From assembly GCF_017794965.1 (NCBI RefSeq), contig NZ_CP051240.1, positions 811,002 to 875,001 on the forward strand: 64,000 nucleotides of DNA. The letters are read 5' to 3'. The position numbers and the translations under genes are program-made. The notes under the pieces were generated by a model. It ran no database searches, was not told the DNA's origin, and saw only the letters and a list, made by a program, of their open reading frames with translations. This document shows, piece by piece, positions 1 through 64,000 of this stretch. Every line of letters starts with the position of its first letter. Position 1 is the first letter of the stretch. Source of the DNA: Alcanivorax sp. (GTDB lineage: Bacteria; Pseudomonadota; Gammaproteobacteria; Pseudomonadales; Alcanivoracaceae).

Positions 1-680
1 GCGACTTCGATCACCATGCGATCCATCAGCTTGGCGACCTTTTCGAAGCCGAGCATTTCGTAGAGGGCGTCATAGAGCGGGCGCAGATAGGGATCGATCT
101 TTTCGGCCAGATCGCCAGGCAGGAAGCCCAGCTTCTCGCCGGCCTCTACCGCCGGGCGAACCAGCAGGATGCGTTGTACCTCTGCCTTTTCCAGTGCGTC
201 CACCGCACAGGCCACCGCCAGCCAGGTCTTGCCGGTACCGGCCGGACCGATACCGAAATTGATATCGTACTTCTGCACGCATTTGACGTAATCGCGCTGG
301 TGAGCCCCGCGGGGTTTGATTTTCACCCGGCGGGTGCGGATCACCACGTCATCGGCGGGGAAAGGCACGGTATTGTCCGCGATATTGCCGGCAGTTTTCT
401 CGGCCACGCTGGATTGTTGCAGGTGCAGATGCACCATTTCCGGGGTCAGCTCTGTGCCGTCGCTGGTCTGGTCATAAAGATCAGAAAGAATGGTGCCGGC
501 GGCTTCCACCAGGTCCGGTTCGCCGGAAAGGTGAAACTGGTTGCCGCGGTTATGGATATCCACATGCAGCCGATGGGCAATCTGCTTGATATGTTCATCC
601 AGATGACCGCACAGGCTGGCCAGGCGACGGGAATCGTTGGGTTCGAGACGGATATGCTGTGAAGCGAGTGGTGTGTCCAA
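1..680 (-). CDS. ybeZ: PhoH-like ATPase (YbeZ family), N-terminal ~226 aa; C-terminus runs off the left window edge
   Basis: Not in the ORF track because it is truncated. My minus-strand translation from TTG at 680 gives [25 protein letters not shown]...[19 protein letters not shown]...[17 protein letters not shown] (Walker A plus PhoH signature). An in-frame stop lies upstream at 780-782. Confidence 0.8.
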
Positions 681-977
681 GATGGAAAAGGTGGCCCTGC
701 GGGCTGTTGCAAAGGGTTTCAGAATACTCCGAAGCCAGGCTCCGGGGAAGTGAATTTGCTGTGTCTTAGCGGGGGCACACTACCGGTGGAGATGCCTGCA
801 CTGCAAGGCCTGATGATTGGCTGTCGTACAAGGTGATGCCATCAGGGCTGCCCGCTGTTCACCAGAGCACCACGAATCTTTGCGTTTTGCTACATCCGGG
901 GCGGGGTTGGAAGCGTAACTCCTTGTGCAACAAACCCTTTTTTGTGTTGGTTTCATGCAATGCCCAGGAGCGAGACG

Positions 978-3020
978 ATGAAACGCGAGATGCAGTGGTT
1001 GACGGGATTGACGATGGTAACGGCCTTGACGCTGGCAGGGTGCGGTGGAACGGGCGGTAACAACAGTAACCGGCAGGTGGTGCCAGCCAGTGCCCGTTCG
1101 GCACCGTTACTGGTGATGCACAACGGCGCGGGTAATCAGGGGCAGATAGAGCGCCTGGGGCCGAATCTGCAGGTAGAGGCTACTTTCAACGCCGGGGCCA
1201 ATGAAGGCATCGTGCTGGATCTGCTGGGCAATTTGCACGCCGCCAGCGATATCTCTGCCTCCCCCAGTGCCTTCCAGGTTATCCATCGGGCGTCGCTTCG
1301 TCTGGATGGGGCCATGAGCAATCTGGGGCTGGATCGAAATGTGGCTGCGCCCGGATCTGCCAACCTCAAGGGGATCGCCATTGCGCATCGGGCGGGGCTG
1401 ATCATGGCTGCCAATGTGGGGGGCAACAGCATTGAGATCTTTGGCACTGCGGCAGGGGAAAAGGCCGTGCCGCTGGCATCTACCGCGCTGCCTGGCAATG
1501 CTTGGGATCTGGTTTACAACGAGACGCTGGATCGTGCCTTCCTGGCCATGACCAATGGCACGGTGCTGGTCATCGACAATTATGTGGCGGGTGGTTTTTC
1601 CGCCATGGGCGCACGCACCATCACCCCTGGGGACGGCATGGCCGTGTCCAACCTCCACGGTATCGATTATCGGGCGGGTACAGATACCCTGGTAGTGAGC
1701 GATGTGGGGGATGCCGGCGTGGCCGATGACGGCAAGCTGTACGTGATTTCCAATGCCAGCACGGCATCAGGTGTGGTAACGCCGGACCGAACCATTGCCG
1801 GTCCCTCGACGCTTCTGGGTAATCCGGTGGATCTGATTCTGGAGGGTAGCCGGGCCTTTATCGCCGAAAAGTCCAATGACGCGATTCTGGTGTACAACAA
1901 TATCTTTGCTGGCCCGTCAGGGGATGTGGCGCCGTCCCGGGTAGTGGACACGGTCAAACCGGAATCGTTGGTTCGCGATGCCACGGTGCCCCTGGAGGCC
2001 GATGTGTCTGATATCGACGACAGTGATGTCGCCATTGAAGGTGTACTGGTCACCAGTAACCCCCCGTTGATGGGTGATCCGGATGTGGTGGTACTGAATA
2101 CTGCGCTGACCACCATGACCCGCAGCTTTACGGTGGGTGAATCGTTGGAGAGTGTCAGCGTGAACCAGTTGGGTGATGTGTATCTCTCTGCTGATGATGG
2201 CACCAATACCACCGGGATGCTGGCTGTGATCAACCGTCTTGGCGTGTCCAGGGACGGGGAGGCATTTGCTTTAAGTCGTGACCGAGTGATTGGTGGTACC
2301 AATACCGGGCTGATCAGTCCCAAGGGATTTGATGTGGCTGACGAGCTGGGGCTGGTGCTGGTCACCGACAATGGTGACCCGGCGGTGAAGGTGTTCGGTG
2401 CCCAGGCCGGTGGCAATGTGGCGCCGTTGTATACCACGCCATTGAGTGTGGCTCCCTGGGACCTGGATTACGACCCGGACAGCGACACCCTGTATGTGGC
2501 CCAGGTCGACGGCACGGTGGCGGTGTTTGAGGCGTATAGCAGTAATCGTGGCGCCACTGGCCCCGACCGCATCATTGTGCCCACCGTCGGTGGCATGCCG
2601 GTCACTGCGCCCACCAACCTGCACGGCATTGTCTATGTGTCAGATCGCAACACGTTGATCGTTTCTGATGTGGGCAGTGGTGCCAATCCCACAGATGGCA
2701 AATTGTATGTGATCGAAGGGGCAGACCGTGCCGATGGCAATACGCCGGTGGCGATCAGTATTGATGACGGTGACAACAACGCTGTGGGGAATACGCAACT
2801 GGGTAACCCGGTGGATATTGCCTGGGATGGTTCCAGCCTCTACGTGGCGGAGAAGTCGCAAAAGCAGGTGCTGCGCTTTGATAACCTGCTCGACAGTGCG
2901 GGCGGGGATGTGAGCCCGGATGCCAGCTTTGCACAGAATAATCCGGAATCGGTGGTGCTGTTGCCGGATTATCTGGCCCCGGCGGGCGATGCCGACGGGC
3001 TACTGCAAGGCAACCGGTAA
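978..3020 (+). CDS. Lipoprotein with two tandem ~320-aa beta-propeller-like modules, function unknown
   Basis: ORF 942..3020. I moved the start to ATG 978, which has AGGAG 7 nt upstream. This gives MKREMQWLTGLTMVTALTLAGC (lipobox). An internal duplication shows ...DGKLYVI...LGNPVD...AEKS... twice. Confidence 0.6.
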   Translation: MKREMQWLTGLTMVTALTLAGCGGTGGNNSNRQVVPASARSAPLLVMHNGAGNQGQIERLGPNLQVEATFNAGANEGIVLDLLGNLHAASDISASPSAFQVIHRASLRLDGAMSNLGLDRNVAAPGSANLKGIAIAHRAGLIMAANVGGNSIEIFGTAAGEKAVPLASTALPGNAWDLVYNETLDRAFLAMTNGTVLVIDNYVAGGFSAMGARTITPGDGMAVSNLHGIDYRAGTDTLVVSDVGDAGVADDGKLYVISNASTASGVVTPDRTIAGPSTLLGNPVDLILEGSRAFIAEKSNDAILVYNNIFAGPSGDVAPSRVVDTVKPESLVRDATVPLEADVSDIDDSDVAIEGVLVTSNPPLMGDPDVVVLNTALTTMTRSFTVGESLESVSVNQLGDVYLSADDGTNTTGMLAVINRLGVSRDGEAFALSRDRVIGGTNTGLISPKGFDVADELGLVLVTDNGDPAVKVFGAQAGGNVAPLYTTPLSVAPWDLDYDPDSDTLYVAQVDGTVAVFEAYSSNRGATGPDRIIVPTVGGMPVTAPTNLHGIVYVSDRNTLIVSDVGSGANPTDGKLYVIEGADRADGNTPVAISIDDGDNNAVGNTQLGNPVDIAWDGSSLYVAEKSQKQVLRFDNLLDSAGGDVSPDASFAQNNPESVVLLPDYLAPAGDADGLLQGNR

Positions 3021-3051
3021 CGCACTGTGCCGATTCGGCGCAATCCGGGCG

Positions 3052-4389
3052 TCAGCCCGGGTTGCGCGGATCGGTGCCCAGCAGGGAGTTGCTGTAAGCC
3101 TCGGCAACCGTGATATCCACGAACTTGCCGATCAGGTCAGTCTCGTCACTGCGGAAGTTCACCACCCGGTTGTTTTCGGTGCGCCCCTTGAGCTGGCCGG
3201 GATCCTTCTTGGAAAATCCGTCCACCAGAATACGTTGGGTGCTGCCTACCATCTTGCGTGAGATATCCTGGGCATTCTGATTGATGCGTTGTTGCAGGAT
3301 CGCGAGACGCTGTTTCTTCACGTCCATGGGAACGTCATCCGGCAGGTCCGCCGCCGGGGTGCCGGGACGAGCGCTGTAGATGAAGCTGAAGGACATGTCG
3401 AAGCCGATCTCGTGGATCAGGTCCATGGTGTCTTCAAAATCCCGATCCGTTTCCCCGGGGAAGCCGATGATGAAATCGGAACTGAAGGAAATATCCGGGC
3501 GAATACGCTTGAGCTTGCGCAGCTTGCTCTTGTACTCCAGCACCATGTGGTTGCGTTTCATCATGGCCAGAATGCGGTCGGAACCGGACTGCACCGGCAG
3601 ATGCAGGTGGCTGACCAGTTCCGGTACCTCTTCATACACCTGAATCAGGGCATCGGAAAACTCCACCGGGTGGCTGGTGGTATAGCGAATCCGGTCGATG
3701 CCATCGATATCACGAATCAGCAGGATCAAGTCGGCCAGATCCAGGGTTTCGCCGCTGGCGCCCTTGCCCTGGTAGGCATTCACATTCTGCCCCAGCAGGT
3801 TCACCTCACGTACACCCATTTCCGCCAGATGCTCGATCTCGTCCAGCACCGGCTGTACCGGACGGCTGACTTCCTCACCACGGGTATAGGGCACCACACA
3901 GAAGGTGCAGTACTTGGAACAGCCTTCCATGATGGAGACAAAGGCGGTGGGGCCATCCACGCTGGGTTCCGGGAGATTGTCGAACTTTTCGATCTCGGGG
4001 AAGGTCACATCAATGGCCAGCTCTTTGGTGCTGGCGGCCTGGGTGATCAGACCGGGCAGGCGGTGCAGGGTCTGGGGGCCGAATACCACGTCCACATAGG
4101 GCGCCCGTTCGCGGATGGCATCTCCTTCCTGGCTGGCCACGCAGCCGCCCACCCCGATAATCATGTCGGGGTTGGCGTCCTTGAGCTTTTTCCAGCGTCC
4201 CAGCTGGTGAAAGACCTTTTCCTGGGCTTTTTCCCGAATGGAGCAGGTGTTGAGCAGCAGCACATCCGCTTCATCGGGGTTGTCGGTTTGCTCAAGGCCG
4301 TGGCTGGATTCGAGCAGGTCCACCATGCGGGTGGAATCGTACTCGTTCATCTGGCAGCCATGGGTCTGGATAAACAGCTTGCGTGCCAA
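3052..4389 (-). CDS. miaB: tRNA-2-methylthio-N6-dimethylallyladenosine synthase (radical SAM methylthiotransferase)
   Basis: 445 aa. N-terminal [11 protein letters not shown], radical-SAM [11 protein letters not shown] motif and a C-terminal TRAM-like region. Confidence 0.95.
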
Positions 4390-4485
4390 GGGGCACCTCC
4401 ATCAAAAGGCGGCAGGGCCTGATTGGCCTTGCCTAACCGCTGAATCGCGTCAAAATGGGCGCGGATTATACCAACCGGAGCGATC

Positions 4486-5052
4486 ATGCGAAAACTGCCG
4501 TACATCCTGCCGTTGCTGTTGCTGATGGTATTGGCCGGATGCGACAAGCCGGAGAGTGACCTGCCGATCAATACCCGTCTGGGCGGCGCGTTCACTCTGA
4601 CCGATCACAATGGAGAGCCGTTTACCCAACAGGATCTTAAGGGCCAGGTGTCCATTCTGTTCTTTGGCTACACCCATTGTCCGGATATCTGCCCCGCTGT
4701 GCTGGCCCGGGTGGCCCAGGTGTATCGTTCTCTGGAGGAGGCCGGGCAGGCGGAACAGGTGCAGCTGGTATTCGTTACCTTCGATCCGGAGCGGGACACG
4801 GTGGAGCATCTCAAGCAATACCTGCCCTGGTTCAAGGCCGACATAATCGGTCTCACTGGCACCTTGCCCCAGATCCGGCAGGTGGCTGAGCAGTACGGTG
4901 TGGTCTTCATCAAGGGGAAGGAGGCGGAGAATTACCTCTTTACCCACAGTGACTACATCTACCTGCTGGATGAACAGGCTCGGGTGCGCAAACTGTACCC
5001 GGCGGATTTCAGTATTGAAGAGGTGGCAAATGATGCAAAAAGTCTTCTCTAA
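4486..5052 (+). CDS. senC: SCO1/SenC copper chaperone (thioredoxin fold), lipoprotein
   Basis: Lipobox LAGC, CPDIC CxxxC motif and a downstream FTHS histidine. Confidence 0.85.
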   Translation: MRKLPYILPLLLLMVLAGCDKPESDLPINTRLGGAFTLTDHNGEPFTQQDLKGQVSILFFGYTHCPDICPAVLARVAQVYRSLEEAGQAEQVQLVFVTFDPERDTVEHLKQYLPWFKADIIGLTGTLPQIRQVAEQYGVVFIKGKEAENYLFTHSDYIYLLDEQARVRKLYPADFSIEEVANDAKSLL

Positions 5053-5479
5053 AGCGGTCATGATGGGCGTCGCCATGGTGCTGGCGTCGCCGCTGCAGGC
5101 GGACCTGTTGCTGAGTCACGCCTGGTTGCGGGCGGTGCCGCCGGTGTCGCCGTCCATGGCTGGTTATGTGACGGTGACGAATGAGGGTGACGCGCGCGCA
5201 GTGATTACCGGGGCGCATACCGGGATTGCCGGTCATACCATGCTCCATGATATGACCCTGCAAGAGGACGGCACACGGCGTATGCGTCACCTGGGCCAGG
5301 TGGAGGTGCCTGCGGGTGAAAGTGTGTCGTTTGCGCCGGGCGCCCTGCATCTGATGTTGATGCATCTGTCCCGTGTGCCAACGGAGGGAGAAACCGTGGA
5401 GGTGTGTCTGGAGCTGGCCGATGAAGAGCCGGTATGCGGTGACTTCCCGGTCAGCCGAACGTCCCCTTATGACTCTTGA
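5030..5479 (+). CDS. Periplasmic copper chaperone PCu(A)C (DUF461)
   Basis: ORF 4898..5479 trimmed to ATG 5030 (MMQKVFSKAVMMGVAMVLASPLQA signal peptide). Has H/M-rich HTMLHDM and HLMLMH motifs. Overlaps the senC end by 23 nt. Confidence 0.8.
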   Translation: MMQKVFSKAVMMGVAMVLASPLQADLLLSHAWLRAVPPVSPSMAGYVTVTNEGDARAVITGAHTGIAGHTMLHDMTLQEDGTRRMRHLGQVEVPAGESVSFAPGALHLMLMHLSRVPTEGETVEVCLELADEEPVCGDFPVSRTSPYDS

Positions 5480-5561
5480 TGGTGGCGTGTGAACAGGGAT
5501 AATGTCGCCCGTTTGTCGTATTTCAGAATAATGAAAACGACGTATCAAGAATGGGGCGATC

Positions 5562-6827
5562 ATGAAAGGAATGTACTCTGCAGCGTTGCTGGCTGCGCTG
5601 GTGGCCAGTCCGGCCTGGGCTGAACCCGCTGATGCAGACCTTGAGCAAAAGCTGGAAGCGTATGAGCTGCGGCTGCAGCGTATTGAGCAACAGCAGCTGG
5701 ACGGAACGATCAACAAGGAAGAGCGGGTAACCATCAACGGGTTTCTCTCTGCCGGGATGAGTCGAGCCTGGGCCGATACTGAATCGGGGGAAGCCACTTT
5801 TGTCGATGGCTCCGGTGACGAATGGAGCCATGATTCCCTGACCCGTGCGGGCCTGCAGTTCAACGCCAGAATCAATGATCGTGCGCAGGCGGTGCTTCAG
5901 TTGTTTGCGTCCGGTGAAGACGATTTTGATGCGGAGATCCAGTGGGGATATCTGGATTATGCGCTCACCGACAGCGTGAGTGTGAAAGCGGGCAGGATCG
6001 TTGCTCCCTTTTACATGCACTCCCAGTACGTGGATGTGGGCTATGCCTACCCCTGGGTGACCCCCCCGGCCGAGGTCTATCTGCTGGCGCCCATCAAGAC
6101 CATGGAAGGCATGGAACTTGCGTGGTCCTTCGCGACCGGGCCGGTGTTTCATCGCCTGACCGGGTTTTGGGGATCAAGCACCGTGGATGCCGGGGCACGT
6201 GCTGGCGGCGTTGCTTTCCAGGCGGATGACCTGAGTGGCATCAACCTGACCAGTCGCTGGCATGACTGGACACTGCGTGCGGCCTATTCCGGCGCCACGG
6301 TGTCAGTGGCGCAAGACGATCTGGACGGCCTCAGTGGCGGTCTTACGTCCATGTTGGGGCTGAGCTTCGATGAGGTGTACACCTACTTTGGTGGGGTGGG
6401 GCTACAGTACGACGATGGCAGCTGGTTCATGGCCAGTGAAGCCGCGCTGTTGAACTTCGGAAACTGGTATCCCAGTGCACGTAGTGGCTATGTCTCCGTG
6501 GGCAAGTATCTGGGGAAATGGATGCCTTTGCTCACCTGGACAGCCGTCGAGGCTCATGATCTGGACGAGACGTACATGCCTCAACTGGAAGGCACCGGGA
6601 TCAGTCCGCGGGTGTTGCAGGATCAGTTGGCGGAACAACAAAAAGGCTGGACCGCAGGGGTGCGTTACTCGCTCACCGATGCCATCGCCCTGAAAGGCGA
6701 ATACAGCTATTACTACGATTTTTCGGACGACGAGCTTTCGTCCAATGGGTTTTTTACCACCGATGACAGAAGCAGGCTCGATGACGGAGCCTCAGTGGTG
6801 CGTCTGTCAGTCGATTTGGTTTTTTAA
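5562..6827 (+). CDS. Outer-membrane beta-barrel porin with N-terminal coiled-coil
   Basis: Signal peptide ...SPAWA, a coiled-coil segment (EQKLEAYELRLQRIEQQQ), alternating beta-strand pattern and a C-terminal ...VDLVF. Confidence 0.65.
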   Translation: MKGMYSAALLAALVASPAWAEPADADLEQKLEAYELRLQRIEQQQLDGTINKEERVTINGFLSAGMSRAWADTESGEATFVDGSGDEWSHDSLTRAGLQFNARINDRAQAVLQLFASGEDDFDAEIQWGYLDYALTDSVSVKAGRIVAPFYMHSQYVDVGYAYPWVTPPAEVYLLAPIKTMEGMELAWSFATGPVFHRLTGFWGSSTVDAGARAGGVAFQADDLSGINLTSRWHDWTLRAAYSGATVSVAQDDLDGLSGGLTSMLGLSFDEVYTYFGGVGLQYDDGSWFMASEAALLNFGNWYPSARSGYVSVGKYLGKWMPLLTWTAVEAHDLDETYMPQLEGTGISPRVLQDQLAEQQKGWTAGVRYSLTDAIALKGEYSYYYDFSDDELSSNGFFTTDDRSRLDDGASVVRLSVDLVF

Positions 6828-6839
6828 AGGGGAAGAAGG

Positions 6840-7262
6840 GTGAAAAAGGAATTGTTAGCCAGTTTCCTGATGGGAATCGGCCTTGTGTTTGGTAGCGTTG
6901 CCATGGCGGGACCCGTGGTGGTGGTCGGGGCGGATAGCCCGATTAGTGCGCTGACGCAGAGCCAGGTACGTCAGGTGTTCAATGGCCAGTTGCGCCAGAT
7001 TCAGGGAGCGGCCGTCAAGCCACTGGACCTGCCCGGCGGTGACGTTACCCGTAATCTTTTCTACCGGAATGTTACCGGCAAAACAGCGGAACAGATGAAG
7101 AGCTACTGGGCGCGGATGATCTTTACCGGGCGGGGCATGCCGCCAAGGGAAGTGTCCAGCGAGCAAGAAATGGGGCTGCTTGTGGGCAGTGATTCCGCCT
7201 TTGTGGGCTACCTGGAAGAAACCCGGGTGCCGCAAGGACTGAAGGTGGTTTATCGGCCTTAA
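6840..7262 (+). CDS. Small periplasmic PBP-like (PstS-family fragment-like) protein
   Basis: GTG start 12 nt after the porin stop, with a signal peptide. The ...SQVRQVFNG... and YWARMIFTGRG segments resemble phosphate-binding-protein-like domains (from memory). Confidence 0.5.
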   Translation: MKKELLASFLMGIGLVFGSVAMAGPVVVVGADSPISALTQSQVRQVFNGQLRQIQGAAVKPLDLPGGDVTRNLFYRNVTGKTAEQMKSYWARMIFTGRGMPPREVSSEQEMGLLVGSDSAFVGYLEETRVPQGLKVVYRP

Positions 7263-7270
7263 AAAGAGAC

Positions 7271-7312
7271 GTATGACGCAGCACGCATCACGCTTCAGGC
7301 AACACGCATAAG
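7271..7312 (+). repeat. 7-nt periodic array, 6 units (GCANCAC type)
   Basis: gtatgac gcagcac gcatcac gcttcag gcaacac gcataag. Starts 8 nt after the stop at 7260-7262. Confidence 0.8.
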
Positions 7313-7316
7313 CGGG

Positions 7317-7539
7317 GGCGTTTTCTCTTGTGGGAGCTCTCTGTGCTCGTCAGGGTATGCTTGCAAGCGAATACCCCTTGCCGCACCAACATTCGCCTGC
7401 AAGCAGGCTCCCACGCGACAGGCATCTGCGAGCGTCAAAATGCGGCGGATAAACCCTGTTCCCCTAAACAGAGAAACCCGCCGGCTTGCCAGCCTGGCGG
7501 GTTTCGGACTTCGCTAAGTCAAACTGTGGGACAGCAGTG
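7317..7539 (+). repeat. 222-bp REP-containing repeat, copy 1 (direct repeat of 10601..10822)
   Basis: About 93% identical by eye to 10601..10822. Contains the gtgggagc...gctcccac REP-like palindrome and ends in TGTGGGACAGCAGTG. Confidence 0.9.
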
Positions 7540-7661
7540 GGTGGGTATTGTGCTTCGAGATGCGTTTCTGGAATCCCTACCTCGCTTGGGCTCGGATCGC
7601 TCAGACAAGCTGGGCTCCTACATAAAATGCGCGCCTCTGCAGCACTGCTGTCCCACAGTTT
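7521..7661. repeat. 19-bp perfect inverted repeat enclosing a half copy of the long-hairpin element
   Basis: aaactgtgggacagcagtg (7521-7539) versus cactgctgtcccacagttt (7643-7661). Between them, 7551-7621 matches the right arm of the elements at 17051, 28301 and 43291. A further 15-mer copy lies at 7787-7801. Confidence 0.85.
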
Positions 7662-7881
7662 GTATCTGCTTGACTGAGTTCTGCGGGGGCTTGCTTGTAG
7701 GCGAGGACCTGTTCGCAAGGGCGGAATTCGCTTGCAAGCAAGCTCCCACAAAGGAAGGGGCTCCTGTCCCAAAGGGGGGCTGAAAATGTGGGACAGCAGT
7801 GAACTCGCTGCCAGCTTCTTCCTACACACAAATCCGTTATTCCCTCTATTCCCTTTCCTGCGCCAGTCGTAGAATTTTTCC

Positions 7882-8823
7882 ATGCGACTGACTTACGGTT
7901 TTATCATTCTTCTCTTTGTTGGTGCCTGTTCATCGGTATCGGCGGAGTGCCGCAATCTGGCCGAGCCTCGGCCGGTCATGGCGCCGGCAGACGACCACTG
8001 GACCTTGGCCACCCTGAATCTGTGGCGCCTCCGGGATGCTCGCAAGGACTCGGCTCTGGATGAGCCGCTATCGCCTTCACTGCTGGCGCGGCGTCTGGAT
8101 GCCATTGCCGATACCGTGGTCAACGACCTGCAGGCGCCACATCTGCTGGCGGTGCAGGAGGTGGAGAACCTCGCCTTGCTGGAGAGGCTGGCAAACAGGC
8201 TGGGGCAATCCGGTTTTCGTTATCGCGCGGTGTTGCTGGAAGGCAATGATCCGTCAGGCATGGATGTGGGGCTGTTGTATCGTGCGCCCATAGTGCTGAC
8301 ACATTCCCGTGCCCTGTTTGCCACAGAAGCCTTCCAGGGCCATTCCCTTTTTTCGCGTCCGCCGTTGGCGGTTTCCCTGCAATCACCCGTGCAAGCCGAT
8401 CTTGTGGTTGTGCACCTGCGCAGCGCGCGGGATCTCAAATCAGCCCGGGTCTTTGAGAAGCGACACCGTCAGGCTTCCCGTCTTGCTGGCTGGGTGGCCG
8501 AGCAGTCGGGTCCGGTAATCGTCGCAGGGGATTTCAACAGCACCTGGGATGCCGGCCGGTTTTCGGACAGCTACAACCGGTTTGCGTCTGCATCGTTATT
8601 CAATGTCTGGTCTCTTCTGCCGAAGCAGGAACGCTACAGTTACCGCTATCGTTGTCGCCCCCAGGCCCTGGATCATATCTGGCTGTCCCCCGTGTTAAAG
8701 GAGAGAGTGAAAGCGGTGGATGTCAGTCGAGGTAGTGCCGGGCGATACAGCAAACTGTACGGCTCGGATGGAATATCACCAATATCGGATCACGATGGGT
8801 TGGTAGTGTATTTTGATCGATAG
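7882..8823 (+). CDS. Endonuclease/exonuclease/phosphatase (EEP) family lipoprotein
   Basis: Lipobox FVGAC. Has TLNLWRL near the N-terminus, VAGDFNS, and a C-terminal SDHDGLVV motif typical of the EEP fold. Confidence 0.75.
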   Translation: MRLTYGFIILLFVGACSSVSAECRNLAEPRPVMAPADDHWTLATLNLWRLRDARKDSALDEPLSPSLLARRLDAIADTVVNDLQAPHLLAVQEVENLALLERLANRLGQSGFRYRAVLLEGNDPSGMDVGLLYRAPIVLTHSRALFATEAFQGHSLFSRPPLAVSLQSPVQADLVVVHLRSARDLKSARVFEKRHRQASRLAGWVAEQSGPVIVAGDFNSTWDAGRFSDSYNRFASASLFNVWSLLPKQERYSYRYRCRPQALDHIWLSPVLKERVKAVDVSRGSAGRYSKLYGSDGISPISDHDGLVVYFDR

Positions 8824-8825
8824 AT

Positions 8826-8846
8826 GCCAGAAGCCAGAAGCCAGAA
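8826..8846 (+). repeat. 7-nt array (GCCAGAA)x3
   Basis: Starts 2 nt after the stop at 8821-8823. Confidence 0.85.
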
Positions 8847-8909
8847 GTAAAACCAGAGGGCTATATAGAGTGTAGGGGGGAGGTTGAGGTTGTGCTGTTC
8901 GGCCTTTCT

Positions 8910-8944
8910 GCGTCAGGCATCAGGCGTTCGGCATCAGGCTTGAA
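8910..8944 (+). repeat. 7-nt periodic array, 5 units (GCRTCAG type)
   Basis: gcgtcag gcatcag gcgttcg gcatcag gcttgaa. Confidence 0.8.
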
Positions 8945-9043
8945 ATTAAAAAGACGCCGCGGGGTTGCTTGCGTGTTTGCGAGGACCAGGGAGAGCCCCG
9001 CGGCGTTGAAACGTGGGGCGGTCGAAACCGCCCTGTTGTGCCT

Positions 9044-9739
9044 TTAGATATCGAAGGAGTAGCCAACCACGAACAGCGGATCCTGATCGTCGGTTACCGG
9101 TGCAAACTCATCACTGTCTACAACCTTGGAGACGGTGAAGGTCAGGTTTTCAACCGGAGAGTAGCTCAGGTCAACGTGGGTGTAGTTGGAGTCGTCTGCA
9201 TCCAGCTCCCAGGTACCTACAGTCACGCCGAAGGCGTCGTAGGAGTAGCCCAGAGTGAAGTACAGGTCGTCACCGAAGTTTTCTTCATCGGAGTCGCTCA
9301 GATCGTTGGCGCTCACATAACCGGTGAAAGTAAAGCCGGCCATGCCAACGCTGGCAATCAGTTCTGCCAGTTCACCAGCGCCCACATCATCTTCCGGGTA
9401 GACATAAGTCCAGTAGGAGATGTCGTAGCTCAGGCCACCGGCTTCACCACCGAAACCAGCGTAGAAGTCGGTTTCAGTAGAAGTGGTGCCTGCGGCATTT
9501 ACGGAAGTACCTGCAGAGGACACCCAGGAACCGGCGTAAAAGCCCATTTCAGTAGTGAAGTCCAGGCTGCCGGAAACGTTGGCAGTACCAGCAGAGACGT
9601 CCTGACCACGCCACAGGTACATGCTGGCAATGCCCAGGCTACCGCTTACTTCAGCAGCGGCGATGGCGGGGGCCATCACGCTGGCTGCTGCAACAGCAGA
9701 GGCAATAACCGTTTTCTTCAGACCAAATACGTTTTTCAT
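9044..9739 (-). CDS. TorF-like / Gcw_chp family putative outer-membrane porin
   Basis: ORF 9044..9790 trimmed to ATG 9739 (MKNVFGLKKTVIASAVAAASVMAPAIAAAE signal peptide). Has the SMYLWRGQD motif and a C-terminal ...GYSFDI. Confidence 0.7.
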   Translation of the reverse strand: MKNVFGLKKTVIASAVAAASVMAPAIAAAEVSGSLGIASMYLWRGQDVSAGTANVSGSLDFTTEMGFYAGSWVSSAGTSVNAAGTTSTETDFYAGFGGEAGGLSYDISYWTYVYPEDDVGAGELAELIASVGMAGFTFTGYVSANDLSDSDEENFGDDLYFTLGYSYDAFGVTVGTWELDADDSNYTHVDLSYSPVENLTFTVSKVVDSDEFAPVTDDQDPLFVVGYSFDI

Positions 9740-9953
9740 GTGCAACCCTCTTAACAAGTCTAATTTGTTCAATGTGCGCTGGTGGCGCACCGCCTATCAG
9801 GCTCGCAATGTATAATGCAGAGAGTGTGCCAGTTTTTTGATTTGTATAATTATCAACAGGTTATCGTGGGGGAGGGATGGGAAGAGGGAGGTCATGGTTT
9901 CGCAATATTGGATTCGGTGCGCCGCCATGGTGCGGCGCACCGAATTGGTGCCT

Positions 9954-10433
9954 TTATTGTGGGCATTCCCAGTCGATTTGCACTGCATCGGCGCTTTGGC
10001 CGTTGCTGTCGGTCAGTGAGAGGCCACACTGCCCGTTACTGTAATCAAATCGAGCCTGGTAGTGCTCGCCCTCCACCGCCTCGAATTGCAAGGCGATCTT
10101 GCAGCGATCCCGGGACATACCGGCACCTTTCTGTTGATTGTAACTCACGCCAATACGGGCCTGACTGGAGGCCTGAAGGGTGGTCGTGACTTCCACACTC
10201 TTTTTCATGGTTTCCATCAGGTCGTTCAGGGCGTCGCCACCAATGGGTTTCTGGGCGATGGAATATTCCGTGGTCTGGAAGCCTTCGCCGGGAACACAGA
10301 TCGCCGGCTGGGCAGGGATATTGTTGCTGGTGAAAGTGATGTCGGCGATGTCATCACCGTAAGGCGGCTGATAGTTGAAGTGCTGGCAGCCTGACAGCGC
10401 GATGGCGCAGGTGATGAAAGCAAGGCGTTTCAT
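9954..10433 (-). CDS. Lipoprotein, unknown function
   Basis: MKRLAFITCAIALSGC lipobox; 159 aa. A GC hairpin (9915-9941) lies downstream. Confidence 0.6.
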   Translation of the reverse strand: MKRLAFITCAIALSGCQHFNYQPPYGDDIADITFTSNNIPAQPAICVPGEGFQTTEYSIAQKPIGGDALNDLMETMKKSVEVTTTLQASSQARIGVSYNQQKGAGMSRDRCKIALQFEAVEGEHYQARFDYSNGQCGLSLTDSNGQSADAVQIDWECPQ

Positions 10434-10600
10434 AGATGGGTCCCGTGTTCAAAGGTGTATCAGGGGGGTCTCAGTTCCCCCCTAGTGTAAGGCAGCGGCG
10501 GGAGAGCCCCAACCGTGATCCGCCAAAGCTTACAGCAATGCAAGAGCGGCGCCAGATCCACTGCTGTCCCAGAGTATCCTGAAGGTCCTGAGGAAGCGGA

Positions 10601-10822
10601 GGCGCTTTCTCTTGTGGGAGCTCTCTGTGCTCGTCAGGGTATGCTTGCAAGCGAATAGCCCTTGCCGCACCAACATTCGCCTGCAAGCAGGCTCCCACGA
10701 GACAGGCATCTGTGAGCGTCAAAATGCGGCGGTTAAACCCTGTTTCCCTAAACAGAGTCTCCGCCGGCTTGCCTGCCCGGCGGATTTCGGACTTCGCTAA
10801 GTCAAACTGTGGGACAGCAATG
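10601..10822 (+). repeat. 222-bp REP-containing repeat, copy 2 (direct repeat of 7317..7539)
   Basis: Aligned by eye to copy 1. The inverted 15-mer partner cactgctgtcccaga lies at 10559-10573. Confidence 0.9.
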
Positions 10823-10830
10823 ACGCCAGA

Positions 10831-11877
10831 TCAGTCTTGTGGCGGAAACCAGTACTGGATGGCCTCGCGGGTGAGTCCCTTGCGCTCGTTGGCAGTGGGT
10901 AGCCAGTTTCCGGCGTTGGCGGTCATGCCGGTGAGAAACTCGAATAATGGAAGGTGCTGGCGCAGAACCCGATGGTGGCGGTGGGAAATCACCGGGTTGA
11001 AGTAGCCGAAGAAGTCCAGCATCTGGCGGGGGTTCTTGCGTACCCACAGCCAGGAGCCCATCTCGAGGGTGAAAGGCAGAAAGGTATGTTCGGGCACACG
11101 GTCCTGGGCGTCGTCGTACAAGTAATCCCACAAGTCGCCGTGGGTGGTGTAATTAAGGGACTGGGGCTCTATCAGGTAGGGATGATGATGAGGGTAGGTG
11201 GTTTCGAATATCTGTTTGAGCCGGTACACCTCGCCAATGTGGGGGATGGGCCGGTGGCTTCGGGCATAGCAGCACCATATCCGGTCACGACGGCCGAAAC
11301 CGCTGTGACAGTCGATGCTCATGGAGAACGGGGCGGGGAACAGTTTTTCCTGCACCACCCGGATCATTGCCTGTGCCTCTGGCTCCATGGGGGCGCCGCT
11401 CTTACCCCGGTACCAGGGCAGGTGCCGGCTGAGGCGGTGGCCGCCCACCAGAAACGGCACTTTGCCCATGGCGTCGATGGGCGCATTTCGCATCAGGTCC
11501 ACCCCATTGGGGTTGCTGCGAGTGCGTTTCCAGATGCCGCCCGGATTGATCATGGGCATGAATACCAGCCTTACCTGCTCAAGTCGTCGGTGCAGCTGGT
11601 CGTCCCATTGTAGTCGATGGATCAGACTGTGCAGCCAGGACATCAACACCTGGCTGCCGATACGCTCAACTCCATGCACGCCACCAAAAAAACCGATCAC
11701 CGGCACTCGCGGTGAGGTGGAGCCCATCTCGATGACCTTTACCGGCAACGATAGCTCACCCATTGGCACTTCATGCACGGTGCTTACCCGCAGGTGCCGC
11801 TCCCCCTCACGCATCAATGCTTCCAGATCCAGCAATTCTGGCAGGTGACGTTGCAGCAGGTAGAGGCGGTCTTCCAT
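10831..11877 (-). CDS. M14-like zinc carboxypeptidase / DUF2817 family protein
   Basis: 348 aa. GGVHGVERIG (HxxE zinc motif), then NPNGVDLMRN and DCHSG. Confidence 0.7.
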   Translation of the reverse strand: MEDRLYLLQRHLPELLDLEALMREGERHLRVSTVHEVPMGELSLPVKVIEMGSTSPRVPVIGFFGGVHGVERIGSQVLMSWLHSLIHRLQWDDQLHRRLEQVRLVFMPMINPGGIWKRTRSNPNGVDLMRNAPIDAMGKVPFLVGGHRLSRHLPWYRGKSGAPMEPEAQAMIRVVQEKLFPAPFSMSIDCHSGFGRRDRIWCCYARSHRPIPHIGEVYRLKQIFETTYPHHHPYLIEPQSLNYTTHGDLWDYLYDDAQDRVPEHTFLPFTLEMGSWLWVRKNPRQMLDFFGYFNPVISHRHHRVLRQHLPLFEFLTGMTANAGNWLPTANERKGLTREAIQYWFPPQD

Positions 11878-11967
11878 AGGCGGGGCAGGCTGGGGCGAAA
11901 CGTGTCAGGCAGGTTACCGTCGGGAGGTAACAGAAATATGACGGTGGAGTGGGGTTGTATCTACGGA

Positions 11968-12005
11968 GCCGCTGTAGGAGCGAGCAGGCTCGCTCCTACA
12001 GCGGC
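11968..12005. repeat. REP-type perfect palindrome
   Basis: gccgctgtaggagcgagc ag gctcgctcctacagcggc. It has the same GTAGGAGC/GCTCCTAC core as the other repeats in the window. Confidence 0.9.
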
Positions 12006-12090
12006 TCAGTCGGACTCGTGTTGTTCACCAAACCGTGACGTTGTTGTCAGCGATTTGTCACTCGGCAGGCATAGCGTGCTCTCAACGGGA

Positions 12091-12828
12091 ATGATCAGAA
12101 ACCTGGGAACGTCTGAGATGACACTCACTCTGGATTCTGCTTTTACCCTGCGAACCGGCGATATCCTGCTGTTTTCGGGGCGCGGTGTAACCAGTGAGGT
12201 AATACGGGTCTTTACCCGCAGCCCCTGGAGTCACATCGGCATGGTGGTGTTTATGCCCGAAAGTCGGGAGCCACTGGTGCTGGAATCGACTACCCTGGGT
12301 GAGTCGGCTGATGTCCGGCTGGGGAAGCCGGTGGCCGGCGTGTCGCTGGTGTCTCTGGCCAGCAAGCTTGCCGACTATGAAGGTTCTGTGGTGGTGCGCC
12401 GTCGCCATGGCCCGGACCTGACCGGTAATCAGGAACGATTGCTGCAACGCCTGGTGCGACGCCTGATGCACCGCCCCTACAAGAACTATGTCCTCTGCAA
12501 TGCCATCGATGTCCTGACCTGTTTCCAGCGCAAGCCCGACCAACGGGGCTGGTTCTGTTCCGAGCTGGTGGCCGAGCTTTACCGCCGGCTGGGCTGGCTA
12601 CCCCGGGATACCCGAGCCAGCACTCTGGTGCCCGGGCACTTCGGCTCCCGACACATGCGCTTGCAGAATGGCAAGCTGGGTCAGGTGGAGTGGCTCAAGC
12701 AAGGCCCTGGAAGTGACCGTATCCGGGTCAGAGCCAGCGTCGGGTCCGCTGACAATACGCCTGCCACTGCGCTCCAAACTGTTGTGCATGAAATGCCTCT
12801 TCCGCTGCGATCACATGGGAATGGATGA
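12091..12828 (+). CDS. Permuted papain-like amidase (YiiX/YaeF, C92-like)
   Basis: ORF 11773..12828. The upstream part overlaps the M14 gene and a REP, so the start was moved to ATG 12091 (alternative 12118). His before Cys (SPWSHIGMVV ... GWFCSELV) fits the permuted NlpC/P60 order. Confidence 0.55.
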   Translation: MIRNLGTSEMTLTLDSAFTLRTGDILLFSGRGVTSEVIRVFTRSPWSHIGMVVFMPESREPLVLESTTLGESADVRLGKPVAGVSLVSLASKLADYEGSVVVRRRHGPDLTGNQERLLQRLVRRLMHRPYKNYVLCNAIDVLTCFQRKPDQRGWFCSELVAELYRRLGWLPRDTRASTLVPGHFGSRHMRLQNGKLGQVEWLKQGPGSDRIRVRASVGSADNTPATALQTVVHEMPLPLRSHGNG

Positions 12829-13189
12829 CCCACACCACGGGAATCAGCATCAACAGCATGCCTGCACTCTGCTGGCTCAACGCCATGGCGGCCGCCAGGC
12901 AAGTGAAGCCCAGGTAGATGGGGTTGCGGCTCAGGGCAAAGACACCGTTGGTCAACAAGGTTCTGGCAGCGCGGTGTGGCATCACGGTGGTCTTTGCCCG
13001 TCGAAGCTGTATCACCGCCGCCAGTACCAACAGCATGCCGGCCACGGCGAGCCCCAGCATCAACCAGAGGTTTCCGGCAAAGGTGAGGGCGGGAAAATCA
13101 GTGGCCTGATCAATGCCGTATCCCATCAGCAAGCCGCCCAGATACAGGGCTGGCGGGGGCATCATCACCTGGGGATGTTCATGGGGCAT
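12728..13189 (-). CDS. Isoprenylcysteine carboxyl methyltransferase (ICMT/PEMT) family membrane protein
   Basis: 153 aa with multiple TM segments and the SRNPIYLGF motif. Confidence 0.7.
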   Translation of the reverse strand: MPHEHPQVMMPPPALYLGGLLMGYGIDQATDFPALTFAGNLWLMLGLAVAGMLLVLAAVIQLRRAKTTVMPHRAARTLLTNGVFALSRNPIYLGFTCLAAAMALSQQSAGMLLMLIPVVWVIHSHVIAAEEAFHAQQFGAQWQAYCQRTRRWL

Positions 13190-13512
13190 GGTCTAATCCG
13201 GGTTGGCTGTGACAGGCATCGTAGTGTAGCGAAGAGCGCAGGCCGACAGAACGATTCAATGGAACGAAACGAAAAACTTTTCAGGAGTAACTATTGATCG
13301 ATTCAAAAAAACTGGGTTATGGTGATTCCAACCCCCGCCATTGCGGGAGTGATCGCGATCAAAAGCTGTAACAGCTGAATGCAACTTTACCGCCAAAAGG
13401 CTTAAAACCAGGGCGGCAATGGGCAGGCGTCACTCTCGCACTCAGAATTGACACCCGCTCTCCAGCCGCCAAACCAACGCAACCGTACCGTTTAACGGCA
13501 CAGGGGATACGC

Positions 13513-14979
13513 ATGGAAGAGCGCGCGGCCAGACTCCACACCCTTTCCATTAACCACCACGCGAGCGCCAGTCAGAACGACAGCACCATCGAGCAAGAAC
13601 AGAAAAAAACCTACGTCATCGACACCAACGTCCTGATCCACGATCCCAATTCCCTGCTGAACTTTGAAGAACACCGTGTGGTAATACCCATGACGGTGCT
13701 GGAAGAACTGGACAAGCTGAAAAGCGGAAAGTCGCACACTGCAGCTGATTGCCGGGCGGCCATTCGGCAGATCGACAAGGTGCTTGGCCATGCCACGCCC
13801 GAACAGGTTGAAGAGGGAATTCCGATTCCGCGCGGACCGGATAACTCAACCCAGGGTACCCTCACCGTACTGATGTCTCCCCAGGAAGAGGTGAAATCCC
13901 CACTGCCGGATCACCTCAATGACAATCGCATCATCAACGATGTGCTGGCCATGAAGGCCATGGCCCCGGATGAACGTTTCATCCTGGTGACCAAGGACAT
14001 CAACATGCGCCTGAAGGCGCGAGCCTGCGGCATTGAATCAGAGGATTATCATAATGATCAGCTGGTGACGGACATCAAGCAGCTGACCCGGGGCTATTTT
14101 GAGGTGCCCGGTTCCTTCTGGGACCAGGTTACCCAGGTGGAAACCGAGCAGGAGGGTGCGGATACCCTGCATCACCTTTCCCATGGTCTGCTGGTCAGCG
14201 AAATCCTGGGAGAGGAGGTTTATCCCAACCAGTACATCATTGATGAGCAAGGGTTCGTGGGACGTGTGATGGGGGTGGATAACGGTGTGGTGACCCTCAA
14301 GCATTACAAGGCGGACAGCATGCTGGAGCAGGAGGCATGGGGGCTCAAGCCCATGAATATCCAGCAGGCAATCGCACTGCAGTTGCTACTGGACCCGGAT
14401 GTGCATCTGGTCAACCTGACGGGTGCAGCCGGTTCCGGCAAAACCATTCTGGCGCTGGCTGCGGCCATCGAAATGACGGTGGAGCAGAAGCGCTTCAACA
14501 AGATCATTGCCACCCGCTCCACGCCGCCACTGGCGGAGGATCACGGCTTCCTGCCTGGTACCGAAGAGGAAAAAATGGACCCTTGGCTGGGTGCCATTAA
14601 CGACAACATCGAGGCGCTGCATCTCAATGACGAGAATCCTTCCGGCAGCATCCAGTATGTGAAGGAGCGGGCCAACATTCAGTTCAAGGCAATGAACTAC
14701 ATCCGTGGCCGCAGTTTCCAGAAATCCCTGATCCTGATCGATGAAAGCCAGAACCTGACCCCCCATCAGATGAAGGCCATCATTACGCGGGCAGGGGAGG
14801 GATCCAAGGTGGTATGCCTGGGCAACCTGGCACAGATCGATACACCGTATCTGTCACCCACCAGCTCCGGCCTGACTTACATGACCGAACGCTTCAAGCG
14901 TTTTGTTCATGGCGGTTCGGTGCAGCTCAATGGTGTGCCGCGGTCGTTGTTGGCGGAGTATGCGGAGTCGTTCCTCTAG
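13513..14979 (+). CDS. PIN-domain + PhoH-like ATPase (YlaK-like)
   Basis: N-terminal KTYVIDTNVLIHDP (PIN), Walker A GAAGSGKT, and DESQNLT. Confidence 0.9.
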   Translation: MEERAARLHTLSINHHASASQNDSTIEQEQKKTYVIDTNVLIHDPNSLLNFEEHRVVIPMTVLEELDKLKSGKSHTAADCRAAIRQIDKVLGHATPEQVEEGIPIPRGPDNSTQGTLTVLMSPQEEVKSPLPDHLNDNRIINDVLAMKAMAPDERFILVTKDINMRLKARACGIESEDYHNDQLVTDIKQLTRGYFEVPGSFWDQVTQVETEQEGADTLHHLSHGLLVSEILGEEVYPNQYIIDEQGFVGRVMGVDNGVVTLKHYKADSMLEQEAWGLKPMNIQQAIALQLLLDPDVHLVNLTGAAGSGKTILALAAAIEMTVEQKRFNKIIATRSTPPLAEDHGFLPGTEEEKMDPWLGAINDNIEALHLNDENPSGSIQYVKERANIQFKAMNYIRGRSFQKSLILIDESQNLTPHQMKAIITRAGEGSKVVCLGNLAQIDTPYLSPTSSGLTYMTERFKRFVHGGSVQLNGVPRSLLAEYAESFL

Positions 14980-15141
14980 TTAACAGTTAATAGTGAACAG
15001 TTAACAGCGACGCGAATCCGCATTGTTGCTTTCTGAAAGCAAAGAGGCCGCGCCCATAACCTGGGCGCGGCCTCTTGCGTTGGAGAAAAGAAAAAATCTG
15101 ACGCGTGTTTCGCTGTTAACTGTTCACTATTAACTGTTAAC
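14979..15141. repeat. 31-bp perfect inverted repeat built of 7-nt units (GTTAACA GTTAATA GTGAACA GTTAACA)
   Basis: Arms are 14979-15009 and 15111-15141; the reverse complement was checked base by base. The arms touch or contain the stops of both convergent genes. Confidence 0.95.
15043..15075. terminator. 14-bp GC-rich hairpin between convergent genes
   Basis: agaggccgcgccca taacc tgggcgcggcctct. The U-tract is poor, so terminator function is an inference. Confidence 0.5.
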
Positions 15142-16140
15142 TGACTCCACCGCCTTCTTGCACGCCTCCGATCCGTAAAAGTCATCCAGCGACCATTCAA
15201 TAAACGGCTCCAGCACCCCTTGTTCCACCAATACAGTGGCCCCTTTGGCGAGGGCCGGGGTGGTGATTTCCTTGATCTTGTCCTCGCTGATCTGCATGCC
15301 GGCAAGAATGTCTGCCAAGGTGGTTTTGCCAAGGGCATCCACGGCGGCTTTGATGCCAACGCTGATCAGATTGCGGGTGTATTCCAGCCGGGCGCTTTCG
15401 TCGCCGATCTGACAGCCTTGCTCCACCAGATCCTTCACGGTTCCCGGGGGGATCTGGGCAAGGTATTCGGCGGGCTTGAGGGGTGAAATCCGTTGATAGC
15501 CATCGCGGGCCAGTTGTTCGATGCGTTCATTGGTGAGTTGCTTGTTGAGCCACTGCTCACCGGTCTTGAGGGTTTCGCGAATATTCTTTTGCAGATAGCC
15601 GCGAATGGATTCTTCCATGCCACCCATGGCCTTGCCGACCACACTCTTGCGCCCCATTTTCATCACGCTGCTGACGCCGGGGAGTTTGGCCAGGGCATTT
15701 TCTTCCAACAGGAAATTCTTGATGCCGGTATAGAGCATCTCACTCACCATCTCGCTCACCAGCGGATGATTCATGCCGGCATGGATGGCTTTCTCGCGTA
15801 AGGTTTTCAGCTGCAGGGATTTTTCCAATACGGCTTCAAAGTGAGCCTCACTAAGCAGCTGGCCCACGGTGGCATCGTCCTGCTCGGCCGCTTTCAGTAC
15901 CGCTTCGGTGGTCTGCACAATCACGTCCTGCAGCCCCTGGGCACTGTTCGCTTCCAATACCCATTGCTCAACGACCAGGCTGAGGCTGTCGCTGTCCACC
16001 AGCTTGCCAAGCGGTGTTTTGCCGAGGCTGGTACTGGCCTGGGTCAGGAGGGCTTGCCAGTGATCGGGATTCTGCAGTTGCTGGGTCAGGTGGGTTTTGT
16101 GGGCGTCGCGCAGGGCGCTGATCAGTTCGGAAGACGACAT
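15130..16140 (-). CDS. Hypothetical acidic, helical protein
   Basis: 336-aa ORF with normal composition and no motif I recognise. Its last codons (VNS-stop) lie in the heptamer repeat. Confidence 0.6.
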   Translation of the reverse strand: MSSSELISALRDAHKTHLTQQLQNPDHWQALLTQASTSLGKTPLGKLVDSDSLSLVVEQWVLEANSAQGLQDVIVQTTEAVLKAAEQDDATVGQLLSEAHFEAVLEKSLQLKTLREKAIHAGMNHPLVSEMVSEMLYTGIKNFLLEENALAKLPGVSSVMKMGRKSVVGKAMGGMEESIRGYLQKNIRETLKTGEQWLNKQLTNERIEQLARDGYQRISPLKPAEYLAQIPPGTVKDLVEQGCQIGDESARLEYTRNLISVGIKAAVDALGKTTLADILAGMQISEDKIKEITTPALAKGATVLVEQGVLEPFIEWSLDDFYGSEACKKAVESVNS

Positions 16141-16288
16141 GGTGACAAGCCTCGTTTTTATTGATTCAGAGCAATGCTCGTTGTTGCGTCAAGTTGTTCA
16201 ATGGTTGCGTAGTTTGAACGTTGACCATCTTGCCCGCCAACCGGGCCGGGGTCATTGACTGTATATTGCGTTATCCAAGGGGATCTGT

Positions 16289-16969
16289 ATGCAACTGCGA
16301 GGACAAGTGAAAGGGGCGCTACTGCTAACCGGTATGCTGCTGGGGAGTCCACTGATGGCCCATGAGGCGGGTGATTTCATTGTGCGTGCTGGTGCGATCA
16401 AGGTGGACCCGGATGCCAGCAGTGACGCGTTTAACCCGGCGTTGCCTGCGGTGGGTGGTCTGGAAGTGGATGTGGACGACGATACCCAGTTGGGGCTCAC
16501 CTTCGCATATATGGTGAATGACAGCTTTGGCGTGGAGCTGGTGGGTGCAACCCCGTTTACCCATGACATCCTGCTCGATACTGGTGGCGGCGTGGTGATC
16601 GGCGAAACCAGTCACCTGCCGCCAACCCTGCTGGCCCAGTACTACGCGCCACAAATGGGGCCGGTGCGACCGTATCTGGGCGCGGGTCTGAATTACACCA
16701 TCTTCTTTGATGACAGTATTGATGATGACGTGGTCAGCCCCCTGCTGGGAGGAGCCGATGCGGATGTGAAACTCAGCAACTCACTGGGCTTTGCCTGGGA
16801 GGTGGGGGCTGATGTGGTGCTCACGGATAACTGGCTGTTCAACGTGAGTGTCTGGAACATCGATATTGATACCGAAGCCAGGCTGTATGTGAATGATGCG
16901 CGGGTGGACAAGATCGATGTGGAGATCGACCCCTGGGTGTACATGGTAGGGCTGGGGTACCGGTTTTAG
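16289..16969 (+). CDS. ompW: Outer membrane protein W
   Basis: Signal peptide ...PLMAHEAGDFIVRAGAIKVDP. C-terminal GLGYRF. Confidence 0.9.
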   Translation: MQLRGQVKGALLLTGMLLGSPLMAHEAGDFIVRAGAIKVDPDASSDAFNPALPAVGGLEVDVDDDTQLGLTFAYMVNDSFGVELVGATPFTHDILLDTGGGVVIGETSHLPPTLLAQYYAPQMGPVRPYLGAGLNYTIFFDDSIDDDVVSPLLGGADADVKLSNSLGFAWEVGADVVLTDNWLFNVSVWNIDIDTEARLYVNDARVDKIDVEIDPWVYMVGLGYRF

Positions 16970-17004
16970 GTACGCCTGACGCTTGATGCCTTATGCCAGA
17001 CGCA
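16970..17004 (+). repeat. 7-nt periodic array, 5 units
   Basis: gtacgcc tgacgct tgatgcc ttatgcc agacgca. Starts immediately after the ompW stop (16967-16969). Confidence 0.75.
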
Positions 17005-17050
17005 AGGACGAGTGCCTGGCTGCGCCTCCCTCGCGGCCATTCTACGAAGC

Positions 17051-17282
17051 CGCTGTAGGAGCTTGCCTGCAAGCGATCCGAGCTCAGGCGAGGTAATGAG
17101 TTTCAAGTTGCGAGAGGCGAGTTTTGAAAGGCCAAGATTAAAACCCCGCACCTGACCACCGGTTTTAGATTTTCGAAACTCGGTACTCGAAACTCGCTTC
17201 TGGAATCCGTGCCTCGCTTAGGCTCGGATCGCTCAGGCAAGCTGAGCTCCTACGCGGGGTATAGCGAGGGTTTTACCGATGC
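17051..17282. repeat. Long-hairpin intergenic element, copy A
   Basis: Left arm: gctgtaggagc..gcaagcgatccgagctcaggcgaggtaa... Right arm: ...ttctggaatccgtgcctcgcttaggctcggatcgctcaggcaagctgagctcctac. Homologous to copies at 28301 and 43291. Confidence 0.85.
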
Positions 17283-17318
17283 AAAAAGGCCCGCCCGGTT
17301 TACCGGGCGGGCCTTTTT
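17283..17318. terminator. Bidirectional intrinsic terminator (A5, 11-bp GC stem, T5)
   Basis: aaaaa ggcccgcccgg ttta ccgggcgggcc ttttt. Sits between ompW (+) and glpE (-). Confidence 0.85.
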
Positions 17319-17321
17319 GCA

Positions 17322-17642
17322 TCAGGCATCAGGCATTTCCAGCGCCTCTGGAAACTGCACCTTGAATACCTCATAGCCTCCGTCCAGGCTCACTGCCTGA
17401 AACCCCTGCTCGGTGAGAAAGTCTGCGGCGCCCTGGCTGCTGTTGCCGTGGTAGCAGTAGACCACCAGGGGGCGGGCTTTGTCGCTGTCGGCGAGAAACT
17501 GATCCACGTTGGCGTTGCTCAGGTGTACCGCTCCGCGCAGGTGACCGGCGGCAAAACTGTGAGGATCGCGGATGTCCACGAACAGGGCCTGACCGTCATC
17601 AAAGCGAGCTTTGCCTTGCTCAGGGCTGATACGTTCAGGCAT
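17322..17642 (-). CDS. glpE: Rhodanese-domain thiosulfate sulfurtransferase
   Basis: 106 aa. CYHGNSS active-site loop and [13 protein letters not shown], closely resembling E. coli GlpE. Confidence 0.85.
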
Positions 17643-18873
17643 TGCTGGTGTCCTTGTCCTGGAGCAGGTCGGCAGGCGGATACTCGCAGTCCAGCTTCAT
17701 GCTGATGGCGCTTTCCAGTTCTGGCAACAGGAAGGCATCATCTTCACAGGCAAAGCTGATGGACATGCCACTGGCGCCTGCCCGTCCGGTACGGCCGATA
17801 CGGTGAACGTAATCCTCCGGGTCTTCCGGCAGGTTGTAGTTCACTACGTGGGAAACGCCATCAATGTGAATGCCGCGACCGGCCACATCGGTGGCGATCA
17901 GCACCTGCAGGTCGCCGGAACGGAACCGCTCAAGCGTCTTGGAGCGCTGGTTCTGGGGAACGTCGCCGGAAATCATCGACACCTTGAGGCCCTTCTTCAC
18001 CAGGCGGTCGTTGATGCGCCGGGTAATATCCCGACGGTTGGCGAAGACGATGACCTTGTCCATGTCCATGCCGGTAATCAGGTTGTACAGCAATTTGAAC
18101 TTGTCATCGGTGTTGGTGATATAGACCTTCTGCTCCACGGTTTCCGTGGTGACCTGGGCAGGTTCGATCTCCACTACTTCAGCGTCCTGGGTCCAGCGGC
18201 GGGCCAGATTCATCACGTCATCGTTGAAGGTGGCGGAAAACAGCTGCGTCTGACGGTACTTGCTTTTCGGGGTCATGCCGACAATGCGCTTCACATCCGG
18301 AATGAAGCCCATGTCCAGCATCCTGTCCGCTTCATCCAGCACCAGAAACTCAACCCGGTCCAGCCACAGGTCGCGGCGTTTGGCGAAGTCCAGCAGGCGT
18401 CCGGGAGTGGCCACGAGGATGTCGATCTCCCGTTTCTGCAACCGTTCCTGCTGACGGTTGAAGTTCATGCCGCCGACCACGCTCATGACTTGCAGATCGG
18501 TGTACTTGGCCAGGCCCTTGGCATCCTTCTCGATCTGCATGGCCAGCTCACGGGTGGGCGCCACGATCAGGGCCCGGGGCTCGCCAGCGTAACGCTTTAC
18601 CTCCAGCGGGTGCTGCAGCAGGTCGTTGATGACGGTCACCAGAAAGGCTGCGGTCTTGCCGGTGCCAGTCTGGGCGCGGCCGATGGCATCGGCGCCGGCC
18701 AGGGTATGCTCGAGGACTTCTGCCTGAATGGGGGTGCAGTACTGGAAGCCAAGATCGGCGATCCCACGCATCAGGCGCAGGTCCAGATTGAAGTCGTGAA
18801 AGCGGCGTTCGCCGTCTTTTTCAGGAACCTGAAATTGGTCCAGGCTCCAGGCATTTGCCTTGTCTTTTTGCAT
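17635..18873 (-). CDS. rhlB: DEAD-box ATP-dependent RNA helicase (RhlB-like)
   Basis: ORF 17635..18993 trimmed to ATG 18873. Motifs [15 protein letters not shown] and [10 protein letters not shown]. Confidence 0.75.
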
Positions 18874-19037
18874 GTATTCGCTCAGTCTGAATGCAAGTGG
18901 TTGTTGCCTTGCCACCGGGTGGCCGGGCGGGCGTATCGGGTCTTGCGGGTGATGTTTGTGATTATCAGGGCACCCGGCCCACGCCTCGATCACGCATTGT
19001 AGAAAAAATAGCCAGCGCTGTCAGAGGATCTTTAGCG

Positions 19038-19304
19038 ATGAACATCCTGCGTGGAGGCATTGTAGTGTTTTGGCTGGGGGTACTGTTAGCCATTTTCATG
19101 GAATTACCGGCCCCTTTTGATCGCTTGCTGCTGATCGCCGGTGCTGTCATCGCGATTTTGCACTTTCTGGAACTTGTCGGCTTTGCCGTCTGGATCCGCC
19201 GTCACGGCGTGTTCCACTGGCGTGATGCGCTGATGGTGATGCTGTTCGGGGTGCTTTTCCTCAAGCCCAGAATGCACGCAGTGCGCAACGCAGCTCGACG
19301 GTAG
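19038..19304 (+). CDS. Small membrane protein (DUF1145/YhhL-like)
   Basis: ORF 18891..19304 trimmed to ATG 19038 (MNILRGGIVVFWLG...). 88 aa with 2-3 TM segments. The family call is from memory of YhhL. Confidence 0.5.
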   Translation: MNILRGGIVVFWLGVLLAIFMELPAPFDRLLLIAGAVIAILHFLELVGFAVWIRRHGVFHWRDALMVMLFGVLFLKPRMHAVRNAARR

Positions 19305-19316
19305 GGCCGTTTTTTG

Positions 19317-19351
19317 GTGTCAGGCTTCTGGCGTCCTGCGTCAGGCGTGCC
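19317..19351. repeat. 7-nt periodic array, 5 units
   Basis: gtgtcag gcttctg gcgtcct gcgtcag gcgtgcc. Abuts the stop (19352-19354) of the minus-strand gene. Confidence 0.8.
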
Positions 19352-19939
19352 TCACCCAAACACCAGCATCATGTTATTGGCTGGCAGGTCGTATACCGCC
19401 TGCAGTTTGCGCCCGTGGCGGGCAAATTCTTCCTCGATCCACTCCTTGTCGCGAATCGCTCGCAGGGGGTCGATATCCTTTAACCACAGCTCGAAAGTGG
19501 CATTGGATTCGCTGGTGAAGCGGCCGTTGATCTTGAAAGGGCCATAGATCAGGAACTGGCCGTTCGGAGCCAGATGGCGGCAGCCTTCTTCGATGCAGCG
19601 GGCCACCAGTTGCCGGGACATGATGTGAAAGGTGTTGGCGGTGAACAGGTAGTCGAACTGTTGCGCCGGCCAGGTACCACTCACATCCAGCACGATAGGC
19701 GCCAGGGCCTGGCTGTCAGGGTCCTGTAACCACTGGCGTACTGCGGGCAGGTTTTCTGCCACATCGGAGGGTTGCCAGGTCAGGTGAGGGAGTTGGCCGG
19801 ACAACCAGGCAGCGTGCTGCCCGGTGCCGGCGCCGATTTCCAGCAGCGTCCCGGGGGCCTGACAGTGCTGGCGCAGCACCGTCAGGATAGGGGCCTTGTT
19901 GTTCTCACAGGCCTGGGAAAAGGGGCGCTCGGAGATCAT
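19352..19939 (-). CDS. DUF938 class I SAM-dependent methyltransferase-like protein
   Basis: FSQACENNKAPIL and LEIGAGTGQHAAW motifs. The start abuts the SDR stop (TAAATG). Confidence 0.8.
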   Translation of the reverse strand: MISERPFSQACENNKAPILTVLRQHCQAPGTLLEIGAGTGQHAAWLSGQLPHLTWQPSDVAENLPAVRQWLQDPDSQALAPIVLDVSGTWPAQQFDYLFTANTFHIMSRQLVARCIEEGCRHLAPNGQFLIYGPFKINGRFTSESNATFELWLKDIDPLRAIRDKEWIEEEFARHGRKLQAVYDLPANNMMLVFG

Positions 19940-20776
19940 TTACTTGCTCATGTACTTCTGGCCCATGGCGATCAGTTTTTGATAACTGGTGGGCAGAAGG
20001 CGTTGCATGGTGTCCACCGCGACCGCATCAGAACCGATCAGTACACGGCGCTTGTTGCCGCGCACGCCCTTGAGAATGGTGCTGGCGGCTTCTTGCGGGG
20101 TGGTGCGGAACAGTTTCTCGAAGTCCTGAATGGACTTGTCCTTGTCGGCACCGGTAATGCGCTCCACGCCATCGGTCATGCGTGCGGCTTTGGCAATGTT
20201 GGTCTTGATGCCGCCAGGATGAACGGATGTGCAGGAAACCGGGCTGCCTTCCATTTCCAGCTCGATGCGCAGGGATTCAGTGAAGCCACGCACCGCGAAC
20301 TTGGCGGCGTTGTAGGCCGACTGGGTGGGGATGCCTACCAGACCGAAGATGGAAGAGATGTTAATGATATGCCCGTCACCGGATTGTTTCAGGTAGGGCA
20401 GGAAGGCCTTGGTGCCGTAGACCACACCCCAGAAGTTGATGTTCATCAGCCACTCGAAGTCTTCGTACTTCATGTCTTCCACGGTGGCACCCAGCGCAAC
20501 CCCGGCGTTATTGAAAATCATGTTGGCGTAGCCGAAGTGGTTCACCACATCGTCGGCGAAATCATAGAAAGCCTGACGATCAGCCACGTCCAGTACCCGG
20601 GTCATCAGACGGTCTTCTGCCAGCCCCAGGTCGGCGACGGTCTTCTTGAGGCCGGCTTCGTTGATGTCGGACAGGGCCAGCTTGGCGCCAGCGGCGGCCA
20701 GTTCCTCGGCCAGAGCGCGACCGATACCTGAGCCGGCACCGGTAATCACGGCAACTTTGTCTTTGAAATTCTTCAT
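19940..20776 (-). CDS. Short-chain dehydrogenase/reductase
   Basis: ORF trimmed to ATG 20776, with AAGGAG 5 nt upstream. Motifs TGAGSGIG, NNAG and YNAAK. Confidence 0.9.
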   Translation of the reverse strand: MKNFKDKVAVITGAGSGIGRALAEELAAAGAKLALSDINEAGLKKTVADLGLAEDRLMTRVLDVADRQAFYDFADDVVNHFGYANMIFNNAGVALGATVEDMKYEDFEWLMNINFWGVVYGTKAFLPYLKQSGDGHIINISSIFGLVGIPTQSAYNAAKFAVRGFTESLRIELEMEGSPVSCTSVHPGGIKTNIAKAARMTDGVERITGADKDKSIQDFEKLFRTTPQEAASTILKGVRGNKRRVLIGSDAVAVDTMQRLLPTSYQKLIAMGQKYMSK

Positions 20777-20984
20777 GATGACTCCTTGATCTTCTCCCGA
20801 AAGGAGACGTGATAACGGTTCGAGTTGCAAGCTGAACCTGCACGATGGAACGTGGCTGACGGTTCGCTCAGCGGGAATATGGCAAGGAGTGTAGACACTT
20901 TGTCACTGCAGAATGGGCCAATACCGTATGGCAGTGGGTTGCGCAGCTGGCAATAACGCCGGCGAAGGCCGGCGCTGGAGTGAT

Positions 20985-21737
20985 TCAGAGGCTGCCCAGC
21001 GCCTCGGGGCTGGTCTGCTCAAGGGGGGCGGCGATGGCATCACGGCTGCACGCCATCAGTCGTTGCAGCTCGGCGTCGTCGTGACTGTTTACCGGTAGCG
21101 GGGCATGAAGGGTGAGGGTGGCCTGATGGCCGGGCTGAAGGCGGAGCGTGCCCGGGGGCAAAATATGCCAGGTGCCGGTAAGGGTGACGGGCAGCACCGG
21201 CAATTGCAGTTCCTGTGCCATCTTGAAAGCGCCTTTTTTGAAGGGCTTGAGGTGGCCGTCGCGGCTACGGGTGCCTTCCGGGAAGAAAAGCACGCTGGCG
21301 CCGTTGCTGAGTCTTGCCTTGGCGTCATCGAGACTGGCGATGGCAGCCTGCTGGTCGGATCGGTTGATGAAAATATGCCCGAGTTTCTCGCAGCAGATGC
21401 CGATCACCGGCACCTTGCGCAGTTCGTGTTTCATTACCCAGCGAAAATCCATGCCCAGGTACCCATACAGCACGAAGATGTCGAACTGGCTCAGGTGGTT
21501 GGCCACGATCACATAGCTTTGTCCGGGTTGCAGGTGATGACGGCCGTACAGGTCGACTCGCACACCGCTGTACAGCAGACACAGTTTTGCCCAGGGCACG
21601 GCGCTGTAGCGTGCCACCCGATCGGCAGGGAGGAAGGGAACCAGCACCAGACAGATCAGACCGCAGATCAGCGTGGTCGCTGCCATCAGGGGAACGAACA
21701 CCAGCCAGCTATAAAGAAAGAAAAGCAACCGGGACAT
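20985..21737 (-). CDS. plsC: 1-acyl-sn-glycerol-3-phosphate acyltransferase family
   Basis: NHLSQFD (HX4D), FPEGTRS, and an N-terminal TM segment. Confidence 0.8.
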   Translation of the reverse strand: MSRLLFFLYSWLVFVPLMAATTLICGLICLVLVPFLPADRVARYSAVPWAKLCLLYSGVRVDLYGRHHLQPGQSYVIVANHLSQFDIFVLYGYLGMDFRWVMKHELRKVPVIGICCEKLGHIFINRSDQQAAIASLDDAKARLSNGASVLFFPEGTRSRDGHLKPFKKGAFKMAQELQLPVLPVTLTGTWHILPPGTLRLQPGHQATLTLHAPLPVNSHDDAELQRLMACSRDAIAAPLEQTSPEALGSL

Positions 21738-21807
21738 GACCGCCCTCTCCGTTTACCAGTGACGGGCTATAGTAACGGAGAGCTGACCGAATATGACAGG
21801 GAGATAA

Positions 21808-22548
21808 TCACTTTGTTACGTTTTCGGGACTGGCCTGGGCCGCCATGCCAGCCGCATTGTCCGGGCGTCCTGGCCCCTTCAACTCGTCCAGATAATCATA
21901 GTACTGGTTCTGGTACTCGGGCTTGCGGATCACCCGACGCAGTCGTTCCAGGGTGAAGTAGGGGGCATCGCGCAGCAGGATATTAACGATCCAGGCGGGA
22001 ATATAGCCGCCGGGGTCCAGAATGATCTCGTAGACCATCTCCACCTGGTCGTTTCCCTCACGGGTAAAACCCAACCGCCCCCACAGCTCAGGAAAACGGA
22101 TGTAGCGGTTGTTGGGCGGCAGGGCGTCAGGTTCATTGATCAGTTCGATCATGACGGACTCTTCTGCTTCCGTCAGCGTTACCTGTACATCGGCGTTGAG
22201 CACGGCTTCCCGGTCAGCCAGCGGCCATGGCAGTTTGGTGGTAAAGCGCAGATCCCGGTTGAGCGGCCCGTCGCGATCAAACTCTTCCGCGCCATCGATC
22301 AGGTGCAACCATTTGGGGTAGGAATCATAGTCATTGAGGATGGCCGCCAGAGCGAATTCATCCTTGAGCTCGAAGTGGGTTACACCGCGGAAGGTCTTTA
22401 GCCGGGAGTCATCCCGGTGCTTCATATATACCTGGATGCCATTACGATCACTGACCAGTTTCCAGTCAGGGTCATTTTCATCGGCGTGGAGAGGAGAGAG
22501 CAGCAGCACCAGCATCAGTGCCAACCCGATTTGTACAGCACGTTCCAT
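21808..22548 (-). CDS. Secreted START/SRPBCC lipid-binding domain protein
   Basis: ORF 21808..22614. The start is uncertain; M at 22548 gives the signal peptide MERAVQIGLALMLVLLLSPLHA. The START-like call is from the overall pattern (WKLVSDRNGIQVY...YPKW). Confidence 0.6.
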   Translation of the reverse strand: MERAVQIGLALMLVLLLSPLHADENDPDWKLVSDRNGIQVYMKHRDDSRLKTFRGVTHFELKDEFALAAILNDYDSYPKWLHLIDGAEEFDRDGPLNRDLRFTTKLPWPLADREAVLNADVQVTLTEAEESVMIELINEPDALPPNNRYIRFPELWGRLGFTREGNDQVEMVYEIILDPGGYIPAWIVNILLRDAPYFTLERLRRVIRKPEYQNQYYDYLDELKGPGRPDNAAGMAAQASPENVTK

Positions 22549-22866
22549 GGTCGGGAGGGATATCCTTAGTGTAATTTTTCGCATATCGACTGCAATCATT
22601 ATGACACCAATCATGAAGTGATGAACACATTGTGATCACATTTGCCGGTAAGGTTTTGCGGGTTCTGATGGCCGGTTCGGGTTTCATGCGTTAGCGGCAG
22701 GCAATTTTATGAATGCTGTACTGCGTTATCTTCCTGTCAGAGCGGTTAGAGCACTACGCCGGGAATGATGACGGGTTGTCATCACAGAGTTGCGCCACCG
22801 GACTGGTTTGACGCGCTGTTTCATGGACAATAGGCGGCCCGATAAACACCTTGTTGTGTAGAGATA

Positions 22867-24156
22867 ATGAAACGTTTTTTCCATTTGTTGGTGGGGGCGG
22901 CTCTGGTGGTGGGGTACTTTGCCTCAGCGCCTGAGCATATCTGGGAGCCGGTTCCGGCACTGAAAGTGCCGGCAGGGGGGGATGTGCCTGGCCATGATCA
23001 ATGGCAGTACCGGTTCGCCTCGGATGCGGATACCCCACTGGTACATGCTCCAGCCATGGTGGAGCTGCCGGACGGACGTCTGCGGGCGTTCTGGTTTGCC
23101 GGCAGCCGTGAAGGGGCGCCGGATGTGAATATTCACAGTGCGCTGTTTGACCCGGCCACGGCAACCTGGACAGACGAGACCGTGGTCGTCACCCGGGAGC
23201 AGATCAGTGAGGGCTGGGGTCGCCATGTGCGCAAACTCGGCAACGCGGTTCCCGTGCTGGATGACGAGGGCCGCATGCGTCTGTTCGTGGTGGCGGTCAG
23301 CTTTGGCGGCTGGGCCGCCAGCCGTCTGGTGGTGTTGGAATCCGCAGATCTGGGCGCCAGTTGGTCGTTCGACAAGCCGTTGGTGACATCCCCGTTGCTC
23401 AACATCAGCACCCTGGTGAAAACCCCGCCGGTGCGTTACCAGGATGGCTCCATCGGCCTGCCGGTGTATCACGAAATGATTGGCAAGTTCGGTGAAATCC
23501 TGCGCCTGGACCAGAACAGCGAGGTGCTGGGCAAGGCCCGGATTGGCCATGGACGCAAGGCGATCCAGCCGCTGGTGCTGGTGGATTCCCCGCAACATGC
23601 GGTGGCGTTTCTGCGCAATGAAAATGAACCCAACAACGGCTACCTCTATCAGTCCAGCAGCGCGGATGGTGGCTGGCAGTGGCAGGCGCTGGAGTATTCC
23701 CCCCTTGAAAATCCCAGTGCGGCTCTGGGTGGCCTGGCTATGGGGCCCGGCCACTGGCTGGTGGTCGCAAACTGCAACCGGGAAGAACGCGATGATCTGT
23801 GTGTGCGCGAAACACGGGATGGGGGGCAGTCCTGGGACACTCGCTGGACATTTCACGACCGGGCGCAATGGCGAGACACCCGGCTTGACGAGGAGGCCTT
23901 TGCCGGCCTGATTCGGGACGAAATTGTCAGTGCGGGCTTTACCGGTCCGACAGAGCCGTTACTCGAACGGGTTTTTCATAACAAATGCGACGCTCGCCGA
24001 GGTTGCCGCTTCCAGTATGACTACCCGTACATGCTGCGGAGTGAAAACGGTGACCTGCATATTCTTTATACCTGGAACAAAAGTGCGATCCGGCATGCCT
24101 GGCTGAAAGCCGGCGACGTTGCCGCCGCCCAGGGAGGCACTGAAAATGAGCATTGA
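22867..24156 (+). CDS. BNR/Asp-box repeat (sialidase-fold) protein
   Basis: N-terminal anchor or signal. Asp-boxes SADLGASW, SADGGWQW and TRDGGQSW. Confidence 0.75.
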   Translation: MKRFFHLLVGAALVVGYFASAPEHIWEPVPALKVPAGGDVPGHDQWQYRFASDADTPLVHAPAMVELPDGRLRAFWFAGSREGAPDVNIHSALFDPATATWTDETVVVTREQISEGWGRHVRKLGNAVPVLDDEGRMRLFVVAVSFGGWAASRLVVLESADLGASWSFDKPLVTSPLLNISTLVKTPPVRYQDGSIGLPVYHEMIGKFGEILRLDQNSEVLGKARIGHGRKAIQPLVLVDSPQHAVAFLRNENEPNNGYLYQSSSADGGWQWQALEYSPLENPSAALGGLAMGPGHWLVVANCNREERDDLCVRETRDGGQSWDTRWTFHDRAQWRDTRLDEEAFAGLIRDEIVSAGFTGPTEPLLERVFHNKCDARRGCRFQYDYPYMLRSENGDLHILYTWNKSAIRHAWLKAGDVAAAQGGTENEH

Positions 24157-24745
24157 TCTGTTGATTGCCGCCCTGGTGCTGGTTGCCGTGCAGCTGCGAA
24201 TTTGCGCGGCGTTGCTTCCCATGCCGGCGCGGGTGATTCTGGCGCTGGTGGTTTTCGTCTGGGCCCTGCTGCCCTACCCATGGGGGCCGGCCGCCTGGGT
24301 GCTCAGCTATCTGGCCAGTTTCAGCGTGGCGTCCGGCCTGCTGGCGATACTGGCGATCAAGCATCGCATCACCGGCTTTTACTGGCTGCCGGTCAGTCAG
24401 CTGCGTGGTGCCTGTGTGCTGCTGGTGGGGCTGGCATTGTGGTTTTACCCCACCAGCATGGGGTCAACCTACCTGGATCCCTATGCCCTCGGCTACGGTA
24501 ATTTTACCCTGAGCACGATTCTGTTGCTGGTAGGGCTGTTGGCCTGGGTGCTGCGTGCCTACGCGTCCTGCCTGATCCTGGTGGCCGCGCAGGTGGCGTT
24601 CCAGCTGGATCTGCTGGACAGTGACAATCTCTGGGATTATTTGCTGGATCCGTGGCTGGTGTTCTGGGCGGCGGGCTGGCTGATCCGGGATCGCGTGCTG
24701 CGTTCCCGGAACGGCCCGGACAATCAGCCTGCGCGAACAGCCTGA
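24146..24745 (+). CDS. Polytopic membrane protein, unknown function
   Basis: ATG 24146 with AGGGAGG 8 nt upstream. Overlaps the BNR gene end by 11 nt. About 6 TM segments. Confidence 0.6.
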   Translation: MSIDLLIAALVLVAVQLRICAALLPMPARVILALVVFVWALLPYPWGPAAWVLSYLASFSVASGLLAILAIKHRITGFYWLPVSQLRGACVLLVGLALWFYPTSMGSTYLDPYALGYGNFTLSTILLLVGLLAWVLRAYASCLILVAAQVAFQLDLLDSDNLWDYLLDPWLVFWAAGWLIRDRVLRSRNGPDNQPARTA

Positions 24746-26259
24746 GAGGAAGCCGGCCACAACGACGCGGCCAGGTAGCCGACGATGAACATCAGCAGGT
24801 TACCGATCAGGCCGGTGTAGTAGAGGTCAAAGGGGGCGCTGAGTGCCTCTGGCAGCAGCCCCTTGTTGGTCAGTACCGTCCAGCCTGTGAACACCAACGT
24901 GCAAGCGATGCCGCACCAGGCGGCGCGGGCATCGCCGCGGCGACTGAAAAAGCCCAGCAGGTACAGGCCCAGCATGCCCCCGCCAAGCAGCGAGACCAGA
25001 ATGGTGGAGGTGTCCTGCAGGGTCTTGGTTTGTGCATTGTTAAGCCACAGCGCGCCGCCAATCATGAATACGGTGACCGCCACAGCGATTGCCCAGGCAA
25101 TCCGCAGGTAGTGCTGGTCATCGCGCCCAGGACGCAGGTGACGCCGATAGAGATCCACCACACTCACCGTGGTCACCGAGTTGATGCTGGAGTCCAGTGA
25201 GCTCATGGCCGCCGCCAGGGCCGCTGCGATTACCAATCCGGCCACCCCTGCCGGCAAATACCCGGTGATGAAATGGGGCATCAGGGTTTCTGCTCGGGCT
25301 TCTCCGTTGAGGATGGCGCTGGCCTGCGCATCCGGAAAAACCTGGAAGAATACCCACAGGGCTGTGCCCAGGAACATGTAGAACGCCCAAATAGGCAGCG
25401 CGGTAAACAGGTAGACCCACAAGCCGCGTCGTGCTTCCCGGGTGGATTGCGAGGCGCAATAGCGTTGCACAGTGTTCTGGTTGCTGGAGTATTCAGTGAG
25501 CCAGTTGGTGAGGCCGATCAGCAACATCATGGTGGCGGTTTTTTCGCTCAGGGAAAACGACCAGGAGGTTTCCCCCGGCGCGCCGTTCTCCCAGGGCGCA
25601 AGGGCAAACTTGCCGGCGTCGCCGGCCAGCTCAGCAATTTGCCCAAGGCCGCCAGGCAGGGCATCAAGAATCACCCACAGGCACATGAGTCCGCCCAGCA
25701 ACAGGATCACGGTCTGCAGCACATCGGTCCAGATCACCGCATCGATACCTCCGATGACGGTATACAGCCCCACGAACAGCCCTCCTGCAATGATGGCCGT
25801 TGTCGGGCTGACCCCGGTGACTTCCTGAATCAACAGGGACAGCAGCCACAGAATCATGGCCAGCCGCACCAGTTGGGCCACCAGAAACGCAATGGCGCCG
25901 TAGACCCGGATAGAGGGGCCGTAGCGCATTTCCAGAAACTCGTAGGCACTGGTCATGTTGCCGCGCCTGAAGAAGGGGAGAAACACAAAGGCTGCCACCA
26001 GCATGGCGGGCAGCAGTGCCAGGTTGGGAAGATATCGCAGCCAGTCAGTCTTGAATGCGTCTGCCGGGTAGGCGAGGAAGGTGATGGAACTGATGGAGGT
26101 GCCCACCAGTGACAGCCCGATTACCCAGCCACGAAAGCGGCGCCCGCCGACAAAATATTCTTCCGTACTGGTGTTCTTGCGGGAGAAGTAAATGCCGATT
26201 CCCAGCACTACGCACAGATAGCCAGCCAGAACGACCCAGTCTGCGATTGCCAGTTTCAT
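24724..26259 (-). CDS. Sodium:solute symporter (SSS family)
   Basis: 511 aa, about 13 TM segments, with a typical SSS N-terminus ...YFVGGRRF.... Confidence 0.9.
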   Translation of the reverse strand: MKLAIADWVVLAGYLCVVLGIGIYFSRKNTSTEEYFVGGRRFRGWVIGLSLVGTSISSITFLAYPADAFKTDWLRYLPNLALLPAMLVAAFVFLPFFRRGNMTSAYEFLEMRYGPSIRVYGAIAFLVAQLVRLAMILWLLSLLIQEVTGVSPTTAIIAGGLFVGLYTVIGGIDAVIWTDVLQTVILLLGGLMCLWVILDALPGGLGQIAELAGDAGKFALAPWENGAPGETSWSFSLSEKTATMMLLIGLTNWLTEYSSNQNTVQRYCASQSTREARRGLWVYLFTALPIWAFYMFLGTALWVFFQVFPDAQASAILNGEARAETLMPHFITGYLPAGVAGLVIAAALAAAMSSLDSSINSVTTVSVVDLYRRHLRPGRDDQHYLRIAWAIAVAVTVFMIGGALWLNNAQTKTLQDTSTILVSLLGGGMLGLYLLGFFSRRGDARAAWCGIACTLVFTGWTVLTNKGLLPEALSAPFDLYYTGLIGNLLMFIVGYLAASLWPASSQAVRAG

Positions 26260-26280
26260 TATTGTTATTCCGCTTCAGGG

Positions 26281-26327
26281 CAACACGCAGCACGCCCGCG
26301 TGGGGCGTGTTGCGTGCAGCGTGATGC
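26281..26327 (-). repeat. 7-nt periodic tract that folds into a 13-bp hairpin
   Basis: Minus strand reads gcatcac gctgcac gcaacac gccccac.... Stem 26284-26296 / 26304-26316. Starts 1 nt after the stop at 26329-26331. Confidence 0.7.
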
Positions 26328-26328
26328 A

Positions 26329-26928
26329 TTATTGCTCGATATAAACGTTGTCGGCCTGTTCGCCACGGTCAGACATGCGGGTGTCGAAGCGGACCCGGGT
26401 GCCAGTGCGAAGGCTGCGCCGGCCACCATTCTGAACGGCCTTGAAGTGCACAAACAGCTCTTCGCCCTTGTCGGTGAGGATAAAGCCAAAGCCCTTGTTG
26501 GGATTGAACCACTTGACCTCGCCGCGCTGCTGACCATTGCCGCCAGGCAGGGGCAGACGGGCAGGAACCAGTTTGCCGAACGGAATCAGCGGCAGCAGGT
26601 AAACTGCGACCGGGAGCCACATCCACCACTGGTTCGCAAAGACACTGGGTCCATGGCTGGCAACCAGCCCGGCCAGATAGAAGAACACTGCCACATGCAG
26701 GGGCAGACGGGCTGCACCATCACGCAGGCACACCAGGTTAACGGCCGCTGCCAGCAACAGGCCCAGCCCGGTTTGCTGGCTGTGCACATTGGAAATCTGA
26801 ACAAAGGCCAGGTTTTCATGGATGGTGACGATGGCCATTTCCGGTGCAAAAAGCAGCCAGGCCCCGGGGATGGCAAGCAAAAGTGCCGCAATAGCATAAA
26901 ATGCGGTCAAAGGTTTGGAGACATTCAT
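26329..26928 (-). CDS. Membrane protein (4 TM) with C-terminal cold-shock (CspA-like) domain
   Basis: ORF 26329..27147 trimmed to ATG 26928 (MNVSKPLTAFYAIAALLL...). C-terminal GEVKWFNPNKGFGFILTDKGEELFVHF carries the RNP1/RNP2-like motifs. Confidence 0.75.
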   Translation of the reverse strand: MNVSKPLTAFYAIAALLLAIPGAWLLFAPEMAIVTIHENLAFVQISNVHSQQTGLGLLLAAAVNLVCLRDGAARLPLHVAVFFYLAGLVASHGPSVFANQWWMWLPVAVYLLPLIPFGKLVPARLPLPGGNGQQRGEVKWFNPNKGFGFILTDKGEELFVHFKAVQNGGRRSLRTGTRVRFDTRMSDRGEQADNVYIEQ

Positions 26929-27104
26929 GGATTTGACGTTACCTTGTAAATATTGAGTGTTGAATAAACGTGATACTGAAATCCGCCGGAAATGAGGCGG
27001 AATTGCCCGGGTGGCGCGGCGAAAATTGCCGATATTGCGCCCTGTACGACCGTGCAATGCGCGCATTGTACCCAAGCCGGTAAGGAATCTCATGTGGGGG
27101 CCCA

Positions 27105-28148
27105 TTGACTGACTATCCGTTTCTCGAGGACGCCTGGCTAAAGGCATTGCAAAACAGTGGTGCGGTGACCGCTGAGCGTGGCTGGCAGCCCTGTCATGTG
27201 ACGTTTGAACAGGGCTGGATGCCTCTCTACCTGCGAAGCCATTCCCGGGGCGAGTATGTGTTTGATTACAGCTGGGCGGATGCCTACCAGCGGCACGGAC
27301 TGGCGTATTACCCGAAACTGGTGACGTCCATTCCCTTCACGCCGGTGACGGGGCCCCGCTGGCGTGGCCAACCCGAGCCGCAGACGTTGTGGGACGCGGT
27401 GCGGAACCGGATGGATGAGACCGGCGCTAGTGGGTGGCACCTGCTATTCCCTGATGACCCTTGCCGAGAGGCGCTGGAGGGTTTGCCACTGATGGCTCGT
27501 CAGGCCTGTCATTTCCGCTGGTTCAACCATGGCTATGACGACTTTGATGATTATCTCGGTCGCTTTCAGTCTCGCAAGCGCAAGAACCTGCGCAAGGAGC
27601 GTCGGCGGGTGGCAGAGCAGGGAATTGCCGTGCAGCGTATCGCCGGTCCGGCGGTGACCCCGGAACAGTGGCGTCTGTTCTATCAGTGTTATGCCAGTAC
27701 CTACCTGAAACGGGGGCAGTTCCCCTATCTTGATGAGGACTTCTTTCTGCAACTGGCACAGACCATGGCGCCTCAAATCATGTTGGTACTGGCCTACCGG
27801 GGGGAGCAGCCGCTGGCGGCGGCACTGTACTTCCAGGATTCGCAACAACTGTATGGGCGCTACTGGGGCTGTCTTGAGGAGCTGGACGGGCTGCACTTCG
27901 AGCTTTGCTATTACCAGGGCATCGAGCACGCTATTGAGACGGGATTGCAGGTGTTCGATCCGGGGGTTCAGGGGGAGCACAAGATCCTGCGCGGCTTTGA
28001 GCCGGTGATTACCTGGTCGTTGCACTATCTGAGAGAGCCTGCCTTCCAGCGCGCCATCGCCGATTTCTGCCGGGAAGAGGCGGAGCACGTGCAGCGTTAC
28101 CGGGAGGACGCCATGACGCTGCTGCCGTTCAGGAAGGATGGGGGATGA
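27105..28148 (+). CDS. GNAT-fold DUF482 (FemAB-like) family protein
   Basis: TTG start. Sequence PFLEDAWLKALQNSGAVTAERGWQPCH... is typical of DUF482. The N-terminus looks short (see findings). Confidence 0.75.
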   Translation: MTDYPFLEDAWLKALQNSGAVTAERGWQPCHVTFEQGWMPLYLRSHSRGEYVFDYSWADAYQRHGLAYYPKLVTSIPFTPVTGPRWRGQPEPQTLWDAVRNRMDETGASGWHLLFPDDPCREALEGLPLMARQACHFRWFNHGYDDFDDYLGRFQSRKRKNLRKERRRVAEQGIAVQRIAGPAVTPEQWRLFYQCYASTYLKRGQFPYLDEDFFLQLAQTMAPQIMLVLAYRGEQPLAAALYFQDSQQLYGRYWGCLEELDGLHFELCYYQGIEHAIETGLQVFDPGVQGEHKILRGFEPVITWSLHYLREPAFQRAIADFCREEAEHVQRYREDAMTLLPFRKDGG

Positions 28149-28156
28149 TCTGATCA

Positions 28157-28198
28157 GCTACGAGCTACGAGCTACGAGCTACGAGCTACGAGCTACGC
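28157..28198 (+). repeat. 7-nt array (GCTACGA)x5 plus 1 variant
   Basis: Starts 8 nt after the stop at 28146-28148. The same unit occurs at 51269. Confidence 0.9.
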
Positions 28199-28300
28199 TC
28201 GATTTGATGGGAAAACCCGGAAAAGCTCCCGGGGGGGGGCGAAGAACAGAAAACACGTTCAGATCTTTGAGTTCGGCCCACGAAGATAACCTGCGCACTT

Positions 28301-28521
28301 TGTAGGAGCGGTCGTTCGACCGCGATCCGAGCCCAAGCGAGGTAAGGATTCCAGAAGCGAGTGACGAGTTACGAGTTTCGAAAGGCACAACCCGAAGCAT
28401 GGAAAGCCGTTTGGGTTGTTATCTTCGAGAGGTGTTTCTGGAATCCCTGCCTCGCCGAGGCTCGGATCGCTCAGGCGAGCTGAGCTCCTACAGCGGGGTA
28501 TAGCGAGTGTTTTACCGACGC
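28301..28521. repeat. Long-hairpin intergenic element, copy B
   Basis: The arms (about 28301-28385 and 28415-28497) pair through gtaggagc/gctcctac, gatccgagcc/ggctcggatc and gaggtaaggattccagaa/ttctggaatccctgcctc. Confidence 0.85.
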
Positions 28522-28557
28522 AAAAAGGCCCGCCCGGGAAACCGGGCGGGCCTTTTT
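28522..28557. terminator. Bidirectional intrinsic terminator (same module as 17283 and 43504)
   Basis: aaaaa ggcccgcccgg gaaa ccgggcgggcc ttttt. Confidence 0.85.
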
Positions 28558-28569
28558 GCGTCAGGCCTC

Positions 28570-28935
28570 CTACGCGGCTACCTGCTCCTCGCGGTGATAG
28601 AGAATCGACATGGTGACCAGGTCACAGGGGTCGGCTTTGGGATGTTCCGGAGATTTGGGCCCAAGCGCGCCGGTCACATCATCCATTTCGCTGCCCTGTG
28701 GGTCGTTCAGGTCGGCAAGGAATTCCCAGACATGACCGTCCCGGTCCACCAGGGTGCCGGTGTAGATGCCGGCATCAAACAGGCAGGCGCTGGAGAAGAC
28801 GGTGATATCCAGATCAAACCCCTGTCCCTCGATCCACTGACTCAGGGCAGGGTCCAGATCGCCGCTGCGCACCTGGCGGGTGAGGTGATCCACCGCCGCC
28901 CAGGCATTTCGGGTGCTGGCTTTGTTCAGTTCCAT
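28570..28935 (-). CDS. Hypothetical protein
   Basis: 121-aa ORF, same strand as and 191 nt downstream of the M48 gene. No motif recognised. Confidence 0.45.
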   Translation of the reverse strand: MELNKASTRNAWAAVDHLTRQVRSGDLDPALSQWIEGQGFDLDITVFSSACLFDAGIYTGTLVDRDGHVWEFLADLNDPQGSEMDDVTGALGPKSPEHPKADPCDLVTMSILYHREEQVAA

Positions 28936-29126
28936 ATCCGCTTACTTTGTACTTGTGGCTGGTACCAGCATGCCCTCTGGCTTGTCAGAGACCGTGGCCG
29001 GGCAACTCTTCTCCCTTTCAGTACTGGGATATTGTGCTTGTACGCGGGTGCCATCCTATAGGCAGATGCTGAAATCAGTGTAAGTGATGTCTTACTTTTG
29101 AAGCGGGTTCATGGCGCTATTTGCGA

Positions 29127-31040
29127 CTAACGGCGGTCAAAAAGCGGTGGAAGGGGGCATTCCAGCAAGCTGGAGAGGGCGCGCAGCAATTCCTTCTCGG
29201 CGGTTTTCAGCGTGCCGTCCGCCATGGCCAGGTCCACCGCACAGTCGATCACGGGGCCCTTCAATAGCGGCGAGAGATCCGCAAGGCGATCCACGGCGCT
29301 GAACAGCTTGTCGCTGCTGCAGTGGCTGAGCGGCAGCAGGCTGCGGGCGGCTGGCAGCAGGCTTCCGGCGTGCTGGCGAAACAGGGTTTCGGCCCGGTCG
29401 TCGCTGGCGCCGCCCGCCCATACCAACACAGAGAACAGTTGCTGGAGTTCCTGGGCCACGGCGCCCAGACGATGGAAGCGGGTGTGGCGGTTGCGCCCGG
29501 CACGGGTGTCCAGTTGTTGACGGGCCAGGGCCAGCAGGGTCCATTCGAACAGGCTGAAGTGCTGGTCGGCATGACACAGGGTGTCCAGTTCCTTGAGCAG
29601 TTGGACGCGTTCGTCATCGGGCTGGCTTTTCAGGCTGGGCAGCGCCATGTCGATGAGGGGCAGCCGCGTCTCTGGCCCAAGGCGGGCCACCTGGTCAGTG
29701 AGTGACTGCAAGGCTGGTGTGTTTGGCAGCTTGCAGCGGGCCAGCAGGGCGTCTCGGTCCCCACGGCTGCGGGCCAATACCAGTGCAAACAACACCTGCC
29801 GCGCTCCTTCCGGGGTGTGGGCCTGGGTGCGGAGTTCGTCAGGGAGTGATGCCAGCAGTTGCCGTGCGTAGTCCATGTCTCCCTGTTGTACGGTGCCCAC
29901 CTGTTGGGAAGGGGGCCGGGCCTGTGACGTGGTTGCCTGATCTAGGCCCTGGCCGGCAAACCCTGCGGTGCCCTCTGGCGTCCTGGAGGTGGGTGCCTGT
30001 GCCTGGGCGGAGGAGGCGGATTGCCTGGCTCTTGCTCTGGCCCGGGCCACCCATTCCGGCCCCAGTGCCTCAAGGCGTTCATCAAGGGAGGGGTGGGTGG
30101 CCAGCCACTGCTTGAGTTTCATGGGAATGGAAGGGGCAAAGCACATGTGGCTCATGTCTTCCGCGTGGCGGGAGGCCAGATAGGAGCCGCCGTCATTACG
30201 GATATGGATCAGCGCGCCGGCCAGTCCGGCGGGATTGCGGGTGAATTGCACGGCGGAGGCATCAGCCAGCAATTCCCTTTGACGGCTGACGGCAGCCTTG
30301 ATCAGGCGGCCAAAGAACAGGCCCACATAGCCAATCACGACCAACGCGAGCCCCAGTGCCGGCAGGCCATTGTTCTTGCTGCTGCGTGACGAGTAGGAAC
30401 GGTGGGAGCGGCGCTGGCTGTACAGCAGGTATTCGCCAATCTTGCCCACCGCCAAGATGCCGGAAAGTACAGCGACCATACGGAGATTGATACGGATGTC
30501 TGCGTTGAGAATGTGGCTGAACTCGTGCCCGATCACAGCTTGTAATTCATCCCGGGAAAAGCGCTCAAGGCTACCGCGGGTGACAGCAATGACCGCCTCG
30601 GAGGGGCGAAAACCGGCAGCAAATGCGTTGATGGTGGTTTCCTGATCCATGACATACACCTGGGGCACGGCAATGCCCGAGGCGATGCTCATTTCTTCCA
30701 CCACGTTGATCAACTGGCGCTCGGCACGGTCTGTGGTTGAGGTGTTGATCAGCCGTCCGCCCAGCATTTCGGCCAGTGCGCTGCCGCCCTTGCGTAATTG
30801 CCAGCTTTTCAGCATGCACTCGAACAGGATAACGCCGAGCGTGATCAGGGCGGTCCAGTAAACCACCGGGTTGAGCAAGATAGAGCCCTGCTGAGGGTGG
30901 AGCTGGATGTTGGCGAAGCCGAGCAGGAGCACCACGGCCACGGTGACACTGGCCACCACGGCCATGATGGCCAGGCAGAAATACAGTACCAGCAAGCCAG
31001 TACGGCGTTTGGCCTTCTGTTGATGCTGAAAGAAATCCAT
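29127..31040 (-). CDS. M48-family zinc metalloprotease with long C-terminal TerB-like extension
   Basis: N-terminal TM segments, HEFSH zinc motif (IGHEFSHILN), and a second TM block. The ~300-aa helical tail ends ...ADGTLKTAEKELLRALSSLL, and the TerB-like call for it is inference. Confidence 0.8.
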   Translation of the reverse strand: MDFFQHQQKAKRRTGLLVLYFCLAIMAVVASVTVAVVLLLGFANIQLHPQQGSILLNPVVYWTALITLGVILFECMLKSWQLRKGGSALAEMLGGRLINTSTTDRAERQLINVVEEMSIASGIAVPQVYVMDQETTINAFAAGFRPSEAVIAVTRGSLERFSRDELQAVIGHEFSHILNADIRINLRMVAVLSGILAVGKIGEYLLYSQRRSHRSYSSRSSKNNGLPALGLALVVIGYVGLFFGRLIKAAVSRQRELLADASAVQFTRNPAGLAGALIHIRNDGGSYLASRHAEDMSHMCFAPSIPMKLKQWLATHPSLDERLEALGPEWVARARARARQSASSAQAQAPTSRTPEGTAGFAGQGLDQATTSQARPPSQQVGTVQQGDMDYARQLLASLPDELRTQAHTPEGARQVLFALVLARSRGDRDALLARCKLPNTPALQSLTDQVARLGPETRLPLIDMALPSLKSQPDDERVQLLKELDTLCHADQHFSLFEWTLLALARQQLDTRAGRNRHTRFHRLGAVAQELQQLFSVLVWAGGASDDRAETLFRQHAGSLLPAARSLLPLSHCSSDKLFSAVDRLADLSPLLKGPVIDCAVDLAMADGTLKTAEKELLRALSSLLECPLPPLFDRR

Positions 31041-31050
31041 GGGTCAGCGA

Positions 31051-31638
31051 TTAAAAGCTGACTTTGCTGGCCTGCCGGGCGGCTTCGTTTTCTATTTGCA
31101 GCAACTGGGCTTCCTTGAAGCTGCCGAACAGTCCGCCAATGAAATTCTGCGGGAACTGTTCGCGATAGGTGTTGTAGTTCATCACCGCATCGTTGAAAGC
31201 CTGACGGGCAAAACCGATCCGGTTTTCGGTGCTGGTCAGCTCTTCCATCAGCTGGGCCATAGTCTCGTTGGCCTTGAGATCCGGGTAGTTTTCACTCAAC
31301 GCGAAGAAGTTGGCCAGGGAGCCGGAGAGCAGGGATTCTGCCTTGCCGAGACGGGCCACGGCAGCACCGTCATCAGGTGCTGCCGCCGCGGCTTTCTGGG
31401 CGCTGACGGCCTGGTTGCGGGCCTCGATCACCTGGGTCAGGGTTTCTTTCTCGTGGCTCATGTAGCCCTTGGCGGTTTCCACCAGGTTGGGGATCAGGTC
31501 GTGGCGGCGCTGTAACTGTACATCGATCTGGGCAAAACCGTTCTTGAAGCGGTTTTTGAGTGCGATCAGGCGGTTATAGACGGCAATGATATAGACAATG
31601 ATGGCGACGATAACGCCCAAAAAAATCAGCATGCCCAT
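31051..31638 (-). CDS. lemA: LemA family protein
   Basis: N-terminal TM, then YNRLIALKNRFKNGFAQIDVQLQRRHDLIPNLV, typical of LemA. Confidence 0.9.
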   Translation of the reverse strand: MGMLIFLGVIVAIIVYIIAVYNRLIALKNRFKNGFAQIDVQLQRRHDLIPNLVETAKGYMSHEKETLTQVIEARNQAVSAQKAAAAAPDDGAAVARLGKAESLLSGSLANFFALSENYPDLKANETMAQLMEELTSTENRIGFARQAFNDAVMNYNTYREQFPQNFIGGLFGSFKEAQLLQIENEAARQASKVSF

Positions 31639-31755
31639 GCGGGTAATCCTTCCCCAAGCGAAATGGTTGTTGGCCTCTAAACTACTGCAAAAGTGTGAAT
31701 GGGGAAAGGCGGCATGTTGAAGTTAATGTAGGAGATTCTATGTTGTCCACCCCTT

Positions 31756-32694
31756 TTATGCGGCGGACGACGGTGCGTAGCTGGTGCGGTTCTTCATCAA
31801 CGCGAAGGCGATACGGACCAGCTTACGTGTGAGGATGACCAAGGCCTGTGTTTTTGCCAGACCACGGTCGAGATACCCTTGGTAGACACCCGCCCAGCGG
31901 GCGCTTTTGCGAGCGGCCATGGCTGCACAGTAAAGCAGCCTGCGGGTTTCTGAGTCGCCTTTCTTTGTCAGCTTGCGCTTGCCTGTTCTCGTGCCCGAGT
32001 CTTTGACATGGACATCCATCCCCAGGAAGGCCACGAAGGCGTCGCTGTTGCGGAAGTCTCCTCGTAGGAAGGCCATAACCAGCGCATAGGCTGTCAGATC
32101 GCCCACACCTTCCAGAGCCTTGCACCGTTGCACCTGATCACTGAGTCCAGCTTCTCTTACGGTGTCGCGAAGATGCTTCTGGATCAGCGTATCCAGGCTG
32201 TTGATCTGTGAGATCAGCTTTTTCAGGCTTGCCTTGAGGATCTTTTCGCCACCCAGACTCTGCTGGATCATGGTGCGTGCCTTGATGAGCGCGGCGCGGC
32301 GGCGCAGCAGTGTCTGCAGTGTTCGATACGCCTTGGGTGGCGGGCTCCAACGGCGTAGATCCTCTTTTTCTCTCTGCAAATGGCGGGCGAGCAGCTGGGC
32401 GTCAGAGGCGTCTGTTTTGGCCCGACCGCCTGTTCCCTTGCGGTAGCTGCTGAGCCGTGAAGCATCAATGACGTAAATGTGGTGCCCTTTGGCATGGGCC
32501 AACTCGATGACCGCCATGTGGTAAGTCCCTGTGGCCTCAATGGCGATCTCGCAGGGGCATGGCAGGCTCTTGAGCCAGCGCTTAATGGCTTTGGGGGTAT
32601 TCTCGATGGTGAACGTCTGGCCCTGGAAATGAATGACCAACTCGGCCTTGGCGACGTCGATACCGACGTTGGATCTTGCTACTTGCATTGCCAC
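31756..32694 (-). CDS. IS110-family transposase/recombinase
   Basis: 312 aa. N-terminal VGIDVAK...IAIEATGTYH (DEDD RuvC-like) and C-terminal ...GVGDLTAYALV...FLGMDVHVKDSG...KLTKKGDSETRRLLY. Confidence 0.9.
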   Translation of the reverse strand: MAMQVARSNVGIDVAKAELVIHFQGQTFTIENTPKAIKRWLKSLPCPCEIAIEATGTYHMAVIELAHAKGHHIYVIDASRLSSYRKGTGGRAKTDASDAQLLARHLQREKEDLRRWSPPPKAYRTLQTLLRRRAALIKARTMIQQSLGGEKILKASLKKLISQINSLDTLIQKHLRDTVREAGLSDQVQRCKALEGVGDLTAYALVMAFLRGDFRNSDAFVAFLGMDVHVKDSGTRTGKRKLTKKGDSETRRLLYCAAMAARKSARWAGVYQGYLDRGLAKTQALVILTRKLVRIAFALMKNRTSYAPSSAA

Positions 32695-32699
32695 TGAAC

Positions 32700-33040
32700 T
32701 GCCCCTTGAGCTAGGTTACACATGCTTGTCGGGGCGCACCTGAACGCTGGCTTGCTGGTATCGTCGGTCTGAGGTGCGAACTCAGCCGATGGATTCTTTA
32801 TCGGCGTATGAATAGGTGCGGGGTGGGGCCAAATCTCCTACCGTCTGTACCCTTTGGTCAGATGCACCTTTGGTCCCTCCACCCCGGCAAGTCCTGCATC
32901 ATTGCAGGAGGGGCATTCAAACATACAAGCACCGCTTGAGGTGCGAACCTGAGCCTGGGCGAAGGAATGGCAATAATGCCTCTCCATTTCGTTATCAAAT
33001 ATCGCTGGCGGCGCAGGCCAGGAATACATCCTCGCTGTCG
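32700..33040 (-). ncRNA. Candidate IS110 bridge/guide RNA region
   Basis: The long 5' non-coding end fits the IS110 group. GAGGTGCGAAC occurs twice (32771, 32938), with its complement at the element end (33046-33056). CTCCTAC (32835-32841) matches the flanking REP core. Exact RNA ends are unknown. Confidence 0.35.
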
Positions 33041-33090
33041 CTCGCTTCGCACCTCAAGCGGTGCTCCTACAGGAGGCGGCAGGGTTGCTC

Positions 33091-33552
33091 TCAGTATTTG
33101 ATTCCCCACTTGCGGTACAGAAAGCCCATGATCCAGGCGGGGCCGATCATCAGGTACTGGATGTCCTCGAAGAAAGAGGGCTTCTTGCCCTCCACCTTGT
33201 GGCCCCAGAACTGACCGATCCAGGCCAGCACAAACACCACCAGCGAGAACCAGAAGACACTGATGCCCATACCTTCCAGCAAGGACAGGCCGGACAGACA
33301 CAGCAGGCTGAACACCAGCATGCCAAGGGCAATGGGGGGAGACAGGCGCAGGTAATACAGGGTGACGAATACCAGTGCCAGTGAGGCCCAGTTCAGACCA
33401 GGTAGCAGGGCCGGGAACGGGATTGCCCACAGGAAACCGACGATGGTGAAGAAGATCACCGGCACGCAGACAAAGTGCACTTTTTTGTTGGTGGGGTTCT
33501 GGTGGCTCTCGCCGTAGGCATCGAGCCAGTCATCCATGCTGCGGGTTGCCAT
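33091..33552 (-). CDS. DUF962 / Mpo1-like membrane protein
   Basis: DDWLDAYGESHQNPTNKKVHFVCVP and KVEGKKPSFFEDIQYLMIGP motifs. Confidence 0.8.
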   Translation of the reverse strand: MATRSMDDWLDAYGESHQNPTNKKVHFVCVPVIFFTIVGFLWAIPFPALLPGLNWASLALVFVTLYYLRLSPPIALGMLVFSLLCLSGLSLLEGMGISVFWFSLVVFVLAWIGQFWGHKVEGKKPSFFEDIQYLMIGPAWIMGFLYRKWGIKY

Positions 33553-33775
33553 GATTACACCCTTTCAAACACTGTTTCAGGGAGTATCGCACCGCAGTTA
33601 GCATTCGTGAAGCTTGTGCTGCCGGGAGTGAATGGTTTGTGGAGAGTAGCGCGTTACGAGTAACGAGTTTCTAAAAAGCGAATGCCTGCATGCCCTTTGA
33701 GTTTCGCAACTCGAAACGGATTGCTTGTGCACCGGCGTTGTAGGTCGGAAATGCCCGAAGGGCATCTCCGACACA

Positions 33776-33810
33776 GCGCCAGGCATCGAGCGTCAGGCGT
33801 CCAGCGTATT
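33776..33810. repeat. 7-nt periodic array, 5 units
   Basis: gcgccag gcatcga gcgtcag gcgtcca gcgtatt. Runs into the cyoE stop (33810-33812). Confidence 0.8.
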
Positions 33811-34721
33811 CACGCCCCCAGCCAGAGCGCCACATCGGTGGGTTTGATTGGCAGGTAGTGATCCACCAGCAACGCGGTAAACAGGGCAAACAGGTAGGTG
33901 ATCGAATACCCGAAGGTTTTCATGGGCAGCTTCGGATCATCGGAAAAACGCAGGCGCACGGCATGGTAGAGGAACACCAGGCCGAGGATCAGTGCGGCCA
34001 GCAGGTAGATCAGGTCACTCATGCCGGTCAGGTAGGGCAGCAGAGTGCTGATGAACAGCAGGATGGTGTAATACAGCACGGATTCCCGCGTGAACGGGAT
34101 GCCGTGGGTGACCGGCAGCATGGGAATGTCGGCCTTGGCGTACTCGTCCTTGCGGTGGATGGCCAGGGCCCAGAAGTGCGGCGGGGTCCATACAAAGATG
34201 ATCAGCACCAGCAGCCAGGCGTAAGGGTGAACATCGCCGGTGACCGCGGCCCAGCCCAGCAGTGGCGGAATCGCGCCAGCAATACCACCAATCACGATGT
34301 TCTGGGGAGTGGCCCGTTTCAGATACAGGGTATAGATGAAGGCATAGCCCACAAAACCGAACAGGGTGAGCCAGGCGGTGAGAGGGTTGACCATGAAATA
34401 GAGCATGATCATGGAGGCGCCCGCCAGTAGCACGGCAAAGGTGATAGCCGCTTTGGGGCTGAGCTTGCCTGCCACCAGTGGTCGCTTCTCGGTGCGCGTC
34501 ATGATCGCATCGATTTTCTGGTCCATGATCTGATTGATGGCCGCGGACGACATCATTGCCAGTGTCAGGCCAATAAACGACGGGATGAAGATGTCCAGAG
34601 GCACCATGCCCGGTGGATCGGTGGCCAGAAACATGCCTGCCACGGCAGTGACCATCAGCAGCATGACAACGCCGGGCTTGGTCAGGGCCAGATAATCGCG
34701 CCAGGTGGCGGTTTGACTCAT
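33810..34721 (-). CDS. cyoE: Protohaem IX farnesyltransferase (haem O synthase)
   Basis: 303 aa UbiA-fold protein, with YLALTKPGVV..., NQIMDQKIDAIMTRT and GGIAGAIPPLLGW. Confidence 0.95.
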   Translation of the reverse strand: MSQTATWRDYLALTKPGVVMLLMVTAVAGMFLATDPPGMVPLDIFIPSFIGLTLAMMSSAAINQIMDQKIDAIMTRTEKRPLVAGKLSPKAAITFAVLLAGASMIMLYFMVNPLTAWLTLFGFVGYAFIYTLYLKRATPQNIVIGGIAGAIPPLLGWAAVTGDVHPYAWLLVLIIFVWTPPHFWALAIHRKDEYAKADIPMLPVTHGIPFTRESVLYYTILLFISTLLPYLTGMSDLIYLLAALILGLVFLYHAVRLRFSDDPKLPMKTFGYSITYLFALFTALLVDHYLPIKPTDVALWLGA

Positions 34722-35776
34722 GGTTTGTCTCCTTCCTGTCGCGGGCTGCTAATGCCGCATTTGACGTTGATCGCGCGGATGAAGAGCACCAGGGCTGCCA
34801 GCAGAATGACCGCCACGAAGTTATGTGCCACTGCCACATCCAGTGGCACCGCAAACACCACATTGCTGATGCCCAGTGCCAGTTGCACGATCAGCAGACC
34901 GAGAATGACGAAGGCGAAGTTGCGGAAAAACAGGCTGCGGGCACGGACCAGGATCTTGGCCACCAGGGCAAGTACCAGAAGGGTGACCACTAGCGCGCCG
35001 AAGCGATGCATCACGTGAATGGTGGTGCGAGCCTCATTGTGCAGGACGCCAAATTCATAGTCAGGCTTGTCGTGTTCGTGGCCCCAGAAAATGAACGCAT
35101 CACCAAAGTTCAGGCGGTCCTGCCAGCCTTCTTCGCAGATCGGCAGCTCGGTACAGGCCACCGCGGCATAGTTGCTGGCGGTCCAGCCGCCCAGGGCGAT
35201 CTGCACAATGACTGCGGCCAGGGCGATGGAGGCGATGGGCTTGAGCATTCGTACATCGCAATCGTTCAGAAAGCTGGGCCAGCGGTATACCCGTGCTGTG
35301 AGCAATACCAACAGGGTAAAGGTGGTAAACCCGCCCAGCAGGTGCAGCATCACGATAGTGGGTTGCAGCCCCATGGTCACGGTCCACATGCCCAGGATGC
35401 CCTGGAAGATCACCAGGGCGACCAGGAACAGGGGCAGCTTGAGGGGCTGTTTTTCCCGCTTGCGGTTAACGAAGGACAGCACGGCAATGATGATGATGGT
35501 CAGGCCCAGGGTGGAGGCAAAGTAGCGGTGCACCATCTCCGGGACGGTCTTGTGTGCTTCGCGCAGGCTGCCAGGTTCCACTTCATTGGTGGTGTTCACG
35601 TGCTCGATGGCCTTGCGCACATCCAGGTGCCCATAACAGCCGGGCCAATCCGGGCAACCCAGGCCAGCATCAGAAAGCCGGGTCCAGGCCCCCAGAGTGA
35701 TGACACCGGCGGCCAGGATGACCGCAAAAATACAGAAACCGCGCAGCCAGCGCTGCGATACAGTAGGAGTAGACAT
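34718..35776 (-). CDS. ctaA: Haem A synthase (COX15/CtaA)
   Basis: 352 aa, 8 TM segments, with GLGCPDWPGCYG and conserved His residues. Overlaps cyoE by 4 nt. Confidence 0.9.
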   Translation of the reverse strand: MSTPTVSQRWLRGFCIFAVILAAGVITLGAWTRLSDAGLGCPDWPGCYGHLDVRKAIEHVNTTNEVEPGSLREAHKTVPEMVHRYFASTLGLTIIIIAVLSFVNRKREKQPLKLPLFLVALVIFQGILGMWTVTMGLQPTIVMLHLLGGFTTFTLLVLLTARVYRWPSFLNDCDVRMLKPIASIALAAVIVQIALGGWTASNYAAVACTELPICEEGWQDRLNFGDAFIFWGHEHDKPDYEFGVLHNEARTTIHVMHRFGALVVTLLVLALVAKILVRARSLFFRNFAFVILGLLIVQLALGISNVVFAVPLDVAVAHNFVAVILLAALVLFIRAINVKCGISSPRQEGDKP

Positions 35777-35783
35777 AAGCCGA

Positions 35784-36398
35784 TTAACCGATCAGTGAAC
35801 CTTTGAGGGTTCGTTTAAGGTCTACGCGGATGTTTTCCGCTTCTTCCAGTGTGGCTTCCATGTTTTCGTGCGTGGGATAACGCATGAAGATCTGGCCGTC
35901 CGGGCTGACCAGAAAAATATCGCCAACGGGTGCGCTGGGCGCGGGAGAATACACGGGCTCCAGTGCCTCTTCCACAGCCTGGCGGGTGGCATGAATGGAA
36001 ATCATGCCTTCCACCTTGTCGGTCAGGAAGGTTGTCAGGCTTTCTTCGGCGGGGGCGGTGTGCAGTACCACGCGGCGGACCCGCTCAATGTCTTCGCCCA
36101 GGGCCAGACGGACCTGGCGGATCTGGTAATAAAGGCCGTTTTTGCAGCGGGTGTCACAGTCGCTGCCGGCAATGTAGAGGATAGACCACATGCCTTTGGT
36201 GTCGTCGGCGCCGAAGGGGTGTCCCTGGCCGTCGTTGGCGTCCAGGCGGGTAACATCAATATGGGGAATCAGCAGCTGCCCCTTGTTCTGACGTGGCATC
36301 TCCCAGGGATCAATCAGGAAGCGGCCGGCCAGGGCAAACAGCACAAAGGGGCTGATGATGGCGACCAGGGTCAGGATATTCTTGGTCTTCGGTGACAT
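35784..36398 (-). CDS. SCO-like thioredoxin-fold membrane-anchored protein (oxidase assembly cluster)
   Basis: ORF trimmed to ATG 36398 (MSPKTKNILTLVAIISPFVLFAL). Has CDTRC (CxxxC). The position between SURF1 and COX15 matches pseudomonad clusters. Confidence 0.6.
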   Translation of the reverse strand: MSPKTKNILTLVAIISPFVLFALAGRFLIDPWEMPRQNKGQLLIPHIDVTRLDANDGQGHPFGADDTKGMWSILYIAGSDCDTRCKNGLYYQIRQVRLALGEDIERVRRVVLHTAPAEESLTTFLTDKVEGMISIHATRQAVEEALEPVYSPAPSAPVGDIFLVSPDGQIFMRYPTHENMEATLEEAENIRVDLKRTLKGSLIG

Positions 36399-36445
36399 AT
36401 CAGTGTCTGTTCTCCGTGATGGTGCCAGTCGACAAGGCAGCCACC

Positions 36446-37195
36446 TTACTGTGTCTTGCCAGTGAGACGACGCTTCTGGGCTCGGGTTGCCGCGAACAGG
36501 AATATCACCATCGCAGCAATGGCGAGCCCCAGCCACTGCAACGCGTAGGCCTTGTGCTGCTGTGGGCCCATGACGGTAATGTCCTGCCAGTGGCGGGGTA
36601 GTGGCTCCAGCCCGCCCAGCGACAGTTCCGGGTTGACCCGGATTTCAAAGGGCGCCAATTCTACCCCAAGTTTTTCGCCGATGGCGTGAAAATCCACTTT
36701 TTGTACCCGCAGTGGCCATTGATTGTCCGGCAATTGCTCGTCTTTCAGGACAAAGGCCTCCCCCGGTGACTGGTAAACGATGCCCTCCACCTGGACGCGG
36801 CCTTCGATGGCGGGGATCGGCGGCAAGACATCCCGGCGCGCGCCTCGGGACAGCCAGCCCCGGTTAACCAGAACCCACTGGCCGCTGTCGGTCAGCATGG
36901 GGCTCAGCAAGTGATACCCGGCCACCCGGTTCAGGGTGCGGTTGTCGAGAAGTACGGGGTGGGCGTTATCGATCCGGCCAGTCAGTTTGGCGCGTCGGTG
37001 GCGAGGGTCGTCGCTGGCCAGCAAGGTGGCCAGGCCCGCGGCGGGCAGTTCGGCTTTCTGTTGCTGGCTTTCCAGCCAGGCACGCTTCTCTTCGGCCCGT
37101 TCCAGCTGCCACCAGCTCAGTCGCAGGCAGGTGCCGACAACTACAAACAGGGCAATGAGCGCCAGATAAGCACTGACGCGGGTGCGCGTTGCCAT
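36446..37195 (-). CDS. SURF1 family cytochrome oxidase assembly protein
   Basis: N-terminal TM followed by LSWWQLERAEEK, and C-terminal HKAYALQW followed by a TM. Confidence 0.85.
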   Translation of the reverse strand: MATRTRVSAYLALIALFVVVGTCLRLSWWQLERAEEKRAWLESQQQKAELPAAGLATLLASDDPRHRRAKLTGRIDNAHPVLLDNRTLNRVAGYHLLSPMLTDSGQWVLVNRGWLSRGARRDVLPPIPAIEGRVQVEGIVYQSPGEAFVLKDEQLPDNQWPLRVQKVDFHAIGEKLGVELAPFEIRVNPELSLGGLEPLPRHWQDITVMGPQQHKAYALQWLGLAIAAMVIFLFAATRAQKRRLTGKTQ

Positions 37196-37343
37196 AGAAT
37201 ACTCTGCCGCTCTGGATCGGTGTTGCCACCCTTATTTGTGTGCAGGGCGGCGGCGGATGATTACAATGGCGGCACATTCTACATAGGACAGACCCGTGCG
37301 GCCATGCACGATGGTCCGCTAATGTCACAGGAGTCAGCTATAT

Positions 37344-37610
37344 ATGTGGTGGGTAAAACTGATTGTCATCGTGCTGCTGCTGGCGGCCCTGTTTTCTCTG
37401 GGGCGGGCGTTGATGGCGCTGGTCAAGGGGGAAAAGGGGGAGGCGAAATCCCGCACCATGCGGGCTCTGGCCTGGCGGGTAGGGTTTTCGGTGGCAGTGT
37501 TCCTGTTCATCCTGCTGAGCATGATGATGGGCTGGATTACTCCGCATGATGTGAATCCCAATCTGCTGCACGGCCAGCCGATTCACCAGCAGGCTGCCCC
37601 GGCGGAGTAG
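37344..37610 (+). CDS. Twin-TM small protein (DUF2909)
   Basis: 88 aa with two TM helices. Sits next to SURF1, as in other gammaproteobacteria. Confidence 0.75.
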   Translation: MWWVKLIVIVLLLAALFSLGRALMALVKGEKGEAKSRTMRALAWRVGFSVAVFLFILLSMMMGWITPHDVNPNLLHGQPIHQQAAPAE

Positions 37611-37931
37611 ACGCCGACAAAGCGTAAAAGCCCGGTAAAAAACCAAAGTGCCCCTGAACCCGGGGGGGGAGCCCCTCTCTAAAGGCCCAGACTGGATGAT
37701 CAAGGAGGCGGTACGGATGGTAAACAGCATCATGAAGCGGCTGGTTTTGCTGGTGTTTGTGCGTCTGGTGGCGCATGCAGAGCGGCACGGAGCGCATGCG
37801 GTAAGGGACCTTTATGATCCTGTGCGCTAGAAAAACCAATTATTTTGCCTGTGCGGGGAACTTTCCTGGCGCAGGGGGGACAAAACTAGTGCAAATAACG
37901 TTTTCTCCTCAAGAAATATAGGCAACCCTCG

Positions 37932-37964
37932 GGGCGTTCGATGTAATCGACGCCCTGTTTTTTT
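37932..37964 (+). terminator. Rho-independent terminator (plus strand)
   Basis: gggcgt(t)cga tgtaa tcgacgccc followed by tgttttttt. Confidence 0.75.
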
Positions 37965-37990
37965 GCCGCTCTGCGGCTGCATCCGAGTGA

Positions 37991-38320
37991 CTATCTGTCC
38001 CGTGGCGGGGCCGGGGGGAAGGCCAGGGTGGCCACATTGGGGCCTTTGGCATCGGCAATCTTTGCTGGTCCTTCTTTCTTGACTTCATCGATGCGAATGA
38101 TGGCCTGCAGGGGGATGTAGGAGCGAATCACATCCGTGAATTCACTCTTCAATTTCTCCTCCGCCGGGTCTACCACCACCCCCGAGCGTTCACCGAAGCG
38201 AAATTCCTCCACTTCAATAAAGCCATACAGCTCACTTTGATATATCTGTCCGGCATAAAGCTCGTAGGTTTTTCCATTGTTCAGGAATATTACGCGGTAA
38301 ATCTGACGCTCTGCGGGCAT
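37991..38320 (-). CDS. DUF1820 family protein
   Basis: 109 aa. IYRVIFLNNGKTYELYAGQIYQSELYGFIEVEEF... is typical of the family. Confidence 0.75.
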   Translation of the reverse strand: MPAERQIYRVIFLNNGKTYELYAGQIYQSELYGFIEVEEFRFGERSGVVVDPAEEKLKSEFTDVIRSYIPLQAIIRIDEVKKEGPAKIADAKGPNVATLAFPPAPPRDR

Positions 38321-38784
38321 GGGGGTATCCGTCGGATGGGGTAAGGGCGGCTGGAGCCATGGGGAATCAGGAGTGAAAGACAGACCACCATCGGATCATG
38401 CTGATTCCGCAAGGAATTATAGCGACAGTCCCTGACAAAAAGTAACGCCGCATCTGCCTGAAAAGCTTGATAAACCCTACCGTTTGGCTGGACTTTGCCC
38501 ATGCGAATGACTAGAGTTGGCGCCCATAAATGCAATAGGGCATTTTGCCGCACCTTGATCAACCCGGTGTATCGCCAGCTGTCGGGAACTAGCTGTTTGA
38601 TTTCATTGGAATTGCGCCTGTGCGACGGTAGTAAATGACCACCCCCTTGGTCGCTGCGGTCCACAGTACGGTGTAGCAGATCCCCATCGCATCAATCCTG
38701 AAACTTCGCTTTCCAGGTGCCGGTTACGGCAAAGAACAAGCGCGCCCGTTACGAGGTGTGCTGGGGAAAACAGGGAGCAAACGC

Positions 38785-39993
38785 ATGCAGTCAACTCTGT
38801 TCCACCGCGCGGCAGCGGGTCTGACGTCACTGATGATCAGTGGCATGACCTTCGCCAGCGACTGGACCGAACGTTCCAATCTTGACCTGCGACCCGGTGT
38901 TACCGAGGTCAGCCAGGAGATTCAAGATCTTCACACTACCGTTCTCTGGATTGTGACCGTTATCGGTCTGCTGGTGTTCGGCCTGATCGTGGTTTCCATG
39001 ATCCGCCATCGCCGTTCCAAGAACCCGAACCCGGCCACTTTCCACGAAAACGTGTTCCTGGAAGTGCTGTGGACCGTGATTCCTTTCGTGATTCTGATCG
39101 CCATGGCCGTGCCGGCCACCCGCGTGCTGGTCAAGCTGGATGACAGTGCAGAATCCGAGCTCACGGTGAAGGTGACCGGCTACCGCTGGAAGTGGAGCTA
39201 CGAATACCTCACCTACGAAGATGACAACGATATTGGTGTCTCCTTCTTCTCCAACCTGGCGACCCCGCCGGAACAGTACAACAACCCGGTCCTGGCCGGT
39301 GGTCTGTTCCCCTACGGCACTGCGAAGGACCGGGTCGGCAAGGAAGCTCCCGAGAAGGACCACAACTATCAGCTGGAAGTGGACAAGAAACTGGTCATCC
39401 CGTCAGGCCAGAAAGTCCGTTTCCTGGTCACTTCCGACGACGTGATCCACTCTTTCTGGGTGCCGGACTTCGGCGGCAAGAAAGACGCCATCCCCGGCTT
39501 CGTGAACGAAACCTGGGCGCTGGTACCGGAAGGCAAGGAAGGCACCTACTACGGTCAGTGTGCTGAACTGTGTGGCAAGAACCACGCCTTCATGCCCATT
39601 GCGGTAGAAGTGGTTACCCAGGATGAATTCAAGACCTGGATTGCCGAAGAGAAAGAGAAGGCCGCTTCCGGCCCGGATCTGACCCCGTTCTCTGGTCTGG
39701 ACCAGGCGATGGAAGAAGGTGAGCAGGTTTATGCCTCTGCCTGTGCCCTGTGCCACGGTGCCAACGGTGAAGGCGGCATTGGTCTGCCGTTCGCCGGTAC
39801 CGACTTCGCCACCCAGGACGAGTACCTGAACGAACATATCGACGTGCTGGTGAATGGCCGTGCTGCCATGCCCGCATTCAAGGCTCAGCTGACTCCGCGC
39901 CAGATTGCGGCGGTAGTGACCTACGAGCGTAACGCTTTCGGCAACGACACCGGCGACCTGATTCAGCCCGCCGATGTTAATGACCACGAATAA
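38785..39993 (+). CDS. coxB: Cytochrome c oxidase subunit II with C-terminal cytochrome c domain
   Basis: ORF 38758 trimmed to ATG 38785, with GGGAG 7 nt upstream. CuA motif HSFWVPDFGGK...CAELCGKNHAFM. Haem c site CALCH. Confidence 0.95.
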   Translation: MQSTLFHRAAAGLTSLMISGMTFASDWTERSNLDLRPGVTEVSQEIQDLHTTVLWIVTVIGLLVFGLIVVSMIRHRRSKNPNPATFHENVFLEVLWTVIPFVILIAMAVPATRVLVKLDDSAESELTVKVTGYRWKWSYEYLTYEDDNDIGVSFFSNLATPPEQYNNPVLAGGLFPYGTAKDRVGKEAPEKDHNYQLEVDKKLVIPSGQKVRFLVTSDDVIHSFWVPDFGGKKDAIPGFVNETWALVPEGKEGTYYGQCAELCGKNHAFMPIAVEVVTQDEFKTWIAEEKEKAASGPDLTPFSGLDQAMEEGEQVYASACALCHGANGEGGIGLPFAGTDFATQDEYLNEHIDVLVNGRAAMPAFKAQLTPRQIAAVVTYERNAFGNDTGDLIQPADVNDHE

Positions 39994-40007
39994 GGGAGGG
40001 GATAGCA

Positions 40008-41615
40008 ATGTCTACTGCAGCTGCAACCCATGATGATCACCACGATCATCACCACGCCCCGACCGGCCTGAAACGCTGGCTGTTCAGCACCAACCACAAA
40101 GATATCGGTACCTTGTACCTGTGGTTCAGCTTTGCCATGTTCCTGGTTGGCGGCTTTATGGCCATGGTAATTCGTGCCGAGCTCCTCGAGCCCGGCATGC
40201 AGTTCGTGGATCCGGAGTTCTTCAACCAGATGACCACCGTACACGGGCTGGTCATGGTATTTGGTGCGGTTATGCCCGCCACGGTTGGTCTGGCCAACTG
40301 GATGATTCCGTTGATGATCGGTGCGCCGGATATGGCGCTGCCGCGGATGAACAACTGGTCCTTCTGGATCCTGCCGTTCGCCTTCGGCATCCTGATCTTC
40401 GCCGTGCTGATGAGCGCCTTCGGTGCCGGTAACCCCAGTGCGCCGAACTTCGGCTGGACCTTCTACGCGCCGTTGTCTACCAAGTACGGCCCGGCGTCCA
40501 CCGACCTGTTCATCCTGTCCGTACACATGATGGGTATCTCTTCCATCATGGGCGCGATCAACGTTGTGGTAACCGTCTTCAACATGCGTGCCCCGGGCAT
40601 GACCCTGATGAAGATGCCGTTGTTCGTGTGGACCTGGCTGATCACCGCCTTCCTGCTGATTGCGGTAATCCCGGTTCTGGCCGGTGCGGTGACCATGATG
40701 CTGACTGACCGTCATTTCGGCACCAGCTTCTTCGATGCCGCCGGTGGTGGTGACCCGGTCCTGTTCCAGCACATTTTCTGGTTCTTCGGGCACCCTGAGG
40801 TGTACATCATGATCCTGCCGAGCTTCGGTATCGTGTCTGCGATCATTCCGGCCTTTGCCCGCAAGCCGCTGTTCGGTTACGCCTCCATGGTGTACGCGAC
40901 CGCGTCCATCGCGCTGCTGTCCTTCGTGGTCTGGGCCCACCACATGTTCACTGTGGGCATGCCGTTGGCCGGTACCCTGTTCTTCATGTACATGACCATG
41001 CTGATCTCCGTACCCACCGGTGTGAAGGTGTTCAACTGGGTGGCCACCATGTGGCGCGGTTCCATGACCTTCGAACTGCCGATGAAGTGGGCGATCGCGT
41101 TCGTGATCCTGTTCACCTGTGGCGGTCTGTCCGGTCTGATGCTGGCCATGACCCCCATCGACTTCCAGTACCACGACACCTACTTCGTAGTGGCTCACTT
41201 CCACTATGTACTGGTGACCGGTGCCATCTTCTCCATCTTTGCAGCGGCCTACTACTGGTTGCCCAAGTGGTCCGGCGTGATGCCGAGCAAGCTGCTGGGC
41301 GAGCTGCACTTCTGGAACTCCCTGATTTCCGCCAACCTGCTGTTCTTCCCCATGCACTTCGTGGGGCTGGCCGGCATGCCGCGTCGTTACGCTGACTACG
41401 CGTTGCAGTTTGCGGATTACAACTTCTGGATTTCCATTGGTGGCTTCTGGTTCGGTCTGTCCCAGGTGATCTTCCTGGTGGTAGCCGTGCGCTGCGCCAT
41501 GAAGAAAGGCGAGCCGGCTCCGGCCAAGCCCTGGGAAGGTGCAGAAGGTCTGGAATGGGAAGTGCCGTCTCCGGCGCCGTTCCACACCTTTGACACTCCG
41601 CCGGTGGTCAAGTAA
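40008..41615 (+). CDS. coxA: Cytochrome c oxidase subunit I
   Basis: 535 aa. WLFSTNHKDIGTLY, WFFGHPEVYI and HHMFTVG motifs. GGAGG SD upstream. Confidence 0.97.
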   Translation: MSTAAATHDDHHDHHHAPTGLKRWLFSTNHKDIGTLYLWFSFAMFLVGGFMAMVIRAELLEPGMQFVDPEFFNQMTTVHGLVMVFGAVMPATVGLANWMIPLMIGAPDMALPRMNNWSFWILPFAFGILIFAVLMSAFGAGNPSAPNFGWTFYAPLSTKYGPASTDLFILSVHMMGISSIMGAINVVVTVFNMRAPGMTLMKMPLFVWTWLITAFLLIAVIPVLAGAVTMMLTDRHFGTSFFDAAGGGDPVLFQHIFWFFGHPEVYIMILPSFGIVSAIIPAFARKPLFGYASMVYATASIALLSFVVWAHHMFTVGMPLAGTLFFMYMTMLISVPTGVKVFNWVATMWRGSMTFELPMKWAIAFVILFTCGGLSGLMLAMTPIDFQYHDTYFVVAHFHYVLVTGAIFSIFAAAYYWLPKWSGVMPSKLLGELHFWNSLISANLLFFPMHFVGLAGMPRRYADYALQFADYNFWISIGGFWFGLSQVIFLVVAVRCAMKKGEPAPAKPWEGAEGLEWEVPSPAPFHTFDTPPVVK

Positions 41616-41636
41616 CGGACACGTGACGAGGGCACT

Positions 41637-42215
41637 ATGAGCGAGAATCAGCCACTCAGCGTAGAGCAGCGCAACAAGCGTACGCTGAAAAAGCTGGTGA
41701 TCTGGGCGATTGGCATGTTTGCCTTCGCCTTCCTCATGGTGCCTTTTTACAACGTGATCTGTGACATCACTGGACTGAATGGCAAGACATCCAGTACGGC
41801 TGCTACCGATGCTCCGGCACAGGTGGTGGAAGACCGTACCGTGACAGTGGAATTCATTACCCAGAAAGGGGATGGCATCAGCGGTGAGTTCACCTCTGAG
41901 ACCAAGCGGGTAAAGGTGCATCCGGGTGAGATTACCCTGGTCCATTTTTATGCCAGCAATCCCACGGATTCGGACATGGTGACCCAGAGCATCCCGTCGG
42001 TGACTCCGGGCGTCGCGGCGCGTTACCTGCACAAGACCCAGTGCTTTTGCTTCGATCAGCAGACACTGGCGGCAGGCGAACGCAAGGACATGCCGATGAT
42101 CTTCTATCTGGATCCGGAAATTCCCAGTCACATCAATCAATTCACTCTGTCGTACACTATTTTTGATGTGACAGAGCGGGTCGCCGGTAAAAACAACAGC
42201 GTGGCTGTGAACTGA
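41637..42215 (+). CDS. ctaG: Cytochrome c oxidase assembly protein CtaG/Cox11
   Basis: TM followed by FYNVICDITGLNG, and a CFCF motif (TQCFCFDQQ). Confidence 0.9.
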   Translation: MSENQPLSVEQRNKRTLKKLVIWAIGMFAFAFLMVPFYNVICDITGLNGKTSSTAATDAPAQVVEDRTVTVEFITQKGDGISGEFTSETKRVKVHPGEITLVHFYASNPTDSDMVTQSIPSVTPGVAARYLHKTQCFCFDQQTLAAGERKDMPMIFYLDPEIPSHINQFTLSYTIFDVTERVAGKNNSVAVN

Positions 42216-42243
42216 TAACAGCCGGTTGTAGAGGAGAATTTTA

Positions 42244-43122
42244 ATGGCTACTGACAAGTATTACGTACCGGAAAGCAGCCCCTGGCCGCTGACCGCGTCT
42301 ATCGGTCTGTGCATGACCGCGGTGGGCGGTGCCCACTTTATCCAGCAGAGCACCATGGCGGACATGGAACCCAGCTTCTCGGGCAAGCCCCTGTTCTTCC
42401 TGGGCCTGGCCTGGCTGCTGGTGGTGGTTGCCCTGTGGTGGCGTGACACCATCAAGGAATCCGTGACCGGTCTGCACAGCAACCAGCTGGGTGGTTCCTA
42501 CCGCCAGGGTATGCTGTGGTTCATCTTTTCCGAGGTGATGTTCTTTGCTGCCTTCTTTGGTGCCATGTTCTATACCCGCTGGCTGATCATTCCGTGGCTG
42601 GGCGGTGAAGGCACTGGTGCCATGACCCACGAAGTACTGTGGCCGGAATTCCAGGCCATGTGGCCGCTGACCGTGACCCCGGACGGCACCACCACTACCC
42701 CGATGGGAGCCTGGGGCCTGCCGGCCATCAACACCGCCATCCTGCTGGTGTCATCCATCACCCTGACCATTGCCCACCATGCACTGCTGGAAGGCAAGCG
42801 CGGCACCTTGATCCTGTTCCAGGCCGCCACCGTGGTGCTGGGTGTGATCTTCCTGGGCCTGCAGGCGCTGGAATATGTTCACGCCTACGACATGGGTCTG
42901 ACCCTGGATGCGGGCATCTACGGTAGCCTGTTCTTCCTGCTGACCGGTTTCCACGGCGCCCACGTGACCATCGGTACCATCTTCCTGCTTGTCACCCTGA
43001 TCCGTGTGATCAAGGGGCACTTCAGCGAAGATAACTGCTTTGCCTGGGAAGCGGGTGCCTGGTACTGGCACTTTGTGGACGTGGTATGGCTGTTCCTGTT
43101 CGTGACCGTGTACTGGTTGTAA
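42244..43122 (+). CDS. coxC: Cytochrome c oxidase subunit III
   Basis: 292 aa, 7 TM segments, with GFHGAHVTIGTIFL and WYWHFVDVVWLFLF. Confidence 0.95.
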   Translation: MATDKYYVPESSPWPLTASIGLCMTAVGGAHFIQQSTMADMEPSFSGKPLFFLGLAWLLVVVALWWRDTIKESVTGLHSNQLGGSYRQGMLWFIFSEVMFFAAFFGAMFYTRWLIIPWLGGEGTGAMTHEVLWPEFQAMWPLTVTPDGTTTTPMGAWGLPAINTAILLVSSITLTIAHHALLEGKRGTLILFQAATVVLGVIFLGLQALEYVHAYDMGLTLDAGIYGSLFFLLTGFHGAHVTIGTIFLLVTLIRVIKGHFSEDNCFAWEAGAWYWHFVDVVWLFLFVTVYWL

Positions 43123-43127
43123 GAGAC

Positions 43128-43162
43128 GCTGCACGCGTCACGCAACAAGCAACACGCTAAAA
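43128..43162 (+). repeat. 7-nt periodic array, 5 units
   Basis: gctgcac gcgtcac gcaacaa gcaacac gctaaaa. Starts 5 nt after the coxC stop. Confidence 0.8.
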
Positions 43163-43163
43163 A

Positions 43164-43194
43164 GCCGCGCTCCGAAAGGGGCGCGGCTTTTTTG
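43164..43194 (+). terminator. Rho-independent terminator of the cox operon
   Basis: gccgcgctcc gaaa ggggcgcggc (10-bp stem, GNRA loop) followed by tttttt. Confidence 0.9.
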
Positions 43195-43211
43195 TGGGCA
43201 GCTCTGCGGCT

Positions 43212-43246
43212 GCTGGACGCTGGACGAATCACGTCGGACGCTAAAA
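43212..43246 (+). repeat. 7-nt periodic array, 5 units
   Basis: gctggac gctggac gaatcac gtcggac gctaaaa. Confidence 0.75.
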
Positions 43247-43290
43247 ACCTCTGTCTTCAACAGCGCACTGTGGTTGAAGGGAGTAACCAG

Positions 43291-43503
43291 CCTGCAGGCG
43301 CTCCGAGTCTCGAAGGTAAAAAGTTACGAGTTACGATAAGCGAGTTTCGAAAGGCAAAACCTCAAATCTCGTGCTGGGTTGTTGTCTTTTGATCTTCGAA
43401 ACTCGGTACTCGAAACTCGCTTCTGGAATCCTTACCTCGCCAAGGCTCGGATCGCCTGCAGGCAGGCTCCTACGGCGGGGAATAGCGAGGGTTTTAACGA
43501 TGC
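43291..43503. repeat. Long-hairpin intergenic element, copy C (left arm degenerate)
   Basis: The right arm cttcgaaactcggtactcgaaactcgcttctggaatccttacctcgccaaggctcggatcgcc...gctcctac and the tail gcggggaatagcgagggttttaacgatgc match copies A and B. Confidence 0.8.
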
Positions 43504-43539
43504 AAAAAGGCCCGCCCGGTTTATCGGGCGGGCCTTTTT
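43504..43539. terminator. Bidirectional intrinsic terminator (third copy of the module)
   Basis: aaaaa ggcccgcccgg tttat cgggcgggcc ttttt. Confidence 0.85.
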
Positions 43540-43540
43540 G

Positions 43541-43640
43541 CATCAGGCATCAGGCATCAGGCATCAGGCATCAGGCATCAGGCATCAGGCATCAGGCATC
43601 AGGCATCAGGCATCAGGCATCAGGCATCAGGCATCAGGCA
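43541..43640. repeat. Perfect microsatellite (CATCAGG)x14.3
   Basis: Counted directly. The last ~21 nt are the 3' end and stop codon of the minus-strand esterase gene. Confidence 0.97.
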
Positions 43641-44282
43641 TTCACTAATCCATTTCCCGATCTCGCGGATCTGTTCCAGGCACACCATGTGTTCCATGGG
43701 GTAGGTGCGATAGTCGGGGGACAGGCCCATCTGTTGCAGGCTGGCAACCGCGCGCTGGCCCAGCTGTTCCGGTACCACCGGATCCATGGTGCCGTGGCTG
43801 ACCATGACGGGGAGGTGGGCATTCGTTTCGCTCAGGGCGACAGGTATGGCCATGTAGGTGGACAGGGTCAACAGGCCGGCAAGCGGCTTGGGGTGGCGCA
43901 GGGCACACTGATAGGCCACAGCGCCGCCTTGAGAGAAGCCGGCGATAATGATCCTGTTGCTGGGAATGCCACGCTGGATTTCCCGTTCGATCAGATCGTC
44001 GATCGCATCCGCGGAGGCCAGAACGCCGCTCTCGTCCACCTTGCGGTCGATATCCATGGCCAGGATGTCGTACCAGGCAGGCATCACCATGCCGCCATTG
44101 ACGGTCACCGGGATGTTGGGCGCATGGGGGAAGATGAAGCGCACGGGCAGATCGGCTGGCAGCTGCAGCTCAGGCACGATGGGTTCAAAATCGTGACCAC
44201 TGGCCCCCAATCCATGTAACCAGATCACGCTGGCGACAGCGGGTTGTGCCGGCTCGATTTCGATACATTCCAGCAAGGCCAT
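43620..44282 (-). CDS. Carboxylesterase/phospholipase family alpha/beta hydrolase
   Basis: ORF 43620..44330 trimmed to ATG 44282 (alternative 44288), with GGAGG upstream. VIWLHGLGASGHDF and GFSQGG nucleophile elbow. Confidence 0.85.
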   Translation of the reverse strand: MALLECIEIEPAQPAVASVIWLHGLGASGHDFEPIVPELQLPADLPVRFIFPHAPNIPVTVNGGMVMPAWYDILAMDIDRKVDESGVLASADAIDDLIEREIQRGIPSNRIIIAGFSQGGAVAYQCALRHPKPLAGLLTLSTYMAIPVALSETNAHLPVMVSHGTMDPVVPEQLGQRAVASLQQMGLSPDYRTYPMEHMVCLEQIREIGKWISECLMPDA

Positions 44283-44284
44283 GA

Positions 44285-47191
44285 TCATTCCCCTCCTGCG
44301 ACGATAACGCGTACGGCGTTGAGTTGGCACTGGGCGTCGGCCAGCAGTTTTTCCAGTTGCCGGGTCTGGTTTTCCAGAGCAGTAATCTCTTCTTCACGGA
44401 CCGCCGGGTTCTTTTCTTTCAGCGCCTTGAGGCGGCCGAGTTCGTGCCCTTGCTCCTCACGCATGGCGTCCAGTGCAGCGGTGATAATGGTGTCCGCTTC
44501 CTTGCCCGCGGCGGCTTCGTTGCCCTTGAGCAGTTTTTCCAACAGGCCTTTCTGGCTGGAAACAATCTTGCGGCTAAGGGGTTTGTCCATCTTGTGACAT
44601 TGCTGGCTTAGGCCGTCGTGGCTGATGGCCTGGCTGATGTTCTTGCCATTACTGTCCAGCAGGTGACGGATCACCGTGCAGGGCAGGAAGCGGTCTGCCT
44701 GCAGATGTTTGGGAGCCATGGACTCCACCGTGTAAATCGCTTCAATCAGCAGGGTGCCGGCCTTGATACGCGGGTTTTTCAGCAGGCTGACAGCCGCCTT
44801 GCCCTTGTGCTCTCCAAGCAGCATTTCAAGGCTGCCGGTGACCATGGGGTGCTCCCAGGTGAGGAACTGCATGTCGTCCCGGCTCAGGGCAGTGGTGCGG
44901 TCGTCGGTCATGGTGATGCCTTCATCCGGGAGCCCGGGGAAAGCATCGCGCATGTGCGGGCCGGGTTTGAGGATCACGGCAGTATCCGAGTGATCTTCCT
45001 GGTCCACGCCGTAGCGATCAAAGACGCGCTGCATGAATGGCAGTGGGCTGTCCTCATCCGATTCGGCCAGCAGGGACTGAAGTTGCGAGGCATGTGCGTC
45101 ATCGAAGGAGCTCAGTTCCAGCAGACGGTCACGACCGGTTTCCATCAAGGTGTGGAGCTCGTCGGCAACAGCGCGGGTTTCGGACACCAGTGCATCGATA
45201 GCGGTGTACTCCGGGTCGCTACAGAGCAATGGTTCCAGCGCATCACGGCTGCGCAGATAGATATCATGGCCCGCCGGGTTGGTGTGTTCGAAGGCATTCA
45301 TGCCTTCGTGGTACCAGCGGTAAAGGACTTCCTGGGCGTGCCCTTCGAAATAGGGCACATGAATCTGGATGTCCTGATTCTGGCCGATACGATCGAGGCG
45401 ACCAATGCGTTGTTCCAGCAGATCCGGGTTCAGGGGCAGGTCCAGCAGCACCAGGTGATGGGCGAACTGGAAGTTTCGTCCCTCAGAACCAATTTCAGAA
45501 CAGATCAATGCCTGGGCGCCGTCAACGTCGTCAGCAAAGAAGGCGGCGGCACGGTCACGCTCAATCAGATCCATGTCTTCATGGAACATGGCGACGTTCA
45601 TGCCCAGTTTGTAGTTGCAGTGCGCGTGCAGATCGGTGGCGGTATGGCGGCTGGCACAGATCACCAGCACCTTTTCCTGGCGGTGTTGTTTGAAGAACTG
45701 TTCCAGCCAGTTGACCCGTGGATCAAGGCCGCACCAGCGATCATCGTGATAGAGGGTCTCCGGGTGCAGCTGCCCTTCCAGGGATTCGTCGTTGTCGTAG
45801 CGATATTCGTCGGGCAGCTCCAGCGGGTAGCCATGGGCATGGCGCTGGGGAAAACCGGCGATATTGTGGCGCGTGTTGCGGAACATGACTCGCCCGGGTC
45901 CGGAGCGATCCAGCAGCTCGGCCAGGATACCATCGCGATCGCTGTCCGTGATGGTCATGTCCGGCAGGAGTGTCTGGGCCCGTTTGATCAGATCCGCATC
46001 CCAGCTGGGCTGGTCGTGCAGTTCACCGGCCAGCTGGGCGATCTCCTGATAGTGGCTTTGCTCTTCACGGAAGGCGTCCAGGCTGGGGTAACGATCCGGG
46101 TCCAGCAGGCGCAGGCGGGCAAAGTGGCTTTCCAACCCCAGTTGTTCCGGGGTCGCGGTGAGCAGCAGCAGGCCGCGGGCCTGACGGGCGATGGTGTCAA
46201 CGCGCTGATAACCCTCACTGGGGGCGTCTTCACTCCATTCCAGATGGTGTGCCTCGTCCACCACCAGCAGGTCCCAGTCGGCGCCGGCCAGCTGCTCGAT
46301 ATCACATTCTGCAAGGAAGTCGGTGCTGCACAGGATTAGCTGTTCGCTCAGGAACGGGTTGTCGTTGTTGCTCGGCGCTTCGCCTTGTTCTTCGGCAATC
46401 CGTTCTTCCTCGATAATCTGCGCCAGCATGTCCTTGATGCTGGTTTCCGGCTGCAGCGCTTCCAGACGTTCGCGATCGAAGATGGAAAAGTGCAGGTTGA
46501 AGCGGCGTACCATTTCCACAAACCATTGATGTACCAGTGCCGGAGGCACCACCACCAGCACCCGGCTGGCGCGGCCGGTGAGGAGTTGCTGATGCAAAAT
46601 CAGGCCCGCCTCGATGGTCTTGCCCAGACCCACTTCATCCGCCAGCAGGACCCGGGGGGCAAAGCGGTTGGCTACCTGGTCGGCAATGTAGAGCTGGTGG
46701 CCGATATGATCGATGCGCGGGCCTCGCAGTCCCTTGATACGGGATTGCTGTTGCTGACAGTGGGCGTTGAGGGCATCCACACGCAATTCGAACCAGCGGT
46801 TGGAAGAGAGCTGGTTGGACAGCAGACGGTCCAAGGCAGAGTTGAGGCGCAGCGTATGACCCAGCAGGGTTTCCGGCACGGGCTGCACATTCTCCGGCTC
46901 ACCCGCCGGGTGGGCCATGTAGACCTTGAGACCGTTCAGTTCATTGACTTCTGCTACGGTCAGTTCCAGCCCGTCTTCAGTACGCAGGGTGTCGCCGGTA
47001 TCAAAGGTTACCCGGGACAGGGGCGCATTGTTGATGGCGTAGGTACGCTCTTCCTCAACAGCCGGGTATTCCACCGTGACCAGACGGTAGTCTACGTCCT
47101 TGATGATGCCGAGACCCAGTTCGGTTTCGGATTCGCTCAGCCAGCGCTGGCCGGGGGTGAAGTCTGTCATTGTTGCTGCCGGTTGATTCAA
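44285..47191 (-). CDS. rapA: RNA polymerase-associated SWI2/SNF2 ATPase RapA
   Basis: 968 aa, the same length as E. coli RapA. N-terminal FTPGQRWLSESETELGLG, with DEVGLGKT, DEAH and helicase C motifs. Confidence 0.95.
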   Translation of the reverse strand: MNQPAATMTDFTPGQRWLSESETELGLGIIKDVDYRLVTVEYPAVEEERTYAINNAPLSRVTFDTGDTLRTEDGLELTVAEVNELNGLKVYMAHPAGEPENVQPVPETLLGHTLRLNSALDRLLSNQLSSNRWFELRVDALNAHCQQQQSRIKGLRGPRIDHIGHQLYIADQVANRFAPRVLLADEVGLGKTIEAGLILHQQLLTGRASRVLVVVPPALVHQWFVEMVRRFNLHFSIFDRERLEALQPETSIKDMLAQIIEEERIAEEQGEAPSNNDNPFLSEQLILCSTDFLAECDIEQLAGADWDLLVVDEAHHLEWSEDAPSEGYQRVDTIARQARGLLLLTATPEQLGLESHFARLRLLDPDRYPSLDAFREEQSHYQEIAQLAGELHDQPSWDADLIKRAQTLLPDMTITDSDRDGILAELLDRSGPGRVMFRNTRHNIAGFPQRHAHGYPLELPDEYRYDNDESLEGQLHPETLYHDDRWCGLDPRVNWLEQFFKQHRQEKVLVICASRHTATDLHAHCNYKLGMNVAMFHEDMDLIERDRAAAFFADDVDGAQALICSEIGSEGRNFQFAHHLVLLDLPLNPDLLEQRIGRLDRIGQNQDIQIHVPYFEGHAQEVLYRWYHEGMNAFEHTNPAGHDIYLRSRDALEPLLCSDPEYTAIDALVSETRAVADELHTLMETGRDRLLELSSFDDAHASQLQSLLAESDEDSPLPFMQRVFDRYGVDQEDHSDTAVILKPGPHMRDAFPGLPDEGITMTDDRTTALSRDDMQFLTWEHPMVTGSLEMLLGEHKGKAAVSLLKNPRIKAGTLLIEAIYTVESMAPKHLQADRFLPCTVIRHLLDSNGKNISQAISHDGLSQQCHKMDKPLSRKIVSSQKGLLEKLLKGNEAAAGKEADTIITAALDAMREEQGHELGRLKALKEKNPAVREEEITALENQTRQLEKLLADAQCQLNAVRVIVAGGE

Positions 47192-47415
47192 GGGGGCCGA
47201 ATTATACGGCTTTGTGCGCCGCGCTTCGATGTTGACAGGGTGCTGTGACAGGCTTTTGTCCAGTTCGGGGCCTGGTTGCCCATGTTCCTGGCGCTGTGGG
47301 CGGAGGCTGTCGGGTTGATGGCTCTCCCGTCAACGGCCTGCTCTGCCGACATTCCCGCTAATCGGCGTTCAATCTTTTGATATGCTGGGGCTCCACTTCT
47401 TACAGGCAGTTCTCG

Positions 47416-47595
47416 ATGGGCGACGTCGTTTCGTTTCGCAAACCGGCCAAAAAGGCGCCCCGCAAAGGCATGTGTCAGCATGGCTTCCACAAGTGGGAAG
47501 TGTGCAAAGCGTCGCAGTTTGATGTGAAGCAGGGTCGTCTGGTGACGGTGTACCGCTGCGCCCGCTGTGGAAAACAAAAGGTACAGGCCCATTAG
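47416..47595 (+). CDS. Small basic zinc-ribbon-like protein (hypothetical)
   Basis: 59 aa from ATG 47416: MGDVVSFRKPAKKAPRKGMCQHGFHKW...YRCARCGKQ (C/H...CxxC). Divergent from rapA. Confidence 0.45.
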   Translation: MGDVVSFRKPAKKAPRKGMCQHGFHKWEVCKASQFDVKQGRLVTVYRCARCGKQKVQAH

Positions 47596-47862
47596 GCGTT
47601 CGGGTGAGTGACGGTCGCCCATGTGGGGCAATGGTGCTACGCGGAAATGTAAAATTACGCCGCCAGCTCCCGCACTCTTTGGCGTGAACTGTATACCTTG
47701 TAAGAAAGCGCCGCGAAAACAGAGTCTTACGGAGGCTGCCTGGGTGGCTGTAAGTGCATCTTTTTGTGGCGATTGAGTTAATTTTTGTACGATAATTCCG
47801 GAAAAAGTGAGATGCGGTGCGCACTTTGGGCATTCGCGATAACAATAATTCCGGGATCGACT

Positions 47863-50800
47863 ATGAAAGCAGGGACGTTGCTTGCCCGATATTCCATGGT
47901 GCCATGGGCCATCGTGGTGGTTCTGACACTCAGCGCCTGTGGCGGTAGCGGTGGCGGCTCCGCCGGGGCGGCGGCCACGCCTGCGGGCTCCGGTTCCACT
48001 CCGCCCCCTGAGCCTGTCGATCCGGTGGAGGACGATCCGGAAGTCACCCTCAACAGCTGGCTGCGCAGTGTCATTAACGAAAAGGGCCTGACCGGTGATC
48101 CTGCTGCTGCCCGTCAGGTGGCGCAGACCACCCCCGCAGAAGATCCCGCCGTCAAACTGGGGCAGTTGCTGTTCTTCTCTCATACCCTGTCCGGTGACCG
48201 AACCGTATCCTGTGCCACCTGTCACATGCCGGATTTTGGCGGTAGTGACGCCCTTTCCCTGGGGGTGGGGGTATCGCCTGTGGATGCCGCCCAGGTTGGC
48301 CCCGCCCGCCGGCTTGATGCGACCACGGATCTGGATCCCGCTGCCGACGGCAAACCCAATATGCACCGCAACAGTCAGACGGTGTTCAACGCGGCACTGT
48401 ATGACCGCAGCCTGTCCTATGATGGCCGCGTCTTCGTGGTGGATCAGGCGGTCATGCCGGGGGGCAAGGGGCAGAGTATCCGTACCCCGGACACGGGCAA
48501 TCTGACCGATGGCTCCGGCGCGGATGGTTTGCTGGAAGTGTTCTCCAAGTTTCCGCTGACCAACCACAATGAAATGCGGGGGTATCTGTTCAGTGCCCTG
48601 TCCGAGGACGAGTATCGCGAGCACCTGGTGGCCCGGCTCCGCGGCACGGTGGATACGGACCTGCTTTCTGATGATGGCAGCAGCAACTGGCTGGCACTTT
48701 TCCAGGCCGCGTTTGACCAGCCTGATGCCTCTGCCGAGCAGGTGATTACCCTGGTCAATGTGCAACGGGCCCTGGCGGCGTACATGTCCTCTATGAGCTT
48801 TGTGGACAGCCCCTGGAAGCGTTTTGTTCAGGGGGAGGAATCGGCAATTACCCTGAAGGCCAAGCAGGGCGCGCAATTGTTCTTTGCCGGCAAGGACGAA
48901 GGCGGCTTGGGCTGTGCGAGCTGTCACAGCGGGGATTTCTTTACCAATGAAAAATTCTATAACGTGGGTTTCCCGCAAATCGGCCGGGGCTTCCTGCGAC
49001 CCGAGAAGGATGATATCGGTCGCTGGAACAGCACCCGCCTGGAAGCCGACAAGTATGCGTTCAGGGTACCCAGTCTGCTGAATGTGCAGGTGACCATGCC
49101 ATACGGGCATGCCGGCACCTTCGATCAGCTGGAAGACGTGATCCGTTATCACGCCAACCCCCGTGTAGGGCTGGCGTTGTTCGACTTCGGCCTGCAGCAA
49201 CTGGCCCAGTTCAAGGGGACAGAGAGTTACGATTACGCTGAAGGGCACAGTCAGGCGGTACAGGATGCAACCAGCTTCCTGCTGGCCGAACCTCTGCTGC
49301 CAGGACGGGATCTGGACGATGATGAGCTGGATCGTCTGGTTGTTTTCCTTCGTACGCTTAGTGATCCCTGTGTCAGGGACAATGTTTGCCGAAACCAGTG
49401 GCGGCCAACGGCGGAAGAGGATCCGGACGGGAACCTGCTGGTGGCCGGCGTGAATCCCACCTTCGATGGCGATACCCCGGTGGACCCGGATCCAGGAACG
49501 GGCGAGCCGCCGGTGGACCCGGCAGATTACCCGAAGACAGTGGCGTTGAATTTCACCGCACCCGCCCGGACAACCTTTGCGGAACTGGCAAGCTGCAACG
49601 AGCAGCCGGCCCCGTTTGTGGTGAATTCTGGCCTGCCGGTGTTTGTTGGCCGTCACTTGTTCGCGTTCGGTTTGTACGATGGATTGGGGCGTCCTTTGCA
49701 TCCCCATGGTTTCAACCCTGAAACCTGGAACCTGGATAAAGTGTTCAGCATCGAGCCGGTGATGATTGCCGGAGGCGTAAGTGCGGGCTATCTGGACGAT
49801 GACTGCTGGCTGGATCTGGCGTATGCCGGTGGGGAAGAATCCGGGATGGTCTTTTATCGCAATCGCGGCGGCCAACTGGGTTTTGATGCCATGGATCTGC
49901 TTGACGATGATCCGGGTGGGAAGTTTACCGGTACCGCCCTGGCAGATCTGAACGGTGATTACCGCCGGGAAATGTTGTTCGGTAATGTGCAAAGCCCGAC
50001 GCTGCCGATCTATTCCAGTAATGATGCGGGTGGCTATTATTCGGTCGCCAAGGTGCCGATGAGCCGGAACACTTACGGCATCTCCTTCGCTGATGCCAAT
50101 CATGACGGCTACCCGGAACTGTTTCTGGCTCACTGGTATGGCGGCAATGTGCTGACCGCGCCGTTGTTCTGGAAGAACAACAGTGGTGTGGAGATCGAGC
50201 ATGATGATGTGGCGGCCGGGCTGTCCAATAACGATCTGAGTCAGACCTGGAATTTTTCCCCGCAACCGGCCGACGTGAATGCGGACGGTGAGCTGGATCT
50301 GTTGCTGGCGTCGGATTTTGGCACCACCGTGGTGATGGAAGGGCAGGGCAATGGCACCTTTGCCAATATCACCGATCGGGAGATCATCACCGATGAAAAT
50401 GGCATGGGTTCCACGCTGGGCGATTATGACAACGATGGCGATCTGGACTGGTTTGTGACTTCCATCTTTGACCCCAACGGAGAGGCCGAAGCCAACTGGG
50501 GGGTGACGGGAAACCGTCTGTACCGCAATAACAGTTCGGCAGGTGAGTTGATTCTGGAAGATGTAACCACATCAGCCGGTGTGGCCGATGGAAACTGGGG
50601 GTGGGGCGCCTGTTTTGCCGATTTCAACAACGACGGTTTCCTGGATATTTTCCATGTGAACGGGTTCGGGTTTATCCCGGATTCTGCCACCGATACCGAA
50701 TTCGGTCTGAGCATGATCGAAAACTACAAGACCGCCACCCAGGAATACTTCGATTCGCTGCCGCGTTTGTTCATCAACCAGGGAGACGGCAGTTTCACCG

Positions 50801-51264
50801 AGCAGGCTGTGCAGTGGGGGTTATTGCTGCCCAGCGAGGGGCGAGGCATTACCTGTCTGGATTACGACCGGGACGGTGACATGGATGTGGCACTGCTGGA
50901 TCATTCCCGGGGGCTGCAGTTCTTCAGCAACCAGATTGGCAATGGCTACGGCAAGCGTTTCCTGTCTGTGCGTCTGGTGGGGCAGGCGCCAAACACCGAA
51001 GCCATTGGTGCCCGGGTGAAAGTGAGCGCCGATGTGGGCGGCAGCTTTGGTCAGCAGACGCAAATGCGGATGGCGAATGCCAACACAAACTTCAATGGCC
51101 AGAACCCGCCGGACCTGCATTTCGGCATGGGCACAGCGAATCAGGCTGACCTGATCGTGACCTGGCCCGATGGGGTGAGTTGGCAGTGCGATGGGGTGGA
51201 TACCAACCGCTTCATGATCCTCGACCAGCGCAGCCTGCCGGCAAGCTGTTCGGCTACGCCGTAA
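47863..51264 (+). CDS. Fusion lipoprotein: di-haem cytochrome c peroxidase/MauG-like N-half + FG-GAP/VCBS repeats + ASPIC/UnbV C-terminus (CRTAC1-like)
   Basis: ORF 47785 trimmed to ATG 47863 (lipobox LTLSAC). Haem sites CATCH and CASCH, plus FRVPSLLNV. DxNxDGxxD-type repeats (DLNGDY, DANHDGYPE, DVNADGELD, DYDNDGDLD, DFNNDGFLD, DYDRDGDMD). C-terminal ...GARVKV...NPPDLHFGMG. Confidence 0.85.
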   Translation: MKAGTLLARYSMVPWAIVVVLTLSACGGSGGGSAGAAATPAGSGSTPPPEPVDPVEDDPEVTLNSWLRSVINEKGLTGDPAAARQVAQTTPAEDPAVKLGQLLFFSHTLSGDRTVSCATCHMPDFGGSDALSLGVGVSPVDAAQVGPARRLDATTDLDPAADGKPNMHRNSQTVFNAALYDRSLSYDGRVFVVDQAVMPGGKGQSIRTPDTGNLTDGSGADGLLEVFSKFPLTNHNEMRGYLFSALSEDEYREHLVARLRGTVDTDLLSDDGSSNWLALFQAAFDQPDASAEQVITLVNVQRALAAYMSSMSFVDSPWKRFVQGEESAITLKAKQGAQLFFAGKDEGGLGCASCHSGDFFTNEKFYNVGFPQIGRGFLRPEKDDIGRWNSTRLEADKYAFRVPSLLNVQVTMPYGHAGTFDQLEDVIRYHANPRVGLALFDFGLQQLAQFKGTESYDYAEGHSQAVQDATSFLLAEPLLPGRDLDDDELDRLVVFLRTLSDPCVRDNVCRNQWRPTAEEDPDGNLLVAGVNPTFDGDTPVDPDPGTGEPPVDPADYPKTVALNFTAPARTTFAELASCNEQPAPFVVNSGLPVFVGRHLFAFGLYDGLGRPLHPHGFNPETWNLDKVFSIEPVMIAGGVSAGYLDDDCWLDLAYAGGEESGMVFYRNRGGQLGFDAMDLLDDDPGGKFTGTALADLNGDYRREMLFGNVQSPTLPIYSSNDAGGYYSVAKVPMSRNTYGISFADANHDGYPELFLAHWYGGNVLTAPLFWKNNSGVEIEHDDVAAGLSNNDLSQTWNFSPQPADVNADGELDLLLASDFGTTVVMEGQGNGTFANITDREIITDENGMGSTLGDYDNDGDLDWFVTSIFDPNGEAEANWGVTGNRLYRNNSSAGELILEDVTTSAGVADGNWGWGACFADFNNDGFLDIFHVNGFGFIPDSATDTEFGLSMIENYKTATQEYFDSLPRLFINQGDGSFTEQAVQWGLLLPSEGRGITCLDYDRDGDMDVALLDHSRGLQFFSNQIGNGYGKRFLSVRLVGQAPNTEAIGARVKVSADVGGSFGQQTQMRMANANTNFNGQNPPDLHFGMGTANQADLIVTWPDGVSWQCDGVDTNRFMILDQRSLPASCSATP

Positions 51265-51268
51265 AGCA

Positions 51269-51352
51269 GCTACGAGCTACGAGCTTTGAGCTACGAGTAA
51301 AAAAGAAAAGATATTGGGCTTTATCTTTTTCTCGAAGCTGGAAGCTCGTAGC
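51269..51352. repeat. Inverted 7-nt arrays (GCTACGA type) around an AT-rich hairpin
   Basis: gctacga gctacga gctttga gctacga (51269-51296), with the reverse-complement arm 51331-51352. Central stem aaaagata/tatctttt. Confidence 0.85.
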
Positions 51353-51355
51353 TAG

Positions 51356-51669
51356 GGAGCCTCTGAATAACTCCTTGCGTACTCAGCGTGACCTGGAGCG
51401 TGCAGCTGTTGTGTCTTGTCTCGACGGTCAGGGTGGCTCCCTTTCCGAGAGGCAAGGCGCAGCAGATGTGCGCTCCAGGCCGCGCCTTTATGCCCGAACG
51501 GGTGCTCTCGGGTCTTCCAGGCTGGCCCGCACTCGTTGTTGCGCCTTACGTTGAAGGTGGAGAGTCGATGGATGGACATACACCTTCAAAAGCGCGCCCC
51601 TCTTTACCTTTGCCGAGGGGGCGAACCAGCCTGAAAGACTGAGCATGCAAGGAGTTATTCAGAGGCTCC
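51356..51669. mobile_element. 314-bp MITE, IS5-family-like ends
   Basis: Perfect 23-bp TIR GGAGCCTCTGAATAACTCCTTGC (51356-51378, reverse complement at 51647-51669). Flanked by CTAG on both sides (51352-55, 51670-73). No transposase ORF. Confidence 0.8.
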
Positions 51670-51683
51670 CTAGCAGCTGCTTT

Positions 51684-54600
51684 TCAATCCAGCACCATGA
51701 TCGCCTGCCCCGCATTGATCTGCTGGCCTTCCTGGCGGGCAATGGCCGCAACCGTTCCGGAAGCGGGGGCGTAGATTTCGATTTCCATTTTCATGGATTC
51801 GAGCACGGCCACCACGTCACCTTCGTTCACGCTGTCGCCTTCGGCCACGTTCAGTTTCCAGATATTACCGGCCACCGGTGATTCCACCGGGGTGCCGTCC
51901 ACTTCTTCAGTGCCATTGTCCGCATCCAGATCCTGTTCAGACTGGAAGTTGATCTGGCCACTTTCCACCCAGCGTTGCAGCTCTTCATCAAAGGCCCGGT
52001 TGCGGGATTCAGTGAACGCTTCAATCTCATTCTGATTGTCATCCAGAAAACGCTGGTACTCGCTCAGATTGAAGGTGGTCTCTTCGATCTTGATGGGATA
52101 TTCGCCCTTGGGGAAGTCCCGGCGGATCTGGTTGAGTTCCTCGTGGCTCACCTCGTAGAAACGAATCTGGTCGAAAAAGCGCAACAACCAGGGCTTGTCG
52201 AACGCCCCGGTCTTGCGATAGCGATTCCACATCTGCAGGGTGCGGCCCACAAACTGGTAACCCCCCGGGCCTTCCATGCCATAGACACACAGATAGGCGC
52301 CGCCAATACCCACGGAATTTTCCGCTGTCCAGGTACGCGCCGGGTTGTACTTGGTGGTCACCAGGCGATGGCGGGGATCGTAAGGCGTGGCCACCGGGGC
52401 ACCCAGGTACACATCCCCCAGCCCCATCACCACATAGCTGGCACTGAACAGGATCTTTTTCACCTCATCAATGCTGTCCAGGCCGTTGATACGGCGAATG
52501 AACTCCAGGTTGGAGGGGCACCAGGGGGCGTCCTTGCGCACCGACTGCATGTATTTCTCGATGGCCTGATGGCAGGCCTCGTCATCCCAGCTCAGCGGGA
52601 TATGCACGATACGGGAGGGGACCTCCAGATCCTTCTTTTCCTGCAGGGCCCGTTCAGCGTCGGTCAGGGTCTTCAGCAGGATATCGCGGGGCAGCACCTG
52701 CGGATCGAAATGAACCTGCAGAGAGCGAATACCCGGGGTCAGTTCGATGACACCCTCAAGCTTCTGTTCTTCCAGCCACAGCATCAACGCATCGGCGCGG
52801 AAACGCAGACGCAGGTCCAGCACCAGCGGACCGTATTCCACCAGCAGGTAACGATCCCCCGCAGCACGGTAGACCACGTCGACACCCACTTGTTCTTCCG
52901 ACAACGCGACCAGAATCGGTGTGGTGATGGGCGCGGTTTCGACTTTTTTGACCGGCTCACTCAGTGCGCTGACACAGGCATCCTGCTCGGCAGCCAGCGC
53001 GTCCGCATCCTCCAGGCTGATGGCTTCAAAGCGCAGGGTATCGCCGGCCTTCAGTTGCCCCAGTTTCCAGCGGTCGGCCAGTACCACGGTGGCAGGGCAG
53101 ACAAAGCCACCCAGAGAAGGGCCGTCCGGGCCAAGAATGACAGGCATATCACCGGTGAAATCCACGGTCCCTACCGCATAGGCATTGTCATGAATATTGG
53201 AAGGGTGCATGCCCGCTTCGCCACCGTCACTACGAGCCCATTCAGGCTTGGGGCCCACCAGGCGAATGCCGGTACGGCTGGAGTTATAGTGCACCTGCCA
53301 GTCGGTGGAGAAGAACATGGCCATGTCGTCGTCGGAGAAAAAATCCGGGGCGCCATGGGGGCCGTAGATTACCCGCAGGGTCCACTGTTTGCCGAGCTTC
53401 GGCTTGAGGCTGTCTGGCACCACCCGATCGCTGCTGGGGCCGTTGTCGGGGGCAAAGTGAAGAACGTCACCGGTGCGCAGGGCTCGCCCACCATGACCAC
53501 CAAACTGGCCGAGAGTAAAGGTGCTGCGCGAACCCAGATAGGGCGTGCACTGCAACCCACCGGCAATGGCCAGATAGGCGCGGGCGCCTTCGCCGCTGAC
53601 CTTGCCCAGTTTCAACACCTGGCCGGCATGCACCTTGATGACCTGGTAGCTTGCCAGCGGGGCATCATCCAGGGTGGCGTGCATGTCAGCACCGGTGAGG
53701 GCAATACGGGTGGCCTGGTTGAATTTCAGGGTCGGGCCGTTAAGCGTGAATTCCAGTCCTGCTGCGTTTTCGTCATTGCCCAGCAAACCATTGCCAAGCC
53801 GGAAGCTGAGGTTATCGAAAGGGCCTGACGGCGGCACACCCACGGGCCAGTAACCACTGCGACCCGGGTAATCCTGTACCGTGGTCATGGTACCGCCGGC
53901 CAGCACATCCAGAGTGAACGGCTGGTAATGGAAGTCGTTCAGGTAACGGGTGGTCATCCGGCCTTCCGCGAATACCGGATCGTTGAGAATGGCGCACACG
54001 TATTCGCGGTTGGTTTCGATACCTTCCAGCGTGATGTTGTCCAGCGTATGGCCCAATGCCGTCAGGGCGCTGTCGCGATCTGCTTCATGAATGATCACCT
54101 TGGCGAGCATGGGATCGAACAGGGGAGAGACGGTGAGGCCGCCTTCCACCCAGTGATCAATACGCAGTCCTTTGCCATCGGCTTCCGGGAACGTGACAGC
54201 GGTCAACAGGCCGGCACTGGGCTGGAAGTCCTTGTTGGGGTCTTCCGCGTAAACCCGGGCCTGAATGGCATGGCCTTTCGGGGTGAAGGGGCCGAGACTG
54301 TCCAGGGGCGGCAGATCGCCGGCAGCCAGTTTCACCATCCATTCCACCAGGTCTACGCCGAAGATCTGTTCGGTGACACCGTGCTCCACCTGTAGCCGGG
54401 TGTTAACTTCCAGAAAGTAGAAAGCGTTGGTGTCCTGGTCGAGAATAAACTCCACGGTGCCCGCGTTGCGGTACTGTACCGCTTCCATCAAGGCGCGGGC
54501 GGTGTCCTGCAGTTCGCTACGCACTGCATCGGGCAGATTGGGGGCGGGGGTTTCCTCCAGCACCTTTTGATGGCGGCGCTGGGCCGAGCAGTCCCGTTCA

Positions 54601-55271
54601 CCCAGGGTTATCGCCTTGCCCTTGCCATCACCAAACACCTGAACCTCGATATGGCGGGCACGGGCAATATACTTCTCGATAAAGACGCCATCGTTGGAAA
54701 AATTGTTGGCGCTGAGCCGGCGTACCGAATCCCAGGCCTTGTCCAGACTCTCTGCACTTTCACAGATCTGCATGCCGATACCGCCACCGCCGGCGGTACT
54801 CTTCAGCATCACCGGGTAACCGATCTCGTCAGCGGCTTTCAGGGCGGCGTCTTTGTCGGTGAGCAGATCGGTACCGGGCAGCAAGGGAACGCCGGTTTTT
54901 TCAGCCAGCGCCCGGGCGGTGTGCTTGAGCCCGAAGGTATCCATCTGTTCCGGGGTTGGACCGATAAAGGCAATGCCGCGGGCTTCACAGCCTTTCACAA
55001 AGTCCGGATTTTCACTGAGGAAGCCATAACCGGGGTGCACCGCTTGCACGCCATGGGCTTCCATCAACGCAAACAGTTTTTCCTGATTCAAGTAGGTGTC
55101 ACGGGCGCTACCTTCACCCAGACAGAATGCCTCGTCGGCGTGATTCACATGCAGGGAATCCCGGTCGGCTTCGGCAAAGACGGCCACGGCTTTCACGCCG
55201 AGGGTCTTGAGCGTTCGGGTAACACGGGTGGCAATGGCACCGCGGTTGGCAATCAGAACCTTGTTGAACAT
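51684..55271 (-). CDS. Urea carboxylase family enzyme (probable guanidine carboxylase)
   Basis: ORF trimmed to ATG 55271 (MFNKVLIANRGAIA). Contains a biotin carboxylase domain, central KipI/KipA-like (AHS1/AHS2) domains and a C-terminal biotinyl motif LESMKMEIE. Confidence 0.92.
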   Translation of the reverse strand: MFNKVLIANRGAIATRVTRTLKTLGVKAVAVFAEADRDSLHVNHADEAFCLGEGSARDTYLNQEKLFALMEAHGVQAVHPGYGFLSENPDFVKGCEARGIAFIGPTPEQMDTFGLKHTARALAEKTGVPLLPGTDLLTDKDAALKAADEIGYPVMLKSTAGGGGIGMQICESAESLDKAWDSVRRLSANNFSNDGVFIEKYIARARHIEVQVFGDGKGKAITLGERDCSAQRRHQKVLEETPAPNLPDAVRSELQDTARALMEAVQYRNAGTVEFILDQDTNAFYFLEVNTRLQVEHGVTEQIFGVDLVEWMVKLAAGDLPPLDSLGPFTPKGHAIQARVYAEDPNKDFQPSAGLLTAVTFPEADGKGLRIDHWVEGGLTVSPLFDPMLAKVIIHEADRDSALTALGHTLDNITLEGIETNREYVCAILNDPVFAEGRMTTRYLNDFHYQPFTLDVLAGGTMTTVQDYPGRSGYWPVGVPPSGPFDNLSFRLGNGLLGNDENAAGLEFTLNGPTLKFNQATRIALTGADMHATLDDAPLASYQVIKVHAGQVLKLGKVSGEGARAYLAIAGGLQCTPYLGSRSTFTLGQFGGHGGRALRTGDVLHFAPDNGPSSDRVVPDSLKPKLGKQWTLRVIYGPHGAPDFFSDDDMAMFFSTDWQVHYNSSRTGIRLVGPKPEWARSDGGEAGMHPSNIHDNAYAVGTVDFTGDMPVILGPDGPSLGGFVCPATVVLADRWKLGQLKAGDTLRFEAISLEDADALAAEQDACVSALSEPVKKVETAPITTPILVALSEEQVGVDVVYRAAGDRYLLVEYGPLVLDLRLRFRADALMLWLEEQKLEGVIELTPGIRSLQVHFDPQVLPRDILLKTLTDAERALQEKKDLEVPSRIVHIPLSWDDEACHQAIEKYMQSVRKDAPWCPSNLEFIRRINGLDSIDEVKKILFSASYVVMGLGDVYLGAPVATPYDPRHRLVTTKYNPARTWTAENSVGIGGAYLCVYGMEGPGGYQFVGRTLQMWNRYRKTGAFDKPWLLRFFDQIRFYEVSHEELNQIRRDFPKGEYPIKIEETTFNLSEYQRFLDDNQNEIEAFTESRNRAFDEELQRWVESGQINFQSEQDLDADNGTEEVDGTPVESPVAGNIWKLNVAEGDSVNEGDVVAVLESMKMEIEIYAPASGTVAAIARQEGQQINAGQAIMVLD

Positions 55272-55356
55272 GGCTGCCTCTCTTCGACAGGAGACGGGTC
55301 GTCCCGTCATTAAAACCTTGGCCGCCGAGGTCGTCCCCGGGGTATAGGAGCGGTGA

Positions 55357-55998
55357 TCAATCGTTCCAGATCAGTACTTCAATGGGTGTCGGGTTGTAGC
55401 CGTTACAGGGATTGTTCAACTGCGGGCAGTTGGAAATCAGGATCACTGTATCCATGCAGGCGGTCAGCTCCACATACTTGCCCGGCGCGGAAATGCCGTC
55501 TTCGAAAGTGAGCCCGCCCTCGGCAGTCACCGGCACATTCATGAAGAAGTTGATGTTGTGAGTGATGTCCTGCTTGGCCAGATGAAATTCCGGGTGCTCA
55601 TTGACGGCCAGCATCCAGCTGTCCCGGCAGGCATGCATGCAGCGCTTTTCCAGATCGTAGCGCACGGTGTTGCTTTCAGTGGCACAGGCGCCGCCCAGAG
55701 TATCGTGACGGCCACAAGTGTCAGCAACGATTTCCAACAAAGGGTTCATGCGGTTAGTCATCAGCGTGGTGCCGGCGGTGAGGTAGACATTGCCCTGTTC
55801 GCGGATGGTGTCCATGGCGCTGTAGCGTTCGGCGGGATCTTCGGCGCTGTAGAAAAGGGTGTCTGCAGCCTGGTTGCCTTCCAGATCCAGCAGGCGAACC
55901 GTCTGGCCTTTGCTGATAGTGCGGATAAAATAATCTCCGGCCGCCACCACTTCACGAAAGCTGGCCTGATCTGGTTGTCGTGAACTTTCTTTGATCAT
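55357..55998 (-). CDS. Urea-carboxylase-associated DUF1989 protein (family 2)
   Basis: 213 aa, adjacent to the paralogue and the carboxylase. This is the typical operon partner. Confidence 0.85.
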
Positions 55999-56013
55999 TT
56001 TTCTTTCCTTGTC

Positions 56014-56041
56014 GCTTGAAGCTTGTGGCTTGCAGCTTCTT
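56014..56041. repeat. 7-nt periodic array, 4 units (GCTTGNN)
   Basis: gcttgaa gcttgtg gcttgca gcttctt. Lies in the 41-nt spacer between the two DUF1989 genes and overlaps the stop at 56040-56042. Confidence 0.8.
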
Positions 56042-56756
56042 ACAATCCCAGGTGGTAGAGGCGATTGTTTTCGAACGCACGGCCGTTTTCCGGGCGGAAG
56101 TTCTTGCAGAAATCATCCTCTGTTACGGGGGCGGCTTTCAGCATCTCGATCTGCACCGGCTTCATGGGATATTCCTCCGCCGGATCCAGCGGGTGTGGGC
56201 AGCTGTGCAGGATCACCAGGGTGTCCATTTCGAAGCGCAGGGTAACGCTGGCACCGGCGCGGGCCACGGAAGGATCGAACACCAGGTTGCCCTCATCATC
56301 CGCCGCCACTTTGGAAAACAGATTCAGGTTAGCGGCCATGTCCCGTTCGGTGAGACCGTACTTGGCCAGTTCGGTCAGGAAGCTGTGTTCACCACTCAGG
56401 GTCCATTCATTGTGGCAATCCTGGTAGGAGCGCACGGCGTATTTTTCTTTCAGGGTCTTTTCACTGAGGGTGCCACACACGGTGTCGTGCCAGCCGAAAT
56501 CGTCTTCCACGATGGAGGCAAATACGCGACCCATATCGGAATAAAGACAGTTGCCTTTGGTCAGCTTGAAAGTGTGTTGGCCCTTGAGGCTGTCCGGGGC
56601 GTTGTACTTCTCAAGAAGCATCTCGGGGTTGTACATCAGTACGGAGAGGTTGGCGCCACCCTCCAGATCGGTGAAGCGCAGCTGCATGCCGCGGCGTACC
56701 CGCAGCGACCAGTGGGCGCTGCCGGGCAGGGTGGTGGTGTAAAGGCTTTCGCTCAT
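56040..56756 (-). CDS. Urea-carboxylase-associated DUF1989 protein (family 1)
   Basis: 238 aa paralogue of the downstream gene. Confidence 0.85.
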
Positions 56757-56786
56757 GGTGAAGTCCTTACCGCTGTTTGATACGGG

Positions 56787-57578
56787 TTACAGGGTGTCGT
56801 TAAGAACGCGACTGGTTCGTGTCACGGTCTGATTGATATTGGTCAGAGTGCCGTTGGCGCAATCGCCCACGGGCAGGTCATAGGTGACCCGCGCGCCGTA
56901 GGCACCGGGGGCCTGGGGATCAAGACGGGGTTTGTCGAAGACCCACAGGCGGGTGCCCAGATAGAAGCCTTCAGTGATGTCATGGGTGATCATGAACACC
57001 GTCAGTTTCTGTTGCTTCCACAGGCTCAGCACCAGCTTGTGCATGTCGGCACGGATACCCGGGTCCAGTGCACCGAACGGTTCGTCCAGTAGCAGAATGC
57101 GAGGCCGCTTTATCAATGCCTGGGCCAGGGCAAGACGTTGCTGCATACCACCGGAAAGCTCATGGGGGTATTTGTCTGCGGCCTGACCCAGTCCCACGGA
57201 CTCAAGCATGTCGAGGGCGGTCTTGCGAAGCTGGCGACGCTTCTTGCCGAACGTAACGCCCAGCCAGCGGTTGCTTTCCAGTTCACCGCCGAGCATGACG
57301 TTTTCCAGCGCGGTCAGGTGGCTGAGCACGGAATAGCGCTGGAACACGATCCCACGGCTTTCGTCTGGCTCCGCCGGTAACGGCTTTCCATCCAGCAGCA
57401 ATTCGCCGCGGGTGCCTTCTTCAGTGCCAAGCAGCAGTTTCAGGAAGGTGGTTTTTCCGCAGCCGGAGGCGCCGACAATGGTGATGAATTCACCTTCCTG
57501 CACGGTGGCATTGAGCCGCTCCAGGACGACCTGATCACCGTACTCCTTCCACAGGTTTTTCAGTTCGATAATGGCCAT
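56787..57578 (-). CDS. ABC transporter ATP-binding protein (NitT/TauT family)
   Basis: ORF trimmed to ATG 57578, 1 nt after the permease stop. Walker A GASGCGKT, signature LSGGMQQR, and LLLDEPF. Confidence 0.9.
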   Translation of the reverse strand: MAIIELKNLWKEYGDQVVLERLNATVQEGEFITIVGASGCGKTTFLKLLLGTEEGTRGELLLDGKPLPAEPDESRGIVFQRYSVLSHLTALENVMLGGELESNRWLGVTFGKKRRQLRKTALDMLESVGLGQAADKYPHELSGGMQQRLALAQALIKRPRILLLDEPFGALDPGIRADMHKLVLSLWKQQKLTVFMITHDITEGFYLGTRLWVFDKPRLDPQAPGAYGARVTYDLPVGDCANGTLTNINQTVTRTSRVLNDTL

Positions 57579-57579
57579 C

Positions 57580-58398
57580 TTAATGTCCTTGCTGGTGGAA
57601 CCAGGGATAGCGCCATTGCGAATAGCGGCTAAGCATGAAGTCGATGGCAAACGCCAGCAGAGTGATCCACACCACGTAGGGCAAGATCACGTCCATGGAC
57701 AGGTACCGCCGGACCAGGAAGATCCGGTAGCCCAGCCCTTCGGTGGCTGCGATAGCTTCGGCGGCAATCAGGAACAACCAGGCCGGGCCCAGCGACAGTC
57801 GCACGGCGCTGATCAGTCGCGGCATTATCTGCGGCCACACCAGACGAGTGACGATCTGCCAGGTATTGGCGCCCAGGGTCTGCAGCTTGATGATCTGCTC
57901 GGCGGGGATTTCCATGGCTCGCTGTTGCAGGTCGCGAATCATGAAGGGGGTAATACCAATAATGATCAGCATGACCTTGGCCAGTTCCCCCAGTCCGAAG
58001 ATGATGAACAACACGGGCAGAATCGCCATGGGGGGCACCAGCGAGAGCCCGGTGACCAATGGGGAAAAGGTGGAACGAATCAGCGGAATGGTGCCGTTGC
58101 CGATGCCCACCACCACCGCGATCAATGCACTGATGGCCACACCAATGGCAAGCCGTTGCAGGCTGGCCAGTGTGTCAGCCCACAAAAGGTAATCGCCGCT
58201 GCGCTTGCTGGGTTCGAAGGCCATGCGGTCGATGGCTTGAACGAAACTGTCCAGGGCGGGCAGCAACTTGTCGTTGGGGTTCTCTGCCAGTCGTGCGTCG
58301 GACGCCACCATGTAGGCGATGATCAGCAGCAGGAAGGGCAAGAGTCCCAACGCCCAGTTCATGGCATTGCCGGGGCGACGGTTGATCAGTTTCTTCAT
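57580..58398 (-). CDS. ABC transporter permease (NitT/TauT family)
   Basis: 272 aa, 6 TM segments, with an EAA-like loop. Confidence 0.9.
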   Translation of the reverse strand: MKKLINRRPGNAMNWALGLLPFLLLIIAYMVASDARLAENPNDKLLPALDSFVQAIDRMAFEPSKRSGDYLLWADTLASLQRLAIGVAISALIAVVVGIGNGTIPLIRSTFSPLVTGLSLVPPMAILPVLFIIFGLGELAKVMLIIIGITPFMIRDLQQRAMEIPAEQIIKLQTLGANTWQIVTRLVWPQIMPRLISAVRLSLGPAWLFLIAAEAIAATEGLGYRIFLVRRYLSMDVILPYVVWITLLAFAIDFMLSRYSQWRYPWFHQQGH

Positions 58399-58450
58399 GG
58401 CAATTCCCGGTTGATTTAGAGACTGGATGCCTGACGCCAGCCGCTAAGCA

Positions 58451-58485
58451 GCGTCAAGCGTCGGGCATCTGGCGTCAGGCGTTCA
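58451..58485. repeat. 7-nt periodic array, 5 units
   Basis: gcgtcaa gcgtcgg gcatctg gcgtcag gcgttca. The last unit supplies the stop (58483-58485) of the binding-protein gene. Confidence 0.8.
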
Positions 58486-59547
58486 GAGCTTTCCTTCCGC
58501 GGCCATGGCCATGTAGTCAGGGATAAAGCGCAGCTGCACATTGCCTTCGCTGCCGAATACGCCGGCTGGCGTTTCGATACCCACAAAACCGGCATCCGGT
58601 GCGCCTTCACCGAGCAGGCCATGGTCAAAGGAGAATTCGGCCACTTTCTGCATGGTGTCTTTCAGCTCTGCACTATTGACGAATTCCACGGCTTCGCTGG
58701 CGTTGTAGAACATGCGGGTGGAGGCAAGCTGGGCTTCGTAACCGGCCAGATCAGTACCGGAGGCCTTGGCCATGAAAGTGCGGGCCGCCTTGCCGGCTTC
58801 ATCGTCGGCGGACATGGTGGCCATGATTTCGTACCAGGCGCCGGTGAGCGCCTTGCCGAAGTCCGGGTTGGCGTTCAGGGTCTCGGTGTTGACCACCATC
58901 AGATCGATGATTTCACCGGGGATCTTGGAAGAGTCGAACACCTTGTGGCTGTCCGGCATGGCGGTGATTTCGCTCAGCAGCGGGTTCCAGGTGGCCACTG
59001 CGGTCACGTCATCGGTGGTGTAGGCAGACACCATGTCAGCATCAGAGGTGTTCACCACGGTCAGGTCTTTTTCGCTCAGCCCTACTGTGTCGAGAGCCCG
59101 TGCCAGCAGATAGTGAGAGACAGACAACTCGACCAGGTTCACATTCTGGCCCTTGATGTCAGCCAGCTTGTCGGTGCCCTTGAGGACCACACCATCGTTG
59201 CCGTTGGAGAAGTCCCCTACGATCAGGGCGGTGGAATCTACCCCACCGGCGGCGGGAATGGTCAGCGCATCCATGTTGGTCATGGCGCAGCCGTCATAGG
59301 CGCCGGCAGTGTACTGATTGATGGATTCCACGTAGTCGTTGATTTGCACTACGTCGATGTCGATATCGTATTTGTCGGCCCATTTATCGACGATCTCTTG
59401 CTGGGCGCCATAGTCCCATGGCATCCAGCCCACATAGATGGACCAGCAAACGCTGAATGAATCCTTGGCCATAACGGTGGCCGGGGTGAGGGCGGCAAAC
59501 AGGGAAAGTGCTGCGGCGGCAGCGGTTTTGCGTACGGAATGGGTCAT
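58483..59547 (-). CDS. ABC transporter periplasmic substrate-binding protein (NMT1/NitT-TauT type)
   Basis: Signal peptide, 354 aa, with AAGGAGG SD upstream. It is the first gene after the riboswitch. Confidence 0.85.
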   Translation of the reverse strand: MTHSVRKTAAAAALSLFAALTPATVMAKDSFSVCWSIYVGWMPWDYGAQQEIVDKWADKYDIDIDVVQINDYVESINQYTAGAYDGCAMTNMDALTIPAAGGVDSTALIVGDFSNGNDGVVLKGTDKLADIKGQNVNLVELSVSHYLLARALDTVGLSEKDLTVVNTSDADMVSAYTTDDVTAVATWNPLLSEITAMPDSHKVFDSSKIPGEIIDLMVVNTETLNANPDFGKALTGAWYEIMATMSADDEAGKAARTFMAKASGTDLAGYEAQLASTRMFYNASEAVEFVNSAELKDTMQKVAEFSFDHGLLGEGAPDAGFVGIETPAGVFGSEGNVQLRFIPDYMAMAAEGKL

Positions 59548-59603
59548 CTCGGACCTCCTTGGCTACGGACGGAGAGGAATCCAATGACACTGCTGTCATC
59601 GTG

Positions 59604-59710
59604 CTCTCCCGGGCTTTTGTCCCGCCGTGTAACCTTCTGCCAAGCAAGTCAGACAAGGTCGCCAGCTCTCGGACCAGACATCTTCAGGACGAAGACCGGA
59701 ACCCTAGCTG
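59604..59710 (-). promoter_or_regulatory. Guanidine-I riboswitch (ykkC-yxkD motif) aptamer
   Basis: The minus strand reads ...CUAGGGUUCCGG...CUGGUCCGAGAG...ACACGGCGGGACAAAAGCCCGGGAGA..., matching the conserved ykkC blocks from memory. It is followed by 55 nt and then the SD/ATG of the transporter. Confidence 0.85.
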
Positions 59711-59915
59711 CCTATTTCGCAAATTGTGTTGAGTGCGTGATGGCATGCAAGCCATTCGATTCCTCGACAGGAATTCTGCAAGCCAGATGCCAACTTTGAC
59801 AAAGTGGGAGAAAACAAGGAGTTGGGAGTGTGGGCGGAAGTGTCAGGGCGCGAAAGTACAATAAAACGCATTGCATTGGGGCGCTGCGTACTGAGGCGCC
59901 CCAATGCGGTGCATA

Positions 59916-60689
59916 TCAGTCCGTCATGAAATTCATCAGGGCGTCCCAACTGGTCAGATCAGCATGGGCATCGTAGCCCAGCGGCAACTCGAAGCGTTTG
60001 GCTACGGCATCCGCGCCGGGATTGGTGAAGCTGTGCTGGACCCCCGGGAAGCTGAGCAGGCGCAGATCTACGCCGGCAGTGGTCATCTCGGAAACAAACC
60101 CGGTGACCTGCTCGGCGGGCACCATGGGGTCAGCCTGGCCAGTGGCCACCAAAACCTTGGCCTTGATGTCTCCCGCTTGCGCCGGCGAGTCCGTTCCCAG
60201 AGAGCCGTGGAAGCTGGCCACACCGGCCAGATCCACGCCCCGACGGGCCTGGTTCAGCACCACCGCACCACCAAAGCAGTAACCAATCGCGTAGATCCGT
60301 TTGGCATCCACCTGCTGCTGTTTGAGCAGCATCTGGCGGGCCGCTTCGAAGCGGGCATTCATCTTTTCCGGCTCCGCCAGTGCGGCTTCCATGAAGGCGG
60401 TGGCATCTTTGGGATGGGTGGCTACTTTGCCAGTGCCGTACATGTCCACGGCCAGGGCAACAAAGCCTTCCTTGGCCAGCATGCGGGCGCGATTGCGGGC
60501 ATATTCGTTCAATCCCCACCATTCGTGTACCACGATGACGCCGGCAGAAGGTTCCTTCTGCTTTTCGTTCAGGTACATGACACCGGTGCCCAGCCCGTCG
60601 GGCAGGGTGACTTCTGTTTCGATGATCTCGGCAGCGTAGGCGCTTTGGCCCATGACCAGAAACAGGATAAACAGGCCAAGCCGTTTCAT
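59916..60689 (-). CDS. Dienelactone hydrolase family protein (secreted)
   Basis: Signal peptide. VVHEWWGLN and GYCFGG nucleophile motifs. Confidence 0.85.
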   Translation of the reverse strand: MKRLGLFILFLVMGQSAYAAEIIETEVTLPDGLGTGVMYLNEKQKEPSAGVIVVHEWWGLNEYARNRARMLAKEGFVALAVDMYGTGKVATHPKDATAFMEAALAEPEKMNARFEAARQMLLKQQQVDAKRIYAIGYCFGGAVVLNQARRGVDLAGVASFHGSLGTDSPAQAGDIKAKVLVATGQADPMVPAEQVTGFVSEMTTAGVDLRLLSFPGVQHSFTNPGADAVAKRFELPLGYDAHADLTSWDALMNFMTD

Positions 60690-60729
60690 TGCTTTTCCTC
60701 TCGGTGATTAAGTGTTTTCGGGGTTGTGC

Positions 60730-60757
60730 GCGTCACGCATCAGGCGGCCGGCGGCAA
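60730..60757. repeat. 7-nt periodic array, 4 units
   Basis: gcgtcac gcatcag gcggccg gcggcaa. Ends 2 nt from the stop at 60760-60762. Confidence 0.75.
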
Positions 60758-60759
60758 CC

Positions 60760-61074
60760 TCATTCCTGCCATACCCAGCGCAGCGGTTCGCCAAAGTCGT
60801 CATACAGCAGTTTGCGCTGGGGGCGGGCGTTGAGACGTTGGCGTTTGGGTTTGTGCTTGCGGGCATCAATGGTGGCCGCCACCTGGCTGAGGTCGGTGCG
60901 GCCTGGCTGGCGAGGGCCATTGAACAGCACGGTCTGGTGACCCTTGCCACTGACCGCATCGGCGCCACTGACGCCACTGGGGACTTCCTCGATGGATCCA
61001 CCTTTCTCCAGAAAGCGTTGCATATCACGCTCCAGGCGATGACGTTGCTGCTCTTTGCTGTTGAGAACCTTCAC
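60760..61074 (-). CDS. Small protein with SutA-like central motif (putative RNAP-associated regulator)
   Basis: GTG start, 104 aa. ERDMQRFLEKGGSIEEVPSG resembles the SutA segment ...AMEEFLSRGGKVQEI... (from memory). Confidence 0.4.
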   Translation of the reverse strand: MKVLNSKEQQRHRLERDMQRFLEKGGSIEEVPSGVSGADAVSGKGHQTVLFNGPRQPGRTDLSQVAATIDARKHKPKRQRLNARPQRKLLYDDFGEPLRWVWQE

Positions 61075-61134
61075 CGGAACTGACCCCAGGTTGAAAGTGG
61101 AACCATCGACAATAGCAGCCTGCGGGCAGGGCTT

Positions 61135-61698
61135 CTACTGCCCGTGGGTGGGAGTTTGTAACGCTGCCTTGATCGCGTCTTCCAGGGCGCCACCCAGCGG
61201 TTTCTCTGCTGCGGGGAAATGCTGGATCGACTGGCCGTCGGCGGAAACCAGGAATTTGTTGAAGTTCCAGCCCGGTGCCTCGGTGGCTTCCGCCAGTGCC
61301 CGGAATACCGGGTTGGCCTCTGTCCCCTTCACCTTGCTGGTGGCCGCCATGGGGAAGGTGACGCCGTAATTGATATAGCAGACCTTGGCGGTGTCCGCTT
61401 CATCATCCAGTTCCTGACGGAAGTCATCGGACGGAAAACCAATGATCACCAGTCCCTGATCCTTGTAGCGCTGGTAGAGATTTTCCAGGCCCTTGAACTG
61501 GCCAGTGTAGCCACAGCGGCTGGCGGTATTCACCACCAGCGTCGTGTGCCCCCGGGTCAAGTCACACAGATCCAGCTCGGCTTTGGAGTGCAGCTTGCGC
61601 ACCTGGGTATCGAACAGGGCCGGGCAATCACTGGCCATGGCCGGCAAGGTAATGGCCAGGGGCAGGATTAGCAGTATCGCTTTCAGGGTGCGAATCAC
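61135..61698 (-). CDS. Glutathione peroxidase (Cys-type), secreted
   Basis: Signal peptide. VVNTASRCGYT, and a further segment FPSDDFRQE. Confidence 0.9.
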   Translation of the reverse strand: MIRTLKAILLILPLAITLPAMASDCPALFDTQVRKLHSKAELDLCDLTRGHTTLVVNTASRCGYTGQFKGLENLYQRYKDQGLVIIGFPSDDFRQELDDEADTAKVCYINYGVTFPMAATSKVKGTEANPVFRALAEATEAPGWNFNKFLVSADGQSIQHFPAAEKPLGGALEDAIKAALQTPTHGQ

Positions 61699-61761
61699 AA
61701 TGACGCTCCTTTGATGGCAGAACCTGACTATTCCTCCGGCCCGGTCAACAGGGCGCGAAGA

Positions 61762-62130
61762 TCAACGCCCCTTGGGCTTGAGTGCCTCGCCGTCGAACTT
61801 TACGTCGGCCAGGGTGTGGCGCATGAAAGTGCGGATATTGGCGTGATCATCGCCTTCCGGATTGCTCAGCACATGGTCACGGAAGAAATGGCCAAAGCAG
61901 GCCAGGGTCTGCTCATCGTTGAGCTGGTGCAGCTTGGCGAAGGCGAAGATCTTGCAGGAGCCCTCATTGGTACCCGCCTCATTCACCACCATGTCCTCGC
62001 CGCTGCCGTTGGTGAACCGGGTCGGGGTGTAGTCATAGTGTTCTGCGATGACTTCCTGTACCTGCTCAAAGGCAACCACTTCGGGCATCAGATTCAGGGC
62101 AAACAGCAGGGTTTCGACGGAATTGCTCAT
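61762..62130 (-). CDS. HopJ type III effector family protein
   Basis: ORF trimmed to ATG 62130. FTNGSGEDMVVNEAGTNEGSCKIFAFAKLH and DHANIRTF are typical of HopJ/PF08888. Confidence 0.75.
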   Translation of the reverse strand: MSNSVETLLFALNLMPEVVAFEQVQEVIAEHYDYTPTRFTNGSGEDMVVNEAGTNEGSCKIFAFAKLHQLNDEQTLACFGHFFRDHVLSNPEGDDHANIRTFMRHTLADVKFDGEALKPKGR

Positions 62131-62217
62131 GAGGTGGATCCTGTTCCGGTGTTGGTCGTCTGGACAAGCGCTGAAGGGTAGCGCCAACACCGGAGCAGGG
62201 GAAGGCCAAAGCGCCGA

Positions 62218-62610
62218 TTACCGGGTGGCGGCCGCGGCCTCTGGCAGCCTTTCCGCGCCCAGCGGGTTGCAGTTTTTCAGGACCACCTTGCCCTGCAGCA
62301 TATTGCCGCGGGAATACTCGCGGAAGATGCAGTCACCGGTTTCCGGGTCATAGTCCTCGATCCACAGGTTGTCTTCCTTCCAGGTGGCGTTGAGGTGGTA
62401 GTGGCCTTCAGGAATGGTAATGCTCATGGTGCCGCCAAAGCGCTTCACGAACACCTGCTGCAGCCAGAAATAATAGGCCAGGGTGGCGACCAGCCAGATG
62501 ATGGCGGCAACAATGATCGCTGGCTTCCATTTCTCCATGCGCACGCCAATGCCGAACAGGGCACCAATCACCAGAGCTGCGACCAAAAACCAGTAGAGGT
62601 AGGTAACCAT
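62218..62610 (-). CDS. Hypothetical membrane protein (2 TM + soluble C-domain)
   Basis: 130 aa, with AAGGATG-type SD upstream. No motif recognised. Confidence 0.55.
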   Translation of the reverse strand: MVTYLYWFLVAALVIGALFGIGVRMEKWKPAIIVAAIIWLVATLAYYFWLQQVFVKRFGGTMSITIPEGHYHLNATWKEDNLWIEDYDPETGDCIFREYSRGNMLQGKVVLKNCNPLGAERLPEAAAATR

Positions 62611-62678
62611 ATTTTCATCCTTGTTGTCTGAATTAGCTCTGGCATCATAGCAATGATTTCAAAGGCAGATGTAAAAGC

Positions 62679-63017
62679 ATGCAACAGTGGTGGGTGTACA
62701 TGGTGAGGTGTGCGGACCGGTCTCTTTATACCGGTATCTGTACCGAGCCGGCTCGCCGCTTTTACGAGCATAATCACAGCCCGAAAGGCGCACGATATAC
62801 CCGGGTGCGGCGTCCGGTGGTGCCGATATTACTGGTGCCCGGTGGCGATCGTTCAACGGCCAGCCAGCTGGAAGCTGGTTTGAAACGGCTGAGCCGGGCC
62901 AACAAGGACAAATTGCTGGCGGCGCTGCGAGAAGAAAAACGTCGGCAACCGCTGTCAATCTGGCTGGAAGATTCCGAATACATTAATGGAGAACAAGGTA
63001 ATGACACTGTGGCGTAG
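62679..63017 (+). CDS. GIY-YIG nuclease superfamily protein (YhbQ-like)
   Basis: WWVYMVRCADRSLYTGICTEPARRFYEHN...GARYTR. Confidence 0.8.
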   Translation: MQQWWVYMVRCADRSLYTGICTEPARRFYEHNHSPKGARYTRVRRPVVPILLVPGGDRSTASQLEAGLKRLSRANKDKLLAALREEKRRQPLSIWLEDSEYINGEQGNDTVA

Positions 63018-63591
63018 TTTTGTGCTGGTAATGCTGGCGGGCTGGTTGAGTGGCTGCGGGATCAATAATATCCCCACCTACGACGAGCAGGTAAAAGCCG
63101 CCTGGAGCCAGGTGGAAAACCAGTATCAGCGCCGTGCAGACCTGATTCCCAATCTGGTCAATACCGTGAAGGGGTATGCCGCCCACGAGCAGGAAGTACT
63201 GGTAGATGTGACCGAAGCCCGTGCCAAGGTGGGTTCCATCCAGGTGGATGGCAACATGCTGGATAACCCGGAAAAGTTGCAGCAGTTCGAGCAGGCCCAG
63301 CGCCAGCTCGGTTCCGCCCTGCAACGCCTGATGGTAGTGGCAGAGCGTTACCCGGATCTGAAGGCCAACCAGAATTTTCTGGCCCTGCAATCCCAGCTGG
63401 AAGGCACCGAAAACCGCATCAGCGTGGCGCGCCGGGATTACATCGCCGCCGTGCAGCAGTACAACACCGAAATTCGTACCTTCCCGGGCCGCCTCTGGCA
63501 CAGCTTCCTGTATAGCGAGATGGAAGTGCGTGACACCTATGAAGCCACGTCGGAAGGGGCCGACGAGGCGCCGGCTGTCAGCTTCGAATGA
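63001..63591 (+). CDS. lemA: LemA family lipoprotein
   Basis: ORF 62986 trimmed to ATG 63001, with GGAGA 8 nt upstream. Lipobox LSGC. YDEQVKAAWSQVENQYQRRADLIPNLV. Confidence 0.9.
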   Translation: MTLWRSFVLVMLAGWLSGCGINNIPTYDEQVKAAWSQVENQYQRRADLIPNLVNTVKGYAAHEQEVLVDVTEARAKVGSIQVDGNMLDNPEKLQQFEQAQRQLGSALQRLMVVAERYPDLKANQNFLALQSQLEGTENRISVARRDYIAAVQQYNTEIRTFPGRLWHSFLYSEMEVRDTYEATSEGADEAPAVSFE

Positions 63592-64000
63592 TGCGCTTTC
63601 TGATACTGGCCCTGTTGTTGCTGGCGCGGCCCCTGTGGGCGGCGCCTGATTTCCCTGAGCTGACCGGCCGGGTGGTGGACCAGGCCGGTCTGCTGACGCC
63701 GGCCCAGGTGCAGAGCCTGAGTGGCACGCTTGCCTCGGCGGAGCAGAATACGTCCAATCAGGTGGTGGTGGTTACCCTGTCCGATCTGCAGGGGTATGAC
63801 ATTGCCGACTACGGTTACCAGCTGGGCCGTCACTGGGGTATTGGCAGCAAGGATAACGACAACGGCGTGTTGCTGATCGTCGCGCCCAACGACCGCAAGG
63901 TGCGCATCGAGGTGGGTTATGGTCTGGAAGGGGCGCTCACCGATGCCCTGTCCAGCATCATTATCCAGCAGGAAATCCTTCCCGCGTTCCGTCAGGGGCA
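63588..64000 (+). CDS. TPM-domain (YgcG-like) protein, N-terminal part; continues beyond the right edge
   Basis: Not in the ORF track because it is truncated. The ATG overlaps the lemA stop (ATGA). My translation: MMRFLILALLLLARPLWAAPDFPELTGRVVDQAGLL...NQVVVVTL...GVLLIVAPNDRKVRIEVGYGLEG. Confidence 0.8.
   Translation, partial: MMRFLILALLLLARPLWAAPDFPELTGRVVDQAGLLTPAQVQSLSGTLASAEQNTSNQVVVVTLSDLQGYDIADYGYQLGRHWGIGSKDNDNGVLLIVAPNDRKVRIEVGYGLEGALTDALSSIIIQQEILPAFRQG

Follow-up and report, generated by a model that had tools for sequence, protein, structure and literature searches.

Alcanivorax sensu stricto carries, as a lineage-specific trait, arrays of tandem 7-nt units that adjoin the stop codons of its genes. 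Among relatives within this group, such tracts were found at 48 of 364 gene 3′ ends (13%) versus 2 of 366 5′ ends (0.5%), and in a second set of loci at 10 of 211 3′ ends versus 3 of 194 5′ ends, with zero matches for lags 5, 8 and 10 at the 3′ ends of that second set. The tract rate falls to about zero in more distant Alcanivoracaceae, in Moraxellaceae and in alphaproteobacteria.

Heptamer tracts in the window

In the window, that is, the whole stretch of 64,000 nt that was analysed, Tandem Repeats Finder returned 41 rows, 19 with period 7 and two with period 14. A lag scan (21-nt scanning window, at least 15 of 21 matches) gave 17 lag-7 tracts, 14 of them in non-coding DNA, which makes up ∼15% of the window. 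The same scan of the window found no tract for lags 4, 5, 8, 10, 11 and 13, and matches for lags 6, 12 and 15 in coding DNA only. At a stricter setting 8 lag-7 tracts were obtained, versus 0.18 in shuffled sequence, and the autocorrelation of intergenic DNA has its peaks at lags 7, 14 and 21 (0.280, 0.283 and 0.277, on a baseline of ∼0.255).

An earlier note on this DNA had listed 19 strict heptamer tracts. All 19 were recovered by Tandem Repeats Finder or the lag scan, but the word strict overstates their regularity: perfect arrays are limited to 28156–28197, 43540–43641, 17319–17336 and 43212–43226, and most arrays are degenerate, with 69–94% matches. The recurrence of identical units at unlinked loci, also claimed there, was confirmed for GCTACGA (28157 and 51269) and CATCAGG (8917, 17320 and 43541).

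Contigs of other assemblies, short-read contigs in particular, frequently end within the long (ATGCCTG) array at 43540–43641, which could point to an assembly artefact as the source of the arrays. However, identical arrays recur in assemblies made independently (ENA, Logan, JGI and NCBI), and more than 15 genomes have orthologous arrays. Since independent assemblies carry the same arrays, an artefact can be regarded as refuted.

Position and polarity at gene 3′ ends

The genes flanking the tracts were checked by Pfam, and 16 of the 19 tracts either include a validated stop codon or begin 0–9 nt from one, in agreement with the earlier figure of at least 14; the exceptions are the tracts at 8910, 43212 and 51331. 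For the 60730 tract, a plus-strand ORF was rejected as the adjoining gene, and the stop belongs instead to a SutA-like ORF, 60760–61074(−). Divergent (5′/5′) spacers of the window contain no array, with no lag-7 score above 11/21, and in the co-directional spacers that have one it lies at the stop-proximal end in 6 of 6 cases. Arrays occur both between convergent genes and, as had been noted, within an operon, the guanidine operon of the window, in which riboswitches were detected and which holds 56003–56038 and 58448–58482. The typical array consists of 4–5 units. Arrays lie almost exclusively in the 30–40 nt from the stop codon to a terminator hairpin or to the next ribosome-binding site, usually taking up the whole gap before the terminator, and a strong intrinsic-terminator-like hairpin lies downstream of most.

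On the plus strand, an ACGCNNC-type array of ∼5 units (7276–7310) starts 6–14 nt past the stop of ORF 6840–7262, (GCCAGAA)3 (8826–8847) lies 2 nt past that of an Exo_endo_phos gene (7882–8823), an ACGCCTG-type array (16972–17006) 2 nt past the OmpW stop, and the perfect (AGCTACG)6 (28156–28197) 8 nt past the stop of a FemAB-like gene. The five ACGCNNC units at 43126–43160 (+) extend from the COX3 stop to its terminator (43164–43193), and this array has an orthologue in most Alcanivorax sensu stricto genomes; beyond the terminator, a GCTGGAC-type array (43212–43242, +) has the same polarity.

On the minus strand, ACGCCTG-type arrays are found 3 nt past the stop of a DUF938 gene (array 19316–19348, gene 19352–19939), between the stop of a UbiA-family gene (33810–34721) and its terminator (array 33773–33807, terminator 33744–33772), and immediately past the stop of an NMT1-like gene (array 58448–58482, beginning at the very next base), where the distal units pair with 58429–58444. 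An AAGCNNC array (56003–56038, −) takes up the 41-nt gap from one DUF1989 gene to another in the guanidine operon and reaches the next ribosome-binding site. Other minus-strand arrays run into the gene itself: (ATGCCTG)2.4 (17319/17320–17336) includes the stop of a rhodanese gene and adjoins its terminator, and the perfect (ATGCCTG)14.6 (43540–43641) supplies a carboxylesterase gene (43620–44282) with its final 4 codons and its stop. A short degenerate array (60728–60757, −) lies 2 nt past the SutA-like stop, and four GCRTCAG units (8910–8939, −) lie mid-way in a convergent spacer with no adjoining stop.

Some arrays flank a terminator as inverted arms, or make up the stem of a REP-like hairpin. 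A GTTAACA-type array overlapping the stop of a PhoH-like gene (14978–15010, +) and a tract that includes the final codons of ORF 15130–16140(−) with their stop (15110–15142, −) are the left and right arms of a perfect inverted repeat of 33 nt; a GC-rich terminator-like hairpin (15044–15074) sits between them. An AGCTACG-type array (51268–51297, +), 3 nt past the stop of a 1159-aa FG-GAP/CCP_MauG protein, is the 5′ arm of a long hairpin, its first part (51268–51290) pairing with a reverse-complement arm (51331–51353, +). An ACGC-unit hairpin (26280–26325, −) immediately follows the stop of ORF 26329–27147 (CSD domain), the next gene being 20 nt on.

The arrays are also polar. On the sense strand of the upstream gene, A[C/T]GC (AYGC) occurs 49 times versus 4 for its reverse complement GCRT, with 11 arrays biased in one direction and 0 in the other, for genes on both strands. 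Located on the transcribed sense strand right after the end of translation, the arrays could be rut or Rho-spacing sites that load Rho past the stop codon, one of the roles raised in the earlier note. Composition and length do not support it: the arrays lack a C-rich, G-poor composition (C 179 versus G 157 overall, with G equal to or above C in several), and most, at 28–35 nt, are shorter than rut sites, which span ∼60–80 nt. Most also precede strong intrinsic-terminator-like hairpins, and I consider a Rho-related role very improbable.

The polarity could also reflect a dedicated cis-element. By analogy with TRAP, which binds spaced GAG triplets, the arrays might be a periodic 3′-UTR (or DNA) platform for an oligomeric or multi-domain nucleic-acid-binding protein, which would read one A-Y-G-C core every 7 nt and would link the end of translation to transcription termination or mRNA decay. 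The typical length of 4–5 units fits this, as does the conservation of two loci above the synonymous rate (see below); per-position counts and orthologues further show that in ACGC-type arrays A1, G3 and C4 hardly change, whereas variation is found at positions 5–6. However, when tested overall, variation did not differ significantly between unit positions. No candidate protein was found, and about one third of the stop-adjacent arrays have no AYGC core (in the window GTTAACA, AGCTACG and AAGCTGC; in relatives CGAGTTT, AATTGAT and AGTTGAA); these nonetheless share the niche, even down to the same orthologous site. Such an element appears unlikely.

Length variation, constraint and hairpins

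Among contigs with 100% identical flanking proteins, perfect arrays change length in whole units. The (ATGCCTG) array of 43540–43641 has 12, 14 or at least 17 copies (12 or at least 17 in other assemblies), and among conspecific contigs (GCCAGAA) has 2 or 3 units, the 8910 array 2 rather than the 4 of the window, and the rhodanese array 2 or 3; degenerate arrays are invariant in length among the contigs compared. These 7-nt steps are microsatellite behaviour. The suggestion of hypervariable spacers was thus correct for the perfect arrays, and the comparison of spacers for unit-number polymorphism that had been proposed gave a positive answer. In contrast, the earlier argument that shared units speak against purely local slippage does not hold, as slippage is directly seen; part of the sharing arises because a dispersed ∼270-nt module carries a CTGATGC array.

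At two loci, conservation exceeds that of synonymous sites. Of the 35 positions of the COX3 array, 29–31 are identical, versus 0.66–0.79 identity at 4-fold sites, and the 33-nt arms (14978–15010 and 15110–15142) are identical between the window and the sequences L115/L116, where the surrounding DNA is ∼79% identical and the segment between the arms matches at 78 of 99 positions. Arrays other than these have been lost or replaced between species, and the same orthologous stop codon may be followed by unrelated unit families in different species.

This turnover, in which arrays are also gained between species, together with the copy-number polymorphism and the many unrelated families, is consistent with a neutral by-product, in which a lineage-specific slippage bias would make arrays in any unconstrained DNA without any role. 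The apparent conservation would then be due to a low local mutation rate, or to inverted arms evolving in concert; such arms evidently recombine, since the segment between the 33-nt arms is inverted in L115/L116. Against this stand the 11:0 polarity, the tight apposition to the stop codon even in long spacers, the conservation of the COX3 array above 4-fold sites, and arms that remain 100% identical although the genomes differ by ∼21% and the segment between the arms has changed. I consider an entirely neutral origin possible, though rather unlikely.

The ∼270-nt module consists of a REP-like hairpin, a terminator and the CTGATGC array, and is present at 17065–17336, 28300–28569 and 43290–43560, as well as in the sequences L005, L006 and L009. 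The REP-like long hairpin has three copies in the window, at 17050–17253 (REP/REPIN-like, with GTAGGAGC at both outer ends and inner-stem heptamers GTTTCAA/GTTGCGA and TCGAAAC), 28296–28491 (heptamer stem CGAGTGA/CGAGTTA/CGAGTTT) and 43278–43473 (heptamer rows at 43322 and 43396). GTAG-type REP-like hairpins, which coexist with the arrays here, hold heptamer stems.

Conceivably, the arrays derive, as arms or as relics, from hairpin elements of REP/REPIN or MITE type that insert at gene 3′ ends, the periodicity being a property of the element family and not of slippage in place. In addition to the dispersal of the module, GTAGGAGC, which bounds long hairpins with heptamer stems, occurs 11 times versus 1.2 expected, CGAG-type hairpins directly follow the stop in L006, L010 and L014, and synteny breaks coincide with the ends of REP-like elements. 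Nevertheless, most ACGC-type arrays are single, with neither an inverted partner nor common flanks, and whole-unit length changes happen in place, so that a mobile origin is judged improbable.

REP, BIME and REPIN elements of E. coli and Pseudomonas lie at transcribed gene 3′ ends, in convergent or co-directional and rarely in divergent spacers, and form hairpins; each REP is a scattered copy of one palindromic unit, without unit slippage. The Alcanivorax arrays share this niche, but are tandem 7-nt arrays, which REPs are not.

Relation to known heptanucleotide repeats

Cyanobacterial STRRs, attributed to Mazel et al. 1990, are reportedly tandem heptamers with several unit families per genome, mostly in non-coding DNA. 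They differ from the arrays described here in phylum and in units (CCCCAGT, TTGGTCA, CAACAGT), and I know of no stop-proximal rule for them.

The earlier note knew of no gene-end heptamer arrays in gammaproteobacteria; however, the GGGAATC repeats of Xanthomonas (Rehm et al., 2015, PLoS One; PMC4692102) are placed alike. Xanthomonas is also a gammaproteobacterium, and its repeats are intergenic 7-nt units, typically ∼4, located on the sense strand at most 50 bp from the stop or overlapping it. As in Alcanivorax, they are depleted between divergent ORFs, include many convergent inverted pairs, and mostly keep their position between related species (PMC4692102). They form one G-rich family read as G-quadruplex formers, whereas the Alcanivorax arrays comprise many families, none with G-tracts, and have a polarity set by the AYGC core. 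Because of these many families without G-tracts, G-quadruplexes cannot be the common principle.

As summarized in PMC4679880, Mrázek, Guo & Shah (2007) found heptanucleotides to dominate long SSRs of 5–11-nt units in scattered prokaryote lineages, and proposed polymerase slippage, with a contact length of ∼7 nt, as the cause; that summary mentions neither stop-codon adjacency nor polarity. The TAACTGA direct repeats of marine Beggiatoaceae (MacGregor, 2015; PMC4679880) are likewise intergenic heptamer tandems of gammaproteobacteria (2–6 copies, with a proposed post-transcriptional role), but consist of a single unit lying just upstream of start codons, whereas the Alcanivorax arrays follow stop codons. 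The 7-bp SSR of Haemophilus influenzae hmw1A/hmw2A, also gammaproteobacterial, slips in copy number as in Alcanivorax but, according to PMC8262952 and PMC12721329, is a phase-variation switch in the promoter/5′ UTR of contingency genes, unlike arrays at the 3′ ends of housekeeping genes.

The reading that I favor, with an even chance of being right as a whole, is that the arrays are heptanucleotide SSRs, resized by slippage and tolerated after stop codons, with a subset in a REP-like 3′-end role, and that they form one class with the long SSRs of Mrázek 2007, the STRRs of cyanobacteria and the repeats of Xanthomonas. Replication slippage in 7-nt steps would create and resize arrays, which would last only where an indel of ±7 nt spares the reading frame and promoter/5′-UTR geometry. 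Confined to such tolerant sites, they would therefore form the transcribed start of the 3′ UTR, a location also suggested by their position upstream of predicted hairpins. Slippage and passive tolerance do not explain the strand polarity, nor the hugging of the stop codon within convergent spacers of 150–500 nt. Selection would hold the COX3 array and those copies that flank bidirectional terminators as inverted arms or form part of REP/REPIN-like hairpins, possibly because they act structurally, in a REP-like way, at the 3′ end of the mRNA by extending or spacing the terminator stem-loop. Since unrelated unit families are found in this one niche, recognition of one specific sequence is not proposed. 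The Alcanivorax arrays are a further case of the already known bacterial heptanucleotide repeats, in a lineage-specific version.

Heptanucleotide periodicity and its position relative to genes

Tandem Repeats Finder returned 41 rows for the window, 19 of them with a period of 7 and two with a period of 14. In an independent lag scan (21-nt frame, threshold of 15/21 matches), 17 lag-7 tracts were identified, 14 of them within non-coding DNA, which makes up ∼15% of the window, while lags 4, 5, 8, 10, 11 and 13 gave no tract in the window at this threshold, and lags 6, 12 and 15 matched in coding DNA only. At a stricter setting, 8 tracts are found in the window against a shuffle mean of 0.18. In intergenic DNA, matches are most frequent at lags 7, 14 and 21 (0.280, 0.283 and 0.277, over a baseline of ∼0.255), and coding DNA shows a 3-nt period only. 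The tracts therefore behave as heptanucleotide SSRs, with head-to-tail copies beyond chance expectation and exclusion from coding DNA, as expected of a unit length not divisible by 3. All 19 tracts that had been listed in the earlier note were recovered with one or the other method, but the periodicity had been described as strict, and the majority are degenerate. Two periodic tracts are found in coding regions, at 29331–29377 (a 21-nt repeat inside a 637-aa ORF) and at 49709–49741 (AACCCTG/AAACCTG/GAACCTG units, in an FG-GAP protein).

Genes were called in the window by GC3 contrast, and those flanking arrays were confirmed with Pfam. Stop codons are contained in, or lie 0–9 nt from the beginning of, 16 of the 19 tracts (the earlier note had counted at least 14); the exceptions begin at 8910, 43212 and 51331. 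The 60730 array is located 3′ of the stop codon of a minus-strand, SutA-like gene. Most arrays occupy the interval from the stop to a strong hairpin that has a T-run behind it. Where a co-directional spacer contains an array, it is at the stop-proximal end (6/6), and no tract in the divergent (5′/5′) spacers of the window scores above 11/21. Arrays are also present inside an operon, as had been reported, with two in a cluster controlled by a guanidine-I riboswitch. In this cluster, guanidine-I and guanidine-II riboswitches are found in series (59604–59718 and 55294–55342, both on the minus strand); its genes encode an NMT1-like binding protein and two DUF1989 proteins, and the second riboswitch is followed by an ORF of 1208 aa. 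An Rfam scan identified these two riboswitches only; neither the arrays nor the REP-like hairpins described below match an RNA family, and the window contains no tRNAs.

Three arrays extend into coding sequence and provide its stop codon. The carboxylesterase and the rhodanese both terminate in ...MPDA*, encoded by ATGCCTGATGCCTGA; this tail, common to two unrelated proteins, corresponds to the ATGCCTG array at 43620–43634 and 17322–17336, and the original C-termini have been overwritten by it. A contingency SSR, switching a promoter, 5′ UTR or ORF by phase variation, does not correspond to this arrangement: the arrays follow stop codons, only two genes have coding sequence inside an array (the last four codons), and their stop is preserved at any copy number. 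A device providing stops in three frames was also considered, and rejected as a general rule, since only 1/16 arrays qualifies in the sense direction and 1/16 in the antisense direction.

The stop-adjacent arrays are polar. Read in the sense direction of the gene that precedes them, they include A[C/T]GC 49 times, versus 4 for its reverse complement GC[A/G]T; per array, 11 are oriented one way and none the opposite way, with 5 belonging to families that lack the motif. Because the biased arrays adjoin genes of both strands, this polarity follows transcription, not replication. This count replaced a looser motif, A.GC..[CG], which is ambiguous in that ATGCCTG, reverse-complemented and rotated, matches it too. 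Taking all families together, the concentration of within-array variation at particular unit positions is not significant (p about 0.6); a positional pattern is visible within the ACGC-type arrays only, and I give it little weight.

Distribution and turnover among relatives

COX3 in the window is 98% identical to that of Alcanivorax sp. S6407 and A. nanhaiticus. I used the region ±10 kb around COX3 in 79 genomes to count lag-7 tracts (at least 14/21) in the 40 nt after each stop. Within Alcanivorax sensu stricto, 48/364 3′ ends (13%) possess a tract, compared to 2/366 5′ ends. The corresponding figures are 4/246 and 1/248 in Alloalcanivorax, 0/189 and 0/193 in other Alcanivoracaceae, 0/163 and 1/162 in Moraxellaceae-like MAGs, and 0/350 and 1/356 in Alphaproteobacteria. 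In a second, independent set of loci, consisting of metagenome contigs around the PhoH-like gene, close relatives have tracts at 10/211 3′ ends and 3/194 5′ ends, with no 3′-end matches at lags 5, 8 and 10, and more distant groups have 2/184 and 0/235. The array trait is therefore lineage-specific, and the species of the window is especially array-rich. In Alloalcanivorax marinus (L032, ∼10960–11020), an array of ACGCTTAC type with an 8-nt period is present downstream of the COX3 terminator; it retains the ACGC core, with a different spacing.

Copy numbers were compared between contigs encoding an exactly identical flanking protein. The unit-number polymorphism that the earlier note had suggested looking for is observed: perfect arrays differ by whole units, as expected for SSRs in closely related genomes, with four arrays differing by at least one unit. 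The copy number of (ATGCCTG)n is 12, 14 or at least 17, that of (GCCAGAA) is 2 or 3, that of the 8910 array 2 or 4, and that of the rhodanese array 2 or 3. Interrupted or degenerate arrays are invariant within the species, as seen for the COX3 arrays in L001–L004 and the GTTAACA arms in L112–L114. Between species, most Alcanivorax sensu stricto genomes keep the COX3 array, which has undergone substitutions and, occasionally, indels of a unit, but some have lost it; the stop of a UbiA-family gene is followed by an ACGC-, CGAG- or AATTGAT-type array depending on the species, and the OmpW-rhodanese spacer contains arrays in certain species but lacks them elsewhere.

Presence in independent assemblies shows that the arrays are not an assembly artefact. 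Short-read contigs often terminate in the long (ATGCCTG)n array, and metagenome contigs of this species (L084–L090, L108–L111) routinely end in this array or in the REP-like region; contigs with the gene beside the perfect (GCTACGA)6 array end in the REP-like region. These repeats therefore fragment short-read assemblies, and the arrays could be used as VNTR markers to type strains of these oil-degrading bacteria.

Hairpins, dispersed modules and conserved arrays

A consensus terminator and promoter scan of three segments gave terminators at the shuffle level in two and modestly above it in the third, and missed obvious hairpins such as that at 43164–43193; because of this poor performance, folding and an inverted-repeat search were employed for hairpins. 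The two GTTAACA-type arms at the 3′ end of the PhoH-like gene (14978–15010 and 15110–15142, 33 nt each) are 100% complementary and surround a GC-rich, terminator-like hairpin. Similarly, 51268–51308 pairs with 51320–51353, and hairpins of ACGC units are found at 26280–26325 and 58429–58480. The stop of a 272-aa ORF (26329–27147, minus strand; start codon uncertain), possessing a long N-terminal extension and a C-terminal cold-shock domain, adjoins such a hairpin.

A module of ∼270 nt is present at 17065–17336, 28300–28569 and 43290–43560, and in three relatives (L005, L006 and L009). It is composed of a long hairpin with a heptamer-built stem, bounded by GTAGGAGC, then a 21-bp terminator stem and a CTGATGC array. 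GTAGGAGC is found 11 times in the window, for 1.2 expected. The long hairpins (17050–17253, 28296–28491 and 43278–43473, as well as 11963–12010) are bounded by inverted GTAGGAGC and have copies in relatives, and I take those of the module to resemble Pseudomonas-type REP doublets. The dispersed, GTAG-headed palindrome in inverted doublets that defines REP/REPIN elements is found only in the hairpins at 17050, 28296 and 43278; the tandem arrays themselves lack it. Recurrence of the same units at unlinked loci, as noted previously, is real, but for CATCAGG at 17320 and 43541 it is accounted for by the dispersed module. GCTACGA (28157 and 51269) differs by one base from GTTACGA, a unit found in the hairpin stems. 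When the window is compared with near-identical contigs of the same species, synteny breaks off precisely where a REP-like hairpin has its outer end, at ∼43471 (versus L001) and ∼17050 (versus L101), which suggests that these elements are rearrangement or insertion junctions.

Some arrays are more conserved than their surroundings. The COX3 array (43126–43160, plus strand; ACGCNNC units between the stop and the terminator at 43164–43193) is identical at 29/35, 31/35 and 30/35 positions in L005, L012 and L006, against 0.79, 0.66 and 0.675 at 4-fold degenerate sites of the neighbouring genes. The GTTAACA arms are identical at 33/33 positions to those of two relatives (L115 and L116), in a region of ∼79% overall identity. 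The terminator-containing segment between them (15011–15109) matches these relatives at 78/99 positions when reverse-complemented (score 54.5), versus 71 directly (score 24), and is therefore inverted in them relative to the window; recombination between the arms could be responsible, or this may be an invertible cassette. A different clade has TTGATAA-type units in both arms, which are 61% identical to the arms of the window and complementary to each other at 31–32/38 positions. The conservation of the COX3 array and of the arms indicates that some arrays are maintained, whether selection or concerted evolution of the two arms is the cause.

Comparison with known repeats and interpretation

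A literature search identified no paper on heptamer repeats in Alcanivorax. Rut sites, to which the transcription terminator Rho binds, are unstructured, C-rich, G-poor RNA of roughly 60–80 nt. The arrays contain 179 C for 157 G, are mostly 28–35 nt long, and several are paired in hairpins; the Rho-loading role that the earlier note had listed as speculative does not fit them. The STRR1-3 repeats belong to heterocystous cyanobacteria, and differ from those described here in both unit and host. The TAACTGA repeats of Beggiatoaceae sit upstream of start codons (MacGregor, 2015; PMC4679880), whereas the Alcanivorax arrays are stop-proximal, with tracts at only 2/366 5′ ends.

A close parallel is the GGGAATC repeat of Xanthomonas, which is intergenic, under-represented between divergent ORFs, typically of ∼4 units, forms 70–75 convergent inverted pairs, and shows 83% positional conservation between two species (Rehm et al., 2015; PMC4692102). 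The Alcanivorax arrays share this layout in every positional feature: they overlap a stop or lie within ∼50 nt of it on the sense strand, are depleted between divergent ORFs, and form inverted pairs (14978/15110, 51268/51331, 58429/58465 and the 26280–26325 hairpin). In contrast, each Xanthomonas unit includes GGG, with G-quadruplex potential, while the Alcanivorax units are of many families, none with a G3 tract.

The best-supported interpretation is that the arrays are a lineage-specific class of heptanucleotide microsatellites. Slippage would generate and resize them, consistent with the whole-unit steps; selection may confine them to the stop-to-terminator or stop-to-RBS spacers where they are found; and a subset was probably recruited as hairpin arms or otherwise constrained, their conservation being compatible with a REP-like role at 3′ ends. 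Among long SSRs, heptanucleotides rank first in abundance in most genomes, and ∼7 nt has been proposed to be the length of polymerase contact during slippage (Mrázek et al., 2007, as cited in PMC4679880).

The unexplained polarity, the close placement at stops and the preference for 7 nt leave room for another, rather improbable reading, in which arrays with the AYGC core would form a strand-polar, heptad-periodic element of the 3′ UTR under purifying selection, read by a periodic RNA- or ssDNA-binding factor. Such a factor, perhaps a ring-shaped protein or one of OB-fold/cold-shock type, would act immediately after departure of the ribosome, coupling the end of translation to transcription termination or to decay of the mRNA, and slippage would tune how many binding units are present. 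The heptamers of Xanthomonas and of cyanobacteria would then belong to the same unrecognised system, rather than being G-quadruplexes or junk.

Under the microsatellite interpretation, these observations bear on a phenomenon noted since at least 2007, namely that heptanucleotides are the dominant long SSR in scattered bacterial lineages (again as cited in PMC4679880). Alcanivorax is a second gammaproteobacterial lineage with the stop-proximal layout of Xanthomonas, and has it without G-rich units, which argues against G-quadruplexes as a general explanation. It also adds testable features, namely an orientation that is constant with respect to the preceding gene, measurable within-species unit-number polymorphism, and co-evolving inverted arms around conserved terminators, with one pair flanking an inverted segment.
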